In this document: positions 1 through 64,000 of the stretch, piece after piece
How the letters are laid out: every line of letters starts with the position of its first letter
How positions within the stretch are numbered: position 1 is the first letter of the stretch
From: Akkermansia sp.
Lineage (GTDB): Bacteria > Verrucomicrobiota > Verrucomicrobiia > Limisphaerales > SIBH01
Assembly (NCBI GenBank): GCA_043757045.1
Contig: JAYVQC010000241.1
Coordinates: forward strand, 10,410-74,409
Direction: 5' to 3'
DNA length: 64,000 nucleotides
Position numbers and translations under genes: made by a program
Notes under the pieces: generated by a model
Seen by the model: the letters and a program-made list of their open reading frames with translations, nothing else
The model's database searches: none
Told to the model about the DNA's origin: nothing

Positions 1-639
1 CGTGCGGCCCCAACGATCCTTCGCCTCCAAATCGTCGCTGCTTGCCTCGTCATGTTCCGGCTTTGTGGGAGTAACGCCTGCTGCCTGATAGTGCAGAGCA
101 GTCCAGCCCAAAGGCCGCGAATCAGCCCCATGCTGAAGGAGAAACTGGATGGAGTTAAAAAGACCACGACGCGACAGGACCGAGAGAGCCGACTCTCCAT
201 GCTCGCTCTCCGTGTCCAACGAGATGCCCCAGTCAACTGTCAGTTGAAGTGCTTGCGCCAGCGTCGCAGCGGGGCCGTAGGCAGCACAGACCGTCATGTT
301 CATTCCCGCCTTGCTGAGGTGATGAATGTTCGCGCCCGCTTCCCGAAGCACCGACAGCTTGTCCAGCGCGTGAAGCTGCGCCGCTACCAGCAGCGGCGTT
401 CCTCCAGACTGCGCGCAGACCAGATTCGGATTGGCTCCTAGTTCAATCATTCTGCGGAGATTCGCCGCGGAACTCAGCGGGCTGGCGACAGCAACGTGAA
501 GCATCGTTGTCTGGTTGTAGAAACCATCCTTCTCGACGTGATTGAGATCGGCCCCGGCTCGGACCAACTGTGCAATTTTCCCCGCGTCTCCAGTTCGCGC
601 CGCACGCCTGAGCAGATGAATGAGATGCTCTTGTTTCAT
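1..639 (-). CDS. Ankyrin-repeat protein; start present, C-terminus runs off the window start
   Basis: Absent from the ORF track because it is open at the window edge. Reverse-complement from ATG (639..637) reads MKQEHLIHLLRRAARTGDAGKIAQLVRAGADLNHVEKDGFYNQTTMLHVAVAS...ELGANPNLVCAQSGGTPLLVAAQLHALDKLSVLREAGANIHH...LGWTALHYQAAG, with no stop down to base 1. It shows the repeated TPL(H/L)xAA...LxxxGA(D/N) ankyrin pattern. The start lies 6 nt after the stop of the upstream gene. Confidence 0.8.
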   Translation of the reverse strand, partial: MKQEHLIHLLRRAARTGDAGKIAQLVRAGADLNHVEKDGFYNQTTMLHVAVASPLSSAANLRRMIELGANPNLVCAQSGGTPLLVAAQLHALDKLSVLREAGANIHHLSKAGMNMTVCAAYGPAATLAQALQLTVDWGISLDTESEHGESALSVLSRRGLFNSIQFLLQHGADSRPLGWTALHYQAAGVTPTKPEHDEASSDDLEAKDRWGRT

Positions 640-645
640 TCCAGC

Positions 646-2079
646 CTAGTTTGCTCGCAGCGCCCGCTGAATCCTCACCGGTGGCTTGAGCGATTGCCCA
701 CCCTCCGGGGCGGCGTGAATGTTTCGCACCACGTCCATGCCCTTGACCACTTTGCCGAAGGCGGCGAAGCCTTGGCCGTCGGGATTGCGTTGGCCGCCGA
801 AGTCTAGCGCGGGCTGGTCGCCGACGCAGATGAAGAAATGATCCTGCGCGCTGTCCGAGCCTTCGCGGGCCATCGAGATGGTGCCGTCGTGATGCTTCAG
901 GCCGGTGTCGCGGGTGCGCTCGATTTTGATGGGCGGGAAAAACTCGTTGGTCTTCGCCAGATTGCCCGAGGCCTGGATGACTTCAATCTTCACCCGGCTC
1001 TGCGGCTGATTGGAGAGCGTGACGGCGCGATGGAATTCGCCGTCGTTATAGAGACCAGCCTGCACGTAGCGCAGGAAGTTCGTGACCGTGTGCGGCGCGG
1101 CCTTCGCGTCCAGTTCGACCTCAATCACGCCCAGCGCCGTCTCGATGGAGACGCGGGGCTTCTCCACGACCGGCGGCGTGCGCCATTGAAAACGCGGAGC
1201 CTTGCCGGCGTCGTAACCGACGAGGTGCACGCGGCCGGCGGCAGAACGCGTGGCCGGCTTCTGGTAGCGCCAGGGGATTTCGCCGAACACCTCGGCGCAC
1301 AATGCGGCGAGGGCAGGATCGTATTCCTTCAACTCCGGGCGCGTATCAACGTGATTATGCAACGCGTCGTTCTGACGGTTGTTGTCGAACCAGCTCTGCA
1401 CGCCCTCGGCCCAATACTCACCAGGATTGGTGGCCGCGTAAGTGCCCTTCCATTTCCCGGCGTTCGTCGCCGATTGATACACCTCGCGCAGACGGCGATT
1501 GAACGTCGAGTCCAGCGCCTGTAACGCCACGCCGTGAATGACGTGCGAAAACTCATGCACCAGAATGTTCTCCGTGGAATACGGATCGCCCGGAAAGCAC
1601 AGCATGTTCTCCTCCGCACAACTCGCGATGCGCCCGCCCAGTCCACGCGCGCGACGATCCCAATAAACCTTCGGCGTCATGTTCGCCTGCTCGGGAATGT
1701 CCGTGGTGTATTCGTTGTGCGCCATGACAACGAGCCGCGCGTTATTGGTCGCGAGAGCACGGAGAATGTCCGCGCGATTGGTCAGCATCTGCCGGACGAT
1801 CCACGCCGCTTCGAGCATGGCGTAATCCGAGACGTTCGAGGAACCGAGCACCGGGAAGCCATCAAGGTCGATGTGTTTTTGGTAAAAGACGGAGAGCTTG
1901 GCGTCGTGGCGGAGCGAATCAGGCACGGGGCCGACGCGTTCAGCGGAAAGCCCGGCGCAGGTGACGAAGAGGATTAACGCAGAGACGCAGAGACGCAGAG
2001 ACGCAGAGAGGGAAAGCAGGGGAACAATGCAATGAAACGACAATCGTGAATGATGTTTGTGATCATTCCGCCTTTGCAT
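646..2079 (-). CDS. Secreted HExxH metallopeptidase-like domain fused to a C-terminal cyclophilin-type peptidyl-prolyl cis-trans isomerase
   Basis: ORF 646..2118. HEFSH (HExxH) motif in the N-terminal half. The C-terminal ~170 aa match the cyclophilin pattern (GVIEVELDAKAAPHTVTNFLRYVQAGLYNDGEFHRAV...GTISMAREGSDSAQDHFFICVG...FAAFGKVVKGMDVV). Start placed at the internal Met (MQRRNDHKHH...) ahead of the signal-like LLSLSASLRLCVSALILFVTCAGLSA. The start is uncertain (2079 or 2118). Confidence 0.75.
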   Translation of the reverse strand: MQRRNDHKHHSRLSFHCIVPLLSLSASLRLCVSALILFVTCAGLSAERVGPVPDSLRHDAKLSVFYQKHIDLDGFPVLGSSNVSDYAMLEAAWIVRQMLTNRADILRALATNNARLVVMAHNEYTTDIPEQANMTPKVYWDRRARGLGGRIASCAEENMLCFPGDPYSTENILVHEFSHVIHGVALQALDSTFNRRLREVYQSATNAGKWKGTYAATNPGEYWAEGVQSWFDNNRQNDALHNHVDTRPELKEYDPALAALCAEVFGEIPWRYQKPATRSAAGRVHLVGYDAGKAPRFQWRTPPVVEKPRVSIETALGVIEVELDAKAAPHTVTNFLRYVQAGLYNDGEFHRAVTLSNQPQSRVKIEVIQASGNLAKTNEFFPPIKIERTRDTGLKHHDGTISMAREGSDSAQDHFFICVGDQPALDFGGQRNPDGQGFAAFGKVVKGMDVVRNIHAAPEGGQSLKPPVRIQRALRAN

Positions 2080-2103
2080 CTCTGCATCTCTGCGTCTCTG
2101 CGC
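1978..2103. repeat. Hairpin element whose arms are tandem octamers (gcagagac)n / (gtctctgc)n
   Basis: The left arm is cgcagagacgcagagacgcagagacgcagagag (1978..2010). The right arm is gcatctctgcatctctgcgtctctgcgc (2076..2103), complementary with 2 mismatches over ~26 bp. The ~65-bp loop holds a second small inverted repeat, gaatgat/atcattc. Confidence 0.85.
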
Positions 2104-2133
2104 TAAATCAGAACTCATTGAAAATCCTCCAGC

Positions 2134-3042
2134 TCACTTCCTCTTCGGCAGCTTCGGTCGTTTCGCGATGCCGTCGTGGATGATCTTCAACACGCGCTTG
2201 CGTTCTTCGCCTTTCAACACGAGGCGCGGTGAACGCACCCACTCTTGGCCGAGGCCGGTTTCCTGCACGGCGAGTTTGATGTATTGCACGAACTTGGTGC
2301 TGACATCGAGGTGCAGCAGCGGGGTGAACCAGCGGTAGATGGCGCGGGCCTCGTTCCACTTTCCAGCGCGGGTTAGTTCCCAGAAGTATTGGTTCTCGTT
2401 TGGAAAGGCGATGCCGCTGCCCGCGACCCAGCCGTCGATGCCGAGGATGCTGGCTTCAAGGCAGAGATTGTCCACGCCGGTGAAGATGGCGTAGCGATCG
2501 CCCACGGTGTTGTGCAGGTCAGTGATGCGGCGCACGTCGCCGGAACTCTCCTTGAGCGCGACGAAGTTTTTCTGATCGGCCAGCTTGGCGAACAACTCCG
2601 GCGTGATGTCGTTCGCGTAGCTGATCGGGTTGTTGTAAATCATGATCGGCAACCCAGTGCTCTTCGCCACGGTGCGGAAGTGCGTGAGCGTCTCGTCGGG
2701 GTCGCCCTTGTAGAGCATCGCGGGCATGAGCATCACGCCATCGGCACCGAGCTTTTCCACATCACGCGTGTAGCGCACGGCCTCGGCGGTGCTCGTCTCG
2801 GCCACGCCGCTCAGAACTTTCACACGTCCGTTCACCACGCCGATCATCGCCTCCATGACGCGGCGCTTCTCGTCGCCGGTCATCGGCTGGTTCTCGCCGA
2901 GCGAGCCAAGGAAGATCAGTCCGTTAATGCCGGACTTGATGAGGGCTTCGACGTGAACGGCGGTCGCGTCGAGATCGAGCGAGCCGTCCTTGTGCATTTG
3001 CGTGGTGATGGCGGGGAAGACGCCGGTCCAGAGGTGTTTCAT
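2134..3042 (-). CDS. DapA-family class I aldolase (dihydrodipicolinate synthase / N-acetylneuraminate lyase family); substrate not assignable
   Basis: ORF 2134..3090. Family-typical blocks: GVFPAITT, GINGLIFLGSLGENQPMTGDEKRRVMEA, VLSGVAETSTAEAV, GADGVMLMPAMLY, PIMIYNNPISY, VALKESSGD. Start set at MKHLWTG (3042), leaving 41 nt to the upstream stop. Confidence 0.8.
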   Translation of the reverse strand: MKHLWTGVFPAITTQMHKDGSLDLDATAVHVEALIKSGINGLIFLGSLGENQPMTGDEKRRVMEAMIGVVNGRVKVLSGVAETSTAEAVRYTRDVEKLGADGVMLMPAMLYKGDPDETLTHFRTVAKSTGLPIMIYNNPISYANDITPELFAKLADQKNFVALKESSGDVRRITDLHNTVGDRYAIFTGVDNLCLEASILGIDGWVAGSGIAFPNENQYFWELTRAGKWNEARAIYRWFTPLLHLDVSTKFVQYIKLAVQETGLGQEWVRSPRLVLKGEERKRVLKIIHDGIAKRPKLPKRK

Positions 3043-3083
3043 TTCAATGAGTTCGTGGTTCGTGGTTCGTGAAAAAAAGTCGT

Positions 3084-4769
3084 TCACCAAGTCAGTTCGA
3101 TCAGGGAAACGGCCTGGCGAGGCAGATTAAATTTGAGCGTGGCCTGACTGTTCTCAACTTGCGTGACGCCGCTGGTGAGCAAGGCCAGTTGTCCGGCTTT
3201 CTCCAATTGCGCGTAATGTTCCACCGTCGGTTGCTGCGGTGAACCAAGCTTATTCCACGCGGTGAAGGCGTTGCTGTGGTCCTGATCGATGCGGAAGTGC
3301 CGCACCTTGGCTTCGCCACTGCCGAGCGAGACGCCGTTGATTTCCAGTTCCACCACGGCGTCCGGGCCGGGCACATCGTCGTCGTGATAATGCCACGCCA
3401 TCACCCAAAGTTTTTTGCCGTCCGCGCTCGCGAGGGCCGCGACGTCTGGTTGTCCGCGCACGCCGTTGCGTATGATGGCGTCGAGCGGGAGCGCGCCACT
3501 GCTCTCCGCGGCAAGGCGGCGACCGTGCATCATGGAGAACATGCGGAAGACATTGAGCACGGGCTTGTCGATGCCGTTGCTGGCGAGCGAGCGAAAGCCG
3601 GCGAAGTATGGCTGGTCCTCGAACTCGAACGCCCACGTCAGCGCGCCTTCAAGATTCACGCCGTGCTTCTCGGCGAGATCGTATTTGCGCGCGAAGCTCG
3701 CCGCCGTGTAGCTCGAATACATCGTGCCGTTGCGATAGGCGAGCGACGGTCCCTGGCACGCGGCGCAACCTTCAGGATCGGATTCGCCGATGACGATGGG
3801 CTTGCTCTTCAACTCGGGATACGACGCCACGATGCGGAAGCCGTCCTCGATGCCGCGCAACTGCGTGGCGATGCCCATGCGGACGTGGCCGTTGGTGGTG
3901 ACGGGCAAACCTTTCGCGTGGAAGGAAATGAAATCAATGGGCGTGCCGATTTTGCCGGTCGCGTAATTCGTTCCGCGCAAACAGTGCTCCAGAAAATCGC
4001 GCGTGAACTTGCCGCCGCTGCCCGCCGTGTCCGCACCGCCCACGCGCGCCGTCGGCAGCGCGCGGCGTACGGCATCAATCGCGTAGTCGTGCAGCTTGCG
4101 GAATTCCGCCGGCGTCCCGCGCCAGTAGCCGATGTTCGGCTCGTTCCACACCTGCCAGTACCATGACTCGACCTCGGCGCGGCCGTATTTCTCCACGCAA
4201 TGTTTCGTCCATTGGAAGACGAGTTCCGCCCACTTCGCGTAGTCCTTCGGAGGATAGGCCCAGCCGGTGTAAATCTCCTCGTAGCGCGCCTTCGGAGTCC
4301 ACTGGTGCTGATACGGCTCCGGCTTGATGGACAACTCCTTCGGCATGAAACCAATCTGCGCGTACGGCCGCACGCCGCGCGCGAGATACGTGTCGAAGAT
4401 GCGGTCCACAATCGTCCAGTCATAGATAGCCTTTCCACTCGCATCCTCGCGATACGCGCCGGTGGAACCCCACTTGAGCGCGGGCGTGCCATCGCCGGAG
4501 GTGAGCAGATTGTGCGCGCGGAAATAAACGTTCTTCGGACTCAACTCGCCAAGTTCCGCCACGAGCTTCCGTCCGTTGGTCATGTAGGCGTAGTTCGGCT
4601 CGTCCGCGCCGAAGAAACGCCAGATGGGTTTCAAACCGCCGCGTGGTTGCGCCGCGTCCACGCGGATGGAGACGGGGAAAGAATTCTCCGCGCAGTGCGT
4701 CACACCGACGAAAGCCAAGGACAGCGCGACCACGAAGCCGCGCACAGTGCATTGAGTGAAGTTAGGCAT
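3084..4769 (-). CDS. Glycoside hydrolase family 39-like (beta-xylosidase/alpha-L-iduronidase-type), secreted
   Basis: 561-aa ORF with an N-terminal signal-like segment (VVALSLAFVGVTHCAEN). WYWQVWNEPNIGYW acid/base block and ISFHAKG, IVIGESDPEG blocks typical of GH39 clan-A TIM barrels. Confidence 0.7.
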   Translation of the reverse strand: MPNFTQCTVRGFVVALSLAFVGVTHCAENSFPVSIRVDAAQPRGGLKPIWRFFGADEPNYAYMTNGRKLVAELGELSPKNVYFRAHNLLTSGDGTPALKWGSTGAYREDASGKAIYDWTIVDRIFDTYLARGVRPYAQIGFMPKELSIKPEPYQHQWTPKARYEEIYTGWAYPPKDYAKWAELVFQWTKHCVEKYGRAEVESWYWQVWNEPNIGYWRGTPAEFRKLHDYAIDAVRRALPTARVGGADTAGSGGKFTRDFLEHCLRGTNYATGKIGTPIDFISFHAKGLPVTTNGHVRMGIATQLRGIEDGFRIVASYPELKSKPIVIGESDPEGCAACQGPSLAYRNGTMYSSYTAASFARKYDLAEKHGVNLEGALTWAFEFEDQPYFAGFRSLASNGIDKPVLNVFRMFSMMHGRRLAAESSGALPLDAIIRNGVRGQPDVAALASADGKKLWVMAWHYHDDDVPGPDAVVELEINGVSLGSGEAKVRHFRIDQDHSNAFTAWNKLGSPQQPTVEHYAQLEKAGQLALLTSGVTQVENSQATLKFNLPRQAVSLIELTW

Positions 4770-4778
4770 GGCGATGTT

Positions 4779-7157
4779 CTAGTTCCAGCGCGGCTCCTTG
4801 CCCAGCAACGAACGCACGAAGAAATCCTGCAACCGACGCTTGCCGTACGGACTGCCCGCGACACCGTGGCCGGCACCGGGCACGACGAGATACTCGAAAT
4901 CCTTGTTCGCCTTGATCAGCGCGCTGACGACTTGCGTGGTGCTGGCGGGGTCCACGTTCTTGTCCATCTCGCCGACCATGAGCAGGAGCTTGCCCTGGAG
5001 ATTCTTCGCGAGCGTCACGTTGCTCTGCTCGTCGTAGTGCTTCTCCACGGGCCAGCCCATCCACTGCTCGTTCCACCAGATTTTGTCCATGCGGTTGTCG
5101 TGGCAGCCGCAGTCGGAGACGCCGGCCTTGTAGAAGTCGCCGTGCGTGAGCAATCCGCCCAGCGCGTTCTGTCCGCCGGCGCTCGTGCCGTAAATGCCGA
5201 CGCGCGAGAGGTCCATCTCGGGATGCCTCGCGGCGGCGGCTTTGATCCAGAGCACGCGATCCGGAAAGCCCGCGTCGCCGAGGTTCTTCCAGCACACGTC
5301 GTGGAATTTCTTCGAGCGCTGACTCGTGCCCAGGCAGTCCATCTGCACGATGATGAAACCCAACTCGGCGAGTTCCTGCATCCGTGGCACGGCGCTGAAG
5401 GTCTTGGGCGTGAACGCACCCTGCGGCCCGGCGTAGATGTTCTCGACGACGGGATACTTCTTCGCGGGATCAAAATTCGTCGGACGCACAATGACGCCGT
5501 AAATGTCCGTCGCTCCATCGCGAGCTTTGGCGACGAAGCGTTCCGGCGCACGCCAGCCTTCTTTCCACAGCGCGCTCAGGTCGGCGGTTTCAAGTTTCGT
5601 GACGAGCTTGCCATCCTCGGCGCGGCGCAATTCCGTCACGGCTGCCATGTCCACACGGGTGTAGCTGTCCACGATGAACTTGCGGTCGGGCGAGAACTCA
5701 ACGGTGTGCGAGCCATCGCCTTCCGTGAGTTGCACGAGGGAACTGCCATCGAAGTTAACGCGGCAGTAGTGAATGAAATACGGGTCTTGCCCCGCAACAA
5801 TGCCGCCGGCGCGGAACCAAATCTGACGCTTCTCCTTGTCCACGCGCTCCACGCCGCGCACGACCCATTCGCCCTTGGTGATTTGATTTTTCACCCGCCC
5901 GGTCTTCGCGTCGTAGAGGTAGAGATGGTTCCAGCCATCGCGCTCGCTCATCCAAATCAACTCGCCGGTGTCGTCGAGCCATTCGAGGAAGTTCTTCCCG
6001 CTGTAATCAATGAAGGTCTGGCTCTGCTCGTCCACGATGGCGCTGGCCTCGCCGGTCTTCGCATCCACGGCGATGATACGCAGCACCTGATGGCCGCGCT
6101 GGTTGTGACGGAAGGTGAAGCGCGAGGAATCCTTCTCCCAACGAATGTCCAGGCTGCCGCTCTCGGTGAAGGGATTCGGGAACAGCGCATCGCTCACGGG
6201 GATTTGTTTCTTCGCCGCCACGTCGAACAACGCCGGGCGCGGATGCGGCAGTTTGTCGCCGGGTTTGTAGTAATCAAACGTGACGAGCTTCGGCTGCACC
6301 TGATCCTTGGGCGAGGACTCGACGAAGCTGACCTTGTGCTCCTGCCCCTTCTTCACGCGCCCGGCGACGACGTGCTGCGAGTCCGGCGACCAGTAGAAAC
6401 GATCCCGATACGCATCGTCGTCCTGGCCGTCCGTGGTCAGCACGGTTTCTTCGCCGGAGGAAACTTCCTTGAGCACGACGTTGAAGTCCTTGATGAACGT
6501 GCGCCACTTGCCATCGGGCGAAGTGTCGCGCGCCTGCGGACGCGGGGCAGCGCCAGCACCACCGCCGCGCGCGCCGCGCGGGCGTGCGGAGACGGCGGCG
6601 TTCGTGGTGATGATGGCGTCGCTGGCTTTCTCCGCGCCCTCGAAGGTCGCGAGCGTTTTGCCCGCAGCATCGACGGCGAGCCAGGCGTGGCCGGCGAAGG
6701 TGTGCTGCTCGCGCTGCGCGCCGGGCGCGAGTTTGCCGTAGCTCTGGCGTTCGCCGTCGGTGGTGAGCCAGAAGAGTTCCACTTCGCCTGGAGTGCGGTT
6801 GATGAAGGTCAGCGACGTGTCGGAGCCGGTGCGATTGCCGGCGCGGAGCGTACCGCTGGTGGCGGCGTTGGTCGCGCGGTTGTCTGGCGCGCGGTCGAGC
6901 TTCTTGCGTTCGCCGGTGAGCGCGCTGATCCAGATGAACTCGCTGGCGTCGCGGGCCATCTTCACCTCGTACCAGAAGCTGGTGTTGCCCGCCTCCCAGT
7001 TGGCCCGCACGCGGTCGCGGAAAACTTTGCCAGAGAACTGCCGCGAGAGATTGGCCGAGCGTTCGTAGTCGGCCTTCGAGCCTTGGGCGAAAGCGTGGAG
7101 CGAACAGAGCAGCGTCAGCACCAGCGCGAGTGGAGCGCGGGCTTTAGCCCGCTTCAA
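4779..7157 (-). CDS. S9B dipeptidyl-peptidase IV-like serine peptidase (beta-propeller plus alpha/beta hydrolase)
   Basis: ORF 4779..7289. The C-terminal catalytic domain has the GxSxGG elbow (IYGTSAGGQNALGG), MVGEMDKNVDP and GAGHG blocks. The DPP-IV-type propeller region contains WSPDSQHV and FSPDRKFI. The first 44 codons of the ORF lie inside a 31-bp-arm palindromic repeat. An in-frame TTG at 7157 gives (M)KRAKARAPLALVLTLLCSLHAFAQ, a canonical signal peptide. The start is uncertain (7157, 7271 or 7289). Confidence 0.85.
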   Translation of the reverse strand: MKRAKARAPLALVLTLLCSLHAFAQGSKADYERSANLSRQFSGKVFRDRVRANWEAGNTSFWYEVKMARDASEFIWISALTGERKKLDRAPDNRATNAATSGTLRAGNRTGSDTSLTFINRTPGEVELFWLTTDGERQSYGKLAPGAQREQHTFAGHAWLAVDAAGKTLATFEGAEKASDAIITTNAAVSARPRGARGGGAGAAPRPQARDTSPDGKWRTFIKDFNVVLKEVSSGEETVLTTDGQDDDAYRDRFYWSPDSQHVVAGRVKKGQEHKVSFVESSPKDQVQPKLVTFDYYKPGDKLPHPRPALFDVAAKKQIPVSDALFPNPFTESGSLDIRWEKDSSRFTFRHNQRGHQVLRIIAVDAKTGEASAIVDEQSQTFIDYSGKNFLEWLDDTGELIWMSERDGWNHLYLYDAKTGRVKNQITKGEWVVRGVERVDKEKRQIWFRAGGIVAGQDPYFIHYCRVNFDGSSLVQLTEGDGSHTVEFSPDRKFIVDSYTRVDMAAVTELRRAEDGKLVTKLETADLSALWKEGWRAPERFVAKARDGATDIYGVIVRPTNFDPAKKYPVVENIYAGPQGAFTPKTFSAVPRMQELAELGFIIVQMDCLGTSQRSKKFHDVCWKNLGDAGFPDRVLWIKAAAARHPEMDLSRVGIYGTSAGGQNALGGLLTHGDFYKAGVSDCGCHDNRMDKIWWNEQWMGWPVEKHYDEQSNVTLAKNLQGKLLLMVGEMDKNVDPASTTQVVSALIKANKDFEYLVVPGAGHGVAGSPYGKRRLQDFFVRSLLGKEPRWN

Positions 7158-7238
7158 CGTGCGAAAGACCGGCGTGCTTCCTTGGTTCGTGATCGTCCGT
7201 GCCAATTCACGTTGAAGCGGGCTAAAGCCCGCGCTCCA
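7131..7238. repeat. REP-like perfect palindrome, 31-bp arms with a 46-bp spacer
   Basis: tggagcgcgggctttagcccgcttcaacgtg (7131..7161) and its exact reverse complement cacgttgaagcgggctaaagcccgcgctcca (7208..7238). Each arm contains its own palindrome, gcgggct-tt-agcccgc. Confidence 0.9.
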
Positions 7239-7323
7239 CGTTGCGCTTTCGGACGGCGTTGCCCATTTCATAGCTTGCAATTCTGGCATCGCGCCTCTGG
7301 CTGTCTTGTCTTAAATAACGCCC

Positions 7324-8106
7324 GTGACCGCCAAAAAACGCCCAGCTTCCAGCGCCCGGCCTGATGTCCGGCTGGCCGCGCTCTGGCCGGTTCTCAGCGT
7401 CACGGCGGAACTGTTCCGCAACGTCCCCGACACCGCGTTCTTCGTGAAGGACGCGGCCGGCCGTTACGCGCTCTGCAACCAGTCGCTCGCCGAGCGGTGT
7501 GGATTCAATTCGCCGGATGGTCTCGTGGGCCGCCGCGTCCGCGACATCTTCCCGGCGGAACTCGGCGAACGCTACGCCGCGCAGGATGAACAAATCATCC
7601 GCACCGGACGCCCGGTCGTGGACCGGCTGGAACTGCACTGGTATTCGCGCCGCCGCACCGGCTGGTGTCTGACCACCAAGCTGCCGTTGCGCGACGCGGC
7701 TGGGAACATCGTTGGTCTCATCGGACTCTCGCGCGACTTGCGGGCGCTGCGCGACAGCGGACAAATCCCCGCCGGACTGCTCGCCGCGATGGAGCATTTG
7801 GAAAACAGCTTTCACGAACCGCTCTCGCCCACGAAGCTCGCGAAGAAGGCCAGCCTCGCTCCCGTCCGTTTCGCGCGGCTCATCAAGCGCATCTTCCGCC
7901 TCACGCCCTCGCAGCTCATCGCGCAACGCCGGCTCGCCGCCGCCTCGCGTCTTCTGCTGGAGACGGAGCGTTCCGTGGCCGACATCGCGCTGGCCTCCGG
8001 CTTCTACGATCACAGTGCTTTCACGCGCGTCTTCCGCGCGGCGACGGGCGGGACGCCGACGGAGTTTCGTAGGCAGAGCAATGACGGGGGCCAGCGACCG
8101 GCGTGA
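7324..8106 (+). CDS. PAS-domain AraC/XylS-family transcriptional regulator
   Basis: 260-aa ORF. The N-terminal PAS-like sensor reads FFVKDAAGRYALCNQSLAERCG...RRVRDIFP...YAAQDEQIIRTGRPV. The C-terminal AraC HTH pair reads LAKKASLAPVRFARLIKRIFRLTPSQLIAQRRLAAASRLLLETERSVADIALASGFYDHSAFTRVFRAATGGTPTEFR. It is divergent from the peptidase operon. Confidence 0.85.
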   Translation: MTAKKRPASSARPDVRLAALWPVLSVTAELFRNVPDTAFFVKDAAGRYALCNQSLAERCGFNSPDGLVGRRVRDIFPAELGERYAAQDEQIIRTGRPVVDRLELHWYSRRRTGWCLTTKLPLRDAAGNIVGLIGLSRDLRALRDSGQIPAGLLAAMEHLENSFHEPLSPTKLAKKASLAPVRFARLIKRIFRLTPSQLIAQRRLAAASRLLLETERSVADIALASGFYDHSAFTRVFRAATGGTPTEFRRQSNDGGQRPA

Positions 8107-8168
8107 CAATTTGACGGCCCTGCCGATTCCTGAAACGCTCCGCGCCACGCAGCCGCCATTTCAATTTT

Positions 8169-8969
8169 ATGGGACCAATTAAATCAACCGTGTGGTTCTG
8201 GATTCACCGGCACCGTCGCAACCGCGCGGTGGCCCGGTTCGCCCGCCTCTGCCAGAACCTCCACCGCGCCTCCGAACATCCCGGTTACGACGTGAACACC
8301 GACGGCGAGCGCGATCTGCTGCGGCGCGCGGTGTCCGGCGCGGTCCCGGTGATTTTCGATGTCGGCGCCAACGTCGGCGACTGGACGCTCATGGCGCGTA
8401 CGGAACATCCGGGCGCGGCTATTCACGCGTTTGAATTAAGTCCACGCACGGCGGATCTACTCGTGCGGCGCGTGGGGAAAATGCCTGGCATCCGAGTTCA
8501 CGCCTACGGACTGGCAGAGCGTTCCGGCGAGATGGATTTTTTCTCCTACTCAGGCGAGTCGAATATTCTCAGCGGACTGCGCGCGGCGATCCACACCCAC
8601 GCGCCGCATCAAATCGAGAAGGCCACCGTGCGCACGGGCGACGAGGTGTGCCGCGAACTGGGCGTGACGCGGATTGATTTCCTGAAAGTGGACGCGGAAG
8701 GCGGCGACCATGAGGTGTTGAAGGGTTTCTCCAACCTGCTGGCCGCGCAACAAATCGAGGTCGTGCAGTTCGAGCATCAAGGCGGGCGCTACCTGCGGGA
8801 CTTTTACGATCTGCTCGAGCCGAAGGGCTACGCCATCGGCAAACTTTACGCGAACTACGTGGACTTCCAGGCGCACTCGTGGAGTTTGGAAATGTTCCTC
8901 GGTCCCAACTACGTCGCCGTGCCGGCGGCGCGGCGCGACTTGATCGAATCACTGCGGCGCGGCTGGTGA
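8169..8969 (+). CDS. FkbM-family SAM-dependent methyltransferase
   Basis: 266-aa ORF with FDVGANVGDWT (SAM glycine-rich loop), IHAFELSP and IDFLKVDAEGGDHEVLKG blocks, characteristic of the FkbM family. Confidence 0.75.
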   Translation: MGPIKSTVWFWIHRHRRNRAVARFARLCQNLHRASEHPGYDVNTDGERDLLRRAVSGAVPVIFDVGANVGDWTLMARTEHPGAAIHAFELSPRTADLLVRRVGKMPGIRVHAYGLAERSGEMDFFSYSGESNILSGLRAAIHTHAPHQIEKATVRTGDEVCRELGVTRIDFLKVDAEGGDHEVLKGFSNLLAAQQIEVVQFEHQGGRYLRDFYDLLEPKGYAIGKLYANYVDFQAHSWSLEMFLGPNYVAVPAARRDLIESLRRGW

Positions 8970-9002
8970 AAAGCCGGAAAATCCGCGTCAAACTTTTCGC
9001 CC

Positions 9003-10160
9003 ATGTCGCAAGTCCCGTTCTGGATTCGCTGGCGGCGCGTGTTGCGCCGGCATCCGAAATTATACCAGCGGCTGGGGCAGATGCGGGCGCGGGCGGGTCA
9101 CGCCTGGCGGTGGGTCTTCCGGCGTTTGCTGCCGGCGCGCAGTCCTTTTGGTCCGCCCAAGGGCTGGTTCTCCCTCGTGGAAAAAGTCCGGACGGGCGAG
9201 GTGCGCGGGCGTGTCCTGTTTGAACGCCAGCCGGACAACGCGCCGGCCGCGACGCGGCTGCGGCGTCTCGCGCTGCTCGGCCAGCAACAGCAAACCCGCT
9301 GGCCGTTTTTCTGGAGTCATCATGCCAACGCGCGGCTCATCGGCCCCACGCTGTTGTTGCAGGACGAGCGGCGGCGGGTCGCGGTGGAATCAGCCTACGG
9401 TCCCAGTTTCGTGGAGGATGATCCGGGCTACCGCCAGTTCCGCCGCCCGCCGGCGGTGCGGCTGAAGGGCGCGTGGACGAGTGTGATCTCGCGCTGGTCG
9501 CCGGGGTTTTACCACTGGTTCATGGACGCGCTGCCGCGGCTGGCGCTGTTGGCGGAACTGCCACCGGAGACCCGGATCATCGTGCCCGCACCACTCACCG
9601 CCTACCATCGCGACACGCTGGAATGGCTGGGGCTGACCGCGCGCGCCCGCCCCACCGGCGAGGAACATCTCGAGATCGAAGACTATTACTTCAGCGCACC
9701 AACGAACATCACCGGGCATTTTGATCCCTACGCGATTGAGTTTCTGCGCCGGTCGTTTTTGGAGCGGCGGGATCGGTCGTTCGATTCGCCCCGGCGTTTT
9801 TACGTGCAGCGCGTGCGCGCGGCGCGCGGCGTGGCCAACGATGCCGAGGTCGCGGATTTCTTTCGCGCCCGCGGTTGGGCCGTGGTGGACATGGAGACCT
9901 TGTCGCTGGCGCAACAGATTCAACTCTTCGCCCAAGCCGAGGAGATTTGTGCGCTGCACGGTGCGGCGCTCACGAATCTCGTCTGGTGCCGGCCCGGCTG
10001 CCGCGTGCTGGAGCTGCTGCCTTCCACCTACCTGAACGGCGTGTATGAAGGCGTGGCCGAGGCCGTGCAGGCGGACTATGATTTTCTGCTCTGCCCCGGC
10101 GACACGGAGATGAAGGCGCTGGTCAATCTGAAGGAACTGGCAGGCAAGCTGCGGGACTGA
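9003..10160 (+). CDS. GT61 / DUF563-type glycosyltransferase
   Basis: 385-aa ORF. FYHWFMDALPRL block, RFYVQR...R.V.N, and C-terminal ICALHGAALTNLVWCRPGCRVLELLP, typical of the DUF563/GT61 family. Confidence 0.7.
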   Translation: MSQVPFWIRWRRVLRRHPKLYQRLGQMRARAGHAWRWVFRRLLPARSPFGPPKGWFSLVEKVRTGEVRGRVLFERQPDNAPAATRLRRLALLGQQQQTRWPFFWSHHANARLIGPTLLLQDERRRVAVESAYGPSFVEDDPGYRQFRRPPAVRLKGAWTSVISRWSPGFYHWFMDALPRLALLAELPPETRIIVPAPLTAYHRDTLEWLGLTARARPTGEEHLEIEDYYFSAPTNITGHFDPYAIEFLRRSFLERRDRSFDSPRRFYVQRVRAARGVANDAEVADFFRARGWAVVDMETLSLAQQIQLFAQAEEICALHGAALTNLVWCRPGCRVLELLPSTYLNGVYEGVAEAVQADYDFLLCPGDTEMKALVNLKELAGKLRD

Positions 10161-10238
10161 GCGTGGCAAGCCGGATGAGTTGACCCGCCGTTCCTGTTTC
10201 TGATTTCCAAAAGGAATTTCCCCGCTAACGTCTCGCGC

Positions 10239-10718
10239 ATGGATTCATTGCTGAAGTTGATTCGCGAGAACGCGGCATGGCAGCCGGCGGAACTCGCCGC
10301 CATGCTCAATCTTTCCGAGAGCGAGGTCATCGCGCTCATCAAGAAACACGAAGCCGAGGGCGTCATCCTGGGCTACCGCGCCATCCTCAACGAGGAGAAG
10401 CTCGGCCTCGAAGTTGTCCGTGCCGTCATCGAGGTGAAAATCACGCCGGAACGCGGCGGCGGCTTCGACCGCCTCGCTGAACGCATCGCGAAGTATTCCG
10501 AGGTGCAATCGTGCTACCTGATGTCCGGCGGCTATGACCTGCTCGTGGTCGTGCAGGGGAAAAATTTGCGAGAGGTGGCCACGTTCGTGTCCGAGAAACT
10601 CGCCACCGTGCAGGGTGTCATCTCCACCGCCACGCACTTCATGCTCAAGCCCTACAAGGAGCAGGGCGTGCTGATGAAGGCGGAAGTGAACGAGGAACGG
10701 CTGGCGGTCGCACCCTGA
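10239..10718 (+). CDS. Lrp/AsnC-family transcriptional regulator
   Basis: 159-aa ORF. N-terminal wHTH ([47 protein letters not shown]) plus a C-terminal RAM/AsnC_trans_reg fold ([12 protein letters not shown]...[29 protein letters not shown]). Confidence 0.85.
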
Positions 10719-10726
10719 TAAATTTC

Positions 10727-11230
10727 ATGCGCAAAAAACATTCCCCTCTCGTCGGCCTCATCATGGGTTCCCAATCCGACTGGGAAACGATGCAGCACGC
10801 GGCGGCGCAATTGGAGGCGCTCGGCGTGCCCTTCGAGGCGCAAGTCGTCTCCGCGCATCGTACGCCGGATTTGCTGTTCGAGTATGCGGACGGCGCGGCG
10901 GCGCGAGGACTGGAAGTGATCATTGCCGGTGCCGGCGGCGCGGCGCATCTGCCCGGTATGTGCGCGGCGAAAACCTCACTGCCCGTCCTCGGCGTGCCGG
11001 TGGAATCGAAGACGTTGAAGGGCATGGATTCGCTGCTCTCCATCGTGCAGATGCCCGGTGGTGTGCCGGTGGGAACGCTGGCGATCGGCAAGGCGGGCGC
11101 GATCAACGCCGCACTGATGGCCACGGCGATTCTGGGCAACAAGCATCCGCAGTTTCGTACGGCCTACGAAAAGTTCCGCGCCGCGCAAACGGAGAGAGTG
11201 TTGTCGAATCGAAAGCCGGGGGCGGTGTAG
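10727..11230 (+). CDS. purE: 5-(carboxyamino)imidazole ribonucleotide mutase
   Basis: 167-aa ORF with diagnostic PurE blocks: [45 protein letters not shown] and [17 protein letters not shown]. Confidence 0.95.
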
Positions 11231-11261
11231 GTTCGATAACTGTTAGGCGGCTACAAGTGCT

Positions 11262-11774
11262 ATGCGCAAATCTTACCGCAAATTACTGTTGGCCACTCTT
11301 GCGCTTGGTCTGCTGCTTGGTGTCGTCCTGCTGTGTTTTAGCAGCACAGGCACTCCTCGGTTGACGCTTCACTATTTAAGCCGGACGAACGACGGCACAC
11401 GGACGATTGTTCAGTTTGGGATTACCAACATCGGGACCGCTGATGCCATCAGCTATCTGGAAAACGGAACTCCTGTAGGCCGCATCCAGATGTGGAGGAA
11501 GGAGATGGGGGCCAACTGTTATCCGACGCTTCGCCGTCTTTCTCCCGGGCAGGGAGATGTCATTCACGTAATTTTGCCAGAGGGATTCCAAGGCCGTTGG
11601 CGATTTGTCTCCAACTACGCACGCGACGGAACAAGATTGCGGTTTATTAATTGGAAGCGGGACGCAGAGTCGTATACGAAATCATTCCGCGCGCGAGCCT
11701 GTAGATTCATACCCTCTTCTTTGACAACAGTTCGCTTTGATGTGATGGCGGAGAGTGATTGGATTGAAGAATGA
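11262..11774 (+). CDS. Hypothetical N-terminally membrane-anchored small protein (cargo of a small AT-richer insertion)
   Basis: 170-aa ORF with an N-terminal TM/signal anchor (LLLATLALGLLLGVVLLCF). Visibly more AT-rich codon usage than its neighbours. No family recognised. Confidence 0.55.
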   Translation: MRKSYRKLLLATLALGLLLGVVLLCFSSTGTPRLTLHYLSRTNDGTRTIVQFGITNIGTADAISYLENGTPVGRIQMWRKEMGANCYPTLRRLSPGQGDVIHVILPEGFQGRWRFVSNYARDGTRLRFINWKRDAESYTKSFRARACRFIPSSLTTVRFDVMAESDWIEE

Positions 11775-11812
11775 AGACGCCGCCTAACCATGCGCGAGGT
11801 CGTGTAAAAACC

Positions 11813-11866
11813 CTCCGCGCCACGCAGACGGAGAAAGTTTTGTCGAACCGGAAGCCGGGAGTGTAG
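11813..11866 (+). repeat. Degenerate duplicate of the last ~18 codons plus stop of purE
   Basis: 11813..11866 (ctccgcgccacgcagacggagaaagttttgtcgaaccggaagccgggagtgtag, reading [17 protein letters not shown]) parallels 11174..11230 (ttccgcgccgcgcaaacggagagagtgttgtcgaatcgaaagccgggggcggtgtag, reading [18 protein letters not shown]). Confidence 0.8.
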
Positions 11867-11875
11867 CGAAGTGCA

Positions 11876-12029
11876 GACCGCCGAGTCCGCGTGTCACTAA
11901 TCCCATGTGGTGGGCGAGGACGAGTCTCAAATCCGTGGCTGCGCTGAATCTGCGGGAAGTTTTTTCTCAGGGATGAGTTTCAGAAAATTGCCGACGGTTG
12001 GGCTTTATTAACACGCGAACTCGGCGGTC
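11876..12029. repeat. MITE-like element bounded by 19-bp terminal inverted repeats (copy 1)
   Basis: gaccgccgagtccgcgtgt (11876..11894) and acacgcgaactcggcggtc (12011..12029), with 1 mismatch. It lies just downstream of the TPR gene stop. Confidence 0.75.
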
Positions 12030-12049
12030 CGCGCTCCGAACAAAAGCCC

Positions 12050-14698
12050 TCACAGCTTCTGCTGCTGCAACTGCTTCTGGATGGAGTCAATCCGCTTCGC
12101 CGCTGCCTCTTTCAGTGACGGAATTCTCTCGGCCAGCCGCGTGAAAAGATTCACCGCCTTCTCCCAATCGCCTTGCGCTTGGCAGACATCCGCCGCGCTG
12201 AACGTGGCCTCCTTCAACCAAAACGGGTCCGGCTCCTCGCCCGCGCGGGTCGGGAAAATCACTTCGAGATAATTCGTCAGCGCGGCGTGGCGCCGCGCCG
12301 CCACTTCCGTCGTTGAATTTGTCACCAGCAGCGCCTGCTTGCCATAAACGTGGCCTATGCCGACCAGCGCCTGCTGCCGCGTGGCCGCATCCGCTTTTGG
12401 CGAAGTCAGCGCGCGTCCATAAAAATCCAGCGCGACGGCATAGTTCATCGGGTCCACCGTGCCGAGCTGGAAGTGGCACAGCGCCACCTCGCCATAGGCG
12501 CGCGGCACTTCCGGGTCGTCCGGAAAAAAACGCGGCACCTGCGCGTACACACTGCGCGCCTCGCGAAAGTTGTCGAGCTGGTTTGTCCACGGGCGCAGCT
12601 TGAAGGCGTCGCCATAAGCGAAATAGCCCTGCACGAGAATGGACGCGGGACAGTTCGTGTCGTTGAGCAGCGCAGCCAGATGGTTCGTCGCGCTTTCAAA
12701 GCGCGGTTGGAGCAGTGCGGCCCGGCCGGCCTCCAGCCGCGCCTGATAACTCACCACCGTCACCGGCCAGTTTGTATTCTCGAACACAAGTTGATAGTTG
12801 CGCAGCGCGTCATCGTAACGCCCGGCGCGCAGGTGATGACCGCCAATCCAGTTTTGCGCGCGCGCCGCAAGCGGGTTCAACGGGAAGCGCTGCACGAAAT
12901 TGGTGAAGAGGGTGAGCGCGTTCGTCTCGCGGCCCGCGAGGAAGCTGGCCGTGGCCCGGAGAAATTCCGCGCGCGGCAGGCTGGTGTTGGTCGGGAAAAA
13001 AATTATCCACTCGTCGTATTTCCCAATCGCCGAAGGCCAGTCGCGCTCGCGTTCATAGGAACGCGCCACGGCCAGTTCCACCTCGGGCCGCAACGGTGAA
13101 TCAGGGAACAATTTCGTGAACCGTGCGAACTCCTTGCGTGCCGCCGCCGGATCGCCGAGTTCGTCCACGGCCTGGCCGAAGAGCAGCAGCGAGCGCTCGG
13201 CATAACTGTTCGCCGGATACTCGCGCAGGATCGCGGCGAGCGCCTCGGCGGCGGCGCGACGGTCGCGCGCGGCCAGGCCGGCCTGCAACAACTGGTAGCG
13301 CGCGCGCGGCGTCAGTTCGCGCACGACGCGCGGGAGCATGGCGTAGTTCGTCAGCACGCGCCGGTAGTCGGTGATGGCGTTGGTCAGGTCGCCGGATTGA
13401 AACGCTAGGTCTGCCGATTTGAACCGCGCCACGGCCTGCGCCTCCGACCACGGCAGCGATTCCGCCGCGGCGCGAAACGACGAGAGGCTTTCGGGAAATT
13501 TGTTTTGCGCGAGCAACGCCCATCCGCGCACCACGCGCGCCTGGCTGCGGAACGGACTGTTCGTGAACTGGTTCAGCAGTTTGTCGCAATCGAAGATCAC
13601 ATCCGCGAGCAAGTCCGTGCCCGGCGAGACGGAGTTAGTGCTGGCGAGCGCGAGCGACTGCTGCTTCAACCGCAGCTCCGCCTGCGCGAGCAGCGCCAGG
13701 TCCGAGCCGTTTTCCGCCGGATGCGCGGCGGTGAATTCCTGCAACCGGGCGAGCGCGTTGCTGAGTTGTCCTTGCTCCGCGAGCAATTCCACCGTTTTGA
13801 AAAGCGCTTCGCGCGTGCGGGCCGCGGACATGCCGGGCCGTTGGTTGCGCGCGTACGCGGCGATGGCTTCGTCAGGCCGGTTCAAGGCTTCGAGTACCTG
13901 CCCTTGCAGCGCGGAGGCCGCCGCTTCGAGCGCGACATCGGTGGTCGCGAGGGCGTTGGTGAAAAGATTCGTCGTGGTGACGAGCGCGGCTTCCAACTGC
14001 CGTGCGCCCCACTGCGCTTGGGCAAGGCGATACGCGCGTTCCCATTTCGTGCGCGCGGCGAGCGCCTCCTCGGGAATGGCGTCGGCCACTCGTTCCGCGC
14101 CGGAATAATCGCGCTGTTCCAGCAGCGTGTCGGCGAGCAACAAACGTCCGCGCACCGCCGCTTCGCTGGCGGGCGCGCGCGTGGCGGCTTCCTGAAACAA
14201 TCCGGTTTGCAGCAGCGCGGCCACGCGCGGCCATTGCTGCAACTGAAACCGCGCGTGCGCCTCGGCCAGCGTCGCGTCGAGGCGCAGCGGCGAATTTGTG
14301 TGACGCGAGACCACGAGCGCGTATTTCGTCGCCGCCGCCTCGAACTGGCCGCTCTCGGCGTGAATAGCCGCGAGGTCGAACAGAAATTGGTCCGCCGCGC
14401 TGCCGGCGCTCGCTTGGTTCGTGGTGAGAATCTGGATGGCGGCCTGAAATTTTTTCTGTTGAAGCGCGGCCTTGGACTGCTTGAGCAAGGCCTGCGGCAC
14501 GCGCGGTGACGCAGGATATTTGACGAAGAAGTCCGCGAATAATTTTTCCGCGCGATCATGAAATCCGTCCTGCCGCGCTTCCTCGGCATTGTTGAACGCG
14601 CGCGCCTCCGCGTCCGCCGCGTGCAGGCGGGTGCTCGCCGCGCCCATGCACAGGAGCGCAGCCATCAAAAGCCACCGGGTGAGCCAGCGATGCCGCAT
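12050..14698 (-). CDS. Large secreted tetratricopeptide-repeat (TPR) protein
   Basis: ORF 12050..14791. Start moved to MRHRWLTRWLLMAALLCMGAASTRLHAADAE (ATG at 14698), because the upstream 31 codons lie in a repeat element. The body is Ala/Leu-rich with many 34-aa TPR-like units (e.g. A.F.LAQA....G.Y..A...Y..V....P.S..A..A) in the YbgF/BamD style. Confidence 0.8.
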   Translation of the reverse strand: MRHRWLTRWLLMAALLCMGAASTRLHAADAEARAFNNAEEARQDGFHDRAEKLFADFFVKYPASPRVPQALLKQSKAALQQKKFQAAIQILTTNQASAGSAADQFLFDLAAIHAESGQFEAAATKYALVVSRHTNSPLRLDATLAEAHARFQLQQWPRVAALLQTGLFQEAATRAPASEAAVRGRLLLADTLLEQRDYSGAERVADAIPEEALAARTKWERAYRLAQAQWGARQLEAALVTTTNLFTNALATTDVALEAAASALQGQVLEALNRPDEAIAAYARNQRPGMSAARTREALFKTVELLAEQGQLSNALARLQEFTAAHPAENGSDLALLAQAELRLKQQSLALASTNSVSPGTDLLADVIFDCDKLLNQFTNSPFRSQARVVRGWALLAQNKFPESLSSFRAAAESLPWSEAQAVARFKSADLAFQSGDLTNAITDYRRVLTNYAMLPRVVRELTPRARYQLLQAGLAARDRRAAAEALAAILREYPANSYAERSLLLFGQAVDELGDPAAARKEFARFTKLFPDSPLRPEVELAVARSYERERDWPSAIGKYDEWIIFFPTNTSLPRAEFLRATASFLAGRETNALTLFTNFVQRFPLNPLAARAQNWIGGHHLRAGRYDDALRNYQLVFENTNWPVTVVSYQARLEAGRAALLQPRFESATNHLAALLNDTNCPASILVQGYFAYGDAFKLRPWTNQLDNFREARSVYAQVPRFFPDDPEVPRAYGEVALCHFQLGTVDPMNYAVALDFYGRALTSPKADAATRQQALVGIGHVYGKQALLVTNSTTEVAARRHAALTNYLEVIFPTRAGEEPDPFWLKEATFSAADVCQAQGDWEKAVNLFTRLAERIPSLKEAAAKRIDSIQKQLQQQKL

Positions 14699-14760
14699 GT
14701 GATTTCTTTTATCCGCCACACCCGCGCGAGGCGATGCAAAAATCCTGACGCGGGGGGCAC

Positions 14761-14917
14761 GGACCGCCGAGTCCGCGTGTTCGTAATTCATGGAGCGAAA
14801 AATCCCTCACGCCAAGTCCGCCAAGGGCGCAAAGGTAAAGATCGTTCGCCCGGTTTCACTTTGCGTCCTTCGCGTCCTTTGCGTGAGGCCAAAAGAAACA
14901 CGCGGACTCGGCGGTCC
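14761..14917. repeat. MITE-like element with the same termini (copy 2), perfect 21-bp inverted repeats, different interior
   Basis: ggaccgccgagtccgcgtgtt (14761..14781) and aacacgcggactcggcggtcc (14897..14917). The interior holds a second hairpin built from 9-mer tandem units: cctcacgccaagtccgccaagggcgcaaagg paired with cactttgcgtccttcgcgtcctttgcgtgagg. Confidence 0.8.
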
Positions 14918-14928
14918 GCGCTCCGCAC

Positions 14929-16149
14929 TCACCGCGCCCCGATCTTCAACGCCCGCACCCGGTCGCCGTCGTTGATGCGGTCGCCGGGATAAATGATCAC
15001 CGCGTCCCCTTCGCTCAGGCCGTTCGTGATTTCCGTTTCAGTGCCGGAAGTACGTCCGGTGGTCACAGCCTGAAACACCGCGCGCCCGCTGCGGATCGCA
15101 AACACCGCGTGCTGTTCACCCCGACGAAAAACCGCGCCCGACGCGACCTTCAAAACCTTGTCCGCCTCCCAGGTGACGATGCGGGCCTCGACTCGGAAAT
15201 TGTCGCCCACGCCCGCGCGCTGTTCGAGCGGCGTGACGATGTCCGCAATGACGTTCACGCGCTGCTCCTCGACACCGAGCGCAGAGACTTTCGTGAACGC
15301 AGCCGGTTCGACCAATCGCACGCGCGCCTGCAACGGCTCCACACCGCCCCACTGTTCCAACTCCACGCGTGTGCCGGGCCGGATGGCCGCGCCGTCGCGC
15401 GACAGGACTTCAATCACCACTTCGAGGTCGGCGGGATTGCCGATTTCCACCAGCGGCAATCCGGCGGTCACGACGCGCGAGCTTTCTTCGAGAACGCGCA
15501 GCACACGACCGCCAGTGGGGGCTTTGACTTCGGTGGGCGGGCGGGCGGGACTGGTCGTGGGCGCTCCGAACTCCGCGAGTTCCGCCTCCACTTGACGCAG
15601 CGCGGCCTGGGCGGCGGTGAGTTCCTTGGCGGCGGTCGTCTCGCGCAACTGGCCTTGTTCGAGTTCCTGGATGGAAACAGTTTTCTCAGCGAACAAAGTG
15701 TCAAAGCGTTTCAATTCGCTGGCGGCAAATTTCTGCGCGGCGCGGGCGCGTTCGACGTTCGCGAAGGCGGTGTCGCGCCGGGCCTCGGCCAGCGCACGGG
15801 TGCGGGCGTCGAGCAACACGGGCGAGAGCGGATCAATGACCGCGACGACGGTTTCGCCCGCAATGATTTCCGCGCCGGCCTTGAACGGAATGCGCCGCAA
15901 CTGTCCTGCGACCGGCGCGGACACCACGTAGCGTTGCTTGATGCGCGTCTTGCCCTCCTCGTTCACCGTCGCGCGCAGGCCGCCGCTCACGACTTGCACC
16001 GTCTCGACGGGCAAGGGCTTCGGCCACAAGCCACCAACAATGAGCGCGAGCAGGAGCAGTGCGCCTGCGTAGGGCAGCCACCGGCGGCGCGGTGCGCGGC
16101 GTGCTTCGTGTCGGCGCGGCTGGAGCGTTTCTTTCGTCGGCGAATCCAT
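14929..16149 (-). CDS. HlyD-family membrane-fusion (periplasmic adaptor) protein
   Basis: 406-aa ORF. Cytoplasmic Arg-rich N-terminus, one TM (AGALLLLALIVGGLW), a lipoyl-like hairpin (VSAPVAGQLRRIPFKAGAEIIAGETVVAVIDP), a coiled-coil and a beta-barrel (GGRVLRVLEESSRVVTAGLPLVEIG). Confidence 0.85.
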   Translation of the reverse strand: MDSPTKETLQPRRHEARRAPRRRWLPYAGALLLLALIVGGLWPKPLPVETVQVVSGGLRATVNEEGKTRIKQRYVVSAPVAGQLRRIPFKAGAEIIAGETVVAVIDPLSPVLLDARTRALAEARRDTAFANVERARAAQKFAASELKRFDTLFAEKTVSIQELEQGQLRETTAAKELTAAQAALRQVEAELAEFGAPTTSPARPPTEVKAPTGGRVLRVLEESSRVVTAGLPLVEIGNPADLEVVIEVLSRDGAAIRPGTRVELEQWGGVEPLQARVRLVEPAAFTKVSALGVEEQRVNVIADIVTPLEQRAGVGDNFRVEARIVTWEADKVLKVASGAVFRRGEQHAVFAIRSGRAVFQAVTTGRTSGTETEITNGLSEGDAVIIYPGDRINDGDRVRALKIGAR

Positions 16150-16977
16150 CGTGGTGGGAAGCCTAATGGTGCCGGTCGCAACTTTCGAGTTTTGTCCGGC
16201 ACCCGGCGTTTCCGCCTTCCGGTGGGCTGAGCCTAACGATTGTTATTTGATGAGGTCGCAGTTTCGCGAGTCCAAAATCGCCGGGCCGTGAAAACGACCC
16301 TTTAACTGCACAAAAGCGTAGTCGTCGAACACCGGTGGGCTGCGAAGAATCGCGAACCCAGAGCGGGTGGAAATATGCGTAATTTTGCGAGGTAAAAACA
16401 GGGTATTACCACGCTATTTGTGTTGGCGTAAAAACAGAATCGGCCCGGGGAATTCCGGTGCGCAGTCCGCCAGGCATTCAATGCTCCCGCTTGAGTCTTG
16501 GGCGTGGTTTGAGACGGCTCGAGTCGTAAAATCCTGACTTAAAAATTGCCCCGCAGTTCGGGCGAAACTTGTCGCCCGTCAGCAAACGCAAATTGAGGAA
16601 ATCACCATTATCAAATGACTTTCGATGAGGTTTCTAAAGTTTTTTTAATGTCCTACCGTTAGAAACATGGCATTCGTTTTTTGCGGCGACCCAGGGTACT
16701 ACGAGGCGGCACAGCGACAATTCTTTCCCCGAAATCGTCCTTTCCATTTCTGCCCGCGTTGCCATAGGTTTTCTTACGCAATGAGTGTCTCGCCCAAAAT
16801 TGGGCAGTCGGCCTTCCGCTCGGTGATTTTTAGCCAGCTACTCTTGTCGTAATTTCGCGCATTTCACCGAAAAGCTAGTAGGCATGGCCGCTGCTGACTG
16901 GGGCGAGACTGGTCGCAGGACTGAAGAGCGGATTGGGATGATTCAACTGCGGCAGGGAAAATTTGGATGTGACCCCT

Positions 16978-17652
16978 ATGAGCAATCAGAAGAAAGTGAA
17001 AATCAAAGTGCTGGCGGTTGATGACCACCCGGTCGTCGTGGAAGGCGTGCGTTCCTGCCTCCGTCCCTTTACGCAATTTGAGGTCGTGGGCGTGGCCGCA
17101 GGAGGAGAAGACGCGCTGGCCAAGGCCAAGAAACTTTTGCCCGATGTCATCCTCATGGACATCAACATGCCGGGCTTGGACGGACTGGAAACGACTCGTC
17201 GGCTCAAACAGGCCTGCCCGAAGGCCAGGGTGCTGATGTTCGCCGGGCGCGAGGAAAACGACGCGGTGGGAGAGATGATTCAGGCCGGAGCCAAGGGCTG
17301 CATCCGTAAGAGCGCGTCGGCAGAGGAACTGGTTTCCGCCATCGAACGCGTCCATCAGGGTGAAACTTTCTTCTCGGCGGATGTCGCGCAGATGTTTTTC
17401 GAGGATTACGTGAAGCGCGGCGGCCGGGCGCAGGAGAACGTGACCAAGCGCATTTCCGAGCGTGAGCGCCAGGTGCTGCACCTGATCGTAGAAGGCGCGG
17501 CGAATAAAGAGGCGGCGGATACCCTGCAAATTAGTGTTCGCACGGTCGAGAAGCACCGTCAGCGCATCATGAAGAAGCTGGGCGTCCACAAGGCCACGGA
17601 ACTCGTGCGATTTGCCATCACCAAGGGCATTGTGAATGTCGGGGCCTATTGA
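16978..17652 (+). CDS. NarL/LuxR-family response regulator (REC plus LuxR HTH), no kinase gene in the window
   Basis: ORF 16963..17652, with the ATG at 16978. REC has VLAVDDHPVV and DVILMDINMPGLDG (phospho-acceptor Asp present). The HTH reads ISERERQVLHLIVEGAANKEAADTLQISVRTVEKHRQRIMKKLGV. Confidence 0.9.
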   Translation: MSNQKKVKIKVLAVDDHPVVVEGVRSCLRPFTQFEVVGVAAGGEDALAKAKKLLPDVILMDINMPGLDGLETTRRLKQACPKARVLMFAGREENDAVGEMIQAGAKGCIRKSASAEELVSAIERVHQGETFFSADVAQMFFEDYVKRGGRAQENVTKRISERERQVLHLIVEGAANKEAADTLQISVRTVEKHRQRIMKKLGVHKATELVRFAITKGIVNVGAY

Positions 17653-17932
17653 GGTATGAGCTGCGCGGCCTTGTTTGCCGCCATTCCGACCGTTCACTTT
17701 TTGCGCCCGGTGCCCCGTCTTTTTTCGAGACTCGTCTGCCTCAGTTTGAGATTACGCAAGACAGCGTAATTTTTGGGTTCGCACTAAGGCGCAGGCTTTC
17801 GTTCGCACTTTACCCAGATTCACGGTTCGGAAGTCCGCCGTTAAAGATCTATGTACGTTGGTTCACCGAAAGGGAGGAAGAGGTTTCCCGGAAAAATGCA
17901 GGTGATACTCAACTAATGCCCGGAAGGGACCG

Positions 17933-19771
17933 ATGGATACGCACGAAGCTCGTGAAAGTTCGCAGCGAGTTTCTTCTGCCGGTCCGAATCAGAAAGTTTC
18001 AGAAGTAATGCTTGGAAACGCACAAAGCGCCGTTCCTGAATCAACAGGAAAGGCCTTATTGACCGATGATGCGCTGCAATGCCGCCGAGGAGCGGGATGG
18101 CAGCGCCAATTGGTTGTCACCATCGCCCTCATTGCGATGGCGGTCGTGCTTTTGCGCATCGTGGGCGGCGTGAACACTTGGGCCACGCACCGCCTCGAAG
18201 TCCTTCTGACCGTGGGCGGCATCGCCTTCTGGCGCTGGAGTTGGTTCCTCCTTCAGAACGTGCGGGCCATCATCTATCGCTACTGGGTATTTCCCCGCCT
18301 GCGCCGTGATGCCGAGCGCGCGGTGGCCGAGATGGGTCCGGTGCCGGAAGTGACCGTCCTCGCCACGACTTACCACGAGAAGCCTTGGATCACTCGCGCC
18401 GTCTTCGGCTCCATTTTCCGCGAACTCAGCACGCTGCAAGGTTTGGTTAAACCACCCACGCTGATTTGCATCGGCGGCTGCGACGAGGATGACGCGACCA
18501 TCCGCGCCATTCACGCCGAGTGCAGTGCGGAATTGACCCCCGCTGATCCGTCACAATGGCCGCCGAGACTCATCATCGGGCGTGGCGACAAGGGCAAGCG
18601 CCTTGCGCTCGGCCTCGGCATGGAGGAAATCTCCCAGCTTAGTCTGCGCGAAGACGGCGTGGTCATCATTCTCGACGGCGACACCATGTTTCAGACCGGT
18701 CTGCTCGCGAAGGTGCTGCCCATTTTCCGCCTCAAACCCACCGTCTCCGCCATTACAACGAATGAAGATGGCACGGTGAAAGGCGACCCTTGGATCGCGG
18801 AATGGACTTCGCTGCGCTTCGGTTTGCGCCATCGTTCCATGTGCTCGATTTCGCTCTCCGGCAAACTGCTCTGCCTCACCGGGCGTTTTTCTGTTTTCCG
18901 CGCGGCTGTGGTTATTGACCCGAGCTTCCGCGCACAGGTTGAGCACGATGTCATTCATCATTGGCTCTGGGGTTCCTTTGAAATGCTCAGTGGCGACGAC
19001 AAGAGCACCTGGTTCTGGCTGGCAAAGAATGGCCATCGAATGCTCTACGTGCCGGACGCGATGGTCTCGACGTTTGAAGTCGTCTCCGGTTCTGCGGTGC
19101 ATCGCGCGATGGCGAATACGCGCCGCTGGTCCGGCAACAGCGTGCGCCACGGCTGGCGGGCCATGATGCTCGGGCCGAAGAAGCTCGGCTGGTTCCCGTG
19201 GTATTGCCTCATTGATCAGCGGCTCACGATGCTGACAATTTTGTTCGGCCCGTCCGTCGCGATTTTCACCTGCGTGACGGGGCGGTGGGACATGGCGGCG
19301 GCCTATTTGCTTTGGGTTTTTTCCTCACGCATCGCGCACGCATCGATTTCATGGCGGCACGGACGGCGCTTCTCGGCCTACTACATTCCGCTGCAAGTGA
19401 TCGCGGACTGGGTCACGGCGCTGACGAAGTTGTGGGTCATTTTCCACCCGGCAAAACAGAACTGGATGAACCGCGGCAAGCGGACGCTGAACACGACGCA
19501 AGGCTCGGCGTTCTATAAATTGCGCACCGGCTTCGCCCACTACCTCTACGCGTTTTCTTGCGCGTGCGTGATGATCACGGTCGGGCTGGCGCTCGGCTTC
19601 CTCCCGATTTTCCGCGACACGCGGCTGTTCATGCGTTCGACGCCGGCTAAACAACAGACGGAGCCGAAGTCCGATTCTCAGGCGCGCAAACCTTTCTTCA
19701 ATTTCTTCGGCAAGCAAGTCGCCACGAAACCTATTTCACAAAACGCCCTGGCCGCGTCTCCCGAACTCTGA
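17933..19771 (+). CDS. alg8: Alg8-like family-2 glycosyltransferase (mannuronan-synthase type), polytopic membrane protein
   Basis: 612-aa ORF. Blocks match my recollection of Pseudomonas Alg8: VFPRLRR after TM2, ILDGDTMF (DxD), ITTNE, WTSLRFGLRHRSMCSISLSGKLLCLTGRFSVFRA, MLSGDDKSTWFWL, YVPDAMVSTFE and RRWSGNSVR (the QxxRW-equivalent). Multiple N- and C-terminal TM segments. The alternative start at 18008 cannot be excluded. Confidence 0.75.
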   Translation: MDTHEARESSQRVSSAGPNQKVSEVMLGNAQSAVPESTGKALLTDDALQCRRGAGWQRQLVVTIALIAMAVVLLRIVGGVNTWATHRLEVLLTVGGIAFWRWSWFLLQNVRAIIYRYWVFPRLRRDAERAVAEMGPVPEVTVLATTYHEKPWITRAVFGSIFRELSTLQGLVKPPTLICIGGCDEDDATIRAIHAECSAELTPADPSQWPPRLIIGRGDKGKRLALGLGMEEISQLSLREDGVVIILDGDTMFQTGLLAKVLPIFRLKPTVSAITTNEDGTVKGDPWIAEWTSLRFGLRHRSMCSISLSGKLLCLTGRFSVFRAAVVIDPSFRAQVEHDVIHHWLWGSFEMLSGDDKSTWFWLAKNGHRMLYVPDAMVSTFEVVSGSAVHRAMANTRRWSGNSVRHGWRAMMLGPKKLGWFPWYCLIDQRLTMLTILFGPSVAIFTCVTGRWDMAAAYLLWVFSSRIAHASISWRHGRRFSAYYIPLQVIADWVTALTKLWVIFHPAKQNWMNRGKRTLNTTQGSAFYKLRTGFAHYLYAFSCACVMITVGLALGFLPIFRDTRLFMRSTPAKQQTEPKSDSQARKPFFNFFGKQVATKPISQNALAASPEL

Positions 19772-19780
19772 ACATTCACC

Positions 19781-20995
19781 ATGAGCACCACCCCCAACGA
19801 CCAACCCAAAACCAAAGCGCCGGTCGCGCGCACCGTCGTGATCTGCCTCGTGCTGATTCTGACGCTTGCGGCCATTGCCCTCGCGATTCCGTGGGCGAAC
19901 TACCGTTACAAAAACATCGTCCTGCGCGAAGCGTCTGTGCGCGGTGCGGTCACCAAGCTCGGGGCGCGCATTGATGGGCGCATCAAGAGCATCGAAGTCG
20001 TACCCGGCCAGATCGTGACCAAAGGCCAGATCCTTTTGCGGATGGAAGACAGCCACTTGCGCGCGGCGCTGGAGCGGGCGCGGGGTGATCTGAAGTCCGC
20101 CAAGCTTGAACTCGAAAACGAAAAACTCAGTATCGCCCAGGCCCGTCGCCGCCTGATTTTCGAGATTGATCGCAGCAAACTCGCCATCAAAAAGGCCACC
20201 AGCGAAGTCGCCGCCCAGACCAGCAGCCTCACCCGCTTGGAGAAACAATACGACCGCGTCTCAGCCCTCGTTAAGACCGGCGCCGCCGCCGTCGCCGAAC
20301 TCGACAAAATCACCGGCGACCGCGACCGCTCCCTCGCCTATGTCAACTCCGCCGGCACCTCCCTCGAAGTCGCCGAGACCAACCACGAACGCGCAAAGTC
20401 CGAACTCGAAGGACTGCAAATCCGCGAAAACCGCCTCGGCGTCATGGAAGTACAAATCGCCGTCGCCCAAGCCAAAGTGGACATCGCCGAAGCCGACATC
20501 GAATCCGCCATCGTCACCGCCCCCGAAGACGGCCGCGTCATCGAACGCATCGTCAACATCGGCGGCTCCGCCAAAGTCGGCGAGCCCATTCTCTCCGTGT
20601 GGATTGGCAAAGCCTGGGTCGAGGCGTGGGCTGATGAGCGCGACCTGCACAAGATTCAAACCGGCAGTCCCGTGGACATTTCCTTCGACTCCTCACCGGA
20701 TCGCAAACTGACCGGTCGCGTCGAAAGCATCGGCCTGATGACCGACAAGCAGATGGCTCCGAGCCTCGTGCCCACGACGCTGCACGCCTTCATGCGGAAC
20801 AGCGCGATGGTGCCGATTCGCATCGCCCTTGATGACGAGAATCCGCCTGTGCAACTCGGACTCTCCGTCCTCGTTGGCATCCGCAAAGGCGCGGAATCCG
20901 AGTCCATCGCCAAGAAAACGAACGCCACCAAAAACGGCACCGCCACCATTTCCCGTCCCAGCAGCAGCACCGAGCCTTCTGTCACGAAACTCTAA
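19781..20995 (+). CDS. HlyD-type membrane-fusion protein in the Alg44 position, but without a PilZ domain
   Basis: 404-aa ORF starting 9 nt after the synthase. About 17 cytoplasmic residues, then a TM (VVICLVLILTLAAIALAI), a lipoyl hairpin (GRIKSIEVVPGQIVTKGQILLRMED), a long coiled-coil and a beta-barrel (DGRVIERIVNIGGSAKVGEPILSV). The N-terminus is too short to hold a ~100-aa PilZ domain. Confidence 0.8.
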   Translation: MSTTPNDQPKTKAPVARTVVICLVLILTLAAIALAIPWANYRYKNIVLREASVRGAVTKLGARIDGRIKSIEVVPGQIVTKGQILLRMEDSHLRAALERARGDLKSAKLELENEKLSIAQARRRLIFEIDRSKLAIKKATSEVAAQTSSLTRLEKQYDRVSALVKTGAAAVAELDKITGDRDRSLAYVNSAGTSLEVAETNHERAKSELEGLQIRENRLGVMEVQIAVAQAKVDIAEADIESAIVTAPEDGRVIERIVNIGGSAKVGEPILSVWIGKAWVEAWADERDLHKIQTGSPVDISFDSSPDRKLTGRVESIGLMTDKQMAPSLVPTTLHAFMRNSAMVPIRIALDDENPPVQLGLSVLVGIRKGAESESIAKKTNATKNGTATISRPSSSTEPSVTKL

Positions 20996-21071
20996 AACTC
21001 GAAACCAACAGTCCGTTCCAAAACACAGCAGTTCCAAAAACAACAACACCAGAAATCAGAAAGCAGAAAAT

Positions 21072-22532
21072 ATGAAAGTAAGCATCTTCGGTCTCGGATA
21101 TGTCGGGTGCGTCACCGCCGCCTGTTTGGCGAAGGATGGCCACGAAGTCGTGGGCGTGGACGTCGTCGCCTCCAAAGTGGAAAAACTGGCCGCCGGCCGG
21201 GCCACCGTGGTGGAGACGGGTCTCGACGAACTCATCGCGGAGGGTCATCGCACCCGCCGCATCACCGCCACCACCGATGGTCGCAAAGCCGTCCTCGAGA
21301 CGGACGCCTCCATCGTCTGCGTCGGCACGCCCACTGGCAGCGACGGGCAGATGGACCTCACGGCCCTGCGCGCCACCATCGAGTTCATTGGCCGCGCCAT
21401 GCGCGCCAAGATGGACCGCCACGTCGTCATCATGCGCAGCACCGTTCCGGCCGGCACGGCGGAATCGGTCGTGTTGCCGCTGCTCAATCCGAACACGCCG
21501 CCGGCGGCTCTGTTCGCGGACAGCAACCTGATCGTGGTGCCGGAATTCCTGCGCGAAAGCTCGGCCATCGCGGATTATTATGATCCGCCGTTCACGCTGG
21601 TCGGCAGCGCCTCCGGCAAGCCCGACAACAACGCCGAAGTGGTGGAAGAACTCTTCGGCCACATCACCGGCAGCGTGCAGTGGGTGCCGCTCCGCGAAGC
21701 AGAAATGTTGAAGGCCGTGTGCAACGCCTTCCACGCCCTTAAGGTCGCGTTCGCGAACGAAGTCGGCGCGCTCTGCACCGCGATGTCCATTGACGGCCAC
21801 AGCCTGATGGCTCAGTTCGTCAAAGACACCAAGTTGAACATCTCTCCGGCCTACATGCGCCCCGGCCTGCCTTTCGGCGGCTCCTGCTTGCCGAAGGATT
21901 TGCGGATGCTCTGCCAGGTGGCGGGCGATCACGGCGTGGACCTGCCGCTCTTCCGCGGCACGCTGTCCAGCAACGAAGCCCACCTCAAGCGGGTGCTCGA
22001 CCTGGTGCCGAGCCACGGCTCGCGCCGCATTGGTTTGAACGGCCTGGCCTTCAAGTCCGGCACCGACGATTTGCGCGAAAGCCCGATTGTCTTTATCGCC
22101 GAGCATCTCATCGGCAAGGGCTACGACGTGAAGATTCACGATCCTGGCATCCATGAGTCGCTGCTCACCGGCGCGAACAAGGAATACATCGAGACCCGCA
22201 TTCCGCATCTCTCCAGCCGGCTCGTGCCGACGCTCGAGCAGTTGATAGAGCATTCGGACATCCTGTTGCTCACGCGCAACGGCGAGGAACTCGTGCAGAA
22301 GGTCGTGGAATCCGGCAAGCGCCCGATCCTCGTGGACCTGCGCGGTCAGGACAAACTGGTGAAGAAACTTCTCCAGTCCCGCAAGACCAAGAAGGCCATC
22401 GGCGAGGACGCCCTCCTGCCCTCACCGCAGCACGGCAACCGTCCCGCGCCCATCGCCAAGAACGGCGGACGCCCGACAAATGGCAATGGCAACGGCCACA
22501 GCAACGGACGCAAAGACCTGGTCAAAATGTAA
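21072..22532 (+). CDS. algD: GDP-mannose 6-dehydrogenase (AlgD-like; UDP-glucose/GDP-mannose dehydrogenase family)
   Basis: Listed ORF 20829..22532. The real start is the ATG at 21072 (MKVSIFGLGYVGCVTAACLA). Block-for-block similarity to remembered P. aeruginosa AlgD: SIFGLGYVG, VGVDV...K, ICVGTP, VPEFLRESSAIADYYDPP, MRPGLPFGGSCLPKD, GLAFKSGTDDLRESP, GANKEYIE..IPH. It carries a Gly/Asn/Pro-rich C-terminal tail. Confidence 0.85.
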   Translation: MKVSIFGLGYVGCVTAACLAKDGHEVVGVDVVASKVEKLAAGRATVVETGLDELIAEGHRTRRITATTDGRKAVLETDASIVCVGTPTGSDGQMDLTALRATIEFIGRAMRAKMDRHVVIMRSTVPAGTAESVVLPLLNPNTPPAALFADSNLIVVPEFLRESSAIADYYDPPFTLVGSASGKPDNNAEVVEELFGHITGSVQWVPLREAEMLKAVCNAFHALKVAFANEVGALCTAMSIDGHSLMAQFVKDTKLNISPAYMRPGLPFGGSCLPKDLRMLCQVAGDHGVDLPLFRGTLSSNEAHLKRVLDLVPSHGSRRIGLNGLAFKSGTDDLRESPIVFIAEHLIGKGYDVKIHDPGIHESLLTGANKEYIETRIPHLSSRLVPTLEQLIEHSDILLLTRNGEELVQKVVESGKRPILVDLRGQDKLVKKLLQSRKTKKAIGEDALLPSPQHGNRPAPIAKNGGRPTNGNGNGHSNGRKDLVKM

Positions 22533-22591
22533 TTGGAATTGAACGGACGGCCCGCCGCAGCGCCGAGCTGCGGCGGGCTTGCTCGCAAACT

Positions 22592-22683
22592 GAAAAGCAG
22601 AAAGCACAACACAGAAATGAATTCACTAAAGCCCAGGACGCCCTTCTGCTTTCTGCTTTCTGCTTTCTGCTTTCTGCTTTTGC
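22592..22683. repeat. Hairpin element with heptamer-repeat arms (aaagcag)n / (tttctgc)n spanning the epimerase start codon
   Basis: The left arm is gaaaagcagaaagca (22592..22606), upstream of the ATG at 22617. The right arm is ttctgctttctgctttctgctttctgcttttgc (22644..22683), covering codons 10-22. Confidence 0.8.
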
Positions 22684-24494
22684 TCGCCTCCGCCAGCGCC
22701 GTGTCTATCCGCTGGTCCGCCGGCACGAGCGATCCGCTCAACATCAAGACCCCGCGCATTTACGTCACAGGGCCTGGCTCCGCCCAACTCAGCGACATCA
22801 AGGCCGCCGTGCCGAAAGCGCCGCTAGCCCAGGTCGCGCCCGGCGTCTGGCACTTGCGCGCGGAACTTGTCGTCGAGGAAGGCGCACGCCTCGTGCTCTA
22901 CGGCACCAAGCTCGGCGGCGACGTGGACGAACTCCGCCTCCAGAGCAACAACACCGGCAGCCCGATCAACGACATCATCTTCCTCAGCGCCGACTGGGGC
23001 ACGCTCGACATTCGCAGCACCAAGATCACTTCGTGGGACGACGCGGTGAACGGACCCGACACCGAATACAACGTCTATAAACGCTCCTTCGTCCGCATCC
23101 GCTCGGTGCTCGGCACGAATGGCGTGACACCCTTCGAGTCCCGCATGGACATCATTGACAGCGACGTGGGCTACCTCGGCTCGCACAACGCCGAAGCCTA
23201 CGGACTCGTGTGGAAAGTGCTCGAAGAGAAAAACCCCGCCGACCGTCCTTACGGCGCGCTCACGAACCTCTATGCCCTCGTGAACGTGTACGGCAACGTC
23301 TTCCGCAGCCGTCTTCACCACATGTATTTCGGCCACTACTCGTTCGGCTCCTACGGCCAGCACATGGCCGACAACGAGGTGGACCACAACGTCGGCTACG
23401 GACTCGACCCGCACGATGACTCGGACTATCTCCTCATCGAGCGCAACAACGTCCATCACAACGGCTGGCACGGCATCATCGCCTCGCAACGCTGCGATCA
23501 CGCCATCATCCGCAACAACATCACCTGGAACAACGGCAAGAACGGCATCATGCTCCACCGTTATTGCAACGACTCGCTCATCGAGGGCAACCGCACCTTC
23601 CGCAACGGCGACGCCGGCATCGCGCTCTTCGACAACTACCGTACTATCGTCCGCAACAACGTCAGTCTGGAAAACGTCACGGCGGGCATTCGGCTTTCCG
23701 TCGGCCCGGCGGACAACATCATCCATAACAACGAGTTCGCCGACTGCGACAGCTTCGGCATCTATCTCTACAAAGGCGTGGACGCGCCTGCGCCCGGCGA
23801 TAACGGCAAGCCCAAACGCAACGTCTTCCGCAACAACTGGATCCACGACAACCGGGGCCACGGCATCTTCTCTACCAGCGGCGACGACAACACGTTCTCG
23901 CAAAACATCTTCGAGCGGAACGCGAACCTCATCTACTTCGTCAACGGCCAGCGCAACATCTTCGAAAGCAATTCCGTGCCGGCCGGCGTCACGCTGCGGA
24001 TGCAGGGCCTGCCGAACATTCTGACCTCCACAATTATCCGCAACCAGGCCGCGCTGCCCATCCAGGTGGACAACTACAGCACCGCAAATTTCGAGGACAC
24101 GTCCGGGAAAATTTTCGACCCCGAGGAACCCGGCATCGCCACCGTCGCCTCGCCCACCGGCTCGTCGCTCATTCTCTCCACGGTGGACATCGCGAAAACT
24201 TCCTTCGTCCGCACGCGCGCCTTCAAGGTGCGCCCGAACGCCGGCTCCGTGCTCGTCACGCCCACGGTCTGGAACGTCACCGGCGACTTCAGCAAACGCT
24301 GGCTCGTGCAGGCGGGCAGCGCCACCTCGAGCATCATCTACACGGTGGGCGATCTCGAACCGGGCCGTCTCTACACCGTGACCAAGAACGGAGCCGGGAG
24401 CAATTTCACCGCGGACCCCACCGGCACCATCACCTTCACCGACACGGGCGTGTCCACCGGACTCACGGAATTCGTGATTGCACTGAAGCTCTGA
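22617..24494 (+). CDS. Secreted right-handed beta-helix protein, mannuronan C5-epimerase (AlgG/AlgE)-like with a DPHD motif
   Basis: Listed ORF 22533..24494, with the ATG at 22617 (MNSLKPRTPFCFLLSAFCFLLLLASASA signal peptide). CASH/parallel beta-helix repeats read NNVHHNGWHGIIASQ, IRNNITWNNGKNGIMLH, IEGNRTFRNGDAGIALF, VRNNVSLENVTAGIRL. VGYGLDPHDDSDY contains the DPHD motif known as catalytic in AlgG. Confidence 0.7.
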   Translation: MNSLKPRTPFCFLLSAFCFLLLLASASAVSIRWSAGTSDPLNIKTPRIYVTGPGSAQLSDIKAAVPKAPLAQVAPGVWHLRAELVVEEGARLVLYGTKLGGDVDELRLQSNNTGSPINDIIFLSADWGTLDIRSTKITSWDDAVNGPDTEYNVYKRSFVRIRSVLGTNGVTPFESRMDIIDSDVGYLGSHNAEAYGLVWKVLEEKNPADRPYGALTNLYALVNVYGNVFRSRLHHMYFGHYSFGSYGQHMADNEVDHNVGYGLDPHDDSDYLLIERNNVHHNGWHGIIASQRCDHAIIRNNITWNNGKNGIMLHRYCNDSLIEGNRTFRNGDAGIALFDNYRTIVRNNVSLENVTAGIRLSVGPADNIIHNNEFADCDSFGIYLYKGVDAPAPGDNGKPKRNVFRNNWIHDNRGHGIFSTSGDDNTFSQNIFERNANLIYFVNGQRNIFESNSVPAGVTLRMQGLPNILTSTIIRNQAALPIQVDNYSTANFEDTSGKIFDPEEPGIATVASPTGSSLILSTVDIAKTSFVRTRAFKVRPNAGSVLVTPTVWNVTGDFSKRWLVQAGSATSSIIYTVGDLEPGRLYTVTKNGAGSNFTADPTGTITFTDTGVSTGLTEFVIALKL

Positions 24495-24544
24495 TTTTTT
24501 CCGCCGACATGATGAACTACGTGTTAGAAAAAACTTTGGTGACA

Positions 24545-27500
24545 ATGGGAAAGCCGTGTCGCCTGGCGGCGGCGCTGCTGATGGGTGCCGTTGGTCTCAC
24601 GACTCTGGCCCCCGGCGCGGAAGTGGTCGTCACGAACGCCGCCAGCATCACCGCCGCCGCGCTCGCCGCCCAGCCCGGCGACGTCATCGTCATGCAGGAT
24701 GGCGTGTGGCCCGACGCAGACATTCTCTTCGCCTCCTACGGCACCGAAGCCCAGCCCGTCACGATCCGCGCGCAGACGCTGGGACGAGTGCATCTCACCG
24801 GCCAGTCCCGCCTGCGGATGGCGGGTGCCCATCTCGTCGTGGACGGACTCATCTTCACCAATGGCTACCGCACCAGCGGCGACGTCATCGCCTTCCGTGA
24901 CAGTTCCTCCTCGGTGGCGTTCAACTCGAAACTGATCAACTGCGCGGTCATTGGTTACAATCCGCCGAACCCCACCAATGACACCAAGTGGGTCTCGATC
25001 TACGGCGCGAGCAACCGCGTCGAGAGCTGCCATTTCCGCGGCAAGGCCAACGTCGGCACCACGCTCATCGTCTGGGTCAGCGAGCTGCCCGATCCGAACA
25101 ACCCGAACTACCACGTCATCACGCGCAATTATTTCGGCCCGCGCCCGATCCTCACCGCTGCGTCGAACGGCGGCGAAACCATCCGCGTCGGCACCTCGGA
25201 TTACTCGATGAACATTTCGCGCACCACGGTCGAGGACAACTTCTTCGAGCGGTGCAACGGCGACGTGGAAATCATCTCCAGCAAGTCCTGCGAAAACATT
25301 TATCGCCGCAACACCTTCTGGGAATGCGAAGGCGCGCTGACCCTCCGGCACGGCAACAACTGCACCGTCGAGGGCAACTATTTCTTTGGCAATCTCCAGA
25401 CCAACACCGGCGGCGTCCGCATCATTGGCGAGAACCACCGCGTGTTTAACAATTACTTCGAGAACCTGCGCGGCTCGTCGTCGCGCGCGCCGCTTGCGTT
25501 CATGCAGGGGCTTCCGAACTCACCCCTCAACGGCTATTTCCAGGTCAGCAACGCCACCGTCGCCTTCAACACGTTCGTAAATTGCAACAACACCTTCGTG
25601 GTCGGCTTGTCCGGCACCGTGGGCGGTTTGCCCACGTCGCTGCCGCCCAAGGATTCCACGGTGGCGAACAACATCGTGCTTCAGACCTCGGGCCGGATCG
25701 TGGATTTGCGGCTGGGACCGGAGAACTTCACCTGGACCTCGAACTTGTTTGCCAGCACCACGCTGGGCATCACCAATCCGGGCGTGCTGCCGGTGAACGC
25801 GTTGCTGGTCACGAACGGCGTGGATGGAATTTATCGTCCGAGCGTGGCGAGTCCGGCACTGGGGCGTGCGGCGGGCGGGTTTGATTTTGTGACGACGGAT
25901 TTTGAAGGCCACGCGCGTCCGCTCTCGGGCAAGGACATGGGTGCGGATCAGGCGTCGGCCGCGCCGCGCACGAGCGTGCCGCTGTCGGCGCTCGCCACGG
26001 GTCCGCTGTGGATGCGAGTGAGTGGCTCGGTGGTGTCGTGGCCGCCGCCCGCGCCGATTTTTTATGGCACCACGCTGGGCGGTTTGCAGTTGAACGCGCA
26101 GGCGAATGCGGCGGGGACGCTGGCGTATGATCCGCCCGCCGGCACGCTGCTCGCCGCAGGATCGAACCAGGTGTTACGGGTGGTGTTCACGCCGGTGGAC
26201 ACGATCAGTTTTTCGAGCGTGGCGCAGACGGTCACGCTGCACGTTTTGCAGGCTCCGGCGGTGGTGACGTGGCCGCACCCGGCGGAGGTGGCTTATGGCA
26301 CGGCGTTGTCGGCGGCGCAGTTGAATGCGTCGGCGAATGTCGCGGGATCGCTGGCCTACAACCCGACGCTGGGCACGGTGTTGAACGCGGGGACGGGGCA
26401 GGTGTTGCGGGTGGTCTTCACGCCGAACGACGTGGCGAATTTCGCGAGTGTGACGCAGCAAGTGGTGTTGAACGTGGCGAAGGCGCTGCCGAATGTGATC
26501 TGGTCCACGCCGGCGGCGGTGGAGCAGGGTTCGGTTTTGGGTGGCGTGCAGTTGAACGCCTCGGTGGCGGTGCCGGGTTCGTTTGTTTATGGGCCGGCGG
26601 CGGGAACGGTGCTCGCGGCGGGGAGCGGGCAAATTTTGTCCACGGTGTTCACGCCGGCGGACGGGGCGAATTATTTCACGGTCACGCAGACGGTGGAGAT
26701 CAACGTGACCATTGGCGGGCGGACGTTGCCGCGCCTTTCTTGGGCGCAGCCGGCGCCGGTGTTGTTTGGCACGCCGCTGGGGGCGTTGCAGTTGAACGCG
26801 TCGGCAAATGTGTTGGGCACCTTCAGGTACTCGCCGCCGTCGGGCACGGTGTTGCCGGTGGGCAACGGAAATGTGCTGCGGGTGACGTTCACGCCGAATG
26901 ACGGAGATAATTTCGTCGCGGCGACGCAGAGCGTGACGTTGAGCGTGGCGCCGCTGACGAGCAACGCCTTGCTGCGTGTGGCTTACGTCGTGCCGTTCAA
27001 TCGCATTCCGCAAGCGCACGCGACAGCGACGTTGCGCGGGCTGGTGCGGCAGTATCAGGATTTTTTTGCGGCGCAGATGGCGAACAACGGTTTCGGCCGG
27101 CGCTCCTTCACGCTGGAGACGGAGGCGGATGGCGTGACGCCGGTGATTCATGTGCTCACCGTGCCGCAGACGGACAGTTTTTTGCGCGGGGACATTTACG
27201 GGCAGCGCGTATTGGATGCGGCCCGCGGCGCGGGGTTGCCGGTCGGAGCGCCGGGACAGCTTTGGTGGCTGATCCCCGAAGTGCATGTGCAGAATCCCGA
27301 CGGCACGATAAGCGGCAGCTTTGAACTCGGCGTCCACACGAACACGTCACCCATCAGCTCGGGCTGGGCGATCAGCAGCAGCGAAAAACTGGCCCTGTAT
27401 CAGACGAAGTACCAGACGAACGCGCTGCTTTACGACGGACGCATCGTGCCGGAACTGGGGCCGTATCCGCTGGTCCAGGATGTGTCGTTCCCGTGGTTCG

Positions 27501-30500
27501 AGGGCATCACACTCTCAGGCATCAGCTCGTCGGTGGTCGGCTCGGGGGCGCGGAGCATCGGCTCGGCGTTCGGTCTGCCGCATGATTTTCGGAACGACGA
27601 AAATTTCAACGGCAACCTGATGGGCTTCGGCTTCCGGGGCATCCGCGGCGTGTTTCACCCGGAGCTGTATCTCTACAATTACTGCACGCTTTCCTACGCC
27701 TCGGCGCTGAACTTGAGCGCGAATCCGTTCTTCAGCCCCGGACGTCTCGCGACGGACATCGTGCCGCCGAACGTGAGCGTCACGACCTCCGGCCCCCGCG
27801 CGCCCTTCGGCGGTCTGCTCGACATTGAATTCACCGCCACGGACGACCAGGCATTGCACTCGGCGGTGCTGACGTGGGAACAGTCGGCGGATTTCGTGAT
27901 GGCCGAGGAGATGTTACTGAACGGCACGTCGGCGGGCGGTACTTTTTCCACCGCCTTTTATTTGCCGGGCCAGACGAACCGCTACCGCGTCACGGTCTAT
28001 GATCGTTTCGGCAATGAGCGTTCGGCCACGACCACCATCGTGCCGTCCGTGCCGGTCAACCAGGCTCCGCAGCCCTTCATCCGCGTCCGCCCCGTGATCG
28101 CGGGACCGGGTGAGGATGTGCTGCTGGATGCCTCGGAAACTTTTGATCCAGAACACACCGTGGGCTTCCTCGAAGTGGAATGGGATCTCACCGGTGATGG
28201 AAACTTCGACACCGCGCCCACCAGCGAACTGGCGGGCCTGTTCAACTTCAGCACGCTGGGCAGCCGCCTCATCCGCGCGCGCCTCACGGACCCGGCGGGT
28301 GATGTCGCCATCTCCGCGCCCGTGGCCCTGAACATTGTGGATTGCCAGACGGGCCTTTCTCCGACCAGCCGCAGCCACGGCTACGGAGGCGGCGCGAACA
28401 AAGTCACCGTCACGGCGGGACCGAAATGCCGCTGGCTGCCCGTGACCACGAATGACTGGATCACGCTCACGAACGGAAACTATCCCGTCGGTCGCGTCAC
28501 TTCTGCCCCCGTTTCCTGTTACGAGGCGGTGGGACCTTCGCCGGTGGGACCGAGAGTGGACGGGCCGGAATTCACCGGCACCGTGGTCCTCAACTACACC
28601 CTCGCGGCCAACCCGCTCTTCACCGAGCGGCGCGGTTACATCTTCATTGGCGATCAAATTTACACGGTCATCCAGCAGCCGGCGGTCTGCACGTTCTCGA
28701 TTTCACCGACCAACCGTTTTCATGGCTACGGCTCCGGCGGCAGCGGCACCATCAAAGTCACGCCCAAGGCGAGCTGCCCGTGGACGGCGATCAACACGAA
28801 CTCCTGGATCACCATCACCTCGGGCGGCAGCGGCACGGGCACGGGCACGGTGAACTACGTCATCGGCGAGAACCGTGTGACCGGGCGGCGCTCGGGCAAC
28901 ATCGTGATTGATGACCGCGTCTTCACCGTCTCGCAGTGGGGTACGAACTGTGAAGTCGCCGTCAACCCCGCGACGCGCGAGCACTCCGCCAGCCCTGAGG
29001 CCGTCACCAACACGATCAGCACGGCTTCGCTTTGCCCGTGGGTGGTCGAGAACACGAACGGCTGGATCAGCATCCTGTCGCCGTTGAGCGGAAACATTTC
29101 GAGCAACCTCATCTATTCTGTCGCGCCGAACTTCGGCGCGGAGACGCGCACCGGTGTCGTGACGGTCAACGGCGAGACGTTGATCATTACACAGTCGGCG
29201 TGCTCGTTGTCCATCGAACCGGCGGCGCGCGCGCATCTGTTCTCCGCGTCCACGGGTTCGATCTGTGTCGCGGCGGGACCGATTTGCGCGTGGTCGGTGA
29301 GCACCACGAACACTTGGATTTCTATCCTGTCCGCGTCGAGCGCGATCAGCACGGGGCGTGTGGATTATGTCGTCGAGGCCAATCCCATCAGCGTGGCGCG
29401 CGTCGGCGTCATCTCGGTGGCGGGGTATGAGTTCCTCATCACGCAAGACCCGAAGCCGTGTTATTTCGCGGTCACGAACATGGACGAGGCGCGCAGCGAA
29501 AGCTTCGGCGAGAGCGGCGGCGACAGTGCCATTTACATCTACACCGACATCGGCTGCAACTGGACGGCGGTCTCGGACTCGACGTGGATTTCCATTCTCG
29601 ACGGCGCTTCCGGCCACGGTTCCGGCACGGTCATCTTCGTGGTCGCGCGCAACGCCGGCCCGGCCCGCAGCGGCCTCATCACGGTCGCGGGCGAGGATTA
29701 TCACATCACGCAGGCCAGCGGCGTGCGCGAGGTGCGGCTCACGGACACGGTCGTGGCGAGCGGGCAGACCAACGCGATTTACATCATCCTCGATGCGCAC
29801 GGCGGCGAAAACACGCTGGCCTTCAGCCTGTGCTACGACACGAACTTGCTCGCCTTCGCCTCGGCGTCCTTGCTCCCGTCCGCGCCACTCACGGCGGTGT
29901 TGACGGTGGCGAACCAGCAGGCGGCGCAGGGCCAGGTCGGCCTCACCGTCGCGATGCCCAACGGCTTCTCGCTCCCCGCCGGCACCGGCACGGTGGTGAA
30001 AGTTTTGCTCGCGGGCAAACTGGTCAACGGCAAGCCCTACACCACGGTCAGCGTGTGCGACGCGCCCGTCGCGCGCTCCTTGACGGACGCGGGTTCTCCG
30101 CCTTCCGCGCTGACGGCGAGTTTCGGCAGCAGCACCGTGCGCGTGCTCGGCCTGTGCTCGCTGGCCGAAGCGCTGGACGTGACGAATCTGACCTTCGTGA
30201 CCGGCCCGATCCCGTGGGGCTGCCAGGCGGAAGTGACGCACGATTTCGAAGATGCGGCCGTGAGCGGCACGGTGCCGGCGAGCGGTGAATCCTATTTTGA
30301 AACCACCGTGACCGGCCCCGGCACGTTGAGCTTCTGGTGGAAAGTATCGAGCGAACTGGACAACGATCGTCTGCGTTTCTACATGGACGGCGGCACGCAG
30401 TTCACCCTCTCCGGCGAAGTGGACTGGGAGGCGCGCACCTTCAGCGTGCCGGCCGGCGCGCACACCTTCCGCTGGCGCTACAACAAAAACCTCGGGACGA

Positions 30501-33500
30501 TCACGAACGGCCAGGATCGCGCGTGGGTGGATCGGGTCGTCTATGAGGCCGCGCCGCCGAGCATCACCAGCCAGCCCGTGGCGCAGGCCGTGGATCAGGG
30601 CGCGACGGCGACCTTCAGCGTGGCGGTCGCGGGCCAGGCTCCGTTCACGTATCAATGGCGGTTGAACAATGCGCCGCTGGTCGAGAACGCGGTCATTCGC
30701 GGCACCATCACGCCCACGCTCACGCTCTCGAATGTGCAGCCCTCGCAGATCGGAAATTACTCCGTCGTCATCACCACGGCGCAGGGCGCGCTGGTCAGCT
30801 CGAACGCGCCGCTCACCGTCACGCCGCTGTTGCCGCTGCCCGAGGCGCTCGACACCACGTTCAACATCACGTCGAGCGGCAACGCGAACTGGGTCGGCCA
30901 GGCGCTCGTCTCGCACGACGGCGTGGACGCGGGCCGCAGCGGGCCGATCACGCACAACCAGTCGTCATCGTTCCAAACCATCATCAACGGCCCCGGCACA
31001 CTCCGCTTTTGGTGGAAAGTTTCCTCCGAATCCGGTGACCGCCTGCGCTTTCTCATCAATGGCGTCGAGCAGACCGGCATCACGGGTGACGTGGACTGGC
31101 AGGAAAAAATTTACACTCTCGGCCCCAACGCCCAGACGCTGCTCTGGACTTACGCGAAAAATTCCAGCGGCTCGCTGCTCGAAGATCGCGGCTGGGTGGA
31201 TGAAATCCGCTTCCTCCCGCAAGCCGTCGCCATCACCGCGCAGCCCACGAACCAGATCACCGACCAGGGCACGAACGCCCTCTTCGCCGTGGGCGTGAGC
31301 GGCACCCCGCCCATTTATTATCAATGGCTGTTCAACAACGCACCCATCCCCGGCGCGAACAGCGCGACGCTCAATGTTCCCAACGTGCAGCCTGCGAACA
31401 ACGGTCTCTACTCCGTCTTCGTCACCAACGTCGTCGGCAGCACGACCAGCTCGAACGCCTCCTTGCTTGTGAACCTCCTCGTCCCGCTGGCCGAGGCGCT
31501 CGACACCACGAACCTCACCTGGACTACCACCACGACCCCCGCCGGAGCCGCGCCGTGGGTCGGCCAGGTCGCCACTTCGCACGACGGCACCGACTCCGCC
31601 CGCACCGGCATCATCGGGGACGGCGTCACCACCACGCTCGCCACCACGCTGACCGGACCCGGCACGTTCTATTTCTGGTGGAAAGTTTCCTCGCAAGGTG
31701 CCGGCTCCGACCGCCTGCGCTTCTACATCAACGGCTCCGCGCAGGAGGACATCTCTGGCGAAGTGGACTGGACTTTCCGCAGTTGGACCATCCCCAGCGG
31801 CGCGAACCAGATCGTGGATTTCCGTTACGTGAAAAACGCCAGTGGCAAGGCCGGCCTCGACATGGGCTGGGTGGACCAGGTGCGTTACGTGCCGAACGGC
31901 ACGCCCACCGCGCCGTTCTTCGCCGTGCAACCGGCCCCTCGCACCGTGGTCGTGCCGGCGGGCGTCAGCTTCAACGCCCTGGCCGGCGGGTCCACGCCGC
32001 TCAATTACCAATGGCAGTTCAACGGTGTGCCGCTGACCAACGGCGCCGGCATCGCCGGCGCTACGACCACCAACCTCACGCTCAGTGGCGCGGCGGCGGC
32101 CGTGGCGGGAAATTATTCCGTGCTCGTCACGAACAGCGCGGGGGCCACGCTCAGCGCGCCGGCCTCGCTCACCGTCATCACCGCGCCTTTCATCACGAAC
32201 GCGCCGGTGGACCGCTACGCCGTCGCCGGATCGAACGCCGTCTTCAACGTCGGCGCGCTCGGCCAAGCCCCGCTCACCTACCAGTGGATGCGCGACGGCA
32301 CGAACCTGATCAACGGCGCGAAGTTCAGCGGCGTCACCACTTCCAATCTCACCATCCTTAGCGCGCAGGTGGCAGATGAAGGAGTTTATTCCGTCATCGT
32401 GAGCAACGCCGCCGGTACCGCAAGCAGCTTGCAAGGCGCAGGCACGCTCACCGTTTGGAGCGCGGCGCGCAGCGGCGTGATTGCGAACAGCGGGAACACC
32501 TTGCTCGAAGCGAACGTGACCGGACCGGGCACGATTAAGTTCGCGTGGAAAGTTTCCTCGCAGACGAACAGCGACTCCTTCCTCTTCCTGCGTGGTGCGA
32601 CGGAACTTGCCCGCATCTCCGGCGAAGTGGACTGGCAGCAGCAGACGTTCGCCATTCCGGCGGGCGCGCACACCTTGCGCTGGCAGTACGTGAAGGACGC
32701 GGCCGGCAGCGCCGGTTCCGACGCGGGCTTCCTCGATCATGTGGAGTTCATTTCCGACACCGCCGTCGCGCCCCAGGTCACGGGGCAGCCGACGGGCCGC
32801 ACCGTGTTCTCAGGTAGCACCGTGAGCTTCGACGCAACGGTGACCGGCTCCATGCCGCTCACCTATCAATGGCGTTTGAACGGCACGCCGCTGTTCAACT
32901 CCGCCAGCATCGGCGGCGCGCAGACGCCGCGTCTCACGCTCTCCGGTCTCACGCTCGGCCAGGCGGGCAGCTACTCACTGCTCGTCAGCAACGCGGCGGG
33001 CGTCGTCACCAGTTCAAACGCCGCGCTCGTCGTCAATGCCCTTCCGGCGGGCAACGCGCCCGTCATCACCACGCCGCCCACGAGTTATCAGACGAGCGAG
33101 AACGCTTCTGTGACTTTCACCGTCGCCGCGACCGGCGCGGCCCCGCTCAGTTATCAATGGTTCTTGAACGGCGCTCCGCTCGCGAACGTCGCCGGAGCCA
33201 GCCCCGTCAGTGGCGCGACCACCGCGAGCCTCAGCTTGAGCAACGTGCAGGCGACGCAGGCGGGCAACTACACCGTGGTCGTCAGCAACGCCGTCGGCCT
33301 CGCCAGCGCCCGCGCTTCGCTCTCCGTCCTCACGCTCGGCGAGGCGGCAGGCGCTCCCTACATCGCCTTCGCCCAGGCCGGCAACGCCTCGTGGATCGCG
33401 CAGACCAGCGCCACCGCGCACGACGGCGTGGACGACGTCCGCTCCGGCGTCATTAATCACGGCGAAAATTCGCGCCTGGAAACGTATGTCGAGGGACCGG

Positions 33501-36500
33501 GCACCGTGACCTTCTGGTGGAAGGTTTCCTGCGAAGCGAGCGATGACAATTTGCGCTTCTACATCGGCGCTTCCGAAATGATCCGCATCTCCGGCGAGGT
33601 CCCGTGGGAGCAGAAAACTTACGCCGTTCCCGCCGGCACACAGTTGCTCAAGTGGCGCTACGGCAAAGGCACCAGTGGCACGGCGGGCCAGGACGCGGGC
33701 TGGGTGGACGACATCACTTACATGCCCAGCACGATCAATGTCGCGCCCGTCATCACGAACCAGCCGGTGAGCCTCAGCCTCCTCGCCGGTCACACTGCGA
33801 TCTTCGGCGCGGGCGCGGGCGGCTCGATGCCCCTGACCTTCCAATGGCGCTCGAATGGCGTGCCGGTTTTGAATGGCAACGGCGTGAGCGGCGCGCGTGG
33901 CCCGCGTTTGACCATCCTCAGCGTCCCGGCGCAGTCGGCGAACTACTCGCTCTTCGTGAGCAACGCCGCCGGCACAGCCACGAGCGCGGTGGTGATGTTG
34001 AACGCCACGTCCGTTCTCTCCGCGCCGATCATTTCACTCCAGCCCACGAACCGCAGCGTGACCGAGGGCGAGTCCGCGAGCTTCAGCATTCTCGCCAGCG
34101 GCGCGCTGCCGCTCACCTATCAATGGCTGCTCAATGGCGTCCCGCTGGTGAACGGCGCGGGTGTGAGCGGCGCGACCACCAACACGCTTTCGCTCAACAA
34201 CGTGCAGGCCGCGCACATCGGCACGTACTCGGTGGTCGTCAGCAATTCCGCCGGCACCGCGGTCAGCAGCCCCGCGTCGCTCACGGTGCTCACGATGAGC
34301 GAAGTGGTGGGCGCTCCGTATTTGAATCTCGCCGTGCTCGGCCAGCCGTGGCTCGTGCAGAACAGCTCGACCTATACGCCCGGCACGACCAACGGCGGCG
34401 CTCGCCTCATCGTCAGCGTGCCGGCCTCGATCACCACCCAGCCCGCCGGACAGTCGGTGGTGGAAGGCAACGACGCGATGTTCACCGTCGGCACGGCTGG
34501 CTCGCCTCCGCTCTTCCTGCAATGGCGTTTGAATGGCGTGGCGCTCTTGGACGGCAACGGCCTCAGTGGGGTGAATTCCAACACGCTGGTCATCAGTGGC
34601 GTGCAGCCCGTGGACGCGGGCAATTACTCCGTCACCGTCAGCAACGCCGTCGGCTTCGTGATCAGTTCCAACGCCGCGCTCGTCGTGCTCACGCCGCCGA
34701 GCATCACCACGCCGCCCGCCGCGCTCACCGTCGCCGAAGGTGCTCCGGCCTCTTTCACCGTCCTCGCCGCTGGCACCGCGCCGCTGTCCTACCAGTGGAA
34801 GCGCAACGGCACGAACATCGCCAACGGCGGCAGCGTCAGCGGCGCGAACACAGCCACGCTCACCTTGAACAACGCGCAGCCGTTGCAGGGCGGTCTTTAC
34901 TCGGTCGCGATCAGCAACACGGCGGGCGGCATCGTCAGTTCGCCCGTCCAGTTCAGCGTCATCGCCGCACTCACGGTCGGCGAGGCGATGAATGCGCCGT
35001 ATCTCACCTGGAGCACCGACCTCGGTGCGCCGTGGACGGTGCAGACAAACGTGACGCACGACGGCGAGGCGGCGGCGCAGAGCGGCACGATTGTGGACGG
35101 CACTTCGAGCACGCTCGAAACGACCGTGGTCGGCCCCGGCACGATTCGTTTCTGGTGGCGAGTTTCTTCGCAGACCAACGCGGACCATCTGACCTTCTCG
35201 GCCAACGGCGCAACGTGGGCGCAAATTTCCGGCCTGACGGGCTGGCAGTATCAATCCTTCGTCGTCCCCGGCGGACTCGTGACCTTGCGCTGGACGTACA
35301 GCAAGGACGCGGGCGGCTTCACGGGCTTGGATCGCGGCTGGTTGGATGAAGTGGACTTCGTCCCGAGCAGCGGCCCGTCCGTGCCGGTGATTGTGCAGGA
35401 ACCAGTCGGCGTGGAGGTGAACCCCGGCGAGAATGTGAGCTTCTCCATCCAGGCGCTCGGCACTGCGCCGCTCAGTTATCAATGGCGCTTCGAAGGCCAA
35501 GAACTCGGCGACGGCGGCAACGTCCTCGGCTCGAAGACGCCGACGCTGACCATCAGCGGCGTGAATCAGGCGCAGGCCGGCCTTTACGATGTGGTGGTGC
35601 GGAACCCCTACAGCCTCGACATCAGCGAGCAGGTGTTTCTGAGCGTGATTCCGGTCATCTCAATCCCGGTCGCGGTGGACACCGATCACACGAATCTGCT
35701 CTGGGTCAGCGGCGCAACCGTCGGCGGCCTGCCGTGGCGCGGCCAGACCAACATCAAGTCCGACCTGATTGACGCAGCGGTGAGTGGCACGATTGGTCAC
35801 GGCATGACGAGTTGGGTGCAGACCGTGGTGTCCGGCCCGGGCGCGATTTCCTTCTTCTGGAAATGCTCTTCGGAAACGAACCAGGATCGGATGCGCTTCA
35901 CGGTGGACGGCGTGGAAGTGGCGAACATCTCCGGCGAGACCGACTGGCGGCAGCGCACCTTCACGATCAATGATCCCGGCACCATGTTGCGCTGGTCTTA
36001 CACCAAGAGCGCGACCGGACTCTCCGGCCTCGACCGCGCGTGGCTCGATCAAGTCGTCTTTGGTCCGACCGCGCCGATCATCACGAACACCAGCCAGAAT
36101 GTGTTCGTCGTGGACGTGGGCACGACCGTGCGCTTCAACGTGGCGGCGAGTGGAACCACGCCCTTGAGCTACCAGTGGAGTTTCACGCCGCCCGGTTTGC
36201 TGCACGGCACAAACCTGCTCAACGGCAACACCAATCTCCCGCTCTACCCCGGCTTCCTCGTTGGCGCGGTGGGCAACCGCCGCCTGACCATCTCGAATGC
36301 GCAGCCTGAACAGAGCGGCACGTACGAAGTGGAAGTCTCGAACCCCGCCGGTTCTGCCGTCAGCCCGCCGTTCACGCTGCAAGTGATTCCGTCGTTGCCG
36401 CTCGCCGACGCGTTGAACACCAATCTCATCTGGGAAACCTACGGCTACTCGTGGTGGGTCGGCTCGACGAACATTCATCGTGACGGCCTGGCCGCGCGGA

Positions 36501-39500
36501 GCGGCTCCATGCCGGGCAGCGAGTCCACCACTTTGAAAACGACGGTGCAGGGGCCGGGCACGCTCTCCTTCTGGTGGCGCGCGTCCACGGAAACGAACGT
36601 GGACATCATGAGCTTCGAAATTAACGGCGCCATCACCTCGGAAATTTCCGGCAACCACAACTGGTCGCAGAAAACCTATGACCTCGACTCCGGCACGTTT
36701 GTGCTGACGTGGAATTACAACAAGAGCGGTCTTTTCACGAACGGTCTCGACACCGTGTTCCTCGATCAAGTTGTGTTCGCGCCCATCGCGCCGATCCTCA
36801 CGAACCAGCCGGTGGCGCGCGTCATTGACCAAGGCTCGGCGGTCAGCTTCACCGCCGGGGTGCGCGGCACTCCGCCTCTTTCGTACCAGTGGTTCCTCAA
36901 TGGCTCGCCGCTGGTCAACGGCGGCGGCATCAGCGGGGCACGGACGCTCACGTTGAACTTGAGCGGCGTGCAGCTTGCGCAGGCGGGCTACTACTCGGTC
37001 GAAGTCAGCAACGTAGTGGGCGCGGTGAACAGCTTGCCGGCAGCGCTCACGGTGTTGCCGACCTTCCCGATTGCCGAGGCGATTGATAACGCGGATTACG
37101 CCTGGACCACGGGCAGCCCCGGCTGGATCGGGCAGAACCAGACGACCTTCGACGGCGTGGATGCGGTGAAGTCGCCGACCACGGCGAACAGTGGAAGTTC
37201 GACGATGCAGGCGACCCTCGCCGGTCCCGGCACCGTGCAGTTCAAGTGGAAGGTGTCCTCGCAGACGAACAACGGCACGGGCGGCGACGAGTTGATTTTC
37301 TACACGAACAACACCGCGCTCGCGCGCATCTCCGGCGAAGTGGGCTGGGAACAACGCTCGTTCTCGATCCTGCCCGGCAATCAGATCGTGAAGTGGACTT
37401 ACGCGAAGAACGCCAGCGTGACCAACGGCCAGGATCGCGGCTGGGTGGATCAATTTGTCTTCATCCCCACGCCGCCGAGTGTGACGACGCATCCGGCGGG
37501 AACGAATGTGGATCAAGGCGCGAGTACGACATTCACGGTCGGGGTATATGGCACGCCGCCGTTCACGTATCAGTGGCGCTATCAGGGCGTCGATATGTTT
37601 GGTGCGAACAGCGTGTCCGTGACGTTGAACAATGTGCAGCCGTGGCAGGCGGGCAATTACTCCGTCGTCGTCGGCAACGCGGCCGGCACGGCAAACAGTC
37701 TAAGCGCGGCGCTCACGGTCAACACGCTGGTCCCGCTCGCCGAGGCGCTCGACACCACGAACTTCGTCTGGGCGACCAGTGGCTCGCCCGCGTGGGTCGG
37801 CCAGATCGCCGTGGCGCACGACGGCTCGGATTCCGCCCGCATCCAGGACGTGCCGCACAGCGGCTCGGCCTCGGTGCAGACGACGATTCTCGGCCCGGGC
37901 ACGATCAGTTTCTGGTGGAAAGTTTCTTCGCAGACGAATGGTGATTATCTCACCTTCTACACGAACGGCGTCCTCGCCGTCCGCATCTCCGGCGAACAAG
38001 ACTGGGAAACCCGCGCCATCAATCTCGGCTCCGGCAACCAGACCCTCACCTGGACCTACGCGAAAAACACCAGCACCGTCGCCGGCCAGGATCGCGCGTG
38101 GCTCGACCAAGTCGGCTTCGGTCCCGTCGCGCCCACCATCACCGTGCAGCCCGCGAGCCGGGGCGTTGATGCCGGCAATGGCACGACCTTCGCCGTCACC
38201 GTCGCCGGCACCCCGCCCTTCACCTATCAATGGCAGCGCAACGGCCTCGACCTCGCCAACGGCCCCGGCCTCAGCGGCGTCAACACCTCCAACCTCGTCC
38301 TCACCGGCGTGCAGTCCGGCCAGGCCGGCGCGTATCGCGTCCTCGTCAGCGGCCAGGCCGGCGCGACGATCAGCGCCGCGGCGAACCTCACCGTCTATTC
38401 CATCCTCGCGCTCGACGAAGCCCTCGACACCCCCGGCCTCACTTGGACCACCAACGGCACCCCACCCTGGGTCGGCCACGCCGCCGTCACTCACGACAAC
38501 ACCGACGCCGCCCGCAGCGGCTCCATCGGCCACAGCCAAAGCACCTCCATGAGCACCATTCTCAACGGACCCGGCGCAGTGAGTTTCTGGTGGAAAGTTT
38601 CTTCGCAGACCAATGGGGATTACCTGACCTTCTTCACGAACGGCGTCCTCGCCGTCCGTATCTCCGGCGAACAAGACTGGCAGTTCAAGACCATCAACCT
38701 CGGCTCCGGCGCGCAGACCCTTACCTGGACTTACGCGAAGAACAGCAGCACCACCAACGGCGAAGACCGCGCCTACGTGGATCAAGTTTCCTTCGGCCTC
38801 GTTGCCCCGACCATCATCACCCAACCCGCGAACGTCACCGCCGAACCCGGCAGCAACGTCACCTTCACCGTCGTCGCCGCCGCCACGCCCCCTGTCTATT
38901 ATCAATGGCTGTTCAACGGCTCCCCGCTGGCCAACGGCCCCGGCCTCAGCGGGACCACCAACGCCTCCCTCATCGTCTCGAACGTCGGAGCCTCCGCCGT
39001 CGGCACCTACTCCGTCGTCGTCAGCAACTCCGTCAACCGCGTCACCAGCGCCGGCGCCACCCTCACCCTCAGCTCTAACGTCACCATCAACGCCGCCCTC
39101 GATGGCGGACTCGCCTTCACCACCGGCGGCACCGCCCCCGCGTGGAAAGGCCAGACCGGCGTCACCCGCGACGGCGTGGACGCCGCCCAGACCGGCCCCG
39201 CCACCGACAGCACCTACAGCTTCCTCAAAGTCACCGTCACCGGACCCGGCCCCCTCTCCTTCTGGTGGAAGTGCAGCACCGAAGTGGACCACGACTACCT
39301 TCGCTTCATGGTGGACGCTGTGGACCAGGTGAAAATCTCCGGCGAACAAGACTGGCAACTCATCAACTTCGACGTCCCCTCCGGCAGCCACGAACTCCAA
39401 TGGCGCTACTCGAAAAACTCGACCCTCACCGCCGGCGAAGACCGCGGCTGGCTCGACTACGTGTGGTTCAACCAGACCCCGCCCCCCATTATCATCGTCA

Positions 39501-40456
39501 CCACCACCCCGCCCGCCATCGTCATGCAACCCGCCAGCCAGAGCGTGGAAGCCGGCGACATCGTCACCCTCGCCGTCGCCACCACCGGCAGCGCGCCCCA
39601 GACCTACCGCTGGTTCCACAACGCCACCAACCTCCTCACCGACGGACCCACCATCGGCGGAGCCAACACTGCGGAACTCACCTTGTATAACATCGCCGAA
39701 GCGCAAGCCGGCCACTACACCGCCACCATTACCAACAGCGCCGGGGCGGCCAGCACCACACCCGCGCTCGTGACCGTGCTCCCCGTCATAGACCTCGCCG
39801 AGGCGCTCGACTCCTACGACCTCTTCTTCACCACCGTGGGCGAGGCCGGCTGGATTGGCCACACCGTGGTCACCCACGACGGCACCGACGCCGCCCGCAG
39901 CGGCCGCATTTTCGACAACCAGAGCAGCACCCTCGAGACGATGGTGACCGGCCCCGGCAGCGTGAGCTTCTGGTGGAAAGTCAGTTCCGAGACCAACGCC
40001 GACCACCTGACCTTCTTCCTCAATGGCGTGCCGCAACAATCCATCTCCGGCGAAGTGGGCTGGCAACCCCGCAGCTACCCGCTCGGAGCCGGCACGCAAC
40101 TGCTCGAATGGACCTACTTCAAGAACGGCAGCATCTCGACCAACGCGGACCGAGGCTGGCTCGATCAAATTGTTTACAGCGACCAGCCGCCCGTGACCAA
40201 CGCCGTGAGCGTGAGCAACCTGCACCTGGCCGTGGACGGCAACACGCTCTCCATCCACTGGGAAGGCAGCGCGAGCAAGACCTACAAAGTTTATTACAAA
40301 GAAGCGTTGAGCGACCCGCAATGGACGCTGCTCGACACCGAAGTGCGGGTGACGTGGAAAGTGGTCGGGGGCGAGATCGTGCCCGACGCGATCACCGCCA
40401 CCGCCACCGACGGCATCGGCACCAGCATGAGATTCTATCGCGTGCAGGAGCAATGA
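24545..40456 (+). CDS. Giant (~5,300 aa) secreted multidomain protein. Order: PL6 lyase head, 4x MBG-like, PKD-like, 5x BACON-like, cohesin-like, 13x uncharacterised module interleaved with Ig I-set domains, C-terminal RFYR module
   Basis: Single uninterrupted ORF 24509..40456. A likely start is [27 protein letters not shown] at 24545. Domain evidence is listed under the separate domain features. Every long ORF on the opposite strand here is Arg/Gly/Asp/His-rich, with no repeat logic. Confidence 0.9.
   Translation: [5303 protein letters not shown]
24617..25950 (+). other. Polysaccharide lyase family 6 (chondroitinase-B / alginate lyase type) catalytic beta-helix domain of the giant protein
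   Basis: [79 protein letters not shown] and [17 protein letters not shown]. The Lys (SSKS) and Arg (LRHG) positions match the PL6 catalytic Lys/Arg pair as I recall it from chondroitinase B. Confidence 0.75.
26031..26955 (+). repeat. Four tandem ~75-aa MBG-like (YG..L...QLNA...G.F.Y.P..GTVL.AG...L.V.FTP.D..NF) repeats
   Basis: Copies begin [90 protein letters not shown] and [30 protein letters not shown]. Each ends VFTP.D..NF..VTQ.V.L.V. Confidence 0.7.
28342..29720 (+). repeat. Five BACON-like ~88-aa repeats inside the giant protein
   Basis: Each unit has C.[FLY]...P..R.H......G.i.V.....C.W.....N.WI.I.S...G.G.V.Y.V..N.....R.G.i.V.g....i.Q. An example is [83 protein letters not shown]. Confidence 0.7.
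29721..30150 (+). other. Cohesin-like domain (giant protein)
   Basis: [50 protein letters not shown]...[31 protein letters not shown]. It is parallel to the modules at 56941..57360 and 60795..61240 (shared pattern G.TN.....L.a.G.EN...FS..fDTN.La..sa). Confidence 0.55.
30150..40200 (+). repeat. Array of 13 copies of an uncharacterised ~140-aa module (hallmark GPGT.[9 protein letters not shown]...D.L.F..NG.....ISGE.DW......L..G...L.W.Y.K......G.D.GW.D.V.F), each followed by 1-3 Ig I-set-type domains (hallmark PL.YQW..NG..L)
   Basis: I counted 13 FWWKVSS-type hallmarks in the translation, from [23 protein letters not shown] (~30330) to [23 protein letters not shown] (~39965). The Ig units read P.IT.QP....V..G..A.F.V.A.G..PL.YQW..NG..L........TL.L..VQ...AG.Y.V.VSN..G...S..A.LTV. 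Confidence 0.8.
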
Positions 40457-40505
40457 CGCGCGCCCCGCGTGACGGGGCGGCGAGAGCAAAGATTTGTTTT
40501 CAACT

Positions 40506-41951
40506 ATGCCAATGGACAACCAACAGAGAGTGATGTTTTGCGCCGTCGCCACGGCGCTGGCGCTCACGTGCGCGACCACGCGCAGCGCCGAAGCCGCCGC
40601 CCCGGCGGGTTTGCCGCGCAGCAGCGCCGCGCCGGCCGGCTGGCTCTCGCAACCGATCTCCCTCGACGACGCCATCCGCATCGCCCTCGCCCAGAACGGC
40701 GACATTCTCAAAGCCCAGCACGAACTGGAAGCCGCGCACGGCGTCTCGCTCCAGACCCGCGCCGTGGTGCTGCCGAAAATTCGCGGCTCCGCCGGCTACG
40801 AACACACCCAGGCCGTCGAGCGCGATCCGTACAGCCAACAACAAGCCTTCCAGCCTCTGCGGAACAACTGGACCGGCGGCATTCGCCTCCAGCAAAACAT
40901 TTACGAAGGCGGCCGCCTCGCCGCCTCCTGGCGCGCGGCGAAGCTGGTCAAGGAACAAGCGTATCAGGATTACCTCACGGTCATCGCTGACACCATTCTC
41001 GAAGTCCGCACCGCCTACTACGACGTGCTCCTCGCCGAACAGCAGATCGCCGTGCAAGAGGCCTCCGTGCGCCTGCTGTCCGAAGAACTCGGCAACACCA
41101 GGAAACGTTCCGACGCCGGGGCCGTGCCGCGCTTCGACGTGTTGCGCGGCGAAGTGCAGGTCGCGAACGCCCGCCCCCGCCTCATCCGCGCGCAGAACAA
41201 TTTTCGCACCGCCAAAAACAAACTTGCCACCGCCCTCGGCCACAACCTCCCGACCACCGTGCTCGAAGACATCCCGCTGGTGCTGACCTCGAAGCTCGAC
41301 CCGGTGCCTTATGAAATCGCGCTGCCGCAGGCGCTGGAACTGGCCCGCGCGCGCCGTCCCGAGCTGCATTCGCTCCGCACGGAAATTGACCTCCAGCACG
41401 AGCGCGTGAAGATCGCCCAGTCCGGCTACCTGCCCGCGCTCGGCGTGTATGCCGGCTACAAAGCTTACAACAGCGAGTTCAGCGGGAACTTTTACAAGGA
41501 CGTGTCCGGCCCCATCGCCGGCGTGGAGATGAACTGGGACATCTTCGACGGCCTGGCCACGCGCGGTCGCGTCGTCGAGGCGCGGGCGCGCGAAGCGAAG
41601 TCCACCGTGAATCTGGCCGACCAGACGCGCCGCGTGGAGCAGCAGGTGCGGACGTTCTATTCGAGCTTCACCGAAGCCCGGGAAGTCCTGAAGTCGCAGG
41701 AAAAAAATGTGGAACGCGGCGAAGAAGCCATCCGCCTCGCGTCCTCGCGCTACGACGCCGGCAGCGGCACGCAACTCGACGTGCTCGACGCGCAAACCTC
41801 TCTCACCGAGGCGCGCACCACGCAGATTAATGCGACCCGCGATTATCTCGTGGCCCGCGCGCGCGTCGAACGCGCCATCGGCCTCGAAGTGGAGCGCGCG
41901 CAGACCAGCGCGCCGACGACGGTGGAAACTTGGAAGCCGAAGACCAAATGA
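40506..41951 (+). CDS. TolC-family outer-membrane channel protein
   Basis: ORF 40494..41951, with the ATG at 40506 and signal peptide MPMDNQQRVMFCAVATALALTCATTRSAEA. The two-fold OEP repeat architecture shows LSLDDAIRIALAQNGDILKAQHELEAA and ARRPELHSLRTEIDLQHERVKIAQSGYLPAL, plus RYDAGSGTQLDVLDAQTSLTEARTTQINATRDYLVARARVERAIG. Confidence 0.85.
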   Translation: MPMDNQQRVMFCAVATALALTCATTRSAEAAAPAGLPRSSAAPAGWLSQPISLDDAIRIALAQNGDILKAQHELEAAHGVSLQTRAVVLPKIRGSAGYEHTQAVERDPYSQQQAFQPLRNNWTGGIRLQQNIYEGGRLAASWRAAKLVKEQAYQDYLTVIADTILEVRTAYYDVLLAEQQIAVQEASVRLLSEELGNTRKRSDAGAVPRFDVLRGEVQVANARPRLIRAQNNFRTAKNKLATALGHNLPTTVLEDIPLVLTSKLDPVPYEIALPQALELARARRPELHSLRTEIDLQHERVKIAQSGYLPALGVYAGYKAYNSEFSGNFYKDVSGPIAGVEMNWDIFDGLATRGRVVEARAREAKSTVNLADQTRRVEQQVRTFYSSFTEAREVLKSQEKNVERGEEAIRLASSRYDAGSGTQLDVLDAQTSLTEARTTQINATRDYLVARARVERAIGLEVERAQTSAPTTVETWKPKTK

Positions 41952-44900
41952 GGAAAGCAGAAAATAGAAAGCAGAAATCAGCACAGCGCGCACCCGGTGC
42001 GCGGGCGCTGCTGCTGCTTATTTCTGCTTTCTGCTTTCTACTCTCTGCTTTCCCCCTTGGGGCGGCTGAGTTCGACACCTTGCGCCTGCGCTGGCGCGAC
42101 CTGCTTACGCAGGGGACGAACGCCAGCTTCGCCAATCCGCTTTACCAGAACTGGATCAGCTCGGTGGGCAACAGCGCGCAGTCCTACTGGTCCACGATGA
42201 ACACCAGTCCGACGCGCACCAATCTCTGGAGCGCGTATCCGTATCCCGCCGCCGATTCGAGCGACATCAGCGGCACCTACTCGCGCCTGCGCACGATGGC
42301 GCTCGCCTACTCGATCAAGGACTCCGCGCTCGAAGGCAACACCGGCCTGCGCTCCGCGACCATCAACGGCTTGGACTGGATGTTCACCAATCACTACAAC
42401 GCGTCCTCCGTCGTCTTCGACAACTGGTTCGATTTCGAGATCGCCACGCCCTTGGTGCTGAATGACATCACCACGCTGCTCTACTCGAATCTTTCGCCCG
42501 CGCAGATCAGCAACTACATGGCGGCGGTGGAGCACTTCACGCCCACGCCGAGCGAGAGCTTCATTTCCACGAATCTCACGGCGGCGAACAAGATCTGGAA
42601 GTCGCTCGTCGTGGCGGTGCGCGGCGTGCTGGTGCAGAACTCGAACAAAGTCGCGCTCGCGCGCTCGGGTTTGAGCGACGTGTTTCCGTACGTGACGAGC
42701 GGCGACGGTTTTTATCGCGACGGCTCGTTCGTGTTTCACAACGAGTTCGCCTACAACGCAGGCTACGGCGTGGAACTGCTCGATTCGATGGGTTCGATGA
42801 TGCAGTTGCTCACCGGCTCGACGTGGGCCATCACCGATCCCGCGCAGACCAATGTCTTCCGCTGGGTCACGGATTCCTTCCAGCCGTTCTTCGCGCGCGG
42901 CGCGGCCATGGAGATGGTGGATGGCCGGTACCACACGCGCAACGGCGACGCCCACGAGCGCGGCCATGAAATGCTCAGTGCCATTCTCCGCGTCGCGCAA
43001 GTTGCGCCTCTGGCCGACGCGACGGCCTACAAATCTTTTGTGAAGGGCATGATTCAGTCCGACACGTATCGCAATTTTCTCACCGCGCAATCGCCGCCTT
43101 ACAACGTGTGGGCCAGCGCGGCGCTCAACGACACGAACATCCCCGCGCGAGTTGTGACGACCGAGCATCGGCAGTTTCCCGGCATGGACCGCGTGGTGCA
43201 TCACACGCCGGACTGGACGTTCGCTCTCTCCACGTCGTCGAGCCGGATCGCGAATTACGAATCCACGCGCGGCGAAAATCTCAAGGGCTGGTACACGGGC
43301 GAGGGCATGACCTACCTCTACAATCGCGAGCTGGGCCAATACTCGGATCAGTTCTGGGCCACGATTGATCCGTATCGCCTGCCCGGCACGACGGTGGACA
43401 CGTTCACGCGCACGAACGGCTCGGGCGATTCCTATCGCAGTCCGAACAACCAGACCGGCGGCGCGTCGATCCTCGGTTTGTACGGCGTGAGCGCGATGCA
43501 CTTGAACGCCTGGGTCAGCACGCTGGCCGCGCGCAAGTCGTGGTTCGTCTTCGACAACGAAATCGTCTGCGTGGGCAACAGCGTGAGCAGTGCGGAAACG
43601 AACAGCGGCGTGGAAACGATCATCGAAAACCGCCGCCTCGGACTCTACGGCAACAACGCTTTGACCGTGAACGGCACGGCCAAGCCCAGCGGCCCCGGCT
43701 GGAGCGAGACGATGAACGGCACGTCGTGGGCGCATCTCGCCGGGACCGCAAACGACACCGACATTGGGTATTTCTTCCCATCGAGTACGACGGTGAAGGC
43801 GCTGCGTGAATCGCGCGCGGGCGCGATGCGCGATCTCAACACCACCTACGGCTCGGCCACGAAATACACGCGGCACTACCTCACGATGTATTTCGACCAC
43901 GGCACAAATCCGAACAACGGCACCTATTCGTACGTGCTGCTGCCCGGCATGTCCGCGAGCGCCGTCGCAGCCTACGCCGCCAGCCCCGACATCACCATTT
44001 TGCAGAACAACAGCACGGCGACGGCGGTGCGCGAGAACAGGCTGGGACTCGTCGGCATCAATCACTGGCGCGATTCGTCGAACCAGGTCGCGGGCGCGGG
44101 CATCAGTTTCAGTCACAAGGCGGCGGCGATTTTGAAGAACGACGGCACCGTGCTCGACCTCGGCGTTTCTGATCCCACGCAGACGAACACGGCGGGTCTC
44201 ACGGTGGAATTGACGAACTCGGTGACGGCGGTGTTGTCCTTGGATGCGGGCGTGACGGTGTTGCAGACCAGCCCGCTGCGGTTGCTGTTCAACACCAGCA
44301 ACACCTACGGCGCAACGTTGCGCGCGAAGTTCAGCGTCGGCGCGTTTCAAACCAACGCGCTGCTCGCCATCGCGGACGCGCATGTGCAGAACGGTGCGGC
44401 GGCGGTCACGAATTTTGGCACGAGTTCGACGCTCTCGGTGAAGGCGGGCAGCGCCAGCACCACGCGCGAGACGTTCTTGAAGTTCGATTTGTCGTCGGTG
44501 CCGGGGACGATTGTCGGAGCGAACCTGCGGCTGGTGTCGCGCTCGTTTGTCGAGCCGGTGTTTCACACAGCGGCGTTAGTCTCGGACAATTCGTGGACGG
44601 AAACAGGCGTCATCTGGAACAACAAGCCGGGTTCGACCACGCCCACGGTGACGTGGCCGGTCGTGGGGAACAACCTGACTTCGACCATTCCGGTCACGGC
44701 CTTCATCACGCCGGCATTGGCGAATGGCGGCGTGTTGTCCTTCCGGATTTTCAGCAATGGCACGAACAGCTCGGGGCCGACGAGCAGCAGTGAATTTGTC
44801 AGCTATGGGGCGCGCGAAAACTCGGCGGCGAATGTGCCCCAACTCCTCGTGAGTTACGTGCGCTCGGCTCCTGCGGTCTCGCTCACCAGTCCTGAGGATG

Positions 44901-46504
44901 GCTCGGCGCTGGATGCGCCCGCGAGCGTGTCGCTGGCGGCCAGTGCGGCGGATAGCGATGGGGTGATCTCGCAGGTGGAATTTTATGCGGGCGCGACGCG
45001 GGTCGGGCAGGTGTTCGCGCCGCCGTATGCGGTCACGTTGAACAATCTCGGGGCCACGAACTACGCGTTCACCGCCGTGGCCACGGACAATTCCGGGTTG
45101 TCCGCCACGAGTCGTGTGGTGGGCGTGTCGGTGCATTTGCCGGAACCAGCGGGGCGCGGGACGGGGTTGCAGGCGGAATACTTTGTGGACCGGAATTTGA
45201 CGCAGTTCTTCGCGGCGCGCGTGGATACGAACATCAATTTCAACTGGGGCAATGGCGTGCCCATCGCGGGCATGGCGGCGGATAATTTCTCGGTGCGCTG
45301 GACGGGGCGCGTGCAGGCGCGGCGCTCGGGGGTGCATCAGTTCCACACGGTCACGGACGAGGGCGTGCGGCTGTGGGTGGATGGCAAGCTGCTCGTGGAT
45401 AATTGGACGGGGCATTTTCAGACGGAAGATTCGGGCAGCATCACGCTGGTGGCGGGGCGGTATTACGACCTCACGATGGAGTATTTCGAGGGTTCATTCA
45501 GCGCGGTGGCGCAGTTGTTTTGGACGCAGCCGGGGGTGGCGAAGGAAGTGGTGCCGTCACCGCAGTTGTATCCGGCGGACCGGGGGTTGCGCGGGGCGTA
45601 TTTTTCGGGGGCGGCATTTAATTCGGCGGCGTTCACGCGGATTGATGAGGCGGTGAATTTTTTCTGGAACACGAATTCGCCGGACCCGGCGGTGATGCCG
45701 GTGTCGTATTCGGTGCGTTGGACGGGGCAGGTGCGGGCGAACGCGGGCGGCACTTATCAATTTTTCACGTTGAGCGATGACGGGGTGCGTTTGTGGGTGA
45801 ATGGGCAACTCATCATCAGCAACTGGTCGGCGCACGCGGTGGCGGAGGATGTGGGTTCTATCGCGCTGGCGGCGCGGCAGTCGTATCCGGTGGTGTTGGA
45901 GTATTTTAATGCCACGGGGGCGGGAACGGCGGTGTTGTCGTGGCTGCCGCCTGGCGAATCGAAGCAGGTGATTCCCACGGCCAATCTCACGCCGCATCAG
46001 AATAACAACCCGCCCGCGCTCGGCTTCGTGGCGAATCGGACGGCGGTGCGGAACAACTTGCTGACGTTCACGGCCACGGCGTCGGATGCGGATGCGGGGC
46101 AGGCGCTCACTTACTCACTGGATGCGGGTGTGCCGAGTGGGGCGGTGATTCATCCGACATCGGGAGTTTTTTCTTGGACGCCGGCGAGCAATCAGGCGTT
46201 TGGACCGCTGTCGGTGACAGTGCGGGTGGCGGACAATGGTGCGCCGCTGATGACGGACGGGCAGGCGTTCACGATCTCGGTGTTGACGAATCCGACGTTG
46301 AATTTCGCGCGGTCGGGCGCGGGCGCGACGCTGGCGTGGCCGCAATCAGCGGGCACGGCGCAGCTTTTCAGCGCCACCAATTTGAATCCTCCCGTGACTT
46401 GGGCACCGGTGACGAACGTGCCGGTCCTGAGTAATGGATTTTTTTCCGTGAACTTCGCCGCGCCCACGAACGGGACGCGGTTTTACCAATTACAAACGCC
46501 ATGA
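41948..46504 (+). CDS. Secreted polysaccharide lyase family 8 (hyaluronate/chondroitin-AC/xanthan lyase type) enzyme with DNRLRE-like, Ig-like, 2x PA14 and cadherin-like domains and a C-terminal RFYQ module
   Basis: ORF 41930..46504. The ATG at 41948 overlaps the TolC stop (ATGA). The signal peptide is MRKAENRKQKSAQRAPGARALLLLISAFCFLLSAFPLGAAE. PL8 blocks are GDGFYRDGSFVFHNEFAYNAGYGVELL (His/Tyr catalytic context), TGEGMTYLY, WATIDPYRLPGTT and KSWFVFDNEIVCVG. The DNRLRE-like block is ADAHVQNG...TNFGTSSTLSVK...RETFLKFDLS. The PA14 blocks are GLQAEYF...FSVRWTGRV...G.H.F.T..DEGVRLWVDGKL and GLRGAYF...YSVRWTGQV. Confidence 0.85.
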   Translation: MRKAENRKQKSAQRAPGARALLLLISAFCFLLSAFPLGAAEFDTLRLRWRDLLTQGTNASFANPLYQNWISSVGNSAQSYWSTMNTSPTRTNLWSAYPYPAADSSDISGTYSRLRTMALAYSIKDSALEGNTGLRSATINGLDWMFTNHYNASSVVFDNWFDFEIATPLVLNDITTLLYSNLSPAQISNYMAAVEHFTPTPSESFISTNLTAANKIWKSLVVAVRGVLVQNSNKVALARSGLSDVFPYVTSGDGFYRDGSFVFHNEFAYNAGYGVELLDSMGSMMQLLTGSTWAITDPAQTNVFRWVTDSFQPFFARGAAMEMVDGRYHTRNGDAHERGHEMLSAILRVAQVAPLADATAYKSFVKGMIQSDTYRNFLTAQSPPYNVWASAALNDTNIPARVVTTEHRQFPGMDRVVHHTPDWTFALSTSSSRIANYESTRGENLKGWYTGEGMTYLYNRELGQYSDQFWATIDPYRLPGTTVDTFTRTNGSGDSYRSPNNQTGGASILGLYGVSAMHLNAWVSTLAARKSWFVFDNEIVCVGNSVSSAETNSGVETIIENRRLGLYGNNALTVNGTAKPSGPGWSETMNGTSWAHLAGTANDTDIGYFFPSSTTVKALRESRAGAMRDLNTTYGSATKYTRHYLTMYFDHGTNPNNGTYSYVLLPGMSASAVAAYAASPDITILQNNSTATAVRENRLGLVGINHWRDSSNQVAGAGISFSHKAAAILKNDGTVLDLGVSDPTQTNTAGLTVELTNSVTAVLSLDAGVTVLQTSPLRLLFNTSNTYGATLRAKFSVGAFQTNALLAIADAHVQNGAAAVTNFGTSSTLSVKAGSASTTRETFLKFDLSSVPGTIVGANLRLVSRSFVEPVFHTAALVSDNSWTETGVIWNNKPGSTTPTVTWPVVGNNLTSTIPVTAFITPALANGGVLSFRIFSNGTNSSGPTSSSEFVSYGARENSAANVPQLLVSYVRSAPAVSLTSPEDGSALDAPASVSLAASAADSDGVISQVEFYAGATRVGQVFAPPYAVTLNNLGATNYAFTAVATDNSGLSATSRVVGVSVHLPEPAGRGTGLQAEYFVDRNLTQFFAARVDTNINFNWGNGVPIAGMAADNFSVRWTGRVQARRSGVHQFHTVTDEGVRLWVDGKLLVDNWTGHFQTEDSGSITLVAGRYYDLTMEYFEGSFSAVAQLFWTQPGVAKEVVPSPQLYPADRGLRGAYFSGAAFNSAAFTRIDEAVNFFWNTNSPDPAVMPVSYSVRWTGQVRANAGGTYQFFTLSDDGVRLWVNGQLIISNWSAHAVAEDVGSIALAARQSYPVVLEYFNATGAGTAVLSWLPPGESKQVIPTANLTPHQNNNPPALGFVANRTAVRNNLLTFTATASDADAGQALTYSLDAGVPSGAVIHPTSGVFSWTPASNQAFGPLSVTVRVADNGAPLMTDGQAFTISVLTNPTLNFARSGAGATLAWPQSAGTAQLFSATNLNPPVTWAPVTNVPVLSNGFFSVNFAAPTNGTRFYQLQTP
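41952..42053. repeat. Second copy of the (aaagcag)n / (tttctgc)n hairpin family, entirely inside the first 36 codons of the PL8 gene
   Basis: The left arm is ggaaagcagaaaatagaaagcagaaatcagc (41952..41982). The right arm is gctgcttatttctgctttctgctttctactctctgctttcc (42013..42053). The loop carries the palindrome cgcgcacc-c-ggtgcgcg. Confidence 0.85.
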
Positions 46505-46559
46505 CGACCAATGGTCAGGGCAACGCAACAAAACAAAACTCAGCGAGTAAGTTAAAATT

Positions 46560-47225
46560 ATGAACATCAAGGTGCTACTGGTGGATGATGATCCCTACGT
46601 GCGCGAGGGCGTGCGGTCGTGTTTGAGCCGACATCTGCAGTTCGATGTCGTGGGCGAGGCGGCCACCGGGCAGGAGGCCATCGCGGGCGTCAAGGCGCAC
46701 GGGCCGGACGTGGTGGTGATGAACAGTTCGTTGCCGGGGATGGACGGGTTGGAGACGACGCGTTCGCTCCGGACGTCGCATCCGAAGGTGCGGGTGCTGA
46801 TCCTCGGCGGGCGCAAGGGCCGGGACGTGGTCAAGGACGTGGTGCGCTCGGGCGCGCCGGGTTATTTGAGCAAAAATGCGTCGCCGACGGAACTGGTCAC
46901 CGCCATCGAGAAGGTCCATCGCGGCGAGACGTCGTTCGCGCCGGATGTGGCCCAGGCGTTCTTCGAGGAATTCGTCCAGAACGGCGGACGGCTCGAAGAC
47001 ACCGGACCCAAGCCGCTCTCGGATCGTGAGAAGCAGGTGCTGGCGCTCATTGTCGAGGGTTTGCCGAACAAGGACATGGCCGCCCAACTCAGCCTGAGCG
47101 TGCGAACGGTGGAGAAGCATCGCCAGCGGGTCATGCGCAAGCTCGGGGTGCGGCGCGCCACGGAACTGGTGAAGTTCGCCGTGACGCGGGGGTGGGTGGA
47201 TTTGAATTCGGTGGGGCAGGCGTGA
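46560..47225 (+). CDS. Atypical NarL/LuxR-family response regulator (phospho-acceptor Asp replaced by Asn), paralog of 16978..17652
   Basis: 221-aa ORF. REC has VLLVDDDPYV and PDVVVMNSSLPGMDG, which aligns to PDVILMDINMPGLDG of the paralog. Codon AAC at 46722..46724 gives Asn55. The HTH reads LSDREKQVLALIVEGLPNKDMAAQLSLSVRTVEKHRQRVMRKLGV. Confidence 0.9.
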   Translation: MNIKVLLVDDDPYVREGVRSCLSRHLQFDVVGEAATGQEAIAGVKAHGPDVVVMNSSLPGMDGLETTRSLRTSHPKVRVLILGGRKGRDVVKDVVRSGAPGYLSKNASPTELVTAIEKVHRGETSFAPDVAQAFFEEFVQNGGRLEDTGPKPLSDREKQVLALIVEGLPNKDMAAQLSLSVRTVEKHRQRVMRKLGVRRATELVKFAVTRGWVDLNSVGQA

Positions 47226-47241
47226 GAACGGTCTGTCCAGA

Positions 47242-47269
47242 GCGCGGCGCGCGTGCGTCGCGTTTTTTT
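47242..47269 (+). terminator. Candidate intrinsic terminator after the second response regulator
   Basis: GC-rich imperfect hairpin (gcgcggcgcgcgtgcgtcgcg) followed directly by a T7 run, 17 nt after the stop at 47225. Confidence 0.45.
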
Positions 47270-47681
47270 ACGCCTGATTCCTGGCGGGGTGGGAATCGTG
47301 CGGAGGAGGGTGTTACGCAATTACACCACGCTGGCGGATGCGCGTTTTACCCAGATGGAACGCAACTTGGGCGGCGGCTACGGTTGGCGCGCTTTGAGGG
47401 GGTTCGCGCCTGGTGGCTGGAGGGCAGCCGCGCGGGTCTTCGGAGCGGCGCGAGGAGGGGCGTGGAAACACGCCTCGTTCGGAGGGCGGAAATCCCGTGG
47501 TCGAGACGCGGGAGAAGAGCTTTGGGCGCGCGCAGTTTTGGGAACAGCCTCCATCGAGGGTCGGTGGTCAACCACAGAACGCACTTTTAACCGCGTGATT
47601 CAGGCTATGAAGAACTGTTTCACCCGCAGAATTTGCCGCGCCGAAATTACAGCCGCAGGCGCGGAATGTCGCATTAGTCAC

Positions 47682-50600
47682 ATGGAAAATCAGAATCAGA
47701 AGAGGGAACGCCGTCCGTGGAGAGTCGAGAGTCGAGAGTCGAGGGCTGGATGCCTCGGCTGCCGCTGGGCTTTGGTCGCGTTGGTTTGGCTCGCGGCGAT
47801 GCTGGCCCCGAACGCCACGGCGCAGACCACCGGCCTTTACCGCGAGGTTTACCTCGGCATCCCGGGCAGCACGTTGCTGAGTCTCACGAACGTTTTTCCG
47901 CCCGCGCCCGATCAGGCCGAAGTTTCCACCAACCTTTTTGAAACTCCCTCCAACTACGGCGACAATTTCGGCGAACGCTACCGCGGCTTCCTCATCCCGC
48001 CCGTCACTGGCGAATACGTCTTCTGGTGCCAGGGCCAAAACTCCGCGATCCTCTTCATCAGCCCCGACGAAAGCGCGGTCAATAAAGTCGGCCTCGCCTA
48101 CAACCTCAACAGCGCCCTCGCCCGCTCCTGGTATATCTTCCCCACCCAGCAATCCACGAACCTCTACCTCGAAGCCGGCCAACGCTATTACGTCGAAGCC
48201 CTCCACAAAACCGGCAACGGCGATGATTCCTTCGCCATCGGCTGGAAGCTGCCCAACGGCACCTACGAACAACCCATGCCCGCGTCCCACTTCCGCCCCT
48301 TTGGCCAGGCCGCCGTCAGCGCCCCCGTGCTCACCGCCCAGCCGACGAACGCGACCGTCCTCGAACAATTTCCCGCCACCTTCCGCGTCGCCGTCAGCAA
48401 CCTCGACGCCGTCACCTACCGCTGGACTCGCGACGGCACCAATATCCCCGGCACCCTCGGCGCGAGCTTCACCCTCCCCGTCGTCACGCTCGCCGACCAC
48501 GGCTCCACCTTCGCCTGCATCGTCAGCAACAATTTCGGAGCCACCACCAGCGCGACCGTCACCCTCAACGTCACGGCCGACACCGACGCCCCAGTGCTGC
48601 GCCACGCGGCGAACCTCAACACCAACGCCATCCTCGTCGCCTTCACCGAAGCGCTCGACCCCGCCACCGCGCTCGTCGGAGCGAATTACACCCTCAGCCA
48701 CGGGGCTCAAATCACCGGTGTCCAATTCGGCCCCCGGCCCCACACCATCGTCCTCGCCACCACGATGCTCGCGCGCAACACCAATTACACCCTCACCATC
48801 AACAACCTCCGCGACCGCGCCGCCACGCCCAACATTCTCGCGCCCAACAGCACCACCACTTTCGTCGCCTACCTCAAAGGCATTTACCGCCAACTCTTCC
48901 CCGAACTCTCCGGCAGCCAACTCACCGACCTCACGAACAGCCCCATCTACCCCGGCCTGCCCCTCCTCGCCGAAGTCCTCACCAACGCCCTCGCCACCCC
49001 TGCCTGGCCCACCAACAACTATGGCCAACGCCTCCGCGCCCTCCTCGTGCCCCCCGTGACCGGCAGCTACACCTTCCAAATCAGCGCCCACGACAGCGCC
49101 ACCCTTTACCTTAGCACCAACGCCTTCACCACCAGCGCCCGCGCCATCGCCAGCGTCACCACCGCCCGCGACGCCAGCGCGGGCCAATACCTCGTGCAGA
49201 CCAACCAGACCAGCGCGCCCATCCCGCTCGTGGCCGGCCAGCAGTATTATTTGCAAGTCCTCATGAAAAGCGGCCTCTCCGTGCAAAGCCCGCCCGACCA
49301 TTGCTCCGTCCGCTGGACCCTGCCCGACGGCACCGTCGAGGACCCCATCCCCGTCGCGCGCCTCGTGCCGAGCGGCCTGCCCTTGCCCGTGATCAGCCAA
49401 CACCCGCAACCCGTCGAGACCGAAGAAAACCAGCCCGCCAGCTACAGCGTGCTCGTCTCAAACTTCGACCCCATTTTTTATCAATGGCAGCAAAACGGCA
49501 CCAACCTCCCCGGAGCCACCAACTCCATCCTCTACAAACCCGCCGTCACCTTGGCCGAGAACGGCAGCACCCTGCGCTGCGTCCTCATCAACTACTCCGG
49601 CACCGCCACCACCCTCGAAGCGACCCTCACCGTCTTCCCCGACGCCACGCCGCCCGCGCTGGCGCAAGTGATCAACAACGGCACCAACCGCCTGACCGTG
49701 ACCTACAACGAGCCAGTCGAGCTGCTCACCGCCACGAACCTGGCGAATTATACCCTGCCCGGCGTCACCCTGAGCGCCCCCGTGCTCAGCACCAATGGCC
49801 TGACCGTCACCTTCAACACCACGCTCCTCGTCATCGGCAGCAATTATACCGTGACCGTCAACAACGTCCGCGACCGCGCGACCACGCCGAATATAATTAC
49901 CCCCGCCAGCCAGTTCACCTTCACCGCCGTCACCTTCTTTTTGCAAAACATCGGCAGCCCCGCCGACGCCAGCTACACGCCCGTCGCGGGCGGCGCAGAC
50001 CTCACGGCGGGCTACGGCGATTTCTTCGGCGGCAGCGACGCCTTCAACTACGCCTACCTGACGCGCGTCGGTGATTTCGATGTGAAGGTGCGCGTGGCCC
50101 GGCTCGACTTTGCCGACACCTGGAGCGTGGCCAGCCTCATGGCGCGCGAAAACCTGAACACGACGAACAAATACGCCGCCGTCTGCGCCACCCCCAGCAT
50201 CGCCGGCTCCTTTTTTCAATACCGCACGAACGGCGGCGTCGTGCCCTCGGGCAGCGGTTCTTTCCCGGTGAATTATCCTTACACCTGGCTGCGCCTGCAA
50301 CGCTCCGGCGGCACCACCTTCCACGGCTACGCCAGCCTCGATGGCGAGACCTGGACGAAACTCGGCACCGCCATCATCTCCATGCCCGCGACGATTTACC
50401 TCGGCTTCACCGTCTCCAGCCGCTCGGGCACGGCCACGACCACGGCGGAGTTCCGCGACTTTGGCAACAACACCAGCACCAACCTTTCCGCCGCCCCGAC
50501 GATGGTGGAACCGCTCGGGCCGTCCTCGCGCCGCACCGGCCTGGCCATCTCGGAAGTTCTCTACAACGCCGCGCCCCGCACCGACGGACGCAAGATCGAA

Positions 50601-53600
50601 TTCGTGGAACTGCACAACTCGAATCCCTTTTTTGAAAACATCGGCGGCTACCGCCTCACCGGCGACATCAGCTACACCTTTCCCACCAACACCATCCTCC
50701 CCGGCGGCGGCTTCCTCGTCATCGCCCGCGCCCCCGCCGATGTCACCGCCGTCTATGGCCTCAACGGCGTGGCCGGTCCCTACCTCGGCAGCCTGCCCGG
50801 CAGCAAAGGCACCGTGCGGCTCCGCAACCCGGTCAACGCCATCCTGCTCGAACTGAACTACGACGACGACAACGGCTGGCCCATCGCCGCCGACGGCCCC
50901 GGCCATTCCCTCGTCCTGGCCCGCCCCTCCTATGGCGAAAACAATCCGCACGCCTGGGCCGCCAGTGACCGCATCGGCGGCTCGCCCGGCCGCGTGGACG
51001 GCCTCTTCCTCGAACCGACCCGCCACATCGTCATCAACGAATACCTCGCCCACACCGACCTGCCCGACCTGGATTTCATTGAACTGTTCAACCGCAGCAA
51101 AAGCGCCGTGGACCTCTCCGGCTGCTGGCTCTCCGACGATCCGAAGACCAACAAATTCCGTATCCCCGACGGCACGATCATCGGGCCGACCAATTTCCTC
51201 GTCTTCCACGAGACGCAACTGGGCTTCTCCCTGAACGCGGGCGGGGAAGCCATTTACCTGGTCAACTCGAACCGCACGCGCGTGCTCGACGGCCTCAAAT
51301 TCGACGGCCAGGAAAACGGCGTCAGCACCGGGCGCACGCCGGACGGTGCGCCGACCTTCAGCCGCCTCGCGAGCCGGACGCCCGGCGCAAACAACGCCGC
51401 CCAGCGCCTCGAAGCCCTCGTCATCAATGAAATCATGTACAATCCTATCACCGGCGATGACTGGGATGAGTTTGTGGAAATCTACAATCGCGGCACGAAC
51501 GCCGTGAACCTCGGCGGCTGGCGATTGAACAAGGGCGTTGATTACACCTTTCCGACCAACACCATCATTCCCACCAACGGCTACATCGTCGTGGGCAAAG
51601 ATCCCGCCGTGCTCCGCACCAGCTACACCAACCTCAACCTCACCAACTGCTACGGCCCCTTCTCCGGCACGCTGTCCAGCAGCGGCGAGCGCCTTACGCT
51701 CGACATGCCGGACACGGTCATTTCCACCAACCTGCTCGGCGTCGTGGACACGAACATCATTCACATCATCATGGACGACGTGACCTACGGCACCGGCGGC
51801 AAATGGGGCAACTGGAGCGACGGTGGCGGCAGCAGCCTCGAATTGACGGACCCGCGCAGCGACAACCGGCTCCCCTCGAACTGGGCCGACAGCGATGACA
51901 GCGCCAAGAGCGTTTTTACCACCATGACCGTCAACGGCACGCTCGACCACATGGGCGGCTCCTCCAGCATGTGGAACGCGCTGCAACTCTGGCTCTACGA
52001 AGCGGGCGAATGCCTCGTGGACAACGTCTCCGTCTCCACCAGCCCCGCCACCGTGCCGGCCGTGTCCGTACCGAACGGCAATTTCTCCAGCGCCAACACC
52101 GGCGTGAACGAGTGGGTGGCGCAAGGCACGCTCCGCTACTCTTACATAGAGAACATCGGTGGCGTGAACGGCAACGTCCTGCACGTCGTCTCCCAAGATC
52201 GCGGCGACACCGGCGCGAACCGCATCAACAAAGTGCTCACCGCCCAATACGTCTCGAATACCACCGCCACTATCACTGCGAGCGTGAAGTGGCTGAAGGG
52301 CCGGCCGGAAATGCTCTTCCGCCTGCGCGGCAACGGATTGGAAATCCCCGGTGTGATGAACGTGCCGCGCAACCTCGGCACACCGGGCGCGCGCAACAGC
52401 CGTTTCGCCACCAACGCCGGCCCGGCCATGACCGAAGTCGCGCACAGCCCCGTGCTCCCCGTGGCGGGCGAACCCATCACCGTGACCGCCCGGGTGCATG
52501 ATCCCGACGGCGTGGCCTCGGTGCAGTTGACCTGGCGCCTGGATCCCACCGGCCTCCCGATGGTCACGAACATGGTGGACAACGGCACAGGCCAGGACCT
52601 GTTTGCCCGCGACGGCATTTACACTGCGACCATTCCCGGCCAGCCGGACAACGCCATGATTGCGTTTTACGTCTCCGCCACGGACAGCAACGCCTTCGTC
52701 CGCACCACCCAATTCCCCGTCGGCGCGCCCGCCAAAGAATGCCTCGTGCACATCGGCGACAAGCAGCCCGTGGCCAGCTTCGCCAGCTACCGCTTCTGGA
52801 TGACCGACCAGACCCTCTCCGACTGGATCACCGCCGAAAAGGTCAGCAGCGAAATTTTCAAAGGCACCTTCATCTACGGCAACAGCCGCATCATCTACGA
52901 CGCGGGCAGCCATTACGCCGGCAGCCCCGCGCACGCCAAACTCTACGACTCTCCCACGGGCACCAATTGCGATTATCAGTTGATCCTCAAAGCGGATGAC
53001 GCCGTGCTGGATGAAACCTCGCTCCGCATTCAGGAACCCGGCCTGTTCGGCGCGGACCGCACCTGCCAGAACGAATCGCTCGGCTACTGGATGATCAACC
53101 AGATGGGCATTCCTTCGCTCAACCGCCGCCCCATCAACGTCTTCATCAACGGCCTCCGCCGCGGTCTCATTTACGAGGACACGCAGCGCCAGAATTCCGG
53201 CTTCCTTTCCCAATGGTTTCCCGACGCCGAGTCCGACCTCAGCGACCTTTATCGCATCGGTTACTGGTATGAGTATGGCGATGATTTGGCGAATCGCAGC
53301 AACAACGAGCCGACGCTCCAAGACCTCACCACCGTCGGCGGCGTGAAGAAGCTGGCGCGTTACCGCCAGACCTTTAGCAAGCGTGCCGTCAAGGAAACGG
53401 TGCATAATTACACCAATCTTTTCCAGCTCGTGGACGTGCTCAAGACCACGAACACCGGCGATGCTTATGCTGCCGCCGTGTTCCCCGTCGTGGATGTTTC
53501 CAGCTTCACCCGCGCCTTCGCCGCCGAGCGCATCTTGAACAACACGGACCTCTACGGCGCGCGCCGCATCTCCGGCACGGAGAGCAAACCCGGTTCGCAA

Positions 53601-56600
53601 AATTCCTTTGTCGCCAAGCCGGGCGGGGACAAGTGGAAGTTCCTCATCTGGGACATTGATGCCGCGTATCTCGGCACGCCCGTGGACCCGCTCTTTGATT
53701 TCACGGACCCGCCCATCTCGAATCTCTTCCTGCATCCTTACGTGCTCCGCACCTACTGGCAGGCCTTGGAAGATGGCGCGCACGGGCCGCTCCGTCCGCA
53801 GGTCATGCACCCGGTCATGGATGCGAAGTTCGCCGCGCTCCAGCAGGCGGGCATCCCCGCGAGCGCCCCGCAGGTCATGAAGGATTTCCTCGGCGTGCGC
53901 CGCGATTTCATTTTGCAGTCGTTGTCGGAGAACAAGTCGCCGTTCAGCATCACGGCGAACGGTGGGGCGAATTTCACCAACGCCAGCACCCTGGTCACGC
54001 TCTCGGGCGCGGCGCCGTTCGGCGCGCGCATCATCACCATCAACGGCGTGGAGTATCCGCTGCTTTGGTCATCGGTCACAAACTGGTCGGTGCGGCTGCC
54101 GCTCTCAGGGTCCTCCAATCTCTTCACCGTGCGCGGGTATGACGCCGGCAGCAATCTCCTCGCGAATTCCACGCGGACCATCACGGTGTATTTCAACGGT
54201 ACGGTCTCGAAGCCGGAGGAGAGTCTGGTCATCAACGAGATCATGTATCAGCCGAAGTTCACCAACGCGCATTACGTGGAGATTTATAATCGCTCGACGA
54301 ACACCACGTTTGGTCTGGGTGGATATCGGTTGAATGGCGCGGATTACAATTTCCCGGCGGCGTCGTTCATCAGCCCGCTTTCTTATCTCACGGTGGTGAA
54401 GGACACGGCGGCGTTCCAATCGGCTTACGGCACGACGGCGGTGGCCACGGTCATCGGCGAATACAGCGGCGGCCTCGACAAGGACGGGGAGGCGCTCTCG
54501 CTGGTCAAGGTCGCGGCAAGCACCAACCTGCCGGATACCATCATCAGCAAGGTCAAGTATGAGGCGGCGCGGCCCTGGTCGGATATGGCGGGTCGCACGA
54601 ACAGCGGGGTGTCGCTCCAGCTCGTGGATGGGACGCAGGACCACGCCCGCGTCAGCAACTGGGAGGGCGCGGCGGACTGGCGGTTTTTTAGTTACACGGC
54701 CACGCCGGCGGGAAATCAGCTCGCCTTGTGGCTGGATGTGATCGGCGAGGTGTTCATTGATGACATTCGCCTGGTGGGCGGCGCGGTCGCGGGCGTCGGA
54801 TCAAATTATGTGAAGGGCGGGGATTTCGAGACAAATAATTTGAGCCTCTGGACGTTTGGCAATGCGTATCTGGGCAACAGCACGAACAGCACTCTGCACG
54901 CGAAGAGCGGGACGAACAGTTTGCGGCTCGCGCCGACGAAGGCGGGGACGACGGCTTCCTCGACCTTCATGTCGCAGACCATTTCGCCCACGCCGGGGGC
55001 GAGCAATTACACGGTGAGCTTCTGGTATCGGCCCACCACGAACACGCAGAACCTGTTCGTGCGTCTGGGCGGCACCACGCCCACGACGAATTTCAACACG
55101 CGCCTGCTTTACGCCACGCCCGGCACGAACAACTCGGTGGCGCGCTCGGTCACGCCGTATCCGCTGCTCTGGCTCAACGAGGTGGAGCCGAACAATGTCA
55201 CGACGCTGCTCGATAACACGGGCACGAACCAGCCGTGGCTGGAGCTTTACAACAGCAGCACCAACACGCTGGACCTCACGGGGTATGCGTTGTCGAAAAG
55301 TTACACCAACCTGGCGGCGTGGACTTTCCCGAACGGGAGCGTGATGCTGCCGGGGCAGTTCCGCGTCATTTTTGCGGACGGGCGTCCGCAGTTCACGACG
55401 GGCGCGGTGCTCCACACGTCGTTCCGGCTGGATGCGTTGAGCGGCTCTCTCGTGCTCTCGCGCTCGAATCAAATCCTCGACTACATCAACTACACGAACG
55501 TGAACAACGACGTGTCCTACGGCGACGTGCCGGATGGCCAGTTGTTTGCGCGTCAGCTCATGTTCACGCCCACGCCCGGCGACACGAACAGTCCTTCGCC
55601 CGCGCCGGTCTTGATCAATGAATGGATGGCGTCGAACACCGCCACCATTACCAACCCGATCACAGGCAGCCTCGAGGATTGGATCGAACTCTATAATTTC
55701 AGCGACGACGCGGTGGACCTCGGCGGTTACTTCATGACCGACGACGAGGGGAACAAGAACAAGTGGCGCATTCCGAACACGCCGCTGGCGGTGCTCGCGC
55801 CGCGCAGTTTCCTGCTCGTCTGGGCGGACGGCACCTCGGGCACGAACGTGAGCGCCACGGCGTTGCACGCGAATTTCAAATTGTCGAAGGGCGGGGATTA
55901 CATCGGGCTGTTTAATCCGCAGCAGCAGAAGGTGGATGCGTTCAACTTCGGGCCGCAGTTGAATAACGTCACCCAGGGGCGGTTCCCCGATGGCAACACC
56001 GCCGGTGGCTTCGTGAGCATGACGGCCAGCACGCCGCGCACGAACAACGTCGTGGGCAACAACGGCTTCACGCCCAGCCTGGTCCAGCCCACGAATCGCG
56101 TGGTCAATGAGGGCTCGCTCATCACGTTCACAAACATCGCCTCGGATGCGGATTTGCCGGCGCAGGCCCTCACGTTCACGTCGCCGAATTTGCCGGAGGG
56201 CGCGACACTCCATCCGACGACGGGCCTCTTCACCTGGCAGACTTTGGAGCAGCATGGGCCGGGCGTTTATGGGGTCACCATTCGCGTGGCGGACAACGGC
56301 ACGCCATCGCTCTTCGATCAGAAAAGTTTCCAAATCACGGTCAATGAGAGCAATCGCGCGCCCGTGCTGCCGGCGGTGGGTCCTCAGGTCACTTACACGA
56401 ATACGCTGCTCAGTTTCTCGATGGCGGCCACGGATTTGGACCTGCCCGCGCAGAGCATTTCCTACGGCCTGACCACGGCGCTGTCGGGCGCGGGCCTGGA
56501 TGGCAACGGGCTGTTCACTTTCGTGGCCATGCCGGCGCAGGCTCCGAGTTCCAACTGGGTGGTCATCACAGCCACGGACAGTCTGGGCCTGAGCGCGACG

Positions 56601-57581
56601 CAGAGTTTCGCGGTCCTCATCAACGACGGTCTCGCGTGCGGCGGCTGGAAGGGCGACGTGGTGCCGCGCGGAAATCCCAACGGCGTGAACGGCATCACGG
56701 ACTGGGTGCAGATCGGTTTGTTCGTCGCGGGGCTGGCGACGGCGGTGGATGCGTGTGAGACGAATCGCGCGGATTGCGCGCCGCGCGGGACGTGTGGCGA
56801 TGGCATTTTGACGACGATTGATTGGGTGCAGGCGGGGCGTTACGCGGCGGGTTTGGATGCGCGGGTGTTGATGCAGGATTGTGTGCCGGCGTTGGTCCAG
56901 GGTCCGAAGTCCATGGTCCAAGGTCAGAAGAGCGGCACGTTGCGGAGTCTGTCTTTCACGAATGCGGCGGTGGCGCGGGGGGCAACGAATGGCGTGGCGG
57001 TGTGGGCGCAGGCGCAGGGGGATGAGAACGGGTTTGGGTTCAGCGTGCAATTTGACACGAATGTGCTGGCGCTGGTCTCGGCCACGCCGGGCGCGGATTT
57101 GACGAACGCGGCGATGTTCCTGGTCAACACGTCGGCGGTGGCGCGGGGTGTGGTAGGGGTGGTCTTTGTCCTGCCGTCGAACACGACGTTGGAGGCGGGG
57201 CGGCGGGCGTTGGTGCAATTGAATTTTGCGGCGCAGGCGGGGAGTAACACGGTTTCGACGCCGTTGCATTTTCAGGACGAGCCGGTGGCGGGAGAGGTTT
57301 CGGATTCGTTCGCGACGCCGTTGGCGGCGAGTTTTGTGGATGGCGCGGTGACGGTGGTGGGTGGCGCGGATTTTCATTTCAGCCATTTGTCCCGGGCGAC
57401 CGATGGACAGGTGAGTTTGCAGATGGTCGGCCCGGCGGGGGTGTGGCTGATCCAGCGTTCGGCTGATTTGCAGAGCTGGGAGACGGTGCGGGTGCTGACG
57501 AACAACACGGGTCGGCTGGAGTTCACGGAGTCGGTGGGGACGAACGTGACGCAGAGATTTTATCGTGCGGTGCAGCAGTGA
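47682..57581 (+). CDS. Giant (~3,300 aa) secreted protein. Order: 2x (PA14-like, Ig, SbsA-type Ig), LamG/jelly-roll-like, 3x lamin-tail domain (LTD), CotH kinase-like domain, 3x LTD, 2x cadherin-like, dockerin-like pair, cohesin-like, C-terminal RFYR module
   Basis: ORF 47253..57581. The likely start is the ATG at 47682 (MENQNQKRERRPWRVESRESRAGCLGCRWALVALVWLAAMLAPNATAQ). The upstream 143 codons are Arg/Gly-rich and non-protein-like. LTD examples are LVINEIMYNPITGDDWDEFVEIYNRGTNAVNLGGWRL and VLINEWMASN...DWIELYNFSDDAVDLGGYFMTDD. Confidence 0.9.
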   Translation: MENQNQKRERRPWRVESRESRAGCLGCRWALVALVWLAAMLAPNATAQTTGLYREVYLGIPGSTLLSLTNVFPPAPDQAEVSTNLFETPSNYGDNFGERYRGFLIPPVTGEYVFWCQGQNSAILFISPDESAVNKVGLAYNLNSALARSWYIFPTQQSTNLYLEAGQRYYVEALHKTGNGDDSFAIGWKLPNGTYEQPMPASHFRPFGQAAVSAPVLTAQPTNATVLEQFPATFRVAVSNLDAVTYRWTRDGTNIPGTLGASFTLPVVTLADHGSTFACIVSNNFGATTSATVTLNVTADTDAPVLRHAANLNTNAILVAFTEALDPATALVGANYTLSHGAQITGVQFGPRPHTIVLATTMLARNTNYTLTINNLRDRAATPNILAPNSTTTFVAYLKGIYRQLFPELSGSQLTDLTNSPIYPGLPLLAEVLTNALATPAWPTNNYGQRLRALLVPPVTGSYTFQISAHDSATLYLSTNAFTTSARAIASVTTARDASAGQYLVQTNQTSAPIPLVAGQQYYLQVLMKSGLSVQSPPDHCSVRWTLPDGTVEDPIPVARLVPSGLPLPVISQHPQPVETEENQPASYSVLVSNFDPIFYQWQQNGTNLPGATNSILYKPAVTLAENGSTLRCVLINYSGTATTLEATLTVFPDATPPALAQVINNGTNRLTVTYNEPVELLTATNLANYTLPGVTLSAPVLSTNGLTVTFNTTLLVIGSNYTVTVNNVRDRATTPNIITPASQFTFTAVTFFLQNIGSPADASYTPVAGGADLTAGYGDFFGGSDAFNYAYLTRVGDFDVKVRVARLDFADTWSVASLMARENLNTTNKYAAVCATPSIAGSFFQYRTNGGVVPSGSGSFPVNYPYTWLRLQRSGGTTFHGYASLDGETWTKLGTAIISMPATIYLGFTVSSRSGTATTTAEFRDFGNNTSTNLSAAPTMVEPLGPSSRRTGLAISEVLYNAAPRTDGRKIEFVELHNSNPFFENIGGYRLTGDISYTFPTNTILPGGGFLVIARAPADVTAVYGLNGVAGPYLGSLPGSKGTVRLRNPVNAILLELNYDDDNGWPIAADGPGHSLVLARPSYGENNPHAWAASDRIGGSPGRVDGLFLEPTRHIVINEYLAHTDLPDLDFIELFNRSKSAVDLSGCWLSDDPKTNKFRIPDGTIIGPTNFLVFHETQLGFSLNAGGEAIYLVNSNRTRVLDGLKFDGQENGVSTGRTPDGAPTFSRLASRTPGANNAAQRLEALVINEIMYNPITGDDWDEFVEIYNRGTNAVNLGGWRLNKGVDYTFPTNTIIPTNGYIVVGKDPAVLRTSYTNLNLTNCYGPFSGTLSSSGERLTLDMPDTVISTNLLGVVDTNIIHIIMDDVTYGTGGKWGNWSDGGGSSLELTDPRSDNRLPSNWADSDDSAKSVFTTMTVNGTLDHMGGSSSMWNALQLWLYEAGECLVDNVSVSTSPATVPAVSVPNGNFSSANTGVNEWVAQGTLRYSYIENIGGVNGNVLHVVSQDRGDTGANRINKVLTAQYVSNTTATITASVKWLKGRPEMLFRLRGNGLEIPGVMNVPRNLGTPGARNSRFATNAGPAMTEVAHSPVLPVAGEPITVTARVHDPDGVASVQLTWRLDPTGLPMVTNMVDNGTGQDLFARDGIYTATIPGQPDNAMIAFYVSATDSNAFVRTTQFPVGAPAKECLVHIGDKQPVASFASYRFWMTDQTLSDWITAEKVSSEIFKGTFIYGNSRIIYDAGSHYAGSPAHAKLYDSPTGTNCDYQLILKADDAVLDETSLRIQEPGLFGADRTCQNESLGYWMINQMGIPSLNRRPINVFINGLRRGLIYEDTQRQNSGFLSQWFPDAESDLSDLYRIGYWYEYGDDLANRSNNEPTLQDLTTVGGVKKLARYRQTFSKRAVKETVHNYTNLFQLVDVLKTTNTGDAYAAAVFPVVDVSSFTRAFAAERILNNTDLYGARRISGTESKPGSQNSFVAKPGGDKWKFLIWDIDAAYLGTPVDPLFDFTDPPISNLFLHPYVLRTYWQALEDGAHGPLRPQVMHPVMDAKFAALQQAGIPASAPQVMKDFLGVRRDFILQSLSENKSPFSITANGGANFTNASTLVTLSGAAPFGARIITINGVEYPLLWSSVTNWSVRLPLSGSSNLFTVRGYDAGSNLLANSTRTITVYFNGTVSKPEESLVINEIMYQPKFTNAHYVEIYNRSTNTTFGLGGYRLNGADYNFPAASFISPLSYLTVVKDTAAFQSAYGTTAVATVIGEYSGGLDKDGEALSLVKVAASTNLPDTIISKVKYEAARPWSDMAGRTNSGVSLQLVDGTQDHARVSNWEGAADWRFFSYTATPAGNQLALWLDVIGEVFIDDIRLVGGAVAGVGSNYVKGGDFETNNLSLWTFGNAYLGNSTNSTLHAKSGTNSLRLAPTKAGTTASSTFMSQTISPTPGASNYTVSFWYRPTTNTQNLFVRLGGTTPTTNFNTRLLYATPGTNNSVARSVTPYPLLWLNEVEPNNVTTLLDNTGTNQPWLELYNSSTNTLDLTGYALSKSYTNLAAWTFPNGSVMLPGQFRVIFADGRPQFTTGAVLHTSFRLDALSGSLVLSRSNQILDYINYTNVNNDVSYGDVPDGQLFARQLMFTPTPGDTNSPSPAPVLINEWMASNTATITNPITGSLEDWIELYNFSDDAVDLGGYFMTDDEGNKNKWRIPNTPLAVLAPRSFLLVWADGTSGTNVSATALHANFKLSKGGDYIGLFNPQQQKVDAFNFGPQLNNVTQGRFPDGNTAGGFVSMTASTPRTNNVVGNNGFTPSLVQPTNRVVNEGSLITFTNIASDADLPAQALTFTSPNLPEGATLHPTTGLFTWQTLEQHGPGVYGVTIRVADNGTPSLFDQKSFQITVNESNRAPVLPAVGPQVTYTNTLLSFSMAATDLDLPAQSISYGLTTALSGAGLDGNGLFTFVAMPAQAPSSNWVVITATDSLGLSATQSFAVLINDGLACGGWKGDVVPRGNPNGVNGITDWVQIGLFVAGLATAVDACETNRADCAPRGTCGDGILTTIDWVQAGRYAAGLDARVLMQDCVPALVQGPKSMVQGQKSGTLRSLSFTNAAVARGATNGVAVWAQAQGDENGFGFSVQFDTNVLALVSATPGADLTNAAMFLVNTSAVARGVVGVVFVLPSNTTLEAGRRALVQLNFAAQAGSNTVSTPLHFQDEPVAGEVSDSFATPLAASFVDGAVTVVGGADFHFSHLSRATDGQVSLQMVGPAGVWLIQRSADLQSWETVRVLTNNTGRLEFTESVGTNVTQRFYRAVQQ
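52737..53930 (+). other. CotH (spore-coat protein H, atypical kinase fold)-like domain
   Basis: FKGTFIYGNSRIIYDAGSHYAGSP, LRIQEPGLFGADRTCQNESLGYWMINQMGIPSLNRRPINVFINGLRRGLIYEDTQRQNSGFLSQWF and NNTDLYGARR...NSF...GDKWKFLIWDIDAA, consistent with CotH family blocks. Confidence 0.65.
56628..56868 (+). other. Dockerin-like duplicated segment
   Basis: Two ~25-aa half-sites: GDVVPRGNPNGVNGITDWVQIGLFVAGL and ADCAPRGTCGDGILTTIDWVQAGRYAAGLD. Both show the pattern D..PRG...G.I...DWVQ.G...AGL, reminiscent of the duplicated Ca-binding loop-helix of dockerins. Confidence 0.5.
56941..57360 (+). other. Cohesin-like domain (3,300-aa protein)
   Basis: LRSLSFTNAAVARGATNGVAVWAQAQGDENGFGFSVQFDTNVLALVSATPGADL...GVVGVVFVLPSNTTLEAGRRALVQLNFAA...FVDGAVTV. 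Confidence 0.55.
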
Positions 57582-57593
57582 GCGGAGGCCCGA

Positions 57594-57656
57594 GGTCCAA
57601 GGTCCAAGGCCGGGCGTCTGGTGTGGGCACGACATTGGACATTGGACTTTGGACCC
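57594..57656. repeat. Hairpin with heptamer-repeat arms (ggtccaa)n / (ttggac.)n, 13 nt after the stop of the 3,300-aa gene
   Basis: ggtccaaggtccaagg (57594..57609) pairs with cattggacattggactttggaccc (57633..57656). It is followed by tcccgcc-cc-ggcggga and a T6 run (57664..57692), so it may act as a terminator. Confidence 0.75.
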
Positions 57657-57714
57657 ACGGTGGTCCCGCCCCGGCGGGAGCACGGCTTTTTTGGAATTAG
57701 TAATTTAACGAATC

Positions 57715-60621
57715 ATGAGAAAGACATTGGAAGCGAAATGGTGGCTGGTGCTGGCACTGGCCGCGCTGGCGGTGCCGTCGGTGCAGGCGGCGTGTTCTTA
57801 TTCCGTCGCACCCGGCGGGAGCAATCACGGCAGCAGCGCGCGGACGAATAGTTTCAGCGTGCTGGCAGGCACGGGCTGCGCGTGGAGCGTGGTGAATACC
57901 AGTGCGTGGATCACGGTGCAGTCCGGCGCGAGCGGCACGGGCACGGGCTCTGTGACGTATGCGGTGTCGGCGAATCTCGACTCGGTCGCGCGCGCGGGAT
58001 CGCTGGTGGTGAGCGGCGCGCTATTCAATGTGTCGCAGGACGGCGTGCCGTGTAATTACGCGGTGTCGCCGGTGAGCCGCAATCACGGCGCGGCGGGCGC
58101 AGGCCCGGGCAATCCGCCGAATCCGATTCAAGTTTCCGCGGCGACGAATTGCGCGTGGACGGCCACGACGACGAGCAGTTGGCTCACCTTCCCCGGTGTG
58201 ACGAGCGGAGTCAGCACTGGCTCGGTGCCATACTATGTGGCGGCGAATACGACGCCGTTGTCGCGCACGGGCGTGGTGAACATCGCCACGCGCACCACGA
58301 CCATCAGCCAGAATCCCGCGAGCTGCCTTTACGAGTTGTCGCCCACGAACCGTCTGCACGGCTTTGCGGGTTCGACGGGCTTGGTGAGTGTGGCGACGCT
58401 GGGAGATCCGGTTTGCAGTTGGTTTGTGAATAACACGAATCCGTGGATCACCATCACGGTGAACGCCACGGGGACGAACGCCGGAAGTTTCGGCTATTCC
58501 GTGGGGCCCAACCCGAACAACAGCGCGCGCACCGGGACGTTTTATGTTTGGGATCAGGCGTTCACGGTGTTTCAAAACCCCACGCCGTGCTCGAACGCGG
58601 TCATCATGCCGACCTCCGCCAGTCCCGACGCTGATGCGCAGACGAACACGGTGAGCGTGACGCCGGTCGGAGGCTGTCCGGACTGGTTGGTGGTGAATAC
58701 GAACGCGTGGATTGCCGTGTCGCCGTTGAGCGGCGCCGGCAACGGGGTGGTGACCTGGAGCGTCGCGTTGAATTCGAGTGCCACCGGGCGCACGGGCGTG
58801 GTGCGGATCGCGGAGCAAAATTTCACGGTTCGCCAGGGGGGCGCGGTGTGTGATCCCAAGCTCTCGGCCACGAACCGTCAGCACGGTTACGGCGCCACGA
58901 CGGCCTCGGTGCAGCTCACGGTCTTGAGCACTTGCCCGTGGACGGTGGTGAATACGAATCCGTGGATCAACATTTTGACGGCGACAAGCGGGACGGGCAG
59001 CTCCTCGAACGCGTATGCGTTGTTGCAAAACACGAATCTCACGGAGCGCACGGGGAATGTGGTCATCGCGGGCCAGGTGCTGAACATCCGGCAGGGGGGC
59101 GCGAGTTGCGCCATCAGCCTTTCGCCCACCAACCGCCCCCACGGCCACGGCGCGTCGTCGCCGACGAACCTCATCAGCGTCAATACCGGAGCCGGTTGCG
59201 CGTGGAGCGTGGTCAACACGAACAGTTGGCTCACTTTCACGGGGGGCACGAATGGCACGGGCAGCAACTCGTTGAACTACATCTTCGGTGCGAATCCTTC
59301 CAGCACGCAGCGCGTCGCCGTCATCACCGTCAACGAGGCATTCGCGGTTATCACGCAGAGCGGTGCTCCTTGCACCCCTGGCATCGTCCCGAATTCCGAC
59401 ACCCACACGGCGGCGGCAGAGGTCGGAAACGTCGCGCTCTCGCTCCCGTTGGGCTGCGCGTGGAGTGTCATGAATACAAACCCGTGGGTCGTCTCGGTCA
59501 GCCCGTTGAGCGGTAACGGCGGGACGAACATTACTTACACGCTCGCCACGAATCTTTCGCCAAACACGCGCATCGGCACCGTGATGATTGCTGGTCTCCC
59601 CTACACTGTTACGCAGGATGGCGTGATCTGCTCCTACCGTCTCTCGCCCACGAACCGAGCGCACGGTTTTGGCAGCACGTCGAATTACGTGACCATGATC
59701 GTGAGCAACCCCTGCCCGTGGTCAGTGGCCACGACCAACAGTTGGATCACCCTCGTCACGGCCACGAACGGGGCCGGGACCCAGGACATCGGTTATCTCA
59801 TCGCCGCGAATCCCACCACGCAGGAACGCATCGGCAGGATCTTCGGGCAGGGTTCCACCTGCGTCATCACGCAGCGCGGCGTGACTTGCAGTTACTCGCT
59901 GTCCCCCTCGGGCCGCACGCATGTTTCTTCCCCGACTAACGCGTCATTCAATGTGTTCGCCTCGTCGATCTGTGCGTGGACGGTCTCCAACACGAACAGT
60001 TGGGTGACCATCACCTCGTCCACCAATGGCATGGGCGACGGCTCGGTCTCCTACTCCATCACCACCAATGCCGGGGCCGTGGCGCGCTCGGGTAACATCC
60101 TGGTCGCGGATCAGCTGTATGCCCTCACGCAGTCGCCGTTCACCTGCACTTACAAGCTCTCGCCCACCAACCGCACCCACGGCTTCGGCGCGAACACCAA
60201 CACGTTCGACATCACGGCCGGCCCCGGCTGCGCGTGGACCGTAGCCACGACCAATAACTGGATCACCTTCCTCTCCCCGACCTCCGGCTCGGGCAATTTC
60301 ACCAACTTCAAATACAGTTTCAGCGCCAATTTCGGTCCCGGCACCCGTGTGGGACAAATCACGCTGTTGAACGAGGTGCTCATCCTGAACCAGACCGCAC
60401 CGACGAACGGCTTCGAGTTCGAGTTGGTCTCGGTGAGTCCGACGGGTGATTTGAACGTCCGCCTCGGCGGCGGTCCGGCCGGCATCTGGGAGCTGCAAGC
60501 CTCCACCAATCTGTCGAGTTGGACCAAGATCGCCAACCTGACGAACACGTCGGGCCGCGTCGAATACCACGCTCCGCCGCCGCTCGCGCCGATGAAATAT
60601 CTGCGCGCTGTGCTGCCGTAA
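57715..60621 (+). CDS. Secreted protein made of ten tandem BACON-like ~86-aa repeats plus the C-terminal module
   Basis: 968-aa ORF with signal peptide MRKTLEAKWWLVLALAALAVPSVQA. Repeats start at ACSYSVAP, PCNYAVSP, SCLYELSP, PCSNAVIMP, VCDPKLSA, SCAISLSP, PCTPGIVP, ICSYRLSP, TCSYSLSP and TCTYKLSP. Each has an internal C.W.V.N.N.WIT and ends in ..R.G.i...G....V.Q. The C-terminus is GPAGIWELQASTNLSSWTKIANLTNTSGRVEY...MKYLRAVLP. Confidence 0.9.
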   Translation: MRKTLEAKWWLVLALAALAVPSVQAACSYSVAPGGSNHGSSARTNSFSVLAGTGCAWSVVNTSAWITVQSGASGTGTGSVTYAVSANLDSVARAGSLVVSGALFNVSQDGVPCNYAVSPVSRNHGAAGAGPGNPPNPIQVSAATNCAWTATTTSSWLTFPGVTSGVSTGSVPYYVAANTTPLSRTGVVNIATRTTTISQNPASCLYELSPTNRLHGFAGSTGLVSVATLGDPVCSWFVNNTNPWITITVNATGTNAGSFGYSVGPNPNNSARTGTFYVWDQAFTVFQNPTPCSNAVIMPTSASPDADAQTNTVSVTPVGGCPDWLVVNTNAWIAVSPLSGAGNGVVTWSVALNSSATGRTGVVRIAEQNFTVRQGGAVCDPKLSATNRQHGYGATTASVQLTVLSTCPWTVVNTNPWINILTATSGTGSSSNAYALLQNTNLTERTGNVVIAGQVLNIRQGGASCAISLSPTNRPHGHGASSPTNLISVNTGAGCAWSVVNTNSWLTFTGGTNGTGSNSLNYIFGANPSSTQRVAVITVNEAFAVITQSGAPCTPGIVPNSDTHTAAAEVGNVALSLPLGCAWSVMNTNPWVVSVSPLSGNGGTNITYTLATNLSPNTRIGTVMIAGLPYTVTQDGVICSYRLSPTNRAHGFGSTSNYVTMIVSNPCPWSVATTNSWITLVTATNGAGTQDIGYLIAANPTTQERIGRIFGQGSTCVITQRGVTCSYSLSPSGRTHVSSPTNASFNVFASSICAWTVSNTNSWVTITSSTNGMGDGSVSYSITTNAGAVARSGNILVADQLYALTQSPFTCTYKLSPTNRTHGFGANTNTFDITAGPGCAWTVATTNNWITFLSPTSGSGNFTNFKYSFSANFGPGTRVGQITLLNEVLILNQTAPTNGFEFELVSVSPTGDLNVRLGGGPAGIWELQASTNLSSWTKIANLTNTSGRVEYHAPPPLAPMKYLRAVLP

Positions 60622-60714
60622 CCGTCACGACCGCACGAGGATGAATCAAGTTTTGCCAAGGACGCACGATGAATAGCGGAAACGCGCGAAGCAAAATTCG
60701 GGAACCAATTTGAA

Positions 60715-63700
60715 ATGAGAAAGTGTTTGAACACGCTGTTGCAGGCGGGGGTGCTGTCTTTGGCCCTCGCCTTCGCCGTTGAGACCGCCGGTGCGGATCG
60801 CGTGCTGCGCGCGCACGACTTCACCGTGGCCCGGGGTCAGACGAACACGTTGCGCATCTCGCTGGAAAGCCTCGGGGATGTGAACGCGCTCGGCTTCACC
60901 GTCTGTTTCGATACGAACCTCTTCGCCCTGGTGCCGCCCGTGCGGCGTGGCGCGGCGATCAGCAACCTGTATCCCTCCGCCACCTTCACGCCCAACACCG
61001 CCGCGCTGGAGACCAACGGCTGGATCGGCCTCGTCATCGGCCTCGACATCGGGACGGGCGAGACCTGGCCGACGGGGACCAATCAACTCGTCGAAATGGA
61101 TTTCCGCGCGCTGCCCGGCACCGGCTCCAGCAACGCGGCCATTGAGATTTGCGACAAAGTCACGGCCCCCGAAATGTCCAACGCCGACGCGCAACCCCTC
61201 GTCGCGAGCTACAGCCACGCGAACGTGCTCGTCACCGGCGACTGCACGTACGCGCTGAACACAAATTCGGCCAGTGTCGCTTTCAGCGGCGGCTCGCGCA
61301 CGGCGAATGTCCTCACCGACTTCATCTGCGCGTGGACGGCGGAGAACACGAACGCGTGGATTCAATTCACCTCCGTGACCAACGGCACCGGCGCGGGCAG
61401 CGTCACGTTCAACGTCGCGTTGAATCCAGAACTCGCTCCGCGCACCGGCACGCTGACCATCGCCGGACAAACTTTCACGGTGAACCAGGCGGCGTTCGTC
61501 TGCGATTACGCGATCACGCCCACAACGCGCATGCACGCCCCCGGCGCGGAAACGAACAGCGTCAGCCTCAGCACCAGCAACCAATGTCCGTGGACCATCG
61601 AGAACACGAACAGTTGGATCACGATCCTTTCCCCGCTGAGCGGCACGGGCAGCACCACCGTGGACTACCGCCTCGCCGCGAATCCGAACATCGTTCCGCG
61701 CACCGGCACCGTGGTCATCGCGGGCCAGACGCTCACGCTCGCGCAAGACCCGCTGATTTGCACCTACGCGCTCACGCCGACGAGCCGCAGCCACGCGCCC
61801 ACTGCCGGCACCAATTCTTTCTCCTTCACCGCGCCCGCGCCCTGCGCGTGGACGGCAGCGACGACGAACAACTGGATCGTGCTCATCTCCGGCCTGAACG
61901 GTTTGGGAAATGGTTCCGTGAGCTACCGCCTGCTCGCCAATGCCAACAGCGTGTCGCGCGCGGGCAGCATCGATCTGAGCGGTGAAAACTTTGCCGTGAC
62001 GCAGGACGGAGCGCCCTGCGATCCCGTGCTCACGCCGTCGGGCCTCAGCCACGGTTTCAACACCGCCACCGGACTCGTCAGCGTGGCGCTACCGACCGGT
62101 TGTGTGTGGAACGCTTCGACGACGAATTCCTGGATCACCATTGATTCCGGCACAAGCGGCCTCGGCACCGGCACGGTCGGCTACACCGTCGCGTCGAACG
62201 CGCAGTTCACCTCGCGCCTCGGCGTCATCACCATCGCAGGCGCGGCCTTCACCGTGTCGCAGTCGGGTGCGCCCTGCCCCACCACACTTGATCCCGTCAG
62301 CGCCACGCTCGGCCACAACGCTGCCACCGGCACCGTCAGCGTCGCCGTCGCTGGCCCGTGCGCGTGGACGACGGAGAACACGAACGCGTGGGTGCAAATT
62401 CTTTCCGGCAGCGGCACCAGCACCGGCACCGTGACCTACGCGGTCGCACCAAACACGAACATCACTGCCCGCGTCGCCACGCTGATTATCGCGGGCGAAA
62501 TCTTCTCGCTCACACAAAACGGCGCGCCCTGCGCCTACGCGCTCACGCCTGCGAATCAAAATCTCGGGCCGAACGCCGTGACCAATTCCTTCACCGTGAC
62601 CGCGCAGGCCGGCTGCGCCTGGACCGTGGACAACACGAACTCGTGGATCACGATCCAGTCCGGCGCGAACGGCAACGGCGGCGGCGTGGTGACCTACTCG
62701 CTCGCGGCCAACCCGATCGCCGTCAGCCGCACCGCCACGATTCTCGTCGCCGACCAGAGTTTTGCCATCACGCAGGACGCCGCCGCCTGCACCTTTGCCC
62801 TTTCCGTCACCACGCGCACCCACGGCCCAACCGCCGTGACGAACAGTGTGGTGCTGACCACGCTCACGGGCTGCGCCTGGACGATCTCGAACCTGAATTC
62901 TTGGATTACGTTCCCCGCCGGCACGAACGGCAGCGGAACCTTCACAAACATTTATCAAGTTGAGGCCAATCCTGATCCCGTGGGCCGCACCGGCGTGGTC
63001 ATGATCGCGGGCCGAGTCCTGACCATCGCGCAAAATCCCGCGCCGTGCTCGTACGCGTTGAACCCCACGAGCCGCGCGCATGGTTCCGGCTCCGAGACTG
63101 GGCTCGTCAGTGTCACCACGCATCCGCTCTGCAACTGGACCGCCGTGCCGTCTGCTTCTTGGATCATCATCAACACCGGCGCGAGCAACTCCGGCCCCGG
63201 CAGCATCGGCTACACGCTCGCGGCGAACACCAACGGCGCGGGCCGCACGGGCTTCATCGCCGTCAACGGGCAGGCCAACACTATCACGCAGGCGGGATTG
63301 CCGTGTGTCTTCGCGATCACGCCTACGAACGCGTCGCATGGTTTCAACGCCGTCACCGCCAGCGTCGCCGTCGCCACACTCGAAGGCTGCAACTGGACGA
63401 TCAGCAACACGAACAGTTGGATCACGATTCTCTCTGGTCTGAACAATTCGGGGAGCAACACCTTGATCTACGCACTCGCCGCGAATCCCAGCACGCTGCC
63501 GCGCGCGGCAGTCGTCGTCATCGCGGGAATTGAATTCTCCATCGCGCAGAACGGTGCGCCCTGCACTTACACGCTGATCCCCGGCAGCCGCCTGCATCCC
63601 GCCAGCGCGGACACGAACTCGCTCATCATCGAGGCGGGCAGCAACTGCGCCTGGGCCGCCAGCACCACGAACGCGTGGCTCGCCTTCACCAGCGCCACGA

Positions 63701-64000
63701 ACGGCGCGGGCACGAACACCATCAGCTACACCATTGCGGCGAATCCGAATCCCGCGCAGCGGGTCGGCGCGCTGTTCGTGGACGGAAAGACTTTCGTCGT
63801 CACGCAACTCGCCCTTGTCTGCGAAATCACCCTGACGACCACGAGCCGCAACCACGGCGCGGGTGCGGACACAAACACGATTGGCGTCACCGCCAACGGT
63901 GCGGGCTGCCCGTGGAACGCTACCACCGTCGCCAGTTGGATCAGCCTCACCGGCGCGAGCGGCACCGGCGATGGCGCGGTGACTTACACGCTCGCCTCGA
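60715..64000 (+). CDS. Secreted protein with an N-terminal cohesin-like domain followed by at least 11 BACON-like repeats; 3' end beyond the window
   Basis: Not in the ORF track (open at the window end). ATG at 60715 gives MRKCLNTLLQAGVLSLALAFAVETAGA, then DRVLRAHDFTVARGQTNTLRISLESLGDVNALGFTVCFDTNLFALV, then repeats such as CTYALNTNSASVAFSGGSRTANVLTDFICAWTAENTNAWIQFTSVTNGTGAGSVTFNVALNPELAPRTGTLTIAGQTFTVNQ. These continue without a stop to base 64000. Confidence 0.85.
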   Translation, partial: MRKCLNTLLQAGVLSLALAFAVETAGADRVLRAHDFTVARGQTNTLRISLESLGDVNALGFTVCFDTNLFALVPPVRRGAAISNLYPSATFTPNTAALETNGWIGLVIGLDIGTGETWPTGTNQLVEMDFRALPGTGSSNAAIEICDKVTAPEMSNADAQPLVASYSHANVLVTGDCTYALNTNSASVAFSGGSRTANVLTDFICAWTAENTNAWIQFTSVTNGTGAGSVTFNVALNPELAPRTGTLTIAGQTFTVNQAAFVCDYAITPTTRMHAPGAETNSVSLSTSNQCPWTIENTNSWITILSPLSGTGSTTVDYRLAANPNIVPRTGTVVIAGQTLTLAQDPLICTYALTPTSRSHAPTAGTNSFSFTAPAPCAWTAATTNNWIVLISGLNGLGNGSVSYRLLANANSVSRAGSIDLSGENFAVTQDGAPCDPVLTPSGLSHGFNTATGLVSVALPTGCVWNASTTNSWITIDSGTSGLGTGTVGYTVASNAQFTSRLGVITIAGAAFTVSQSGAPCPTTLDPVSATLGHNAATGTVSVAVAGPCAWTTENTNAWVQILSGSGTSTGTVTYAVAPNTNITARVATLIIAGEIFSLTQNGAPCAYALTPANQNLGPNAVTNSFTVTAQAGCAWTVDNTNSWITIQSGANGNGGGVVTYSLAANPIAVSRTATILVADQSFAITQDAAACTFALSVTTRTHGPTAVTNSVVLTTLTGCAWTISNLNSWITFPAGTNGSGTFTNIYQVEANPDPVGRTGVVMIAGRVLTIAQNPAPCSYALNPTSRAHGSGSETGLVSVTTHPLCNWTAVPSASWIIINTGASNSGPGSIGYTLAANTNGAGRTGFIAVNGQANTITQAGLPCVFAITPTNASHGFNAVTASVAVATLEGCNWTISNTNSWITILSGLNNSGSNTLIYALAANPSTLPRAAVVVIAGIEFSIAQNGAPCTYTLIPGSRLHPASADTNSLIIEAGSNCAWAASTTNAWLAFTSATNGAGTNTISYTIAANPNPAQRVGALFVDGKTFVVTQLALVCEITLTTTSRNHGAGADTNTIGVTANGAGCPWNATTVASWISLTGASGTGDGAVTYTLAS
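60795..61240 (+). other. Cohesin-like domain (last protein)
   Basis: FTVARGQTNTLRISLESLGDVNALGFTVCFDTNLFALVPP...NGWIGLVIGLDIGTGETWPTGTNQLVEMDFRALPG...ASYSHANVLV, parallel to the two other cohesin-like modules. Confidence 0.5.

Follow-up and report, generated by a model that had tools for sequence, protein, structure and literature searches.

The alginate systems, to which the locus described here is most readily compared, employ Alg44 with its PilZ domain, AlgK and AlgE. An alternative route composed of synthase, membrane-fusion adaptor and TolC has precedent in PMC13438883 and in Maeda 2018, as cited therein, such a route having been proposed for cyanobacterial cellulose and for rhizobial mixed-linkage glucan. 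The window analysed in this work, a stretch of 64,000 nt from a contig assigned to Akkermansia sp. and regarded here as that of a Pedosphaera-like Verrucomicrobium from soil, carries from position 16978 to its end a block of 47 kb in which genes for polymer synthesis are followed by genes for very large secreted proteins. To our knowledge, no described system joins an alginate-type synthesis and export machine to giant lyase-headed secreted proteins.

Gene order and its conservation

ORF listing and translation revealed 12 consecutive genes, all residing on the + strand:

16978-17652, + strand: RR1, NarL/FixJ-type response regulator with REC and GerE HTH domains (Pfam Response_reg 1.4e-27, GerE 1.6e-18)
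17933-19771, + strand: GT2, Alg8-type membrane-integrated processive synthase, 612 aa (Pfam Glyco_tranf_2_3)
19781-20995, + strand: MFP, EmrA-like periplasmic adaptor (Pfam HlyD_3, HlyD_D23; NCBIfam EmrA/EmrK subfamily)
21072-22532, + strand: GMD, AlgD-type GDP-mannose 6-dehydrogenase with three UDPG_MGDP_dh domains (Pfam)
22617-24494, + strand: putative epimerase, AlgG-like right-handed beta-helix protein with signal peptide and DPHD at 264-267 (Pfam Beta_helix/NosD)
24545-40456 (ORF opening at 24509), + strand: PL6 giant, 5,303 aa, with signal peptide, PL6 head, a region of Ig-like and BACON domains, some 30 Ig_3/I-set domains and, C-terminally, a domain of about 80 aa (Pfam)
40506-41951, + strand: OMP, TolC-family outer-membrane factor (Pfam OEP twice, 3e-69; NCBIfam TolC subfamily 1.4e-61)
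41948-46504, + strand: PL8 lyase, 1,518 aa, with signal peptide, Lyase_8 N, mid and C domains, CBM96, Big_7, two PA14, He_PIG and C-terminal domain (Pfam)
46560-47225, + strand: RR2, NarL-type regulator with degenerate receiver (Pfam REC and GerE; alignment)
47607 or 47682 to 57581, + strand: LTD giant, about 3,300 aa, with two PA14/GLEYA, Ig, Big_5, six LTD, CotH, He_PIG, cohesin and C-terminal domain (Pfam)
57715-60621, + strand: BACON-array protein 1, 968 aa, with signal peptide and C-terminal domain (Pfam BACON, seven stretches, 1.5e-33)
60715-64000, + strand: BACON-array protein 2, truncated at the end of the window after more than 1,095 aa, with signal peptide (Pfam BACON, eight stretches, 5e-37)

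Order and strand thus agree with what a preceding sequence-only reading had described, the listed starts reproduce its gaps of 9, 76, 84, 50, 49, -4, 55, 133 and 93 nt exactly, and long leaders were found only after the two response regulators (280 nt after RR1, about 380-455 nt after RR2). The gap of -4 nt corresponds to the PL8 ATG, which overlaps the OMP stop codon (ATGA). Nearly all domains named in that reading were recovered when the proteins were searched against Pfam profiles.

For 11 same-strand continuations in a row the naive chance probability is about 5e-4; finding the order again in divergent relatives is the stronger argument against a chance arrangement. The succession of RR, GT2, MFP, (GMD), epimerase, PL6 giant, TolC, PL8, RR and LTD giant was found in other Verrucomicrobiota at 50-70% protein identity and is kept down to about 50-60% identity, so that the assumed synteny holds. 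The order from GT2 over MFP and (GMD) to epimerase and PL6 giant is present in eight verrucomicrobial loci, as is the adjacency of the latter two genes, with PL6-giant orthologues of 4,572 aa (L001) and 5,099 aa (L003). PL6 giant, OMP, PL8, RR and LTD giant follow each other in L086, L093 and L095, and PL6 giant, OMP and PL8 do so in L094, whereby the OMP orthologues of these four loci (54-74% identity) reside between PL6 giant and PL8, and the LTD-giant orthologues behind PL8 and RR share 76% (L086), 56% (L093) and 47% (L095) identity. L003 and L093 belong to a single 140-kb contig which bears the whole order at 50-68% identity. In the rearranged locus L011 the LTD giant directly follows GT2-MFP-RR (51% identity over 2,487-2,488 aa), and the clusters of L001, L003 and L014 lack GMD. 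An RR gene adjoins or lies within the cluster in L003, L006-L009, L011, L012, L014 and L019; a HisKA_3 kinase adjoins it in L003 and L005. As GT2-MFP-GMD-epimerase was also found without giants in other lineages (L005, L017, L020, Planctomycetes, Myxococcales), the giants are a clade-specific addition.

Predicted polymer synthesis and export

Whether the synthase belongs to the Alg8 clade or is a generic GT2 enzyme was assessed from its homologues, which at 52-82% identity carry the names Alg8 or mannuronan synthase (IMG and NCBI sources). More distant relatives head roseobacter clusters with AlgI-, AlgX- and AlgF-type genes. The residues conserved within GT2 (DGD 248-250, DDK 355-357, E382 and RW 398-399) include counterparts of Alg8 E322 and RW339-340 (PMC4436075). 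Judged by how sources name its homologues, by its cluster context and by the positions of these residues, GT2 is hence placed in the clade that public sources name Alg8. The AF2 model of the protein (pLDDT 82), with matches among hyaluronan, cellulose and chitin synthases, documents a processive-synthase fold alongside the conserved motifs. For the dehydrogenase, the AlgD-like assignment was likewise upheld: the P. aeruginosa GMD structure (PDB 1mfz) is matched over residues 1-425 with 396 bits (E 2.3e-117), whereas the best UDP-glucose dehydrogenase reaches 207 bits (E 5.9e-60), and the latter identity was rejected. Given this strong homology, the enzyme is expected to supply GDP-mannuronate. 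The DPHD protein claimed as epimerase was recovered as an AlgG-like beta-helix protein whose YGIDPHD aligns with the YGLDPHD of AlgG (PDB 4ozy, E 4.5e-15); its NCBIfam AlgG score of 102 bits is far under the equivalog cut-off of 700, and it is considered a putative mannuronan C5-epimerase.

The main departure from alginate systems is the export route through TolC, on which the sequence-only reading was silent. The MFP carries an N-terminal TM helix, and its AF2 model (pLDDT 82) shows helices at 91-166 and 171-242, forming an alpha-hairpin with about 75 residues per arm, for which EmrA in EmrAB-TolC is the best Foldseek match (E 1e-24). An identity as Alg44 was excluded by this EmrA-like long hairpin, by the lack of a PilZ domain in the MFP and by the naming of its homologues as multidrug-efflux MFP, in no case as Alg44. 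Within the block no AlgK, AlgE, AlgX, AlgI, AlgJ, AlgF or AlgL was found. As Alg44, AlgK and AlgE are replaced here by an EmrA-like adaptor and a TolC-family channel, a tripartite synthase-adaptor-TolC export is proposed. A sealed adaptor-TolC duct would shield the polymer from a periplasmic epimerase; this would mean either an extracellular site of action for the epimerase or an incomplete duct model.

The giant secreted proteins

Every giant protein possesses a signal peptide. A C-terminal domain of about 80 aa is shared by the PL6, PL8, LTD and BACON-1 proteins; the BACON-2 sequence is truncated where the window ends. The PL6 head (Pfam Chondroitinas_B, 7.7e-105) is carried on a stalk in which Ig and BACON domains extend over about 4,800 aa. 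By its best PDB hits, the head is far closer to alginate lyases (7o84 and AlyGC, 1e-90) than to chondroitinase B (3e-30), and an AlyGC R241A mutant entry is among its PDB matches. K247 and R268 are its candidate catalytic residues; their spacing equals that of K220 and R241, the catalytic pair of AlyGC. The suggestion that the giants trim the polymer thereby gains support.

In the PL8 protein the triad N214, H264 and Y273 is present by spacing. Its catalytic part is nearest to xanthan lyases (6f2p, 1e-206; 2e24, 3e-178), followed by hyaluronate lyases (about 1e-80), and not to known alginate lyases. Of the two uronate-specific lyase families assumed before, the PL6 member therefore appears alginate-lyase-like, whereas the PL8 member, though its domains were confirmed, resembles xanthan lyases. 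The postulated binding of the polymer receives some support from the CBM96 region of the PL8 protein, which matches an alginate-binding module (7vbo, 2.3e-8), the founding CBM96 member being known to bind alginate (PMC9971899); however, CBM96/DNRLRE is a broad family, which counts against this reading. In the LTD giant, LTD, CotH and cohesin were verified by Pfam, but the dockerin assumed for it was detected neither by Pfam (E<=0.01) nor by an EF-hand regular expression. That the proteins with LTD, CotH, cohesin and BACON domains organise the matrix is speculative.

Regulators and leader elements

The phospho-acceptor Asp of RR1 is canonical, and in this window RR1 has no neighbouring histidine kinase gene. 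RR2 is indeed atypical, as the alignment revealed its phospho-acceptor Asp to be exchanged for Asn and the conserved Thr for Gly, while the HTH recognition helix is identical in both regulators. The RR2 orthologue in L086 is 96% identical; that in L093 retains the Asp and is REC-only. The leaders behind both regulator genes contain the following elements:

17752-17769, + strand: box A, palindrome TTACGCAAGACAGCGTAA (TTACGY-N6-GCGTAA), read directly
17801-17821, + strand: box B, GTTCGCACTTTACCCAGATTC, conserved motif in the GT2 leader, 124 nt ahead of the ATG
47242-47270, + strand: GC-rich, terminator-like hairpin with a trailing T7, 17 nt past the RR2 stop
47313-47358, + strand: LTD-giant leader with box A-like half-site TTACGCAA at 47313 and box B ATGCGCGTTTTACCCAGATGG at 47338-47358

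The hairpin is taken as only a hint of a terminator, since terminator-like sites overall are not above shuffled expectation. As the mechanical start of the LTD-giant ORF (GTG 47253) falls inside the hairpin and T-run, the true start is placed downstream.

In this window as well as in relatives, the leader motif GCRCRYTTTACCCNGATKG precedes both the GT2 and the LTD-giant unit, and TTTACCCAGAT has only two copies, both exact, in the window (17809 and 47346; 0.21 expected). GT2, GMD and LTD-giant units all show box B (GCRCRYTTTACCCNGATKG) clearly in their leaders. It was found in orthologous leaders of L006-L009, L011, L012, L019, L086 and L093, among them those that precede the LTD-giant orthologues in L086, L093 and L011; every unit with a readable leader begins with this leader module. 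TTYACCCNGAT matches 17 sites within 1.54 Mb (window and loci), of which 14 are + strand leader sites of cluster units, some of these units having arisen by rearrangement (L011, L012 and L019), a count to be read with box B having been defined after inspection of the leaders and close relatives being non-independent observations. Upstream of box B, TTACGY-N6-GCGTAA is clear in GT2 and GMD leaders (L006, L008, L009, L012 twice and L014, at the same relative position) and only partial in LTD-giant leaders. Box A is a candidate target of a GerE-type dimer, and the NarL-type regulators of the cluster are the likely binders of the leader boxes. The common leader motif supports co-regulation of the synthase and LTD-giant units, so that the idea of one transcriptional neighbourhood is retained in this sense, but the block probably comprises at least three transcription units rather than one.

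Proposed function of the cluster

In the suggested model, the AlgD-type dehydrogenase would initially provide GDP-mannuronate, which the Alg8-type GT2, if this is its substrate, would turn into polymannuronate threaded across the inner membrane. Next, the polymer would leave by the tripartite synthase-adaptor-TolC route, and the secreted AlgG-like DPHD protein may convert some M to G. Outside the cell the PL6 and PL8 proteins would trim and bind the polymer, whereas the LTD/CotH/cohesin giant and the BACON arrays may serve as scaffold or binding partners, this being the weakest step. As RR2, devoid of the phospho-acceptor, keeps the RR1 recognition helix and is the last gene of the first unit, immediately ahead of the LTD-giant leader, a feed-forward cascade is suggested that would run from RR1 over the synthase unit including RR2 to the giant-protein unit; the identity of the binder and the cascade are deduced, while the leader motif and its conservation are observed.

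The earlier idea of a self-produced uronic-acid matrix accompanied by giant proteins is partly supported: it stands with respect to GMD and GT2 identity and synteny, and it gains support for trimming and some support for binding, whereas the organising role is speculative, the PL8 catalytic part is nearest to xanthan lyases and the dockerin was not detected. We lean modestly towards a co-regulated alginate-type exopolysaccharide system with synthase-adaptor-TolC export, whose giants trim and bind the polymer. As far as homology and gene order indicate, an alginate-type matrix would be the function of this block, which may represent a conserved matrix gene cluster of Pedosphaerales-type Verrucomicrobiota.

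Gene order and domain content

The sequence-only reading had described twelve consecutive plus-strand genes from position 16978 to the end of the window (G+C about 63%), a layout which was borne out by ORF listing and translation, whereby the most plausible starts reproduced the gaps of 9, 76, 84, 50, 49, -4, 55, 133 and 93 nt exactly and long leaders were found solely behind both regulator genes, where they measure 280 nt for RR1 and about 380-455 nt for RR2. Profile-HMM annotation with Pfam confirmed the assigned domain content, bar the dockerin of the LTD giant, which was found neither by Pfam nor by regular expression. The five large secreted proteins of the block (PL6 giant, PL8, LTD giant, BACON proteins 1 and 2) are referred to as the giants.

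Genes of the block in their order, all on the plus strand, with Pfam domain content
RR1 (from 16978): response regulator, REC+GerE
GT2: synthase, Glyco_tranf_2_3
MFP: HlyD-type adaptor
GMD: nucleotide-sugar dehydrogenase, three domains
EPI: putative epimerase, right-handed beta-helix protein
PL6 giant: 5,300 aa, N-terminal Chondroitinas_B (PL6), BACON domains, about 30 Ig_3/I-set domains
TolC-family outer-membrane protein: two OEP repeats
PL8 lyase: 1,518 aa, with CBM96, Big_7, two PA14, He_PIG
RR2 (46560-47225): response regulator, REC+GerE
LTD giant: about 3,300 aa, PA14/GLEYA, six LTD, CotH, He_PIG, cohesin
BACON proteins 1 and 2: two BACON-array proteins, the second cut by the window end

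For the LTD giant, the mechanical GTG start (47253) falls within a hairpin that carries a T7 run and lies immediately 3' of RR2; its true start is 47607 or 47682. Scans for promoter and terminator consensus sequences remained at chance level, the hairpin after RR2 alone being worth noting. Upstream of the block the following features were identified:

3084-10160: unrelated carbohydrate genes, i.e., GH39 (minus strand), an FkbM-type methyltransferase and a GT61-type glycosyltransferase, together with an S9 peptidase with VHL beta domain and an AraC-PAS regulator
12050-16149, minus strand: a TPR/YfiO-like protein (913 aa; gene at 12050-14791) and a second HlyD-type adaptor (406 aa), divergent from the block
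16150-16977: AT-richer non-coding region of about 800 nt between the block and the divergent genes

Considered as AlgK-like partners of the cluster, the minus-strand TPR and HlyD genes were discarded, as they are not kept beside the cluster in relatives.

The synthesis core

The assignment of GMD as an AlgD-like dehydrogenase held: its best PDB match is 1mfz, the GMD of P. aeruginosa (E 2.3e-117, 396 bits, full length), and the alternative of a generic UDP-glucose dehydrogenase came out against, the best match of that kind reaching 207 bits. For the synthase, the Alg8-like assignment agrees with the labels 'glycosyltransferase Alg8' or 'mannuronan synthase' which IMG and one NCBI MAG give to GT2 homologues of 52-82% identity. 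Such homologues number in the hundreds, and at least 574 relatives of the Alg8-type GT2 were found in species-level genomes, many Cyanobacteria among them. In dozens of cyanobacterial genomes (loci L029-L085; hosts include Calothrix, Tolypothrix, Leptolyngbya, Rivularia and Nostoc) Alg8-type GT2 genes of about 37-43% identity occur, and for most of them tblastn detected neither an MFP nor a GMD or epimerase gene nearby. Relatives at a greater distance (31-35% identity) reside on roseobacter plasmids and Rhizobium chromids, and relatives in this range head clusters with MBOAT, ALGX and AlgF genes. On plasmid plas2 of Loktanella salsilacus (L092, 7588-19254), the order is dehydrogenase, GT2, hypothetical, ManC-type nucleotidyltransferase, beta-helix, MBOAT, ALGX, ALGX and AlgF, which is an alginate cluster including the O-acetylation set; a near-complete alginate-type cluster was also seen on a Jannaschia sp. 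M317 plasmid (L091), and the RefSeq names for the genes of both clusters are mostly generic.

The AlphaFold model of GT2 (pLDDT 82) matches the fold of hyaluronan synthases, BcsA and chitin synthases, and hence GT2 is taken as a membrane-integrated processive synthase. Among the residues invariant in 31 GT2 homologues are DGD 248-250, DDK 355-357, E382 and RW 398-399. For P. aeruginosa Alg8, E322 was reported to be essential and an RW motif to lie at positions 339-340 (PMC4436075), so that E382 and RW 398-399 of GT2 stand at a constant offset of about 59-60 residues; a literature search on D296 and K297, catalytic residues of Alg8, found nothing. An exact-sequence look-up of GT2 returned no record. 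GT2 gave no NCBIfam Alg8 match and no useful PDB match by sequence or profile, the PDB being without an Alg8 structure. Taken by source names, cluster context and residue positions, the Alg8-type nature of GT2 appears well supported, if indirectly.

EPI matches AlgG structures in the PDB at E 4.5e-15, with its 'YGIDPHD' aligned to 'YGLDPHD', and scores 102 bits against the NCBIfam AlgG equivalog, far under the cut-off of 700. This low score would be expected if the polymer were another GDP-mannuronate-derived or altogether different glycan and the AlgG-like protein acted as a lyase or by binding, and not as an epimerase, a reading which also draws on the lack of a direct NCBIfam or PDB match for GT2, on the missing O-acetylation genes and on the resemblance of PL8 to xanthan lyase, a cleaver of the mannose-glucuronate linkage. 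It is considered unlikely, as the AlgD-type GMD, the Alg8-type GT2, the DPHD beta-helix, PL6 and CBM96 are together explained most simply by polyM or polyMG and distant GT2 relatives occur in clusters with AlgI, AlgX and AlgF.

With the alginate system of Pseudomonas and Azotobacter (algD-8-44-K-E-G-X-L-I-J-F-A) the block shares an AlgD-type dehydrogenase, an Alg8-type GT2, an AlgG-like beta-helix protein with the DPHD motif, the placing of a lyase gene among the biosynthetic genes and the synthase-dependent logic. It differs from that system in that it lacks Alg44 (PilZ, c-di-GMP) and, with Pfam run over the 12 genes, AlgK, the AlgE porin, AlgX, AlgI, AlgJ, AlgF, AlgA and the PL5 lyase AlgL; no Alginate_lyase (PL5), MBOAT or ALGX match was obtained, PL6 and PL8 lyases being there instead. 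Further differences are an EmrA-like adaptor with a long hairpin, a TolC-like outer-membrane part, a lyase that forms the PL6 head of a 5,300-aa protein and a predicted control in which NarL-type regulators are joined by a leader motif specific to the cluster. Alginate core genes combined with a loss of outer-membrane and modification loci are known from the atypical operons without algKE or acetylation genes described in a survey of 1,733 complete genomes (Bundalovic-Torma et al. 2020, PMC7112194), in whose main text the word Verrucomicrobia does not occur; the TolC/MFP replacement, the giant lyases and the shared leader motif appear to set the block apart from these operons.

The adaptor and the export route

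The MFP has about 13 cytoplasmic residues ahead of its transmembrane helix, and its model consists of this N-terminal helix and a hairpin whose two arms are helices of some 75 residues, which would be of the TolC-docking type. In structure the MFP comes closest to EmrA of the EmrAB-TolC pump (E 1e-24) and to MacA, and homologues carry the name multidrug-efflux MFP. No PilZ match was obtained by Pfam, NCBIfam or model, nor an NCBIfam match to Alg44; an identity as Alg44 was ruled out by the missing PilZ, the very short cytoplasmic N-terminus and the EmrA-like fold. GT2 and MFP adjoin in every verrucomicrobial, planctomycete and myxobacterial locus spanning the region, with the MFP first in the planctomycete loci L022 and L023. 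A TolC-family protein is encoded inside the block in place of AlgK/AlgE, and a TolC gene was found on the contig of GT2 in four relatives, in three of which the gene context was read.

Routes of this kind have precedents: for the rhizobial mixed-linkage glucan made by BgsA/BgsB, a requirement for tolC was shown genetically (PMC13438883), and for cyanobacterial cellulose a route of GT2, HlyD-type adaptor and TolC was proposed (Maeda 2018, as cited in PMC13438883). As in these systems, the gene of a processive GT2 adjoins that of an HlyD/EmrA-type adaptor, and a TolC-family factor would be needed or linked; unlike them, the block is predicted to yield a polyuronate from a GDP-sugar and not a neutral glucan from UDP-glucose, holds its TolC gene in the cluster along with epimerase, lyases and giants, and has no detected c-di-GMP-binding domain. 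Given the missing AlgK/AlgE and further Alg proteins, the EmrA-like adaptor, the in-cluster TolC and the precedents, export of a polymannuronate-type polymer by a synthase-adaptor-TolC route is regarded as the most economical mechanism. A sealed duct would hide the polymer from a periplasmic epimerase, hence it is possible that the epimerase works extracellularly or that the duct is unsealed.

In other bacteria, giant adhesins with Ig repeats leave the cell by type I secretion, and EmrA-, HlyD- and TolC-type parts are standard in efflux pumps and type I secretion alike, from which it could be argued that MFP and the TolC-like protein serve a type-I-like export of the giants, or small-molecule efflux, and not polysaccharide export. 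This is judged highly improbable, as the block offers no ABC, MFS or RND inner-membrane partner, the five giants carry N-terminal Sec-type signal peptides unlike type I substrates, the MFP gene starts 9 nt past the GT2 stop and comes next after GT2 in almost every verrucomicrobial locus, and polysaccharide export through GT2, MFP and TolC has the precedents mentioned. The same features, i.e., the lack of both a dedicated ABC transporter and signal-peptide-free substrates, set the giants apart from Azotobacter AlgE epimerases and giant adhesins, which rely on type I secretion (ABC, MFP and TolC, C-terminal signal); the giants end in a different, beta-rich C-terminal domain. The likeness lies elsewhere: AlgE epimerases are extracellular alginate-modifying enzymes too, and adhesins of the LapA, SiiE and MpIBP type likewise have a very long Ig-like 'extender' holding a functional head off the cell.

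Lyase heads and the architecture of the giants

The PL6 head finds its best matches in the alginate lyases 7o84 (307.8 bits) and AlyGC 5gkd (304.3 bits), both at E about 1e-90, and also matches poly-M lyases, with chondroitinase B scoring far lower (108 bits, E 3e-30). Its residues K247 and R268 are separated by 21 positions, as in the catalytic pair K220/R241 of AlyGC, and an AlyGC R241A mutant entry is among the PDB matches of the head. The catalytic part of PL8 comprises all three Pfam domains Lyase_8_N, Lyase_8 and Lyase_8_C; its nearest structures are the xanthan lyases 6f2p (1e-206) and 2e24, with hyaluronate lyases at about 1e-80, and N214, H264 and Y273 show the 50/9 spacing of the catalytic residues in the PL8 family. 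Both heads thus resemble characterised enzymes with the spacing of their catalytic K/R and N/H/Y residues kept. Characterised PL6 and PL8 enzymes come from polymer-degrading bacteria and measure about 430-1,040 residues, whereas the PL6 head of the block continues into a fused stretch of some 4,800 aa with Ig and BACON domains and both lyase genes are embedded in a biosynthetic cluster. The CBM96 module of the PL8 protein reached 100 bits with Pfam and matched PDB entry 7vbo at 2.3e-8; the founding member of CBM96 was reported to bind specifically to internal alginate chains (PMC9971899).

These properties bear on whether the giants might form a catabolic, outward-directed apparatus for foreign uronic-acid polymers (Pseudomonas or Azotobacter alginate, xanthan-like gums, plant or algal polymers), whose lyases feed the cell and do not trim its own matrix. 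Such a role would fit a PL6 head closest to enzymes which PDB depositors call alginate or poly-mannuronate lyases only, characterised PL6 relatives stemming from alginate-degrading bacteria, and a PL8 whose nearest counterparts are xanthan lyases from Paenibacillus and Bacillus that degrade xanthan; extracellular depolymerases typically carry CBM and PA14 modules, and in L005, a locus with the core but without giants, PL7 and PL5 lyases border the core. However, Pfam detected no uptake or catabolic genes in the block, neither an oligo-alginate lyase nor a transporter nor a gene of the KdgF or DEH-reductase type, and the lyase genes sit in among those for biosynthesis and export, the PL8 start overlapping the TolC stop codon. 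Canonical alginate operons include a lyase as well, namely AlgL (PMC8829089), and a catabolic role is considered quite improbable.

Next to their signal peptides, the four complete giants have in common a weakly conserved C-terminal domain of about 80 aa (...W..V......G...F........RFYR..), encoded at:

40199-40453, plus strand: shared C-terminal domain
46247-46501, plus strand: shared C-terminal domain
57324-57578, plus strand: shared C-terminal domain
60364-60618, plus strand: shared C-terminal domain

It is C-terminal also in the orthologues of the giants in L086, L093, L094 and L095 and has no Pfam or NCBIfam match. A profile search of a 1.84-billion-protein library (E<=1e-3) returned 1,520 representatives, in which the domain often forms the extreme C-terminus and sometimes lies internally or in up to 10 tandem copies. 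As a consequence, the idea of a strict sorting signal was weakened, and the domain is better described as a common module, not a proven sorting signal. At the DNA level, Tandem Repeats Finder detected no tandem copies in the giants, whose repeats are old. BACON protein 2 has, behind its signal peptide, an N-terminus (60715-61000; RVLRAHDFTVARGQTNTLRISLESLGDVNALGFTVCFD...) that looks cohesin-like by eye, with no cohesin detected there by Pfam at E<=0.001.

Conservation of the gene order

Co-occurrence of the cluster genes was searched for by tblastn on 85 GT2-anchored loci and by gene tables, and synteny in relatives was found. The order RR, GT2, MFP, (GMD), EPI, PL6 giant recurs in eight verrucomicrobial loci with a GT2 identity of 60-95%, including PL6 giant orthologues of 4,572 and 5,099 aa; the closest genomic matches of GT2 are two 'Pedosphaera sp.' MAGs (L006 and L007, 94-95% identity; order Pedosphaerales, Verrucomicrobiota). 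The full order is seen on a 140-kb forest-soil contig (L003 and L093), which encodes HK, RR, GT2, MFP, EPI, PL6 giant, TolC, PL8 (1,659 aa), REC and an LTD/CotH giant (3,390 aa), the proteins being 50-68% identical to those of the window. PL6 giant, TolC and PL8 follow each other again in L094, and in L095 and the closer L086 the same order continues with the LTD giant; L086 was the one informative locus from a metagenome scan with the TolC protein, the context in L087 and L088 being different. In the long-read-type contig L095 (1-18252), gene calling broke up PL6 giant, PL8 and LTD giant into several genes apiece, probably through frameshift sequencing errors and not as real pseudogenes.

A giant-free core of GT2, MFP, GMD and EPI exists in L005/L027, L017 and L020, in Planctomycetes and in Myxococcales, with other Verrucomicrobiota among these more distant lineages, and is in L005 accompanied by PMI, PL5 and PL7 alginate-lyase genes. 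Together with the wide distribution of the shared C-terminal domain, the probable division of the block into several transcription units and the fact that multidomain secreted proteins with LTD, CotH, BACON and PA14 domains are common in the phylum, this speaks for a reading in which two or three independent modules lie side by side by shared ancestry only: an alginate-type EPS module from RR1 to EPI, and unrelated secreted enzymes or adhesins (PL6 giant, PL8, LTD giant, BACON proteins) that own their TolC and regulator. Against it stand the order kept at 50-68% identity on the forest-soil contig and also in L094 and L095, a leader motif, box B, that heads both the synthase and the LTD-giant units in several genomes, and the PL6 head and CBM96, which indicate the same polymer class as the synthase. 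Moreover, in a rearranged verrucomicrobial MAG (L011, 4737-16712) the order is box B, GT2, MFP, RR, box B and LTD/CotH giant (51% identity over 2,487-2,488 aa), without PL6 giant, TolC or PL8 in between; as the LTD giant directly behind GT2-MFP-RR survives this rearrangement, a functional tie between it and the synthase genes is argued for. Weakened by synteny and the shared leader element, independence of the modules is regarded as unlikely.

Leader motif and regulators

Both long leaders contain TTACGCAA as well as TTTACCCAGAT, the latter at 17809 and 47346 as the sole matches in the window (0.21 expected). The leader elements are:

16774-16781: TTACGCAA copy, 204 nt upstream of the RR1 start, also in L006
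17069-17076: TTACGCAA copy within the RR1 coding sequence
17752-17769: box A, palindrome TTACGCAAGACAGCGTAA in the GT2 leader, of which TTACGCAA forms part
17801-17821: box B in the GT2 leader
47338-47358: box B in the LTD-giant leader

The copy at 16774-16781 might be a sign of RR1 autoregulation. In 1.54 Mb (window and fetched loci) TTYACCCNGAT occurs 17 times, whereby 14 matches are plus-strand leader sites with the extended form GCRCRY-TTTACCCNGAT-KG, a motif spotted post hoc in loci whose closest relatives are not independent of each other. Box B lies 5' of GT2 in the window, L006, L007, L008, L009, L011 and L012, 5' of GMD in L012 and L019, where the operon is split by an RR gene, and 5' of the LTD giant in the window, L086, L093 and L011; a degenerate form (GCGTASTTCACKCGGATTG) is found in the GT2 leaders of L003 and L014. 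A palindrome of the type TTACGY-N6-GCGTAA precedes box B by about 24-45 nt in most leaders of GT2 and GMD units, whereas LTD-giant leaders have it as a half-site or imperfect version only. Since the flanking leader sequence is unconserved between divergent loci, box B was considered a phylogenetic footprint. Rfam at gathering thresholds found no family in the window, known c-di-GMP riboswitch families included.

According to their alignment, RR1 and RR2 have identical recognition helices. The claim that the second regulator is atypical proved right: RR2 has Asn at the position of the phospho-acceptor Asp and Gly at that of the conserved Thr, a degenerate receiver also seen in the close relative L086, while RR1 keeps its phospho-acceptor Asp. 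The L093 orthologue retains the Asp, is REC-only and counts 156 aa, and because it differs from the form of the window and L086, the regulator at this position was reasoned to evolve quickly. The leader element is a candidate operator/promoter module of the cluster with the GerE-type regulators as its likely binders, and since RR2 closes the first unit, directly before the second leader, the arrangement suggests a feed-forward cascade of the regulators. For the one apparent transcriptional neighbourhood of the sequence-only reading, co-regulation is supported by the box B common to the synthase and LTD-giant leaders; the block probably consists of several transcription units.

A proposed polyuronate matrix and its implications

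Bacterial alginate synthesis was worked out almost entirely in Pseudomonas and Azotobacter, and aggregate or biofilm building by Verrucomicrobiota, abundant in soil, is little studied. As a tentative and at most possible reading, the block would encode an extracellular matrix of Verrucomicrobiota of the Pedosphaerales type, in which an alginate-like polyuronate leaves the cell through an adaptor-TolC duct and NarL-coupled giants cut, hold and pattern it. The mechanism, which we infer from sequence and context, assumes that the polyuronate is extruded by a duct of synthase, EmrA-like adaptor and TolC, whereby NarL-type regulators, through the dedicated leader element, would hard-wire polymer production to the giant surface proteins. 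Among the latter, the PL6 alginate lyase would be carried on an Ig stalk possibly spanning about 100-150 nm, and the CBM96/PA14 PL8 lyase, the LTD/CotH/cohesin scaffold and the BACON arrays would complete the protein set, so that the whole may be seen as a bacterial counterpart of a proteoglycan-type matrix.

Each part comes from a known family, and there are earlier examples of synthase-dependent EPS clusters as well as of synthase-MFP-TolC routes. In line with the earlier statement that no described system of this composition is known, searches of the open-access full-text literature turned up no verrucomicrobial alginate-type cluster. Within that literature four features appear undescribed: an alginate-type core that is paired with both an EmrA-like adaptor and a TolC encoded within the cluster, the conserved 4,500-5,300-aa PL6 'lyase on a stalk', the joint presence of a PL8/CBM96 lyase and an LTD/CotH giant within one cluster, and the dedicated leader motif. 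The motif (GCRCRYTTTACCCNGATKG) offers a handle for regulator binding, reporter fusions and regulon scans, and PL6 head, PL8 head and CBM96 module are small enough for expression and assay. If the proposed matrix holds true, alginate-type polymers would be made far beyond the Gammaproteobacteria, a tripartite efflux-like route would be able to replace AlgK/AlgE export, and polymer synthesis could be coupled genetically to giant polymer-processing proteins.

Follow-up and report, generated by a model that had tools for sequence, protein, structure and literature searches.

A gene cluster in a 64,000-nucleotide window (the whole stretch of DNA analysed) from a soil Verrucomicrobium combines alginate-type biosynthetic genes with a membrane-fusion protein (MFP) and a TolC-family channel. 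On balance, we favour the reading that this cluster serves the biosynthesis and export of an alginate-like (mannuronate-based) polyuronate, with an Alg8/AlgD/AlgG core and a different apparatus for crossing the envelope. The product is most likely an acidic, alginate-like polymer, and it seems to be exported by a drug-pump-style adaptor and a TolC channel, not by the Pseudomonas machinery. The synthase-MFP-TolC concept is not without precedent. Such a route had been put forward for just two polymers, both glucans (cellulose in cyanobacteria and the mixed-linkage glucan of rhizobia), and an Alg8-type polyuronate cluster would be a further variant. According to the homologue search, the organism is Pedosphaera-like, the nearest genomes being Pedosphaera sp. 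MAGs (95% identical), which agrees with an earlier note on this DNA that had called the genome non-proteobacterial-looking. The four consecutive genes reported there within 17933–24494 were all found at their places. The observation of that note is confirmed, and its interpretation, a synthase-MFP-TolC route for an acidic polysaccharide, is supported, the polymer chemistry and the physical complex being what we infer from the features described below.

The first gene of the core (17933..19771, + strand) encodes an Alg8-type membrane glycosyltransferase of the GT2 family (PF13641). In BLASTP it was 34% identical to Alg8 over 424 aa (E 8e-74), the reference being the genuine P. aeruginosa protein, and its DGD, TTNE, SGDDKS, and RRWSGN motifs were invariant in 41 homologues. 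No PDB chain, including BcsA, hyaluronan synthase, and chitin synthases, was matched by the sequence at E ≤ 1, and the fold matches to cellulose, hyaluronan, and chitin synthases in the structure search had an identity of only 11–16%. The protein thus groups with Alg8 and not with these synthases, as the Alg8-like assignment had implied. The AF2 model (pLDDT 84) had a hyaluronan-synthase/BcsA-like fold without an extra domain, and the enzyme is predicted to be processive, both polymerising and translocating the chain.

The next gene (19781..20995, + strand) encodes an EmrA-type MFP with an N-terminal TM anchor, which matched HlyD_3, HlyD_D23, and the EmrA subfamily model TIGR00998 (7e-34). The hydrophobic stretch begins near residue 18 and residues 14–44 are helical in the AF2 model, so that about 17 cytoplasmic residues precede the membrane, the length proposed earlier. 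The lack of PilZ, also claimed there, was borne out by a profile scan in which P. aeruginosa Alg44 was detected at 9.9e-15 as a positive control: PF07238 occurred in none of 120 homologues of the MFP family, nor was PilZ found in the counterparts from Planctomycetia, Myxococcales, and cyanobacteria. The likeness to the periplasmic part of Alg44 did not hold, being non-specific (E 0.007 over 58 aa); the protein is EmrA-type instead. Its top structural matches were EmrA of the EmrAB-TolC pump (best 8zar, 4e-24). As in that pump, one TM helix at the N-terminus anchors the MFP, a membrane-proximal domain is lacking, the hairpin is very long (~110 Å in the AF2 model; helices 91–165 and 171–242), and the inner-membrane partner has no periplasmic domain; however, this partner is a glycosyltransferase here and an MFS transporter there, and the substrate here would be a polymer. 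At the hairpin tip, R159 and L163 (R-x3-L) were at least 90% conserved and G167 was invariant. The R159-x3-L163 pattern resembles the TolC-binding RLS motif (Lee et al. 2012, as cited in PMC13438883).

The third gene (21072..22532, + strand) encodes an AlgD-type dehydrogenase; the ORF start at 20829 was set aside in favour of 21072, most likely the true start. The best PDB match was P. aeruginosa AlgD (1mfz, E 2.3e-117), far ahead of the best UDP-glucose dehydrogenase (5.9e-60), and the identity to P. aeruginosa AlgD was 46% over 428 aa (E 4e-132). Judged by sequence, the enzyme is clearly of the GDP-mannose 6-dehydrogenase type, in line with the initial AlgD-like call. The fourth gene (22617..24494, + strand; ORF 22533–24494, probable ATG at 22617) encodes an AlgG-like right-handed beta-helix protein with a signal peptide and a C-terminal extension of ~180 aa. 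The DPHD motif ascribed to it is present: the protein carries NVGYGLDPHDDSDY, which aligned with ‘YGIDPHDRSH’ of AlgG 4ozy (E 4.5e-15). It was 27% identical to P. aeruginosa AlgG (E 1e-25) and matched the NCBIfam AlgG model at 2e-29, yet with 102 bits versus a cut-off of 700. We regard it as a putative mannuronan C5-epimerase; given the score far under the AlgG equivalog cut-off, it could also be a lyase.

Downstream of this core, a secreted protein of 5315 aa (24509..40456, + strand) has a signal peptide, a PL6 head (Chondroitinas_B, 7e-105), BACON, and many Ig domains (Ig_3/I-set x15 in Pfam). The presence of PL6 at the head of a giant protein had been recognised before. In the PDB its nearest relatives were alginate lyases (8e-91), ahead of chondroitinase B (4e-30), and overall the head was closest to alginate and poly-mannuronate lyases. 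A second lyase (41948..46504, + strand), absent from the earlier note, is a xanthan-lyase-like PL8 protein (Lyase_8_N/Lyase_8/Lyase_8_C) with CBM96, Big_7, and PA14 domains; its nearest PDB match was xanthan lyase 6f2p (E 1.9e-204) and not the known alginate lyases. The polymer may therefore be other than plain alginate, since the PL8 enzyme is nearest to xanthan lyases. Further downstream are a giant LTD/CotH/PA14 protein (47253..57581, + strand; domain scan and synteny), probably with a surface or matrix role, and a BACON-repeat secreted protein (57715..60621, + strand; BACON 1.5e-33). The 5315-aa protein was syntenic in 11 related loci, PL8 was placed after TolC in seven, the LTD/CotH/PA14 gene had an equivalent placement in four, and the BACON-repeat protein also followed PL8 in locus L169.

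The chemistry of the product bears on a rather unlikely alternative, in which the cluster makes another uronic-acid polysaccharide (a mannuronate heteropolymer, or a glucuronan/xanthan-like chain linked to the Alg enzymes by shared ancestry only) and the beta-helix protein is a lyase. Besides the closeness of PL8 to xanthan lyases, the low identity of the AlgG-like protein to AlgG and its score under the family cut-off point this way, as does the identity of the whole Alg8-like clade to canonical Alg8, which is only ~30–34%. The common mechanism of mannuronan epimerases and alginate lyases also counts for this alternative. However, the dehydrogenase type and the PL6 head, far nearer to alginate/poly-mannuronate lyases than to chondroitinase B, argue for mannuronate, and sister clusters (L001, L169) hold alginate-lyase families, namely a PL5 AlgL-type lyase (PF05426) and PL7 (PF08787), together with a PMI gene. 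Alginate activity was also reported for some PL8 enzymes (PMC11596371). An alginate-like product thus remains our preferred reading.

The proposed exit duct is a TolC-family outer-membrane channel (40506..41951, + strand; OEP 3e-69, TIGR01844 1.4e-61), the profiles upholding the family assigned to it earlier. Its place in the block was equally upheld: all eight orthologues examined (54–92% identical), three of them picked without regard to context, were inside the same cluster type. The gene lies 16 kb downstream of the MFP gene, directly between the two lyase genes, and is thus linked most tightly to the lyases. This arrangement favours an unlikely alternative in which an alginate-like polymer is made, but TolC serves the flanking giants (PL6-Ig, PL8, LTD/CotH, BACON) or general efflux, while the polymer exits by a porin encoded elsewhere and the MFP has just a scaffolding or activating role for the synthase, as proposed for Alg44. 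TolC always has the PL6 giant (or a PL5 lyase) and PL8 as direct neighbours, and the start of the PL8 reading frame overlaps the stop codon of the TolC gene; a ~65-aa C-terminal module ending in RFYR, common to four large array proteins, could be a sorting signal; and in L001/L105 the GT2-MFP-AlgD-AlgG core has no TolC within 10 kb. However, the giants bear N-terminal signal peptides of the ordinary kind, which, to our knowledge, the classical TolC-dependent type I substrates lack. Profile scans revealed no ABC, MFS, or RND transporter genes in the cluster, and the absence of an ABC transporter also speaks against such a role. The sole cluster MFP is the one coupled to the synthase, and a long hairpin of the EmrA kind, bearing the conserved tip motif as this MFP does, is the architecture by which TolC is reached. 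Finally, in a Myxococcales MAG, AlgD-GT2-MFP-TolC are consecutive, and PL6/PL8 queries detected no giant lyase in the examined flank. TolC as the exporter of the polymer therefore remains the favoured role.

GT2-MFP adjacency was found in nearly all of ~80 genomes from four phyla (Verrucomicrobiota, Planctomycetia, Myxococcales, and Cyanobacteria), and L169 is a compact GT2-MFP-AlgD-PL5-TolC-PL8 array. That the locus is mainly a catabolic foraging array, a surface lyase battery with GT2/MFP/AlgD as an unrelated neighbouring operon, is highly improbable: the two large lyases do carry the kind of CBM, PA14, and BACON modules that polysaccharide foragers typically have, but sugar transporters, TonB receptors, and uronate-metabolism genes were not detected in the array, synteny of the synthase core with the lyases holds among orthologues down to ~55% identity, the array genes are separated by gaps of 10–77 bp or overlap, and a lyase is also part of canonical alginate operons (PMC8829089).

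With the alginate system of Pseudomonas/Azotobacter (AlgD-Alg8-Alg44-AlgK-AlgE-AlgG-AlgX-AlgL-AlgIJF-AlgA), the present cluster shares a homologous synthase (34%), GDP-mannose dehydrogenase (46%), and beta-helix DPHD protein (27%), a lyase within the biosynthetic cluster, and an MFP-fold gene after the synthase gene. The differences lie in the remaining parts. The MFP has no PilZ and has a hairpin of ~150 residues, whereas the periplasmic part of Alg44 (~210 residues) is too small for one; TolC is in the cluster, whereas AlgK/AlgE, AlgX, and AlgIJF are missing from the window; PL6 and PL8 giants stand in contrast to a periplasmic PL5. Pfam/NCBIfam scans over every substantial ORF within the window detected none of PilZ, Sel1/AlgK, Alginate_exp/AlgE, ALGX, AlgF, MBOAT, and PF05426, so that the reported lack of PilZ, AlgK, AlgE, AlgX, AlgI/J/F, and PL5 AlgL holds for the window. 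Other parts of the genome could still encode AlgK/AlgE, algA, or PilZ proteins. On the opposite strand, 2–6 kb upstream, lie a TPR protein of 913 aa and another MFP; they were rejected as an AlgK-type partner, being not AlgK-like and not co-occurring with the cluster elsewhere. ‘Atypical’ alginate operons without algKE were described in a survey of 1733 complete genomes, whose text makes no mention of Verrucomicrobia (Bundalovic-Torma et al. 2020; PMC7112194). These are likewise Alg8-containing loci minus outer-membrane transport and modification genes; however, losses were described there and no MFP-TolC replacement.

A precedent for export is the rhizobial (S. meliloti) mixed-linkage beta-glucan system of BgsA (GT2) and BgsB (HlyD MFP), in which genetics showed that production needs TolC and for which a tripartite complex of synthase, MFP, and TolC was proposed (PMC13438883). 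Both systems have a processive membrane GT2 gene beside an HlyD-type MFP gene; however, the rhizobial system makes a neutral glucan with a BcsA-like synthase whose C-terminus binds c-di-GMP, and its tolC is a housekeeping gene located elsewhere in the genome, whereas here an Alg8-type synthase without a c-di-GMP domain is accompanied by a dedicated TolC in the cluster. Tripartite secretion by a synthase, an HlyD-like MFP, and TolC was also proposed for extracellular cellulose of Thermosynechococcus (Maeda et al. 2018, as cited in PMC13438883). In place of that cellulose, the cluster here would make a polyuronate, using an Alg8-type synthase together with a putative epimerase and lyases. The Thermosynechococcus cellulose synthase is of the PilZ-bearing BcsA type.

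By homology, the AlgD-type dehydrogenase would supply GDP-mannuronate, and homology and fold suggest that chain polymerisation and passage through the inner membrane are both the work of the Alg8-type GT2. Architecture, synteny, and precedent suggest that the anchored EmrA-type MFP sits over the synthase, which itself has no periplasmic domain, and that its ~110 Å hairpin meets a dedicated TolC trimer tip-to-tip, forming a continuous duct that would replace Alg44-AlgK-AlgE; GT2, MFP, and TolC may thus be in physical contact. The AlgG-like DPHD protein would epimerise the polymer, and the PL6-Ig giant and PL8 would trim it. However, a closed MFP-TolC duct would bar a periplasmic epimerase from the chain. 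The AlgG-like, PL6-Ig, and PL8 proteins all have signal peptides, and both lyases bear adhesin-like domains, so the lyases are probably located at or beyond the outer membrane, not in the periplasm.

Control of the cluster would be transcriptional. Neither the synthase nor the MFP has a PilZ-type c-di-GMP receptor; c-di-GMP could still bind at a non-PilZ site, by analogy with BgsA. The Pseudomonas regulators AlgU/AlgR/AmrZ are not encoded in the window; in contrast, it contains two NarL/LuxR-type response regulators, both absent from the earlier note, through which the control would run. The first (16963..17652, + strand; REC + GerE HTH; Response_reg 1.4e-27, GerE 1.6e-18 in Pfam) is immediately 5′ of the synthase gene, and the minus-strand ORF 16864–17697 (277 aa) is a mere shadow of it. 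The second (46560..47225, + strand; Response_reg 4.8e-26, GerE 1.1e-18) is its paralogue (E 1e-75). A response regulator adjoined GT2/MFP in nine related loci, and the second regulator had an equivalent placement in five.

All genes in the window beyond about 16.9 kb were located on the plus strand. The cluster began with a NarL/LuxR-type response regulator (RR; 16963–17652), followed by a GT2 membrane protein (17933–19771), a membrane-fusion protein (MFP; 19781–20995) encoded 10 bp 3′ of it, a nucleotide-sugar dehydrogenase (best start at 21072, end at 22532), and a beta-helix protein with a signal peptide (ORF 22533–24494, in which the ATG at 22617 is the probable start). The coordinates of these core genes in the earlier note, as well as the motif quoted there, VGYGLDPHDDSDY, were correct. 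Further downstream, a giant protein of 5315 aa with a PL6 head and Ig domains (24509–40456), a TolC-family protein (40506–41951), a PL8 lyase (41948–46504), the start of which overlaps the TolC stop codon, and a second RR (46560–47225) were encoded. The second RR gene was followed by a gene of an LTD/CotH protein of 3442 aa and by two genes of BACON-repeat proteins, the last of which starts at approximately 60715 and runs open-ended out of the window. Two sets of minus-strand ORFs were rejected as genes: the 277-aa ORF at 16864–17697 is a shadow of the plus-strand RR gene, and the ORFs at 60646–63855 are shadows of the BACON-repeat gene. Scans of the window for promoters and terminators gave counts not above those in shuffled sequences, so operon limits could not be drawn from them.

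Just upstream of the cluster, a divergent two-gene unit on the minus strand (12050–16149) encoded an RND/MacA-type MFP of 406 aa and a TPR protein of 913 aa; no transporter partner for this unit was found within the window. The TPR protein was considered as an analogue of AlgK and rejected, as it had no similarity to AlgK and its TPRs were of the YbgF/BamD type. Both proteins were also rejected as cluster components, since they were not syntenic with the cluster in other loci. Three more ORFs (296, 1054, and 170 aa; 3276–7364 and 11262–11774) had a third-position GC of 0.56–0.62 vs. approximately 0.8 in their neighbors and no Pfam or NCBIfam match; these may be foreign or fast-evolving genes.

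The alg locus of Pseudomonas aeruginosa, found via the AlgD sequence from a PDB alignment and 100% identical to it in AlgD, served as the reference operon (locus L005). The GT2 protein was 34% identical to P. aeruginosa Alg8 over 424 aa (BLASTP, E 8e-74), and no sequence match at E ≤ 1 was obtained with solved chains, including BcsA, hyaluronan synthases, and chitin synthases. The Alg8-like character proposed in the earlier note was thus upheld. The sole NCBIfam match was NodC (2e-4). The catalytic-type motifs DGD, TTNE, SGDDKS, and RRWSGN were invariant across 41 GT2 homologues. The AF2 model (pLDDT 84) had the fold of a processive membrane synthase; its top fold match was the hyaluronan synthase of Chlorella virus (1.5e-14), followed by BcsA and Chs1, at 11–16% identity. 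The model consisted of the GT2 domain and transmembrane helices with no further domain, with disordered residues at 1–35 and about 579–612. No recognizable c-di-GMP domain was seen in it, and no PilZ domain was detected in the synthase by Pfam.

The second enzyme named in the earlier note, an AlgD-like dehydrogenase, was also confirmed. In the PDB search, the best match was P. aeruginosa AlgD (1mfz, 2.3e-117) vs. 5.9e-60 for the best UDP-glucose dehydrogenase, and identity to AlgD was 46% over 428 aa. Judged by its sequence, the protein is clearly an AlgD-type enzyme of the GDP-mannose class, which suggests that GDP-mannuronate is the precursor. The beta-helix protein had been called AlgG-like, and here the assignment held in part: it aligned with AlgG structures (4.5e-15) with the DPHD motif in register, but identity to AlgG was only 27%, and the score on the NCBIfam AlgG model was 102 bits, far under the equivalog cut-off of 700 bits. 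It is best described as a relative of AlgG and a putative epimerase or lyase, two activities that its sequence alone does not separate.

The MFP belonged to the EmrA/HlyD group. The resemblance to the periplasmic part of Alg44 suggested earlier was not borne out: the BLASTP match to Alg44 had an E-value of 0.007 over 58 aa, showing no specific likeness, and global pairwise alignment with the periplasmic part of Alg44 was uninformative. The short cytoplasmic stretch of approximately 17 residues ahead of the transmembrane helix and the lack of PilZ, both pointed out before, were confirmed. The Pfam PilZ model detected P. aeruginosa Alg44 at 9.9e-15, which served as a positive control, and found nothing in the MFP of the window. 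Nor did any of the 120 listed MFP homologues carry a PilZ domain, and the same model found none in the MFPs adjoining Alg8-like genes in one planctomycetial MAG, three MAGs of Myxococcales/Polyangiaceae, and two cyanobacteria. For cyanobacteria, this lack of PilZ was also reported by Pereira et al. (2015) (PMC4594306).

The AF2 model of the MFP (pLDDT 83) comprised a transmembrane helix (residues 14–44), a lipoyl domain, a beta-barrel, and a two-helix hairpin. The hairpin helices, 91–165 and 171–242 (75 and 72 residues), were predicted with pLDDT above 90 and correspond to a length of approximately 110 Å at 1.5 Å per residue. The closest structures were EmrA in the EmrAB-TolC pump (8zar, 4e-24) and EmrA 4tko. 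In pumps of the EmrAB-TolC type, only the adaptor bridges the distance to TolC; the partner in the inner membrane lacks a periplasmic domain. Three residues just before the hairpin turn stood out among the 40 family members compared: R159 and L163 were kept in at least 90% of them, and G167 was invariant. As we read the sequence, the resulting R-x3-L-x6-(A) spacing is similar to that of RLS, the motif by which MFPs bind TolC (Lee et al. 2012, as cited in PMC13438883). The length of the modeled hairpin and the motif at its tip suggest that the MFP would be able to reach TolC and dock to it.

A search with the TolC protein, followed by an analysis of the gene context of eight orthologues (54–92% identical), placed all eight inside the same type of cluster; three of them (P0256, P0261, and P0259) had been picked solely by the length of their contigs, with no knowledge of their context. 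Five loci had the order PL6-Ig giant, TolC, PL8, RR, and LTD/CotH giant. One locus (L168) lay on the same contig as an RR–GT2–MFP–AlgG–PL6 giant array (L003), and another (L169) was a compact array of GT2, MFP, AlgD, a PL5 alginate lyase (PF05426), TolC, PL8, and BACON genes. In one MAG of Myxococcales (L102) the order was AlgD–GT2–MFP–TolC, and in another (L122) TolC was 3 kb away. Neither the window between 16 and 64 kb nor the syntenic loci contained an ABC, MFS, or RND transporter gene, so the sole MFP available for TolC is the synthase-coupled one. The dedicated TolC gene supports a putative dependence of polymer production or export on TolC.

The nature of this polymer was assessed from the precursor enzyme and the lyases. 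For the PL6 head of the giant, alginate and poly-mannuronate lyases were by far the closer matches (7o84, 8e-91; AlyGC, 1e-89; 7o77, 2e-76), with chondroitinase B at 4e-30. Genes for PL5 (in L001 and L169), PL7, and PMI occurred in sister clusters. Together with the AlgD type of the dehydrogenase, these data argue for a mannuronate-based polymer. The product may instead be modified or heteropolymeric, as the catalytic region of the PL8 protein, the gene of which was always directly 3′ of the TolC gene of the cluster, was nearest to xanthan lyases (6f2p, 1.9e-204; 1j0m, 7e-176), with hyaluronate and chondroitin lyases much further away; alginate-active PL8 enzymes are reported in PMC11596371. 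A glycosaminoglycan of the hyaluronan or dermatan kind, suggested by the Chondroitinase_B and PL8 matches, was rejected in view of the GDP-mannose type of the dehydrogenase, the Alg8 type of the synthase, and the alginate-lyase-like PL6 head. Coming back to the mannuronate-based polymer, signal peptides were present on all three enzymes that could edit it (AlgG-like protein, PL6 giant, and PL8 lyase), and both lyases carried modules typical of surface proteins (Ig, BACON, CBM96, and PA14).

In a genome scan over records with one genome per species, Alg8-like relatives were encoded in at least 578 of the stretches. The best 80 of these belonged to Verrucomicrobiota, Planctomycetia, Myxococcales/Polyangiaceae, and many Cyanobacteria, plus a small number of MAGs from other groups or with doubtful binning; the nearest genomes were MAGs of Pedosphaera sp. 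(Verrucomicrobiota), with a synthase 95% identical to that of the window. In the phmmer-based gene map of these best 80 loci, the GT2 and MFP genes were adjacent or overlapping nearly everywhere, across four phyla. The order was GT2–MFP in Verrucomicrobiota and Myxococcales and MFP–GT2 in Planctomycetia and Cyanobacteria, and genes of AlgD-like and AlgG-like proteins came next in Verrucomicrobiota, Planctomycetia, and Myxococcales. In Verrucomicrobiota, at least nine loci had an RR gene beside the GT2 and MFP genes. The unrooted neighbor-joining tree contained a Verrucomicrobiota/Planctomycetia/Myxococcales clade, a cyanobacterial clade, and Pseudomonas Alg8, with a mutual identity of about 30–36%; the clade of the window synthase was separate from Pseudomonas Alg8. 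In the JGI annotation, the Alg8-like proteins of the cluster are named 'Alg8 / mannuronan synthase'.

Many filamentous and other cyanobacteria (L107–L164, e.g., L117 at 8411–11932, L142, L144, L156, L160, and L161) had an Alg8-like gene approximately 36% identical to that of the window over trimmed alignment columns and preceded by a PilZ-less HlyD MFP; an AlgD-like dehydrogenase adjoined it in several of these loci. Some verrucomicrobial clusters (L003/L168, L089, L093, and L103) had the order GT2–MFP–AlgG–PL6 giant with no AlgD between MFP and AlgG, so the dehydrogenase is encoded elsewhere or the precursor is supplied in another way. A 771-kb contig of Verrucomicrobiae (L001/L105) carried two AlgG-like genes, a PMI gene, a PL5 lyase of the AlgL type, an upstream PL7 lyase, and, nearby, a HisKA_3 kinase and two response regulators; the PL6 giant was absent there, and no TolC was present within 10 kb.

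The cluster has the Alg8/AlgD core of the canonical alginate system, together with the AlgG relative. In that system, however, Alg44 combines a cytoplasmic PilZ with a periplasmic MFP domain, whereas the MFP of the window is devoid of PilZ. Profile scans of the window ORFs bore out the absences listed in the earlier note: no Sel1 or Alginate_exp match indicative of AlgK/AlgE was obtained, and neither AlgI/AlgJ/AlgF/AlgX nor a PL5 AlgL was found. These results apply to the 64 kb of the window; genes for AlgK/AlgE, PilZ proteins, AlgA, and the sensor kinases may be located in other parts of the genome. Classical tripartite efflux and type I secretion systems encode an MFS, ABC, or RND transporter with the MFP and TolC, unlike this cluster. 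In export logic, the cluster matches the synthase–MFP–TolC model of the Bgs system and of cyanobacterial cellulose, where the gene of a processive membrane GT2 likewise lies beside that of an HlyD/EmrA-type MFP (here with the 10-bp gap); the c-di-GMP domain borne by the synthase in those systems was not recognizable here. The model was put forward for the cellulose of Thermosynechococcus (Maeda et al. 2018, as cited in PMC13438883) and has genetic support for BgsA/BgsB/TolC of Sinorhizobium meliloti (PMC13438883). 'Atypical' alginate operons without algKE were described by Bundalovic-Torma et al. (2020) (PMC7112194), with no replacement proposed and no mention of Verrucomicrobia. Our literature search, in which subscription journals were thinly covered, returned no report of Alg8-type clusters in Verrucomicrobia or Planctomycetes or of Alg8 with TolC.

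Gene content, homologies, predicted folds, and synteny were established directly, and on this basis we propose the following route. GDP-ManA would be made by the AlgD-type dehydrogenase, and the Alg8-type synthase would polymerize the chain and translocate it. An MFP hexamer would link to a trimer of the dedicated TolC as a closed duct. Secreted enzymes would then epimerize and trim the polymer, and NarL-type regulators would control transcription in place of a PilZ/c-di-GMP checkpoint. A closed duct would shut a periplasmic enzyme off from the chain, which fits editing at the cell surface, the weakest of these steps. A wider scenario, which we put forward tentatively and regard as possible rather than probable, is that abundant soil and freshwater Verrucomicrobiota, with related systems in Planctomycetia, Myxococcales, and perhaps Cyanobacteria, produce an alginate-type polyuronate through a sealed duct of Alg8, an EmrA-like MFP, and TolC with no c-di-GMP/PilZ checkpoint. 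The closed duct would have moved all editing, both C5-epimerization and lyase trimming, to giant cell-surface enzymes, and the PilZ–AlgK–AlgE arrangement of Pseudomonas would be one specialized form of a broader and older family.

To our knowledge, alginate synthesis is regarded as essentially a trait of Pseudomonas and Azotobacter. If the Alg8-like loci make polyuronates, the view of which organisms form acidic matrix polymers in soil, sediment, and sludge would have to be revised. The recently proposed synthase–MFP–TolC route would come to include a charged polymer in addition to neutral glucans. The dedicated TolC encoded in the cluster is a natural case that renders this model directly testable. 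The cluster also bears on two questions: which role the MFP domain of Alg44 has, and whether control by c-di-GMP is an ancestral trait or was added later. For the production of bacterial alginate, a compact array like L169 (GT2–MFP–AlgD–lyase–TolC) may be transferred more easily than the 12-gene Pseudomonas operon.

A C-terminal module of approximately 65 aa was shared by the PL6-Ig giant (40154–40453), the PL8 lyase (46202–46501), the LTD/CotH protein (57279–57578), and a BACON-repeat protein (60319–60618). Its consensus was roughly L..DG..SL.W.G.AG...LQ.ST.L..W..V..LTNT.GR.EF, ending with RFYR, RFYQ, or KYLR. None of these modules was matched by an NCBIfam model; the module might act as a signal for sorting or anchoring.

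Follow-up and report, generated by a model that had tools for sequence, protein, structure and literature searches.

Palindromes of short tandem repeats straddle translation starts and encode putative signal peptides in a verrucomicrobial lineage

The window analysed here is a 64 000-nucleotide stretch of Akkermansia sp. DNA (GCA_043757045.1 JAYVQC010000241.1:10410-74409). Domain matches uphold the identities that the first-pass annotation had assigned to three of its genes: a UDP-glucose/GDP-mannose dehydrogenase (algD; UDPG_MGDP_dh), a mannuronan-epimerase-like beta-helix protein (Beta_helix/NosD) and a PL8 lyase (Lyase_8_N/Lyase_8/Lyase_8_C with CBM96/PA14). With up to two mismatches allowed, the motif TTTCTGCTTTCTGC occurs 14 times in the window where 0.44 occurrences would be expected, a 30-fold over-representation (0 of 100 shuffles reach 14). 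The matches cluster at 21049-21069, 22597-22677 and 41950-42048, with a weak match at 18888 (two mismatches) as the sole exception. The hairpins that had been described in the beta-helix and PL8 genes were found where they had been placed, together with all of the strings quoted for them.

The PL8 hairpin (41944-42061, + strand) comprises a 5' arm of degenerate heptamers (41944-41981; GAAAGCA/GAAAATA/GAAAGCA/GAAATCA), a GC-rich inner stem-loop of the MFE structure (41982-42023) and a 3' arm of approximately 4.6 TTTCTGC units (42024-42061). The arms form an inverted repeat (I3) that is 84% complementary over 38 nt, their unit identities of 77% and 84% are those of degenerate arrays, and the fold has an energy of -62.1 kcal/mol (z -5.5). 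As a correction to the first-pass annotation, the start codon is ATG 41948, which lies within the 5' arm at the base of the stem and overlaps the TGA of the upstream OEP gene. Translation from this codon gives MRKAENRKQKSAQRAPGARALLLLISAFCFLLSAFPLGAA followed by EFDTLRLRW, in which the 5' arm encodes the n-region RKAENRKQKS, the inner stem-loop AQRAPGARALLLL and the 3' arm the h-region ISAFCFLLSAF. A Sec-type signal peptide calls for a basic n-region, a hydrophobic stretch of 8-20 residues and small residues at -3 and -1, immediately ahead of the conserved mature N-terminus. By these sequence criteria, the whole segment (41948-42067) provides seven K/R and one E, then ALLLLISAFCFLLSAF and finally G-A-A ahead of E, with cleavage predicted between A40 and E41. 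The predicted site is the exact start of the orthologue-conserved mature motif (D/S)EFDTLRLRWRD (mature codon GAG at 42068), and Lyase_8_N begins at residue 49. No in-frame ATG, GTG or TTG occurs between 41948 and the mature codon; thus, with no other canonical start before the mature N-terminus, both arms must be translated.

In the beta-helix hairpin (22593-22684, + strand), the 5' arm (22593-22619; AAAAGCAGAAAGCACAACACAGAA plus ATG 22617-22619) is 5'UTR and follows directly behind a conserved stem-loop 3' of the dehydrogenase stop codon. The 3' arm (22644-22684) consists of 5.9 copies of TTCTGCT at 97% identity and encodes FCFLLSAFCFLLL. The inverted repeat (I11) is 88% complementary over 25 nt and folds at -29.0 kcal/mol (z -3.2); the start codon, formerly placed in the loop, sits at the stem/loop boundary rather than freely within the loop. 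Translation from ATG 22617 gives MNSLKPRTPFCFLLSAFCFLLLLASASA followed by VSIRWSAG. The signal peptide (22617-22700), judged by the same criteria, consists of MNSLKPR, then TPFCFLLSAFCFLLLLA, then A-S-A ahead of V, with predicted cleavage between A28 and V29. This is the exact start of the orthologue-conserved mature motif (VSIRWSAG / V.FRWS), and the array is the sole hydrophobic segment before it. A non-triplet SSR separates ATG 22617 from mature codon 22701, as in a contingency locus. The third motif cluster, (CAGAAAN)x3 at 21050-21071 (+), lies directly 5' of the dehydrogenase ATG at 21072. It had been taken for a further copy of the element, but it is an ancestral A/C-rich leader that lacks a partner arm, shows no structure (z +1.2) and is kept in all relatives.

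The window contains at least five palindromes with a purine- or A-rich arm of tandem units 5' and its T-rich complement 3', the unit being different in each, and the (TTTCTGC)n family is one flavour within this wider class. One of them lies at 1974-2106 (-) within the 5' end of a secreted cyclophilin-domain gene (646-2118, -); it is built of 8-nt units (GCAGAGAC / GTCTCTGC), folds at -74.5 kcal/mol (z -10.6) and reads AQRRRDAEMQRR...LSLSASLRLCVSAL. Its 3' arm has 3.4 copies at 94%, and the only possible starts, M1 and M14, both precede that arm. A hairpin of approximately 9-nt units (GACGCAAAG / CTTTGCGTC) occupies the 5'UTR of a TPR gene (14805-14888, -; ATG 14791) and is enclosed by a second inverted repeat of 28 nt (14754-14781 / 14897-14924). 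A non-coding hairpin of 7-nt units (GGTCCAA / TTGGACN; 57590-57656, +) begins 9 nt past the stop codon of a 3442-aa gene, upstream of a BACON-domain gene (ATG 57715). Solo arrays also occur: (GAGAGTC)x3.4 at 47720-47743 (+) is purine-rich and reads RVESRESR in the n-region of a giant PA14 protein (ATG 47682), and (CACGAAC)x3 at 3051-3071 (-) lies, without a partner, 8 nt upstream of ATG 3042 of a DHDPS-family gene. The window also carries a conventional REP-like family, GGACCGCCGAGTCCGCG. The layout of A-rich arm, GC-rich stem and T-rich arm only resembles an intrinsic (bidirectional) terminator. A crude consensus scan for a GC-rich stem-loop with a T-run within 0-2 nt (at least five T of eight) made no call at 41700-42300 or 22400-22800, and its sole call in 57450-57800 (57776-57792) falls beyond the hairpin, within the gene that follows.

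Since unit length is not divisible by three and the translated units are free of stop codons, each arm yields the same cyclic peptide in every frame; this frame independence, the absence of stops and the hydropathy were computed to hold for every flavour. The A-rich arm gives a hydrophilic, net basic peptide and the T-rich arm a hydrophobic one. The PL8 and beta-helix translations thus bear out the proposal that the charged n-region comes from the purine arm and the h-region from the complement of that arm, and the sharing of SAFCFLL through the repeat alone follows automatically from the frame-independent unit. That both PL8 arms are in frame, as had been pointed out, holds in so far as both are translated but is uninformative, since a 7-nt unit encodes one cyclic peptide in all three frames. 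Among the 5' arms, the stop-free ones are translated; where the units contain a stop (GCTGAAA, GCTGAAAA), the arm always lies upstream of the ATG. The signal peptides and cleavage sites given here derive from sequence logic and orthologue alignment, according to which the hairpin segments are the only possible signal peptides of the PL8 lyase and the beta-helix protein. Orthologues of all three families (PL8, beta-helix and cyclophilin) have predicted cleavage just before the same mature motif.

Comparison of orthologous junctions in related Verrucomicrobiae indicates that the hairpins change extremely fast between close relatives: the same place is occupied by a hairpin with other units or by a plain signal peptide. 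At the PL8 junction L122 has a hairpin of other units and L123 has none (z +1.2). The beta-helix junction carries 7-mer, 8-mer, GATGTTC, nested CACTCAC or plain variants, and seven of eight lineages keep a stable hairpin there (z -3.1 to -10.8). Hairpin-free lineages include L123, P0123 and L125 (z 0.0), the last with leader remnants only and a plain signal peptide whose DNA, TTTGTCTGCCTGTTGCT, resembles a TTTCTGC seed. Unit sequence or number differs even where the mature parts are 97-100% identical, and very close relatives, with proteins of 90% identity or more, exchange the 5'UTR and signal-peptide segment as one block. This block extends between the conserved stem, which resembles a terminator, and the first codon of the mature protein, and its flanks carry no duplication. 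Between the window and its 97%-identical relatives, a T<->A difference in one arm is matched by one in the other. Flavours can be one base apart, and L128 mixes TTTCAGC, TTTCTGC and TTTCCGC units in one array. Hairpins of differing type are nested in L127, L128 and L129, in P0267/P0292 and in the window (14754-14924). The same N-terminal turnover recurs in a third gene family and in ten more clusters. The window's flavour occurs on more than 119 contigs of many phyla, in several copies per genome, and in other phyla hairpins are also intergenic, in all gene orientations. Across 30 hairpins, intergenic copies in other phyla included, the A-rich arm comes first in every case (30:0), and the loops differ without relation, as they do between the PL8 and beta-helix copies. 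Gemmatimonadaceae copies have the inner sequence GCAGTGAACTGCC in common.

Repeat-number alleles were found at the beta-helix junction. L131 has three 8-nt units where L124 has four, and this one-unit deletion shortens the distance from ATG to mature codon from 102 to 94 nt (mod 3 = 1), so that L131 is frameshifted. The in-frame P0243 and the frameshifted P0247 are 100.0% identical over 596 mature residues. This single clean pair, from metagenome assemblies, constitutes the evidence for natural alleles that alternate in and out of frame; among beta-helix cluster members of the TTTTCAGC type, all other full-length ones listed share one array length, and when metagenomes were scanned for variants of the array in the window, only a chance hit emerged. 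Rapid slippage calls for a long array without interruptions; the beta-helix array is of this kind (97% matches), whereas the PL8 arms (77% and 84%) and the cyclophilin 3' arm (94%, 3.4 copies) are not. Degenerate arrays such as those of PL8 and cyclophilin (77-84% unit identity) should slip rarely, and they look like fossil arrays that have become fixed as ordinary signal peptides.

Two bacterial systems offer precedents. In Neisseria opa genes a CTCTT coding repeat in the leader-peptide region mediates phase variation by slipped-strand mispairing (PMC3960869). As here, a pyrimidine-rich non-triplet repeat lies inside signal-peptide coding sequence, is hydrophobic, stop-free and frame-independent (LFSSL in opa), and alleles with different numbers of units can have the mature protein in different frames relative to the ATG (here L131 versus P0243). 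However, opa has a single array of 5-nt rather than 7-9-nt units with no complementary upstream arm or long hairpin, and it belongs to a host-restricted pathogen with measured switching rates, whereas the present genes encode polysaccharide-active enzymes of an environmental verrucomicrobium in which switching would be by analogy. In the 5'UTR of Haemophilus influenzae hmw1A/hmw2A an (ATCTTTC)n SSR, whose repeat number varies in populations, makes up one side of a hairpin of 122 nt that RNase III processes (PMC12721329). Both cases involve a heptanucleotide SSR transcribed in the 5' region of a secreted-protein gene (an adhesin in hmw) and a long, very stable hairpin with a purine-rich partner. 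The hmw repeat arm is, however, the 5', pyrimidine-rich one and its partner a non-repetitive G-rich tract, a polarity opposite to that in the window, and the hmw hairpin is wholly untranslated 5'UTR, while in the window tandem repeats make up both arms, of which one or both are translated. Like REP, BIME and REPIN elements, the window hairpins are abundant intergenic repeats, strain-variable at orthologous sites and sometimes nested. Members of a REP family share a conserved sequence and are linked to RAYT transposases; the window elements, unlike REPs, conserve nothing beyond the short unit, have internally tandem arms and extend into coding sequence. Cyanobacterial STRRs are dispersed intergenic tandem heptanucleotide arrays which, like those described here, come in several unit types; to our knowledge they have not been described as obligate inverted pairs of fixed polarity or as signal-peptide coding sequence.

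These observations are probably, though by no means certainly, explained by an SSR start module that evolves in situ and behaves like a contingency locus across the starts of mostly secreted-protein genes. A selected RNA regulatory hairpin, which might sequester the start region (for repression or coupling), sense temperature, serve as an RNase III site or stabilize the mRNA, with translation of the arms incidental, appears unlikely as the main explanation, although a regulatory role in translational control is plausible. Such a hairpin would account for the stable fold kept in seven of eight lineages despite replaced sequence, the coordinated T<->A difference, the start codons in stems or at stem edges and the overlap of the PL8 ATG with the upstream stop codon, and the RNase III-cut hmw hairpin is an experimental precedent (PMC12721329). 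However, mismatches in the stems tend to be A.C on the sense strand, which favours folding of the antisense RNA: G.U pairs number 33 sense versus 81 antisense, and the antisense folds better in nine of 13 cases, the reverse of what selection for a sense-RNA helix should produce. Plain unstructured starts also serve close relatives (L123 and L125), palindromes of identical build lie 3' of a gene (57590-57656) and, in other phyla, intergenically in all orientations, and Rfam covariance models gave no match at gathering score across the whole window. Equally doubtful is a neutral by-product, in which the organism's A-rich leaders, which on inspection by eye apparently lack Shine-Dalgarno motifs, and U-rich h-regions are naturally complementary and are inflated without function by slippage and quasi-palindrome correction. 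The complementary hydropathy of the genetic code is well established and speaks for this explanation, as do the universal A-arm-first polarity (the order of leader and h-region), the solo A-rich arrays in leaders of non-secreted genes (21050, 3051), the seed-like DNA of L125 and an erosion pattern in sense and antisense G.U pairs consistent with constraints from coding and initiation that oppose pairing. It leaves unexplained the hairpins away from secreted-gene starts (14805, 57590 and convergent intergenic cases) and the 30:0 polarity, which extends to intergenic copies in other phyla, and stems of -60 to -130 kcal/mol across starts should be costly, yet persist in most lineages.

Somewhat less probable still is a mobile palindromic cassette (MITE/REP/REPIN-like) whose copies land intergenically and, when they hit the 5' end of a gene, equip it with a ready-made signal peptide. 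Block replacement between close relatives, Russian-doll nesting, one flavour at three sites within 21 kb and in many phyla, the strict polarity expected of terminal inverted repeats and the common inner sequence of the Gemmatimonadaceae copies would fit; however, no conserved full-length copies with termini were found, nor precise filled and empty sites at the orthologous junctions, the loops are unrelated between copies, flavours interconvert by one base and are mosaic within an array, and the arm-like algD leader is ancestral. A transposable secretion cassette is not supported: the variable block ends at functional boundaries rather than at element ends, a one-unit difference between otherwise identical alleles indicates slippage and not transposition, and neither conserved termini nor target-site duplications are present. 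Of the portable 5' cassette suggested in the first-pass annotation, exchange of the 5'UTR and signal-peptide block stands, whereas a single repeat family does not, given also the at least five unrelated units and the non-coding hairpins. It is very improbable that the real starts lie downstream and that the arrays are 5'UTR only. Gene callers do over-extend stop-free repeats, several loci from other phyla (L016, L027, L040 and L087) clearly have their true start past the array, and an in-frame ATG in the 3' arm of L126 would give an adequate shorter signal peptide. Against this stand the lack of alternative PL8 starts, the sole hydrophobic segment of the beta-helix protein, the position of M1 and M14 in cyclophilin, and the multidomain extracellular or periplasmic-type nature of these enzymes, every orthologue of which has a signal peptide at that position.

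In the favoured start-module explanation, the hairpins of this soil-type verrucomicrobial lineage belong to a class of fast-evolving palindromes, each arm of which repeats a 7-9-nt unit in tandem (A/purine-rich 5', T/pyrimidine-rich 3'), straddling the translation starts of mostly secreted-protein genes. Read from an ATG in or just past the 5' arm, the palindrome yields the n-region and h-region of a predicted Sec signal peptide, with the cleavage site and mature protein being ordinary conserved sequence. The arrays evolve in place by slippage and unit homogenization. The very stable hairpin may limit independent initiation, in which case PL8 would be coupled to the OEP gene through the ATGA overlap, and it may undergo processing as the Haemophilus hmw hairpin does. 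Because their units are non-triplet, the arrays would act as frameshift switches, and loss of one unit puts the ATG out of frame. By comparison with the opa CTCTT leader, we infer that these loci may be phase-variable switches for secreted or exopolysaccharide-modifying enzymes, and this frameshift-switch behaviour, absent from the first-pass annotation, would be the most testable consequence.

The sequences that the first-pass annotation quoted for a hairpin repeat at the starts of the lyase and β-helix genes are present where it placed them. Allowing up to two mismatches, TTTCTGCTTTCTGC matches the window 14 times, where dinucleotide shuffles predict 0.44, and 13 of the matches lie within three sites (21049–21069, 22597–22677 and 41950–42048). 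Tandem Repeats Finder reports period-7 arrays at 21050, 22644, 41953 and 42021, and an inverted-repeat search pairs 41944–41981 with 42024–42061 at the lyase (38 nt, 84% complementary) and 22593–22617 with 22657–22681 at the β-helix gene (25 nt, 88%). RNA folding of these regions gives −62.1 kcal/mol (z −5.5) and −29.0 kcal/mol (z −3.2), respectively. Pfam identifies a family-8 polysaccharide lyase with CBM96, PA14 and Ig domains, adjoined on its upstream side by an outer-membrane efflux protein (OEP), a right-handed β-helix/NosD protein, whose homologues are named mannuronan C5-epimerase in the sources, and a UDP-glucose/GDP-mannose dehydrogenase. All three sites with TTTCTGC-type units are inside one alginate-like exopolysaccharide cluster (17933–46504: GT2, membrane-fusion protein, GDP-mannose/UDP-glucose dehydrogenase, β-helix epimerase-like protein, a 5315-aa chondroitinase-B-domain protein, OEP and PL8 lyase), the gene order of which is kept in the related loci L124–L131. 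Two Logan contigs of the window organism (L001 and L002) both end within the (TTTCTGC)n array, at about 22671; such arrays break de Bruijn/short-read assemblies, so that metagenome bins will be biased against these junctions.

From the ATG at 41948, which overlaps the OEP TGA, the lyase reads MRKAENRKQKSAQRAPGARALLLLISAFCFLLSAFPLGAA followed by EFDTLRLRW, with the Lyase_8_N domain starting at residue 49. The signal peptide ends directly before the shared motif (D/S)EFDTLRLRWRD in all 45 lyase homologues, and there is no further canonical in-frame start codon between 41948 and this motif, so that both arms are necessarily translated if the enzyme is exported. The β-helix protein, from the ATG at 22617, reads MNSLKPRTPFCFLLSAFCFLLLLASASA followed by VSIRWSAG and has its mature start in common with its homologues. 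Sequence logic and orthologue alignment support the annotation's description of an n-region, an h-region and a cleavage site, and it is the repeat that supplies the predicted signal peptide. Arrays of this kind mislead gene callers about start sites and seed databases with spurious low-complexity N-termini.

The annotation also remarked that both arms are in frame and that the two proteins share the string SAFCFLL; this is true but uninformative, being automatic for a 7-nt unit. Since 7 is not divisible by 3, an array encodes the identical cyclic heptapeptide in all three frames: stop-free F-L-L-S-A-F-C for (TTTCTGC)n and A-E-S-R-K-Q-K for (GCAGAAA)n. For all units of the study, the peptides read from the T-rich arms are free of stops and range from hydrophobic to near-neutral (mean Kyte–Doolittle +0.07 to +3.5), and those from the A-rich complements are hydrophilic (−0.9 to −2.9) and mostly net-basic; complementary-hydropathy symmetry is a known property of the genetic code. 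The 5′ arm flavours (unit sequences) that contain a stop in every third unit, GCTGAAA and GCTGAAAA, are found upstream of the ATG only (L124 and L127–L129), and those inside open reading frames are the stop-free GCAGAAA, ACGCAGAG and GAACATC, a telling correlation of stop content with position relative to the ATG.

What had been taken for a single repeat family is one flavour of a wider class, the window containing at least three further palindromes with tandem-array arms, each of a different unit. The hairpin at 1974–2106 (units ACGCAGAG / CTCTGCGT; −74.5 kcal/mol, z −10.6) lies inside the 5′ end of the gene 646..2118(−), where it reads MSSDLAQRRRDAEMQRR...LSLSASLRLCVSALILFVTCAGLSA followed by E; this secreted cyclophilin-domain protein is a third, independent case of a charged arm followed by a hydrophobic arm. 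Another (14805–14888; ~9-nt units GACGCAAAG / CTTTGCGTC; z −6.0) occupies the 5′ UTR of a TPR gene, and a further one (57590–57656; GGTCCAA / TTGGACN; z −2.2) is just 3′ of a stop codon. Of the solo purine-rich arrays, that at 47720–47743 gives RVESRESR, a part of the n-region of a 3442-aa PA14 protein, and those at 21050–21071 and 3051–3071 (−) are leaders directly 5′ of two cytoplasmic enzymes. Apart from two weak arrays (9815 and 20987), all window arrays of non-triplet period are at gene boundaries; arrays of period 6 lack an inverted partner and are ordinary coding repeats that stay in frame.

Some additional repeats were observed. A degenerate (GGTCCAN)×4.6 array at 56894–56925, in the C-terminal coding part of the 3442-aa gene, is the sole such array seen deep within coding sequence; it lies about 660 nt upstream of the 57590 hairpin and both use a GGTCCAN-type unit. 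A conventional REP-like family forms two inverted pairs flanking the TPR gene 12050..14791(−), with copies at 11867–11900, 12005–12038, 14754–14781 and 14897–14924; its core, GGACCGCCGAGTCCGCG (6 matches, 1.2 expected), is a small palindrome in its own right. Both the start codon and the repeat-armed hairpin fall between the arms of the 14754/14897 pair (28 nt, 93% complementary), the 3′ arm of which encodes NYEHADSAVRAP. Near the 3′ end of the ORF 4200..7364(+) is a perfect 32-nt inverted repeat, GTGGAGCGCGGGCTTTAGCCCGCTTCAACGTG (7130–7161 / 7208–7239; 100% complementary, 46 nt apart), with a small palindrome in each arm.

Between relatives, the nearest relative of the lyase (78% identity, OEP–lyase synteny kept) has a hairpin at exactly the same place but of other heptamers (AAATGCA... 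/ TGCATTT...; −37.6 kcal/mol, z −2.8), and the next (72%) has a plain signal peptide with no 5′ arm at all and no fold (z +1.2). The β-helix start was compared over eight syntenic junctions (membrane-fusion protein, dehydrogenase, β-helix, giant protein). The DNA is conserved through a stem-loop 3′ of the dehydrogenase stop and then from the first mature codon, and the whole segment from the stem-loop to that codon is replaced between loci. The window has (GCAGAAA)/(TTTCTGC) arms. L124 and L131, in a protein cluster of at least 90% identity with the window, have 8-mer arms, (AGCTGAAA)/(TTTTCAGC); L127 (71%) has (GCTGAAA)/(TTTCAGC) with a nested (GTGAGTG)/(CACTCAC) hairpin. Within cluster 5 (67% to the window), L128 and L129 have outer (GCTGAAA)/(TTTCAGC) arms with their own inner hairpins (ACACGAAT/ATTCGTGT and CGGAAATCCG-type, respectively) and L130 has a (GTGAGTG)/(CACTCAC) hairpin. 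L126 (67%) has (GAACATC)/(GATGTTC), and L125 (88%) combines a plain signal peptide with no more than a leader remnant. Folding of the variable segments gives z −3.1 to −10.8 in seven lineages and z 0.0 in L125. Two signal-peptide types are found inside one 90%-identity protein cluster and four inside another; the mature window protein is 97% identical to proteins of the 8-mer flavour. TTTCAGC, TTTCTGC and TTTCCGC units are intermixed in the 3′ arm of L128, and this mosaic and the flavour differences within clusters indicate that flavours interconvert by point mutation followed by slippage-driven homogenization, which is why the TTTCTGC flavour reappears in a lineage only 67% identical (protein P0263). 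Some cyclophilin orthologues have plain signal peptides and others are of 'TQRR.DAE.QR...SASLRLCVSAL' types, the loop sometimes carrying a further nested REP-like hairpin, and N-terminal turnover of like kind occurs in ten more clusters, including a 9-nt in-frame h-region indel (proteins P0385 and P0387). Homogenization of flavour within a genome, by a trans-acting factor for each flavour, was rejected on finding a 47.6-kb NCBI contig with both a TTTCAGC-type β-helix signal peptide (P0249) and a TTTCTGC-type PL8 signal peptide (P0256).

The first mature codon is 94 nt (mod 3 = 1) from the ATG in L131 and 102 nt from it in L124, the two arrays differing by precisely a single 8-nt unit. The sole remaining in-frame start in L131 is a GTG, giving a 10-residue stub, MLLLAHTASA. 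The homologue P0243 has the array in frame with flanking residues as in L131, and is 100.0% identical to the L131 protein (596/596 mature residues); thus, one lineage occurs in both in-frame and out-of-frame repeat-number states. Such alleles, here one pair from metagenome assemblies, are the defining behaviour of a simple-sequence contingency locus. The PL8 protein P0257 (1402 aa), on the 78 463-nt ENA contig of P0243, has its start called at an internal Met some 116 residues in, although its cluster mates have a complete signal peptide encoded by the hairpin; this may be another out-of-frame allele. The loop/array junction of the β-helix hairpin of the window was also used to scan metagenomes, which gave no copy-number variants and one chance match in an unrelated gene. 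Literature searches found no relevant paper on the repeat-encoded strings (SAFCFLL, FCFLLSA, NIEHRT, FDVRCS and SAFQLF); those on phase variation or simple-sequence repeats in Verrucomicrobia, and on signal peptides with heptanucleotide repeats, turned up the pathogen precedents only.

The A-rich arm comes first in all five window hairpins, and since the order of purine arm, loop and pyrimidine arm is unchanged by reverse-complementing, this polarity is intrinsic to the element. At least 119 stretches of (TTTCTGC)3 occur in species-representative genomes, several per genome in some, and the matches listed come from Acidobacteriota, Verrucomicrobiota, Gemmatimonadota, Bacteroidota, Planctomycetota and others. 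Among these matches, a (GCAGAAA)2-like arm is found within 250 nt upstream in 30 of 125 arrays and downstream in none (27:0 for the listed arrays with full flanks). This polarity, which holds for intergenic copies too, fits the order of an A-rich leader and then a U-rich h-region, or a terminal-repeat polarity. A crude gene-context classification of the matches listed from other phyla places arrays in every intergenic context (tandem 24, convergent 8, divergent 6), and those located 300 nt or less into an open frame have a moderate sense bias (26 vs 10, again among the matches listed). In five Bacteroidota loci (L019, L030, L078, L097 and L104) the h-region of a convincing putative signal or lipoprotein peptide consists of a solo array. 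In three Gemmatimonadaceae loci (L040, L057 and L073) the hairpin loops hold a widespread GTCATCCCCGCGAAAGCGGGGATCCATG palindrome, rendered by gene callers as M(D/G)PRFRGDD; repeat-armed hairpins therefore host other palindromic elements. Nested 'VRDSVEHH.../...WGSTESHPT' and 'GSTPSGL...PGAIHVEALRAS' segments are seen in cyclophilin N-termini (P0267, P0292, P0270 and P0473). Judging from the nested REP-like inserts, genuine mobile palindromes may be drawn to hairpin loops as well.

The tract before the dehydrogenase ATG (...ATCAGAAAGCAGA...ATG), previously counted as a copy of the hairpin repeat, is instead an ancestral leader: it is conserved in 7/7 relatives whichever hairpin flavour they have, and it lies in a long A/C-rich tract, without a partner arm and unstructured (z +1.2). 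By eye, window leaders are A/C-rich and G-poor, with no obvious Shine–Dalgarno motif 5′ of the listed gene starts (e.g. 21047–21071, 22592–22616 and 57690–57714). Initiation independent of Shine–Dalgarno pairing is suggested for this organism and may be the cause of purine-rich tandem-array leaders being tolerated or favoured.

It is plausible that the hairpin RNA has a function of its own at the start region. The stable fold persists while its sequence is replaced, although some relatives have no hairpin, and a T/A difference between 97%-identical relatives is coordinated across both arms. The imperfections of the sense-strand stems, however, are A·C and not G·U; G·U pairs number 33 in sense folds versus 81 in antisense folds, the antisense fold is more stable in 9 of 13, and the G·U-bias test for sense-mRNA selection thus went the opposite way, a pattern resembling coding and initiation constraints eroding a DNA-level palindrome rather than selected mRNA pairing. 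Start codons lie within stems or at the stem edge, and at the PL8 ATGA overlap a terminating ribosome could open the stem. There is experimental precedent in the Haemophilus hmw 5′ UTR, where a heptamer repeat forms one arm of a 122-nt hairpin processed by RNase III (PMC12721329), but an Rfam scan of the whole window matched no family, and a terminator or attenuator was rejected because a consensus scan calls none at the hairpins. Local folding energy (−40..+110) over 22 gene starts did not discriminate the hairpin starts, because the genome is GC-rich and several hairpins overrun this span.

The portable 5′ cassette proposed in the first-pass annotation is the wrong picture: unlike MITE/REP-type mobile elements, the present elements have no conserved full-length sequence, ends or target duplication, and their flavours change in place. 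Better supported is an in situ evolving, self-complementary simple-sequence repeat at the gene start, which would make signal peptides for free and in which one-unit frameshifts could switch the gene. The nearest functional analogue is Neisseria opa, whose leader-peptide region contains a CTCTT coding repeat that switches the gene through slippage (PMC3960869). This repeat is computed to be pyrimidine-rich, non-triplet and stop-free, and to encode the hydrophobic core whichever frame is read. In structure, the hmw hairpin comes closest. In contrast to both, the present elements have tandem arrays for both arms, one or both of which are translated, a fixed polarity with the A-rich arm first and rapid turnover of the unit sequence, and they are found on polysaccharide-active enzymes of environmental bacteria.

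Signal peptides are usually regarded as anonymous, slowly drifting sequence. Here, the predicted n- and h-regions of at least three unrelated secreted enzymes are built entirely by a self-complementary repeat and are swapped wholesale between relatives with 97–100% identical mature proteins, a concrete route to the de novo birth and turnover of secretion signals: whichever frame is used, the A-rich strand encodes a basic peptide and the complementary strand a hydrophobic one. Repeat-number switching is well studied in pathogens, for example Neisseria, Haemophilus and Campylobacter; the present alleles suggest that it acts on polysaccharide-active secreted enzymes of environmental Verrucomicrobia. 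This hint of contingency loci in free-living Verrucomicrobia and the 30:0 polarity across phyla (among the matches listed) add to the interest of the elements. Tentatively, and with some doubt, they could belong to an undescribed, phylum-spanning class of strictly A-first, tandem-arm palindromes that are start modules in free-living bacteria, combining signal-peptide birth or replacement through complementary hydropathy, one-unit toggling of secreted or exopolysaccharide-modifying enzymes and co-evolution of the arms by hairpin-templated repair. If so, contingency-locus biology would extend beyond host-adapted pathogens.
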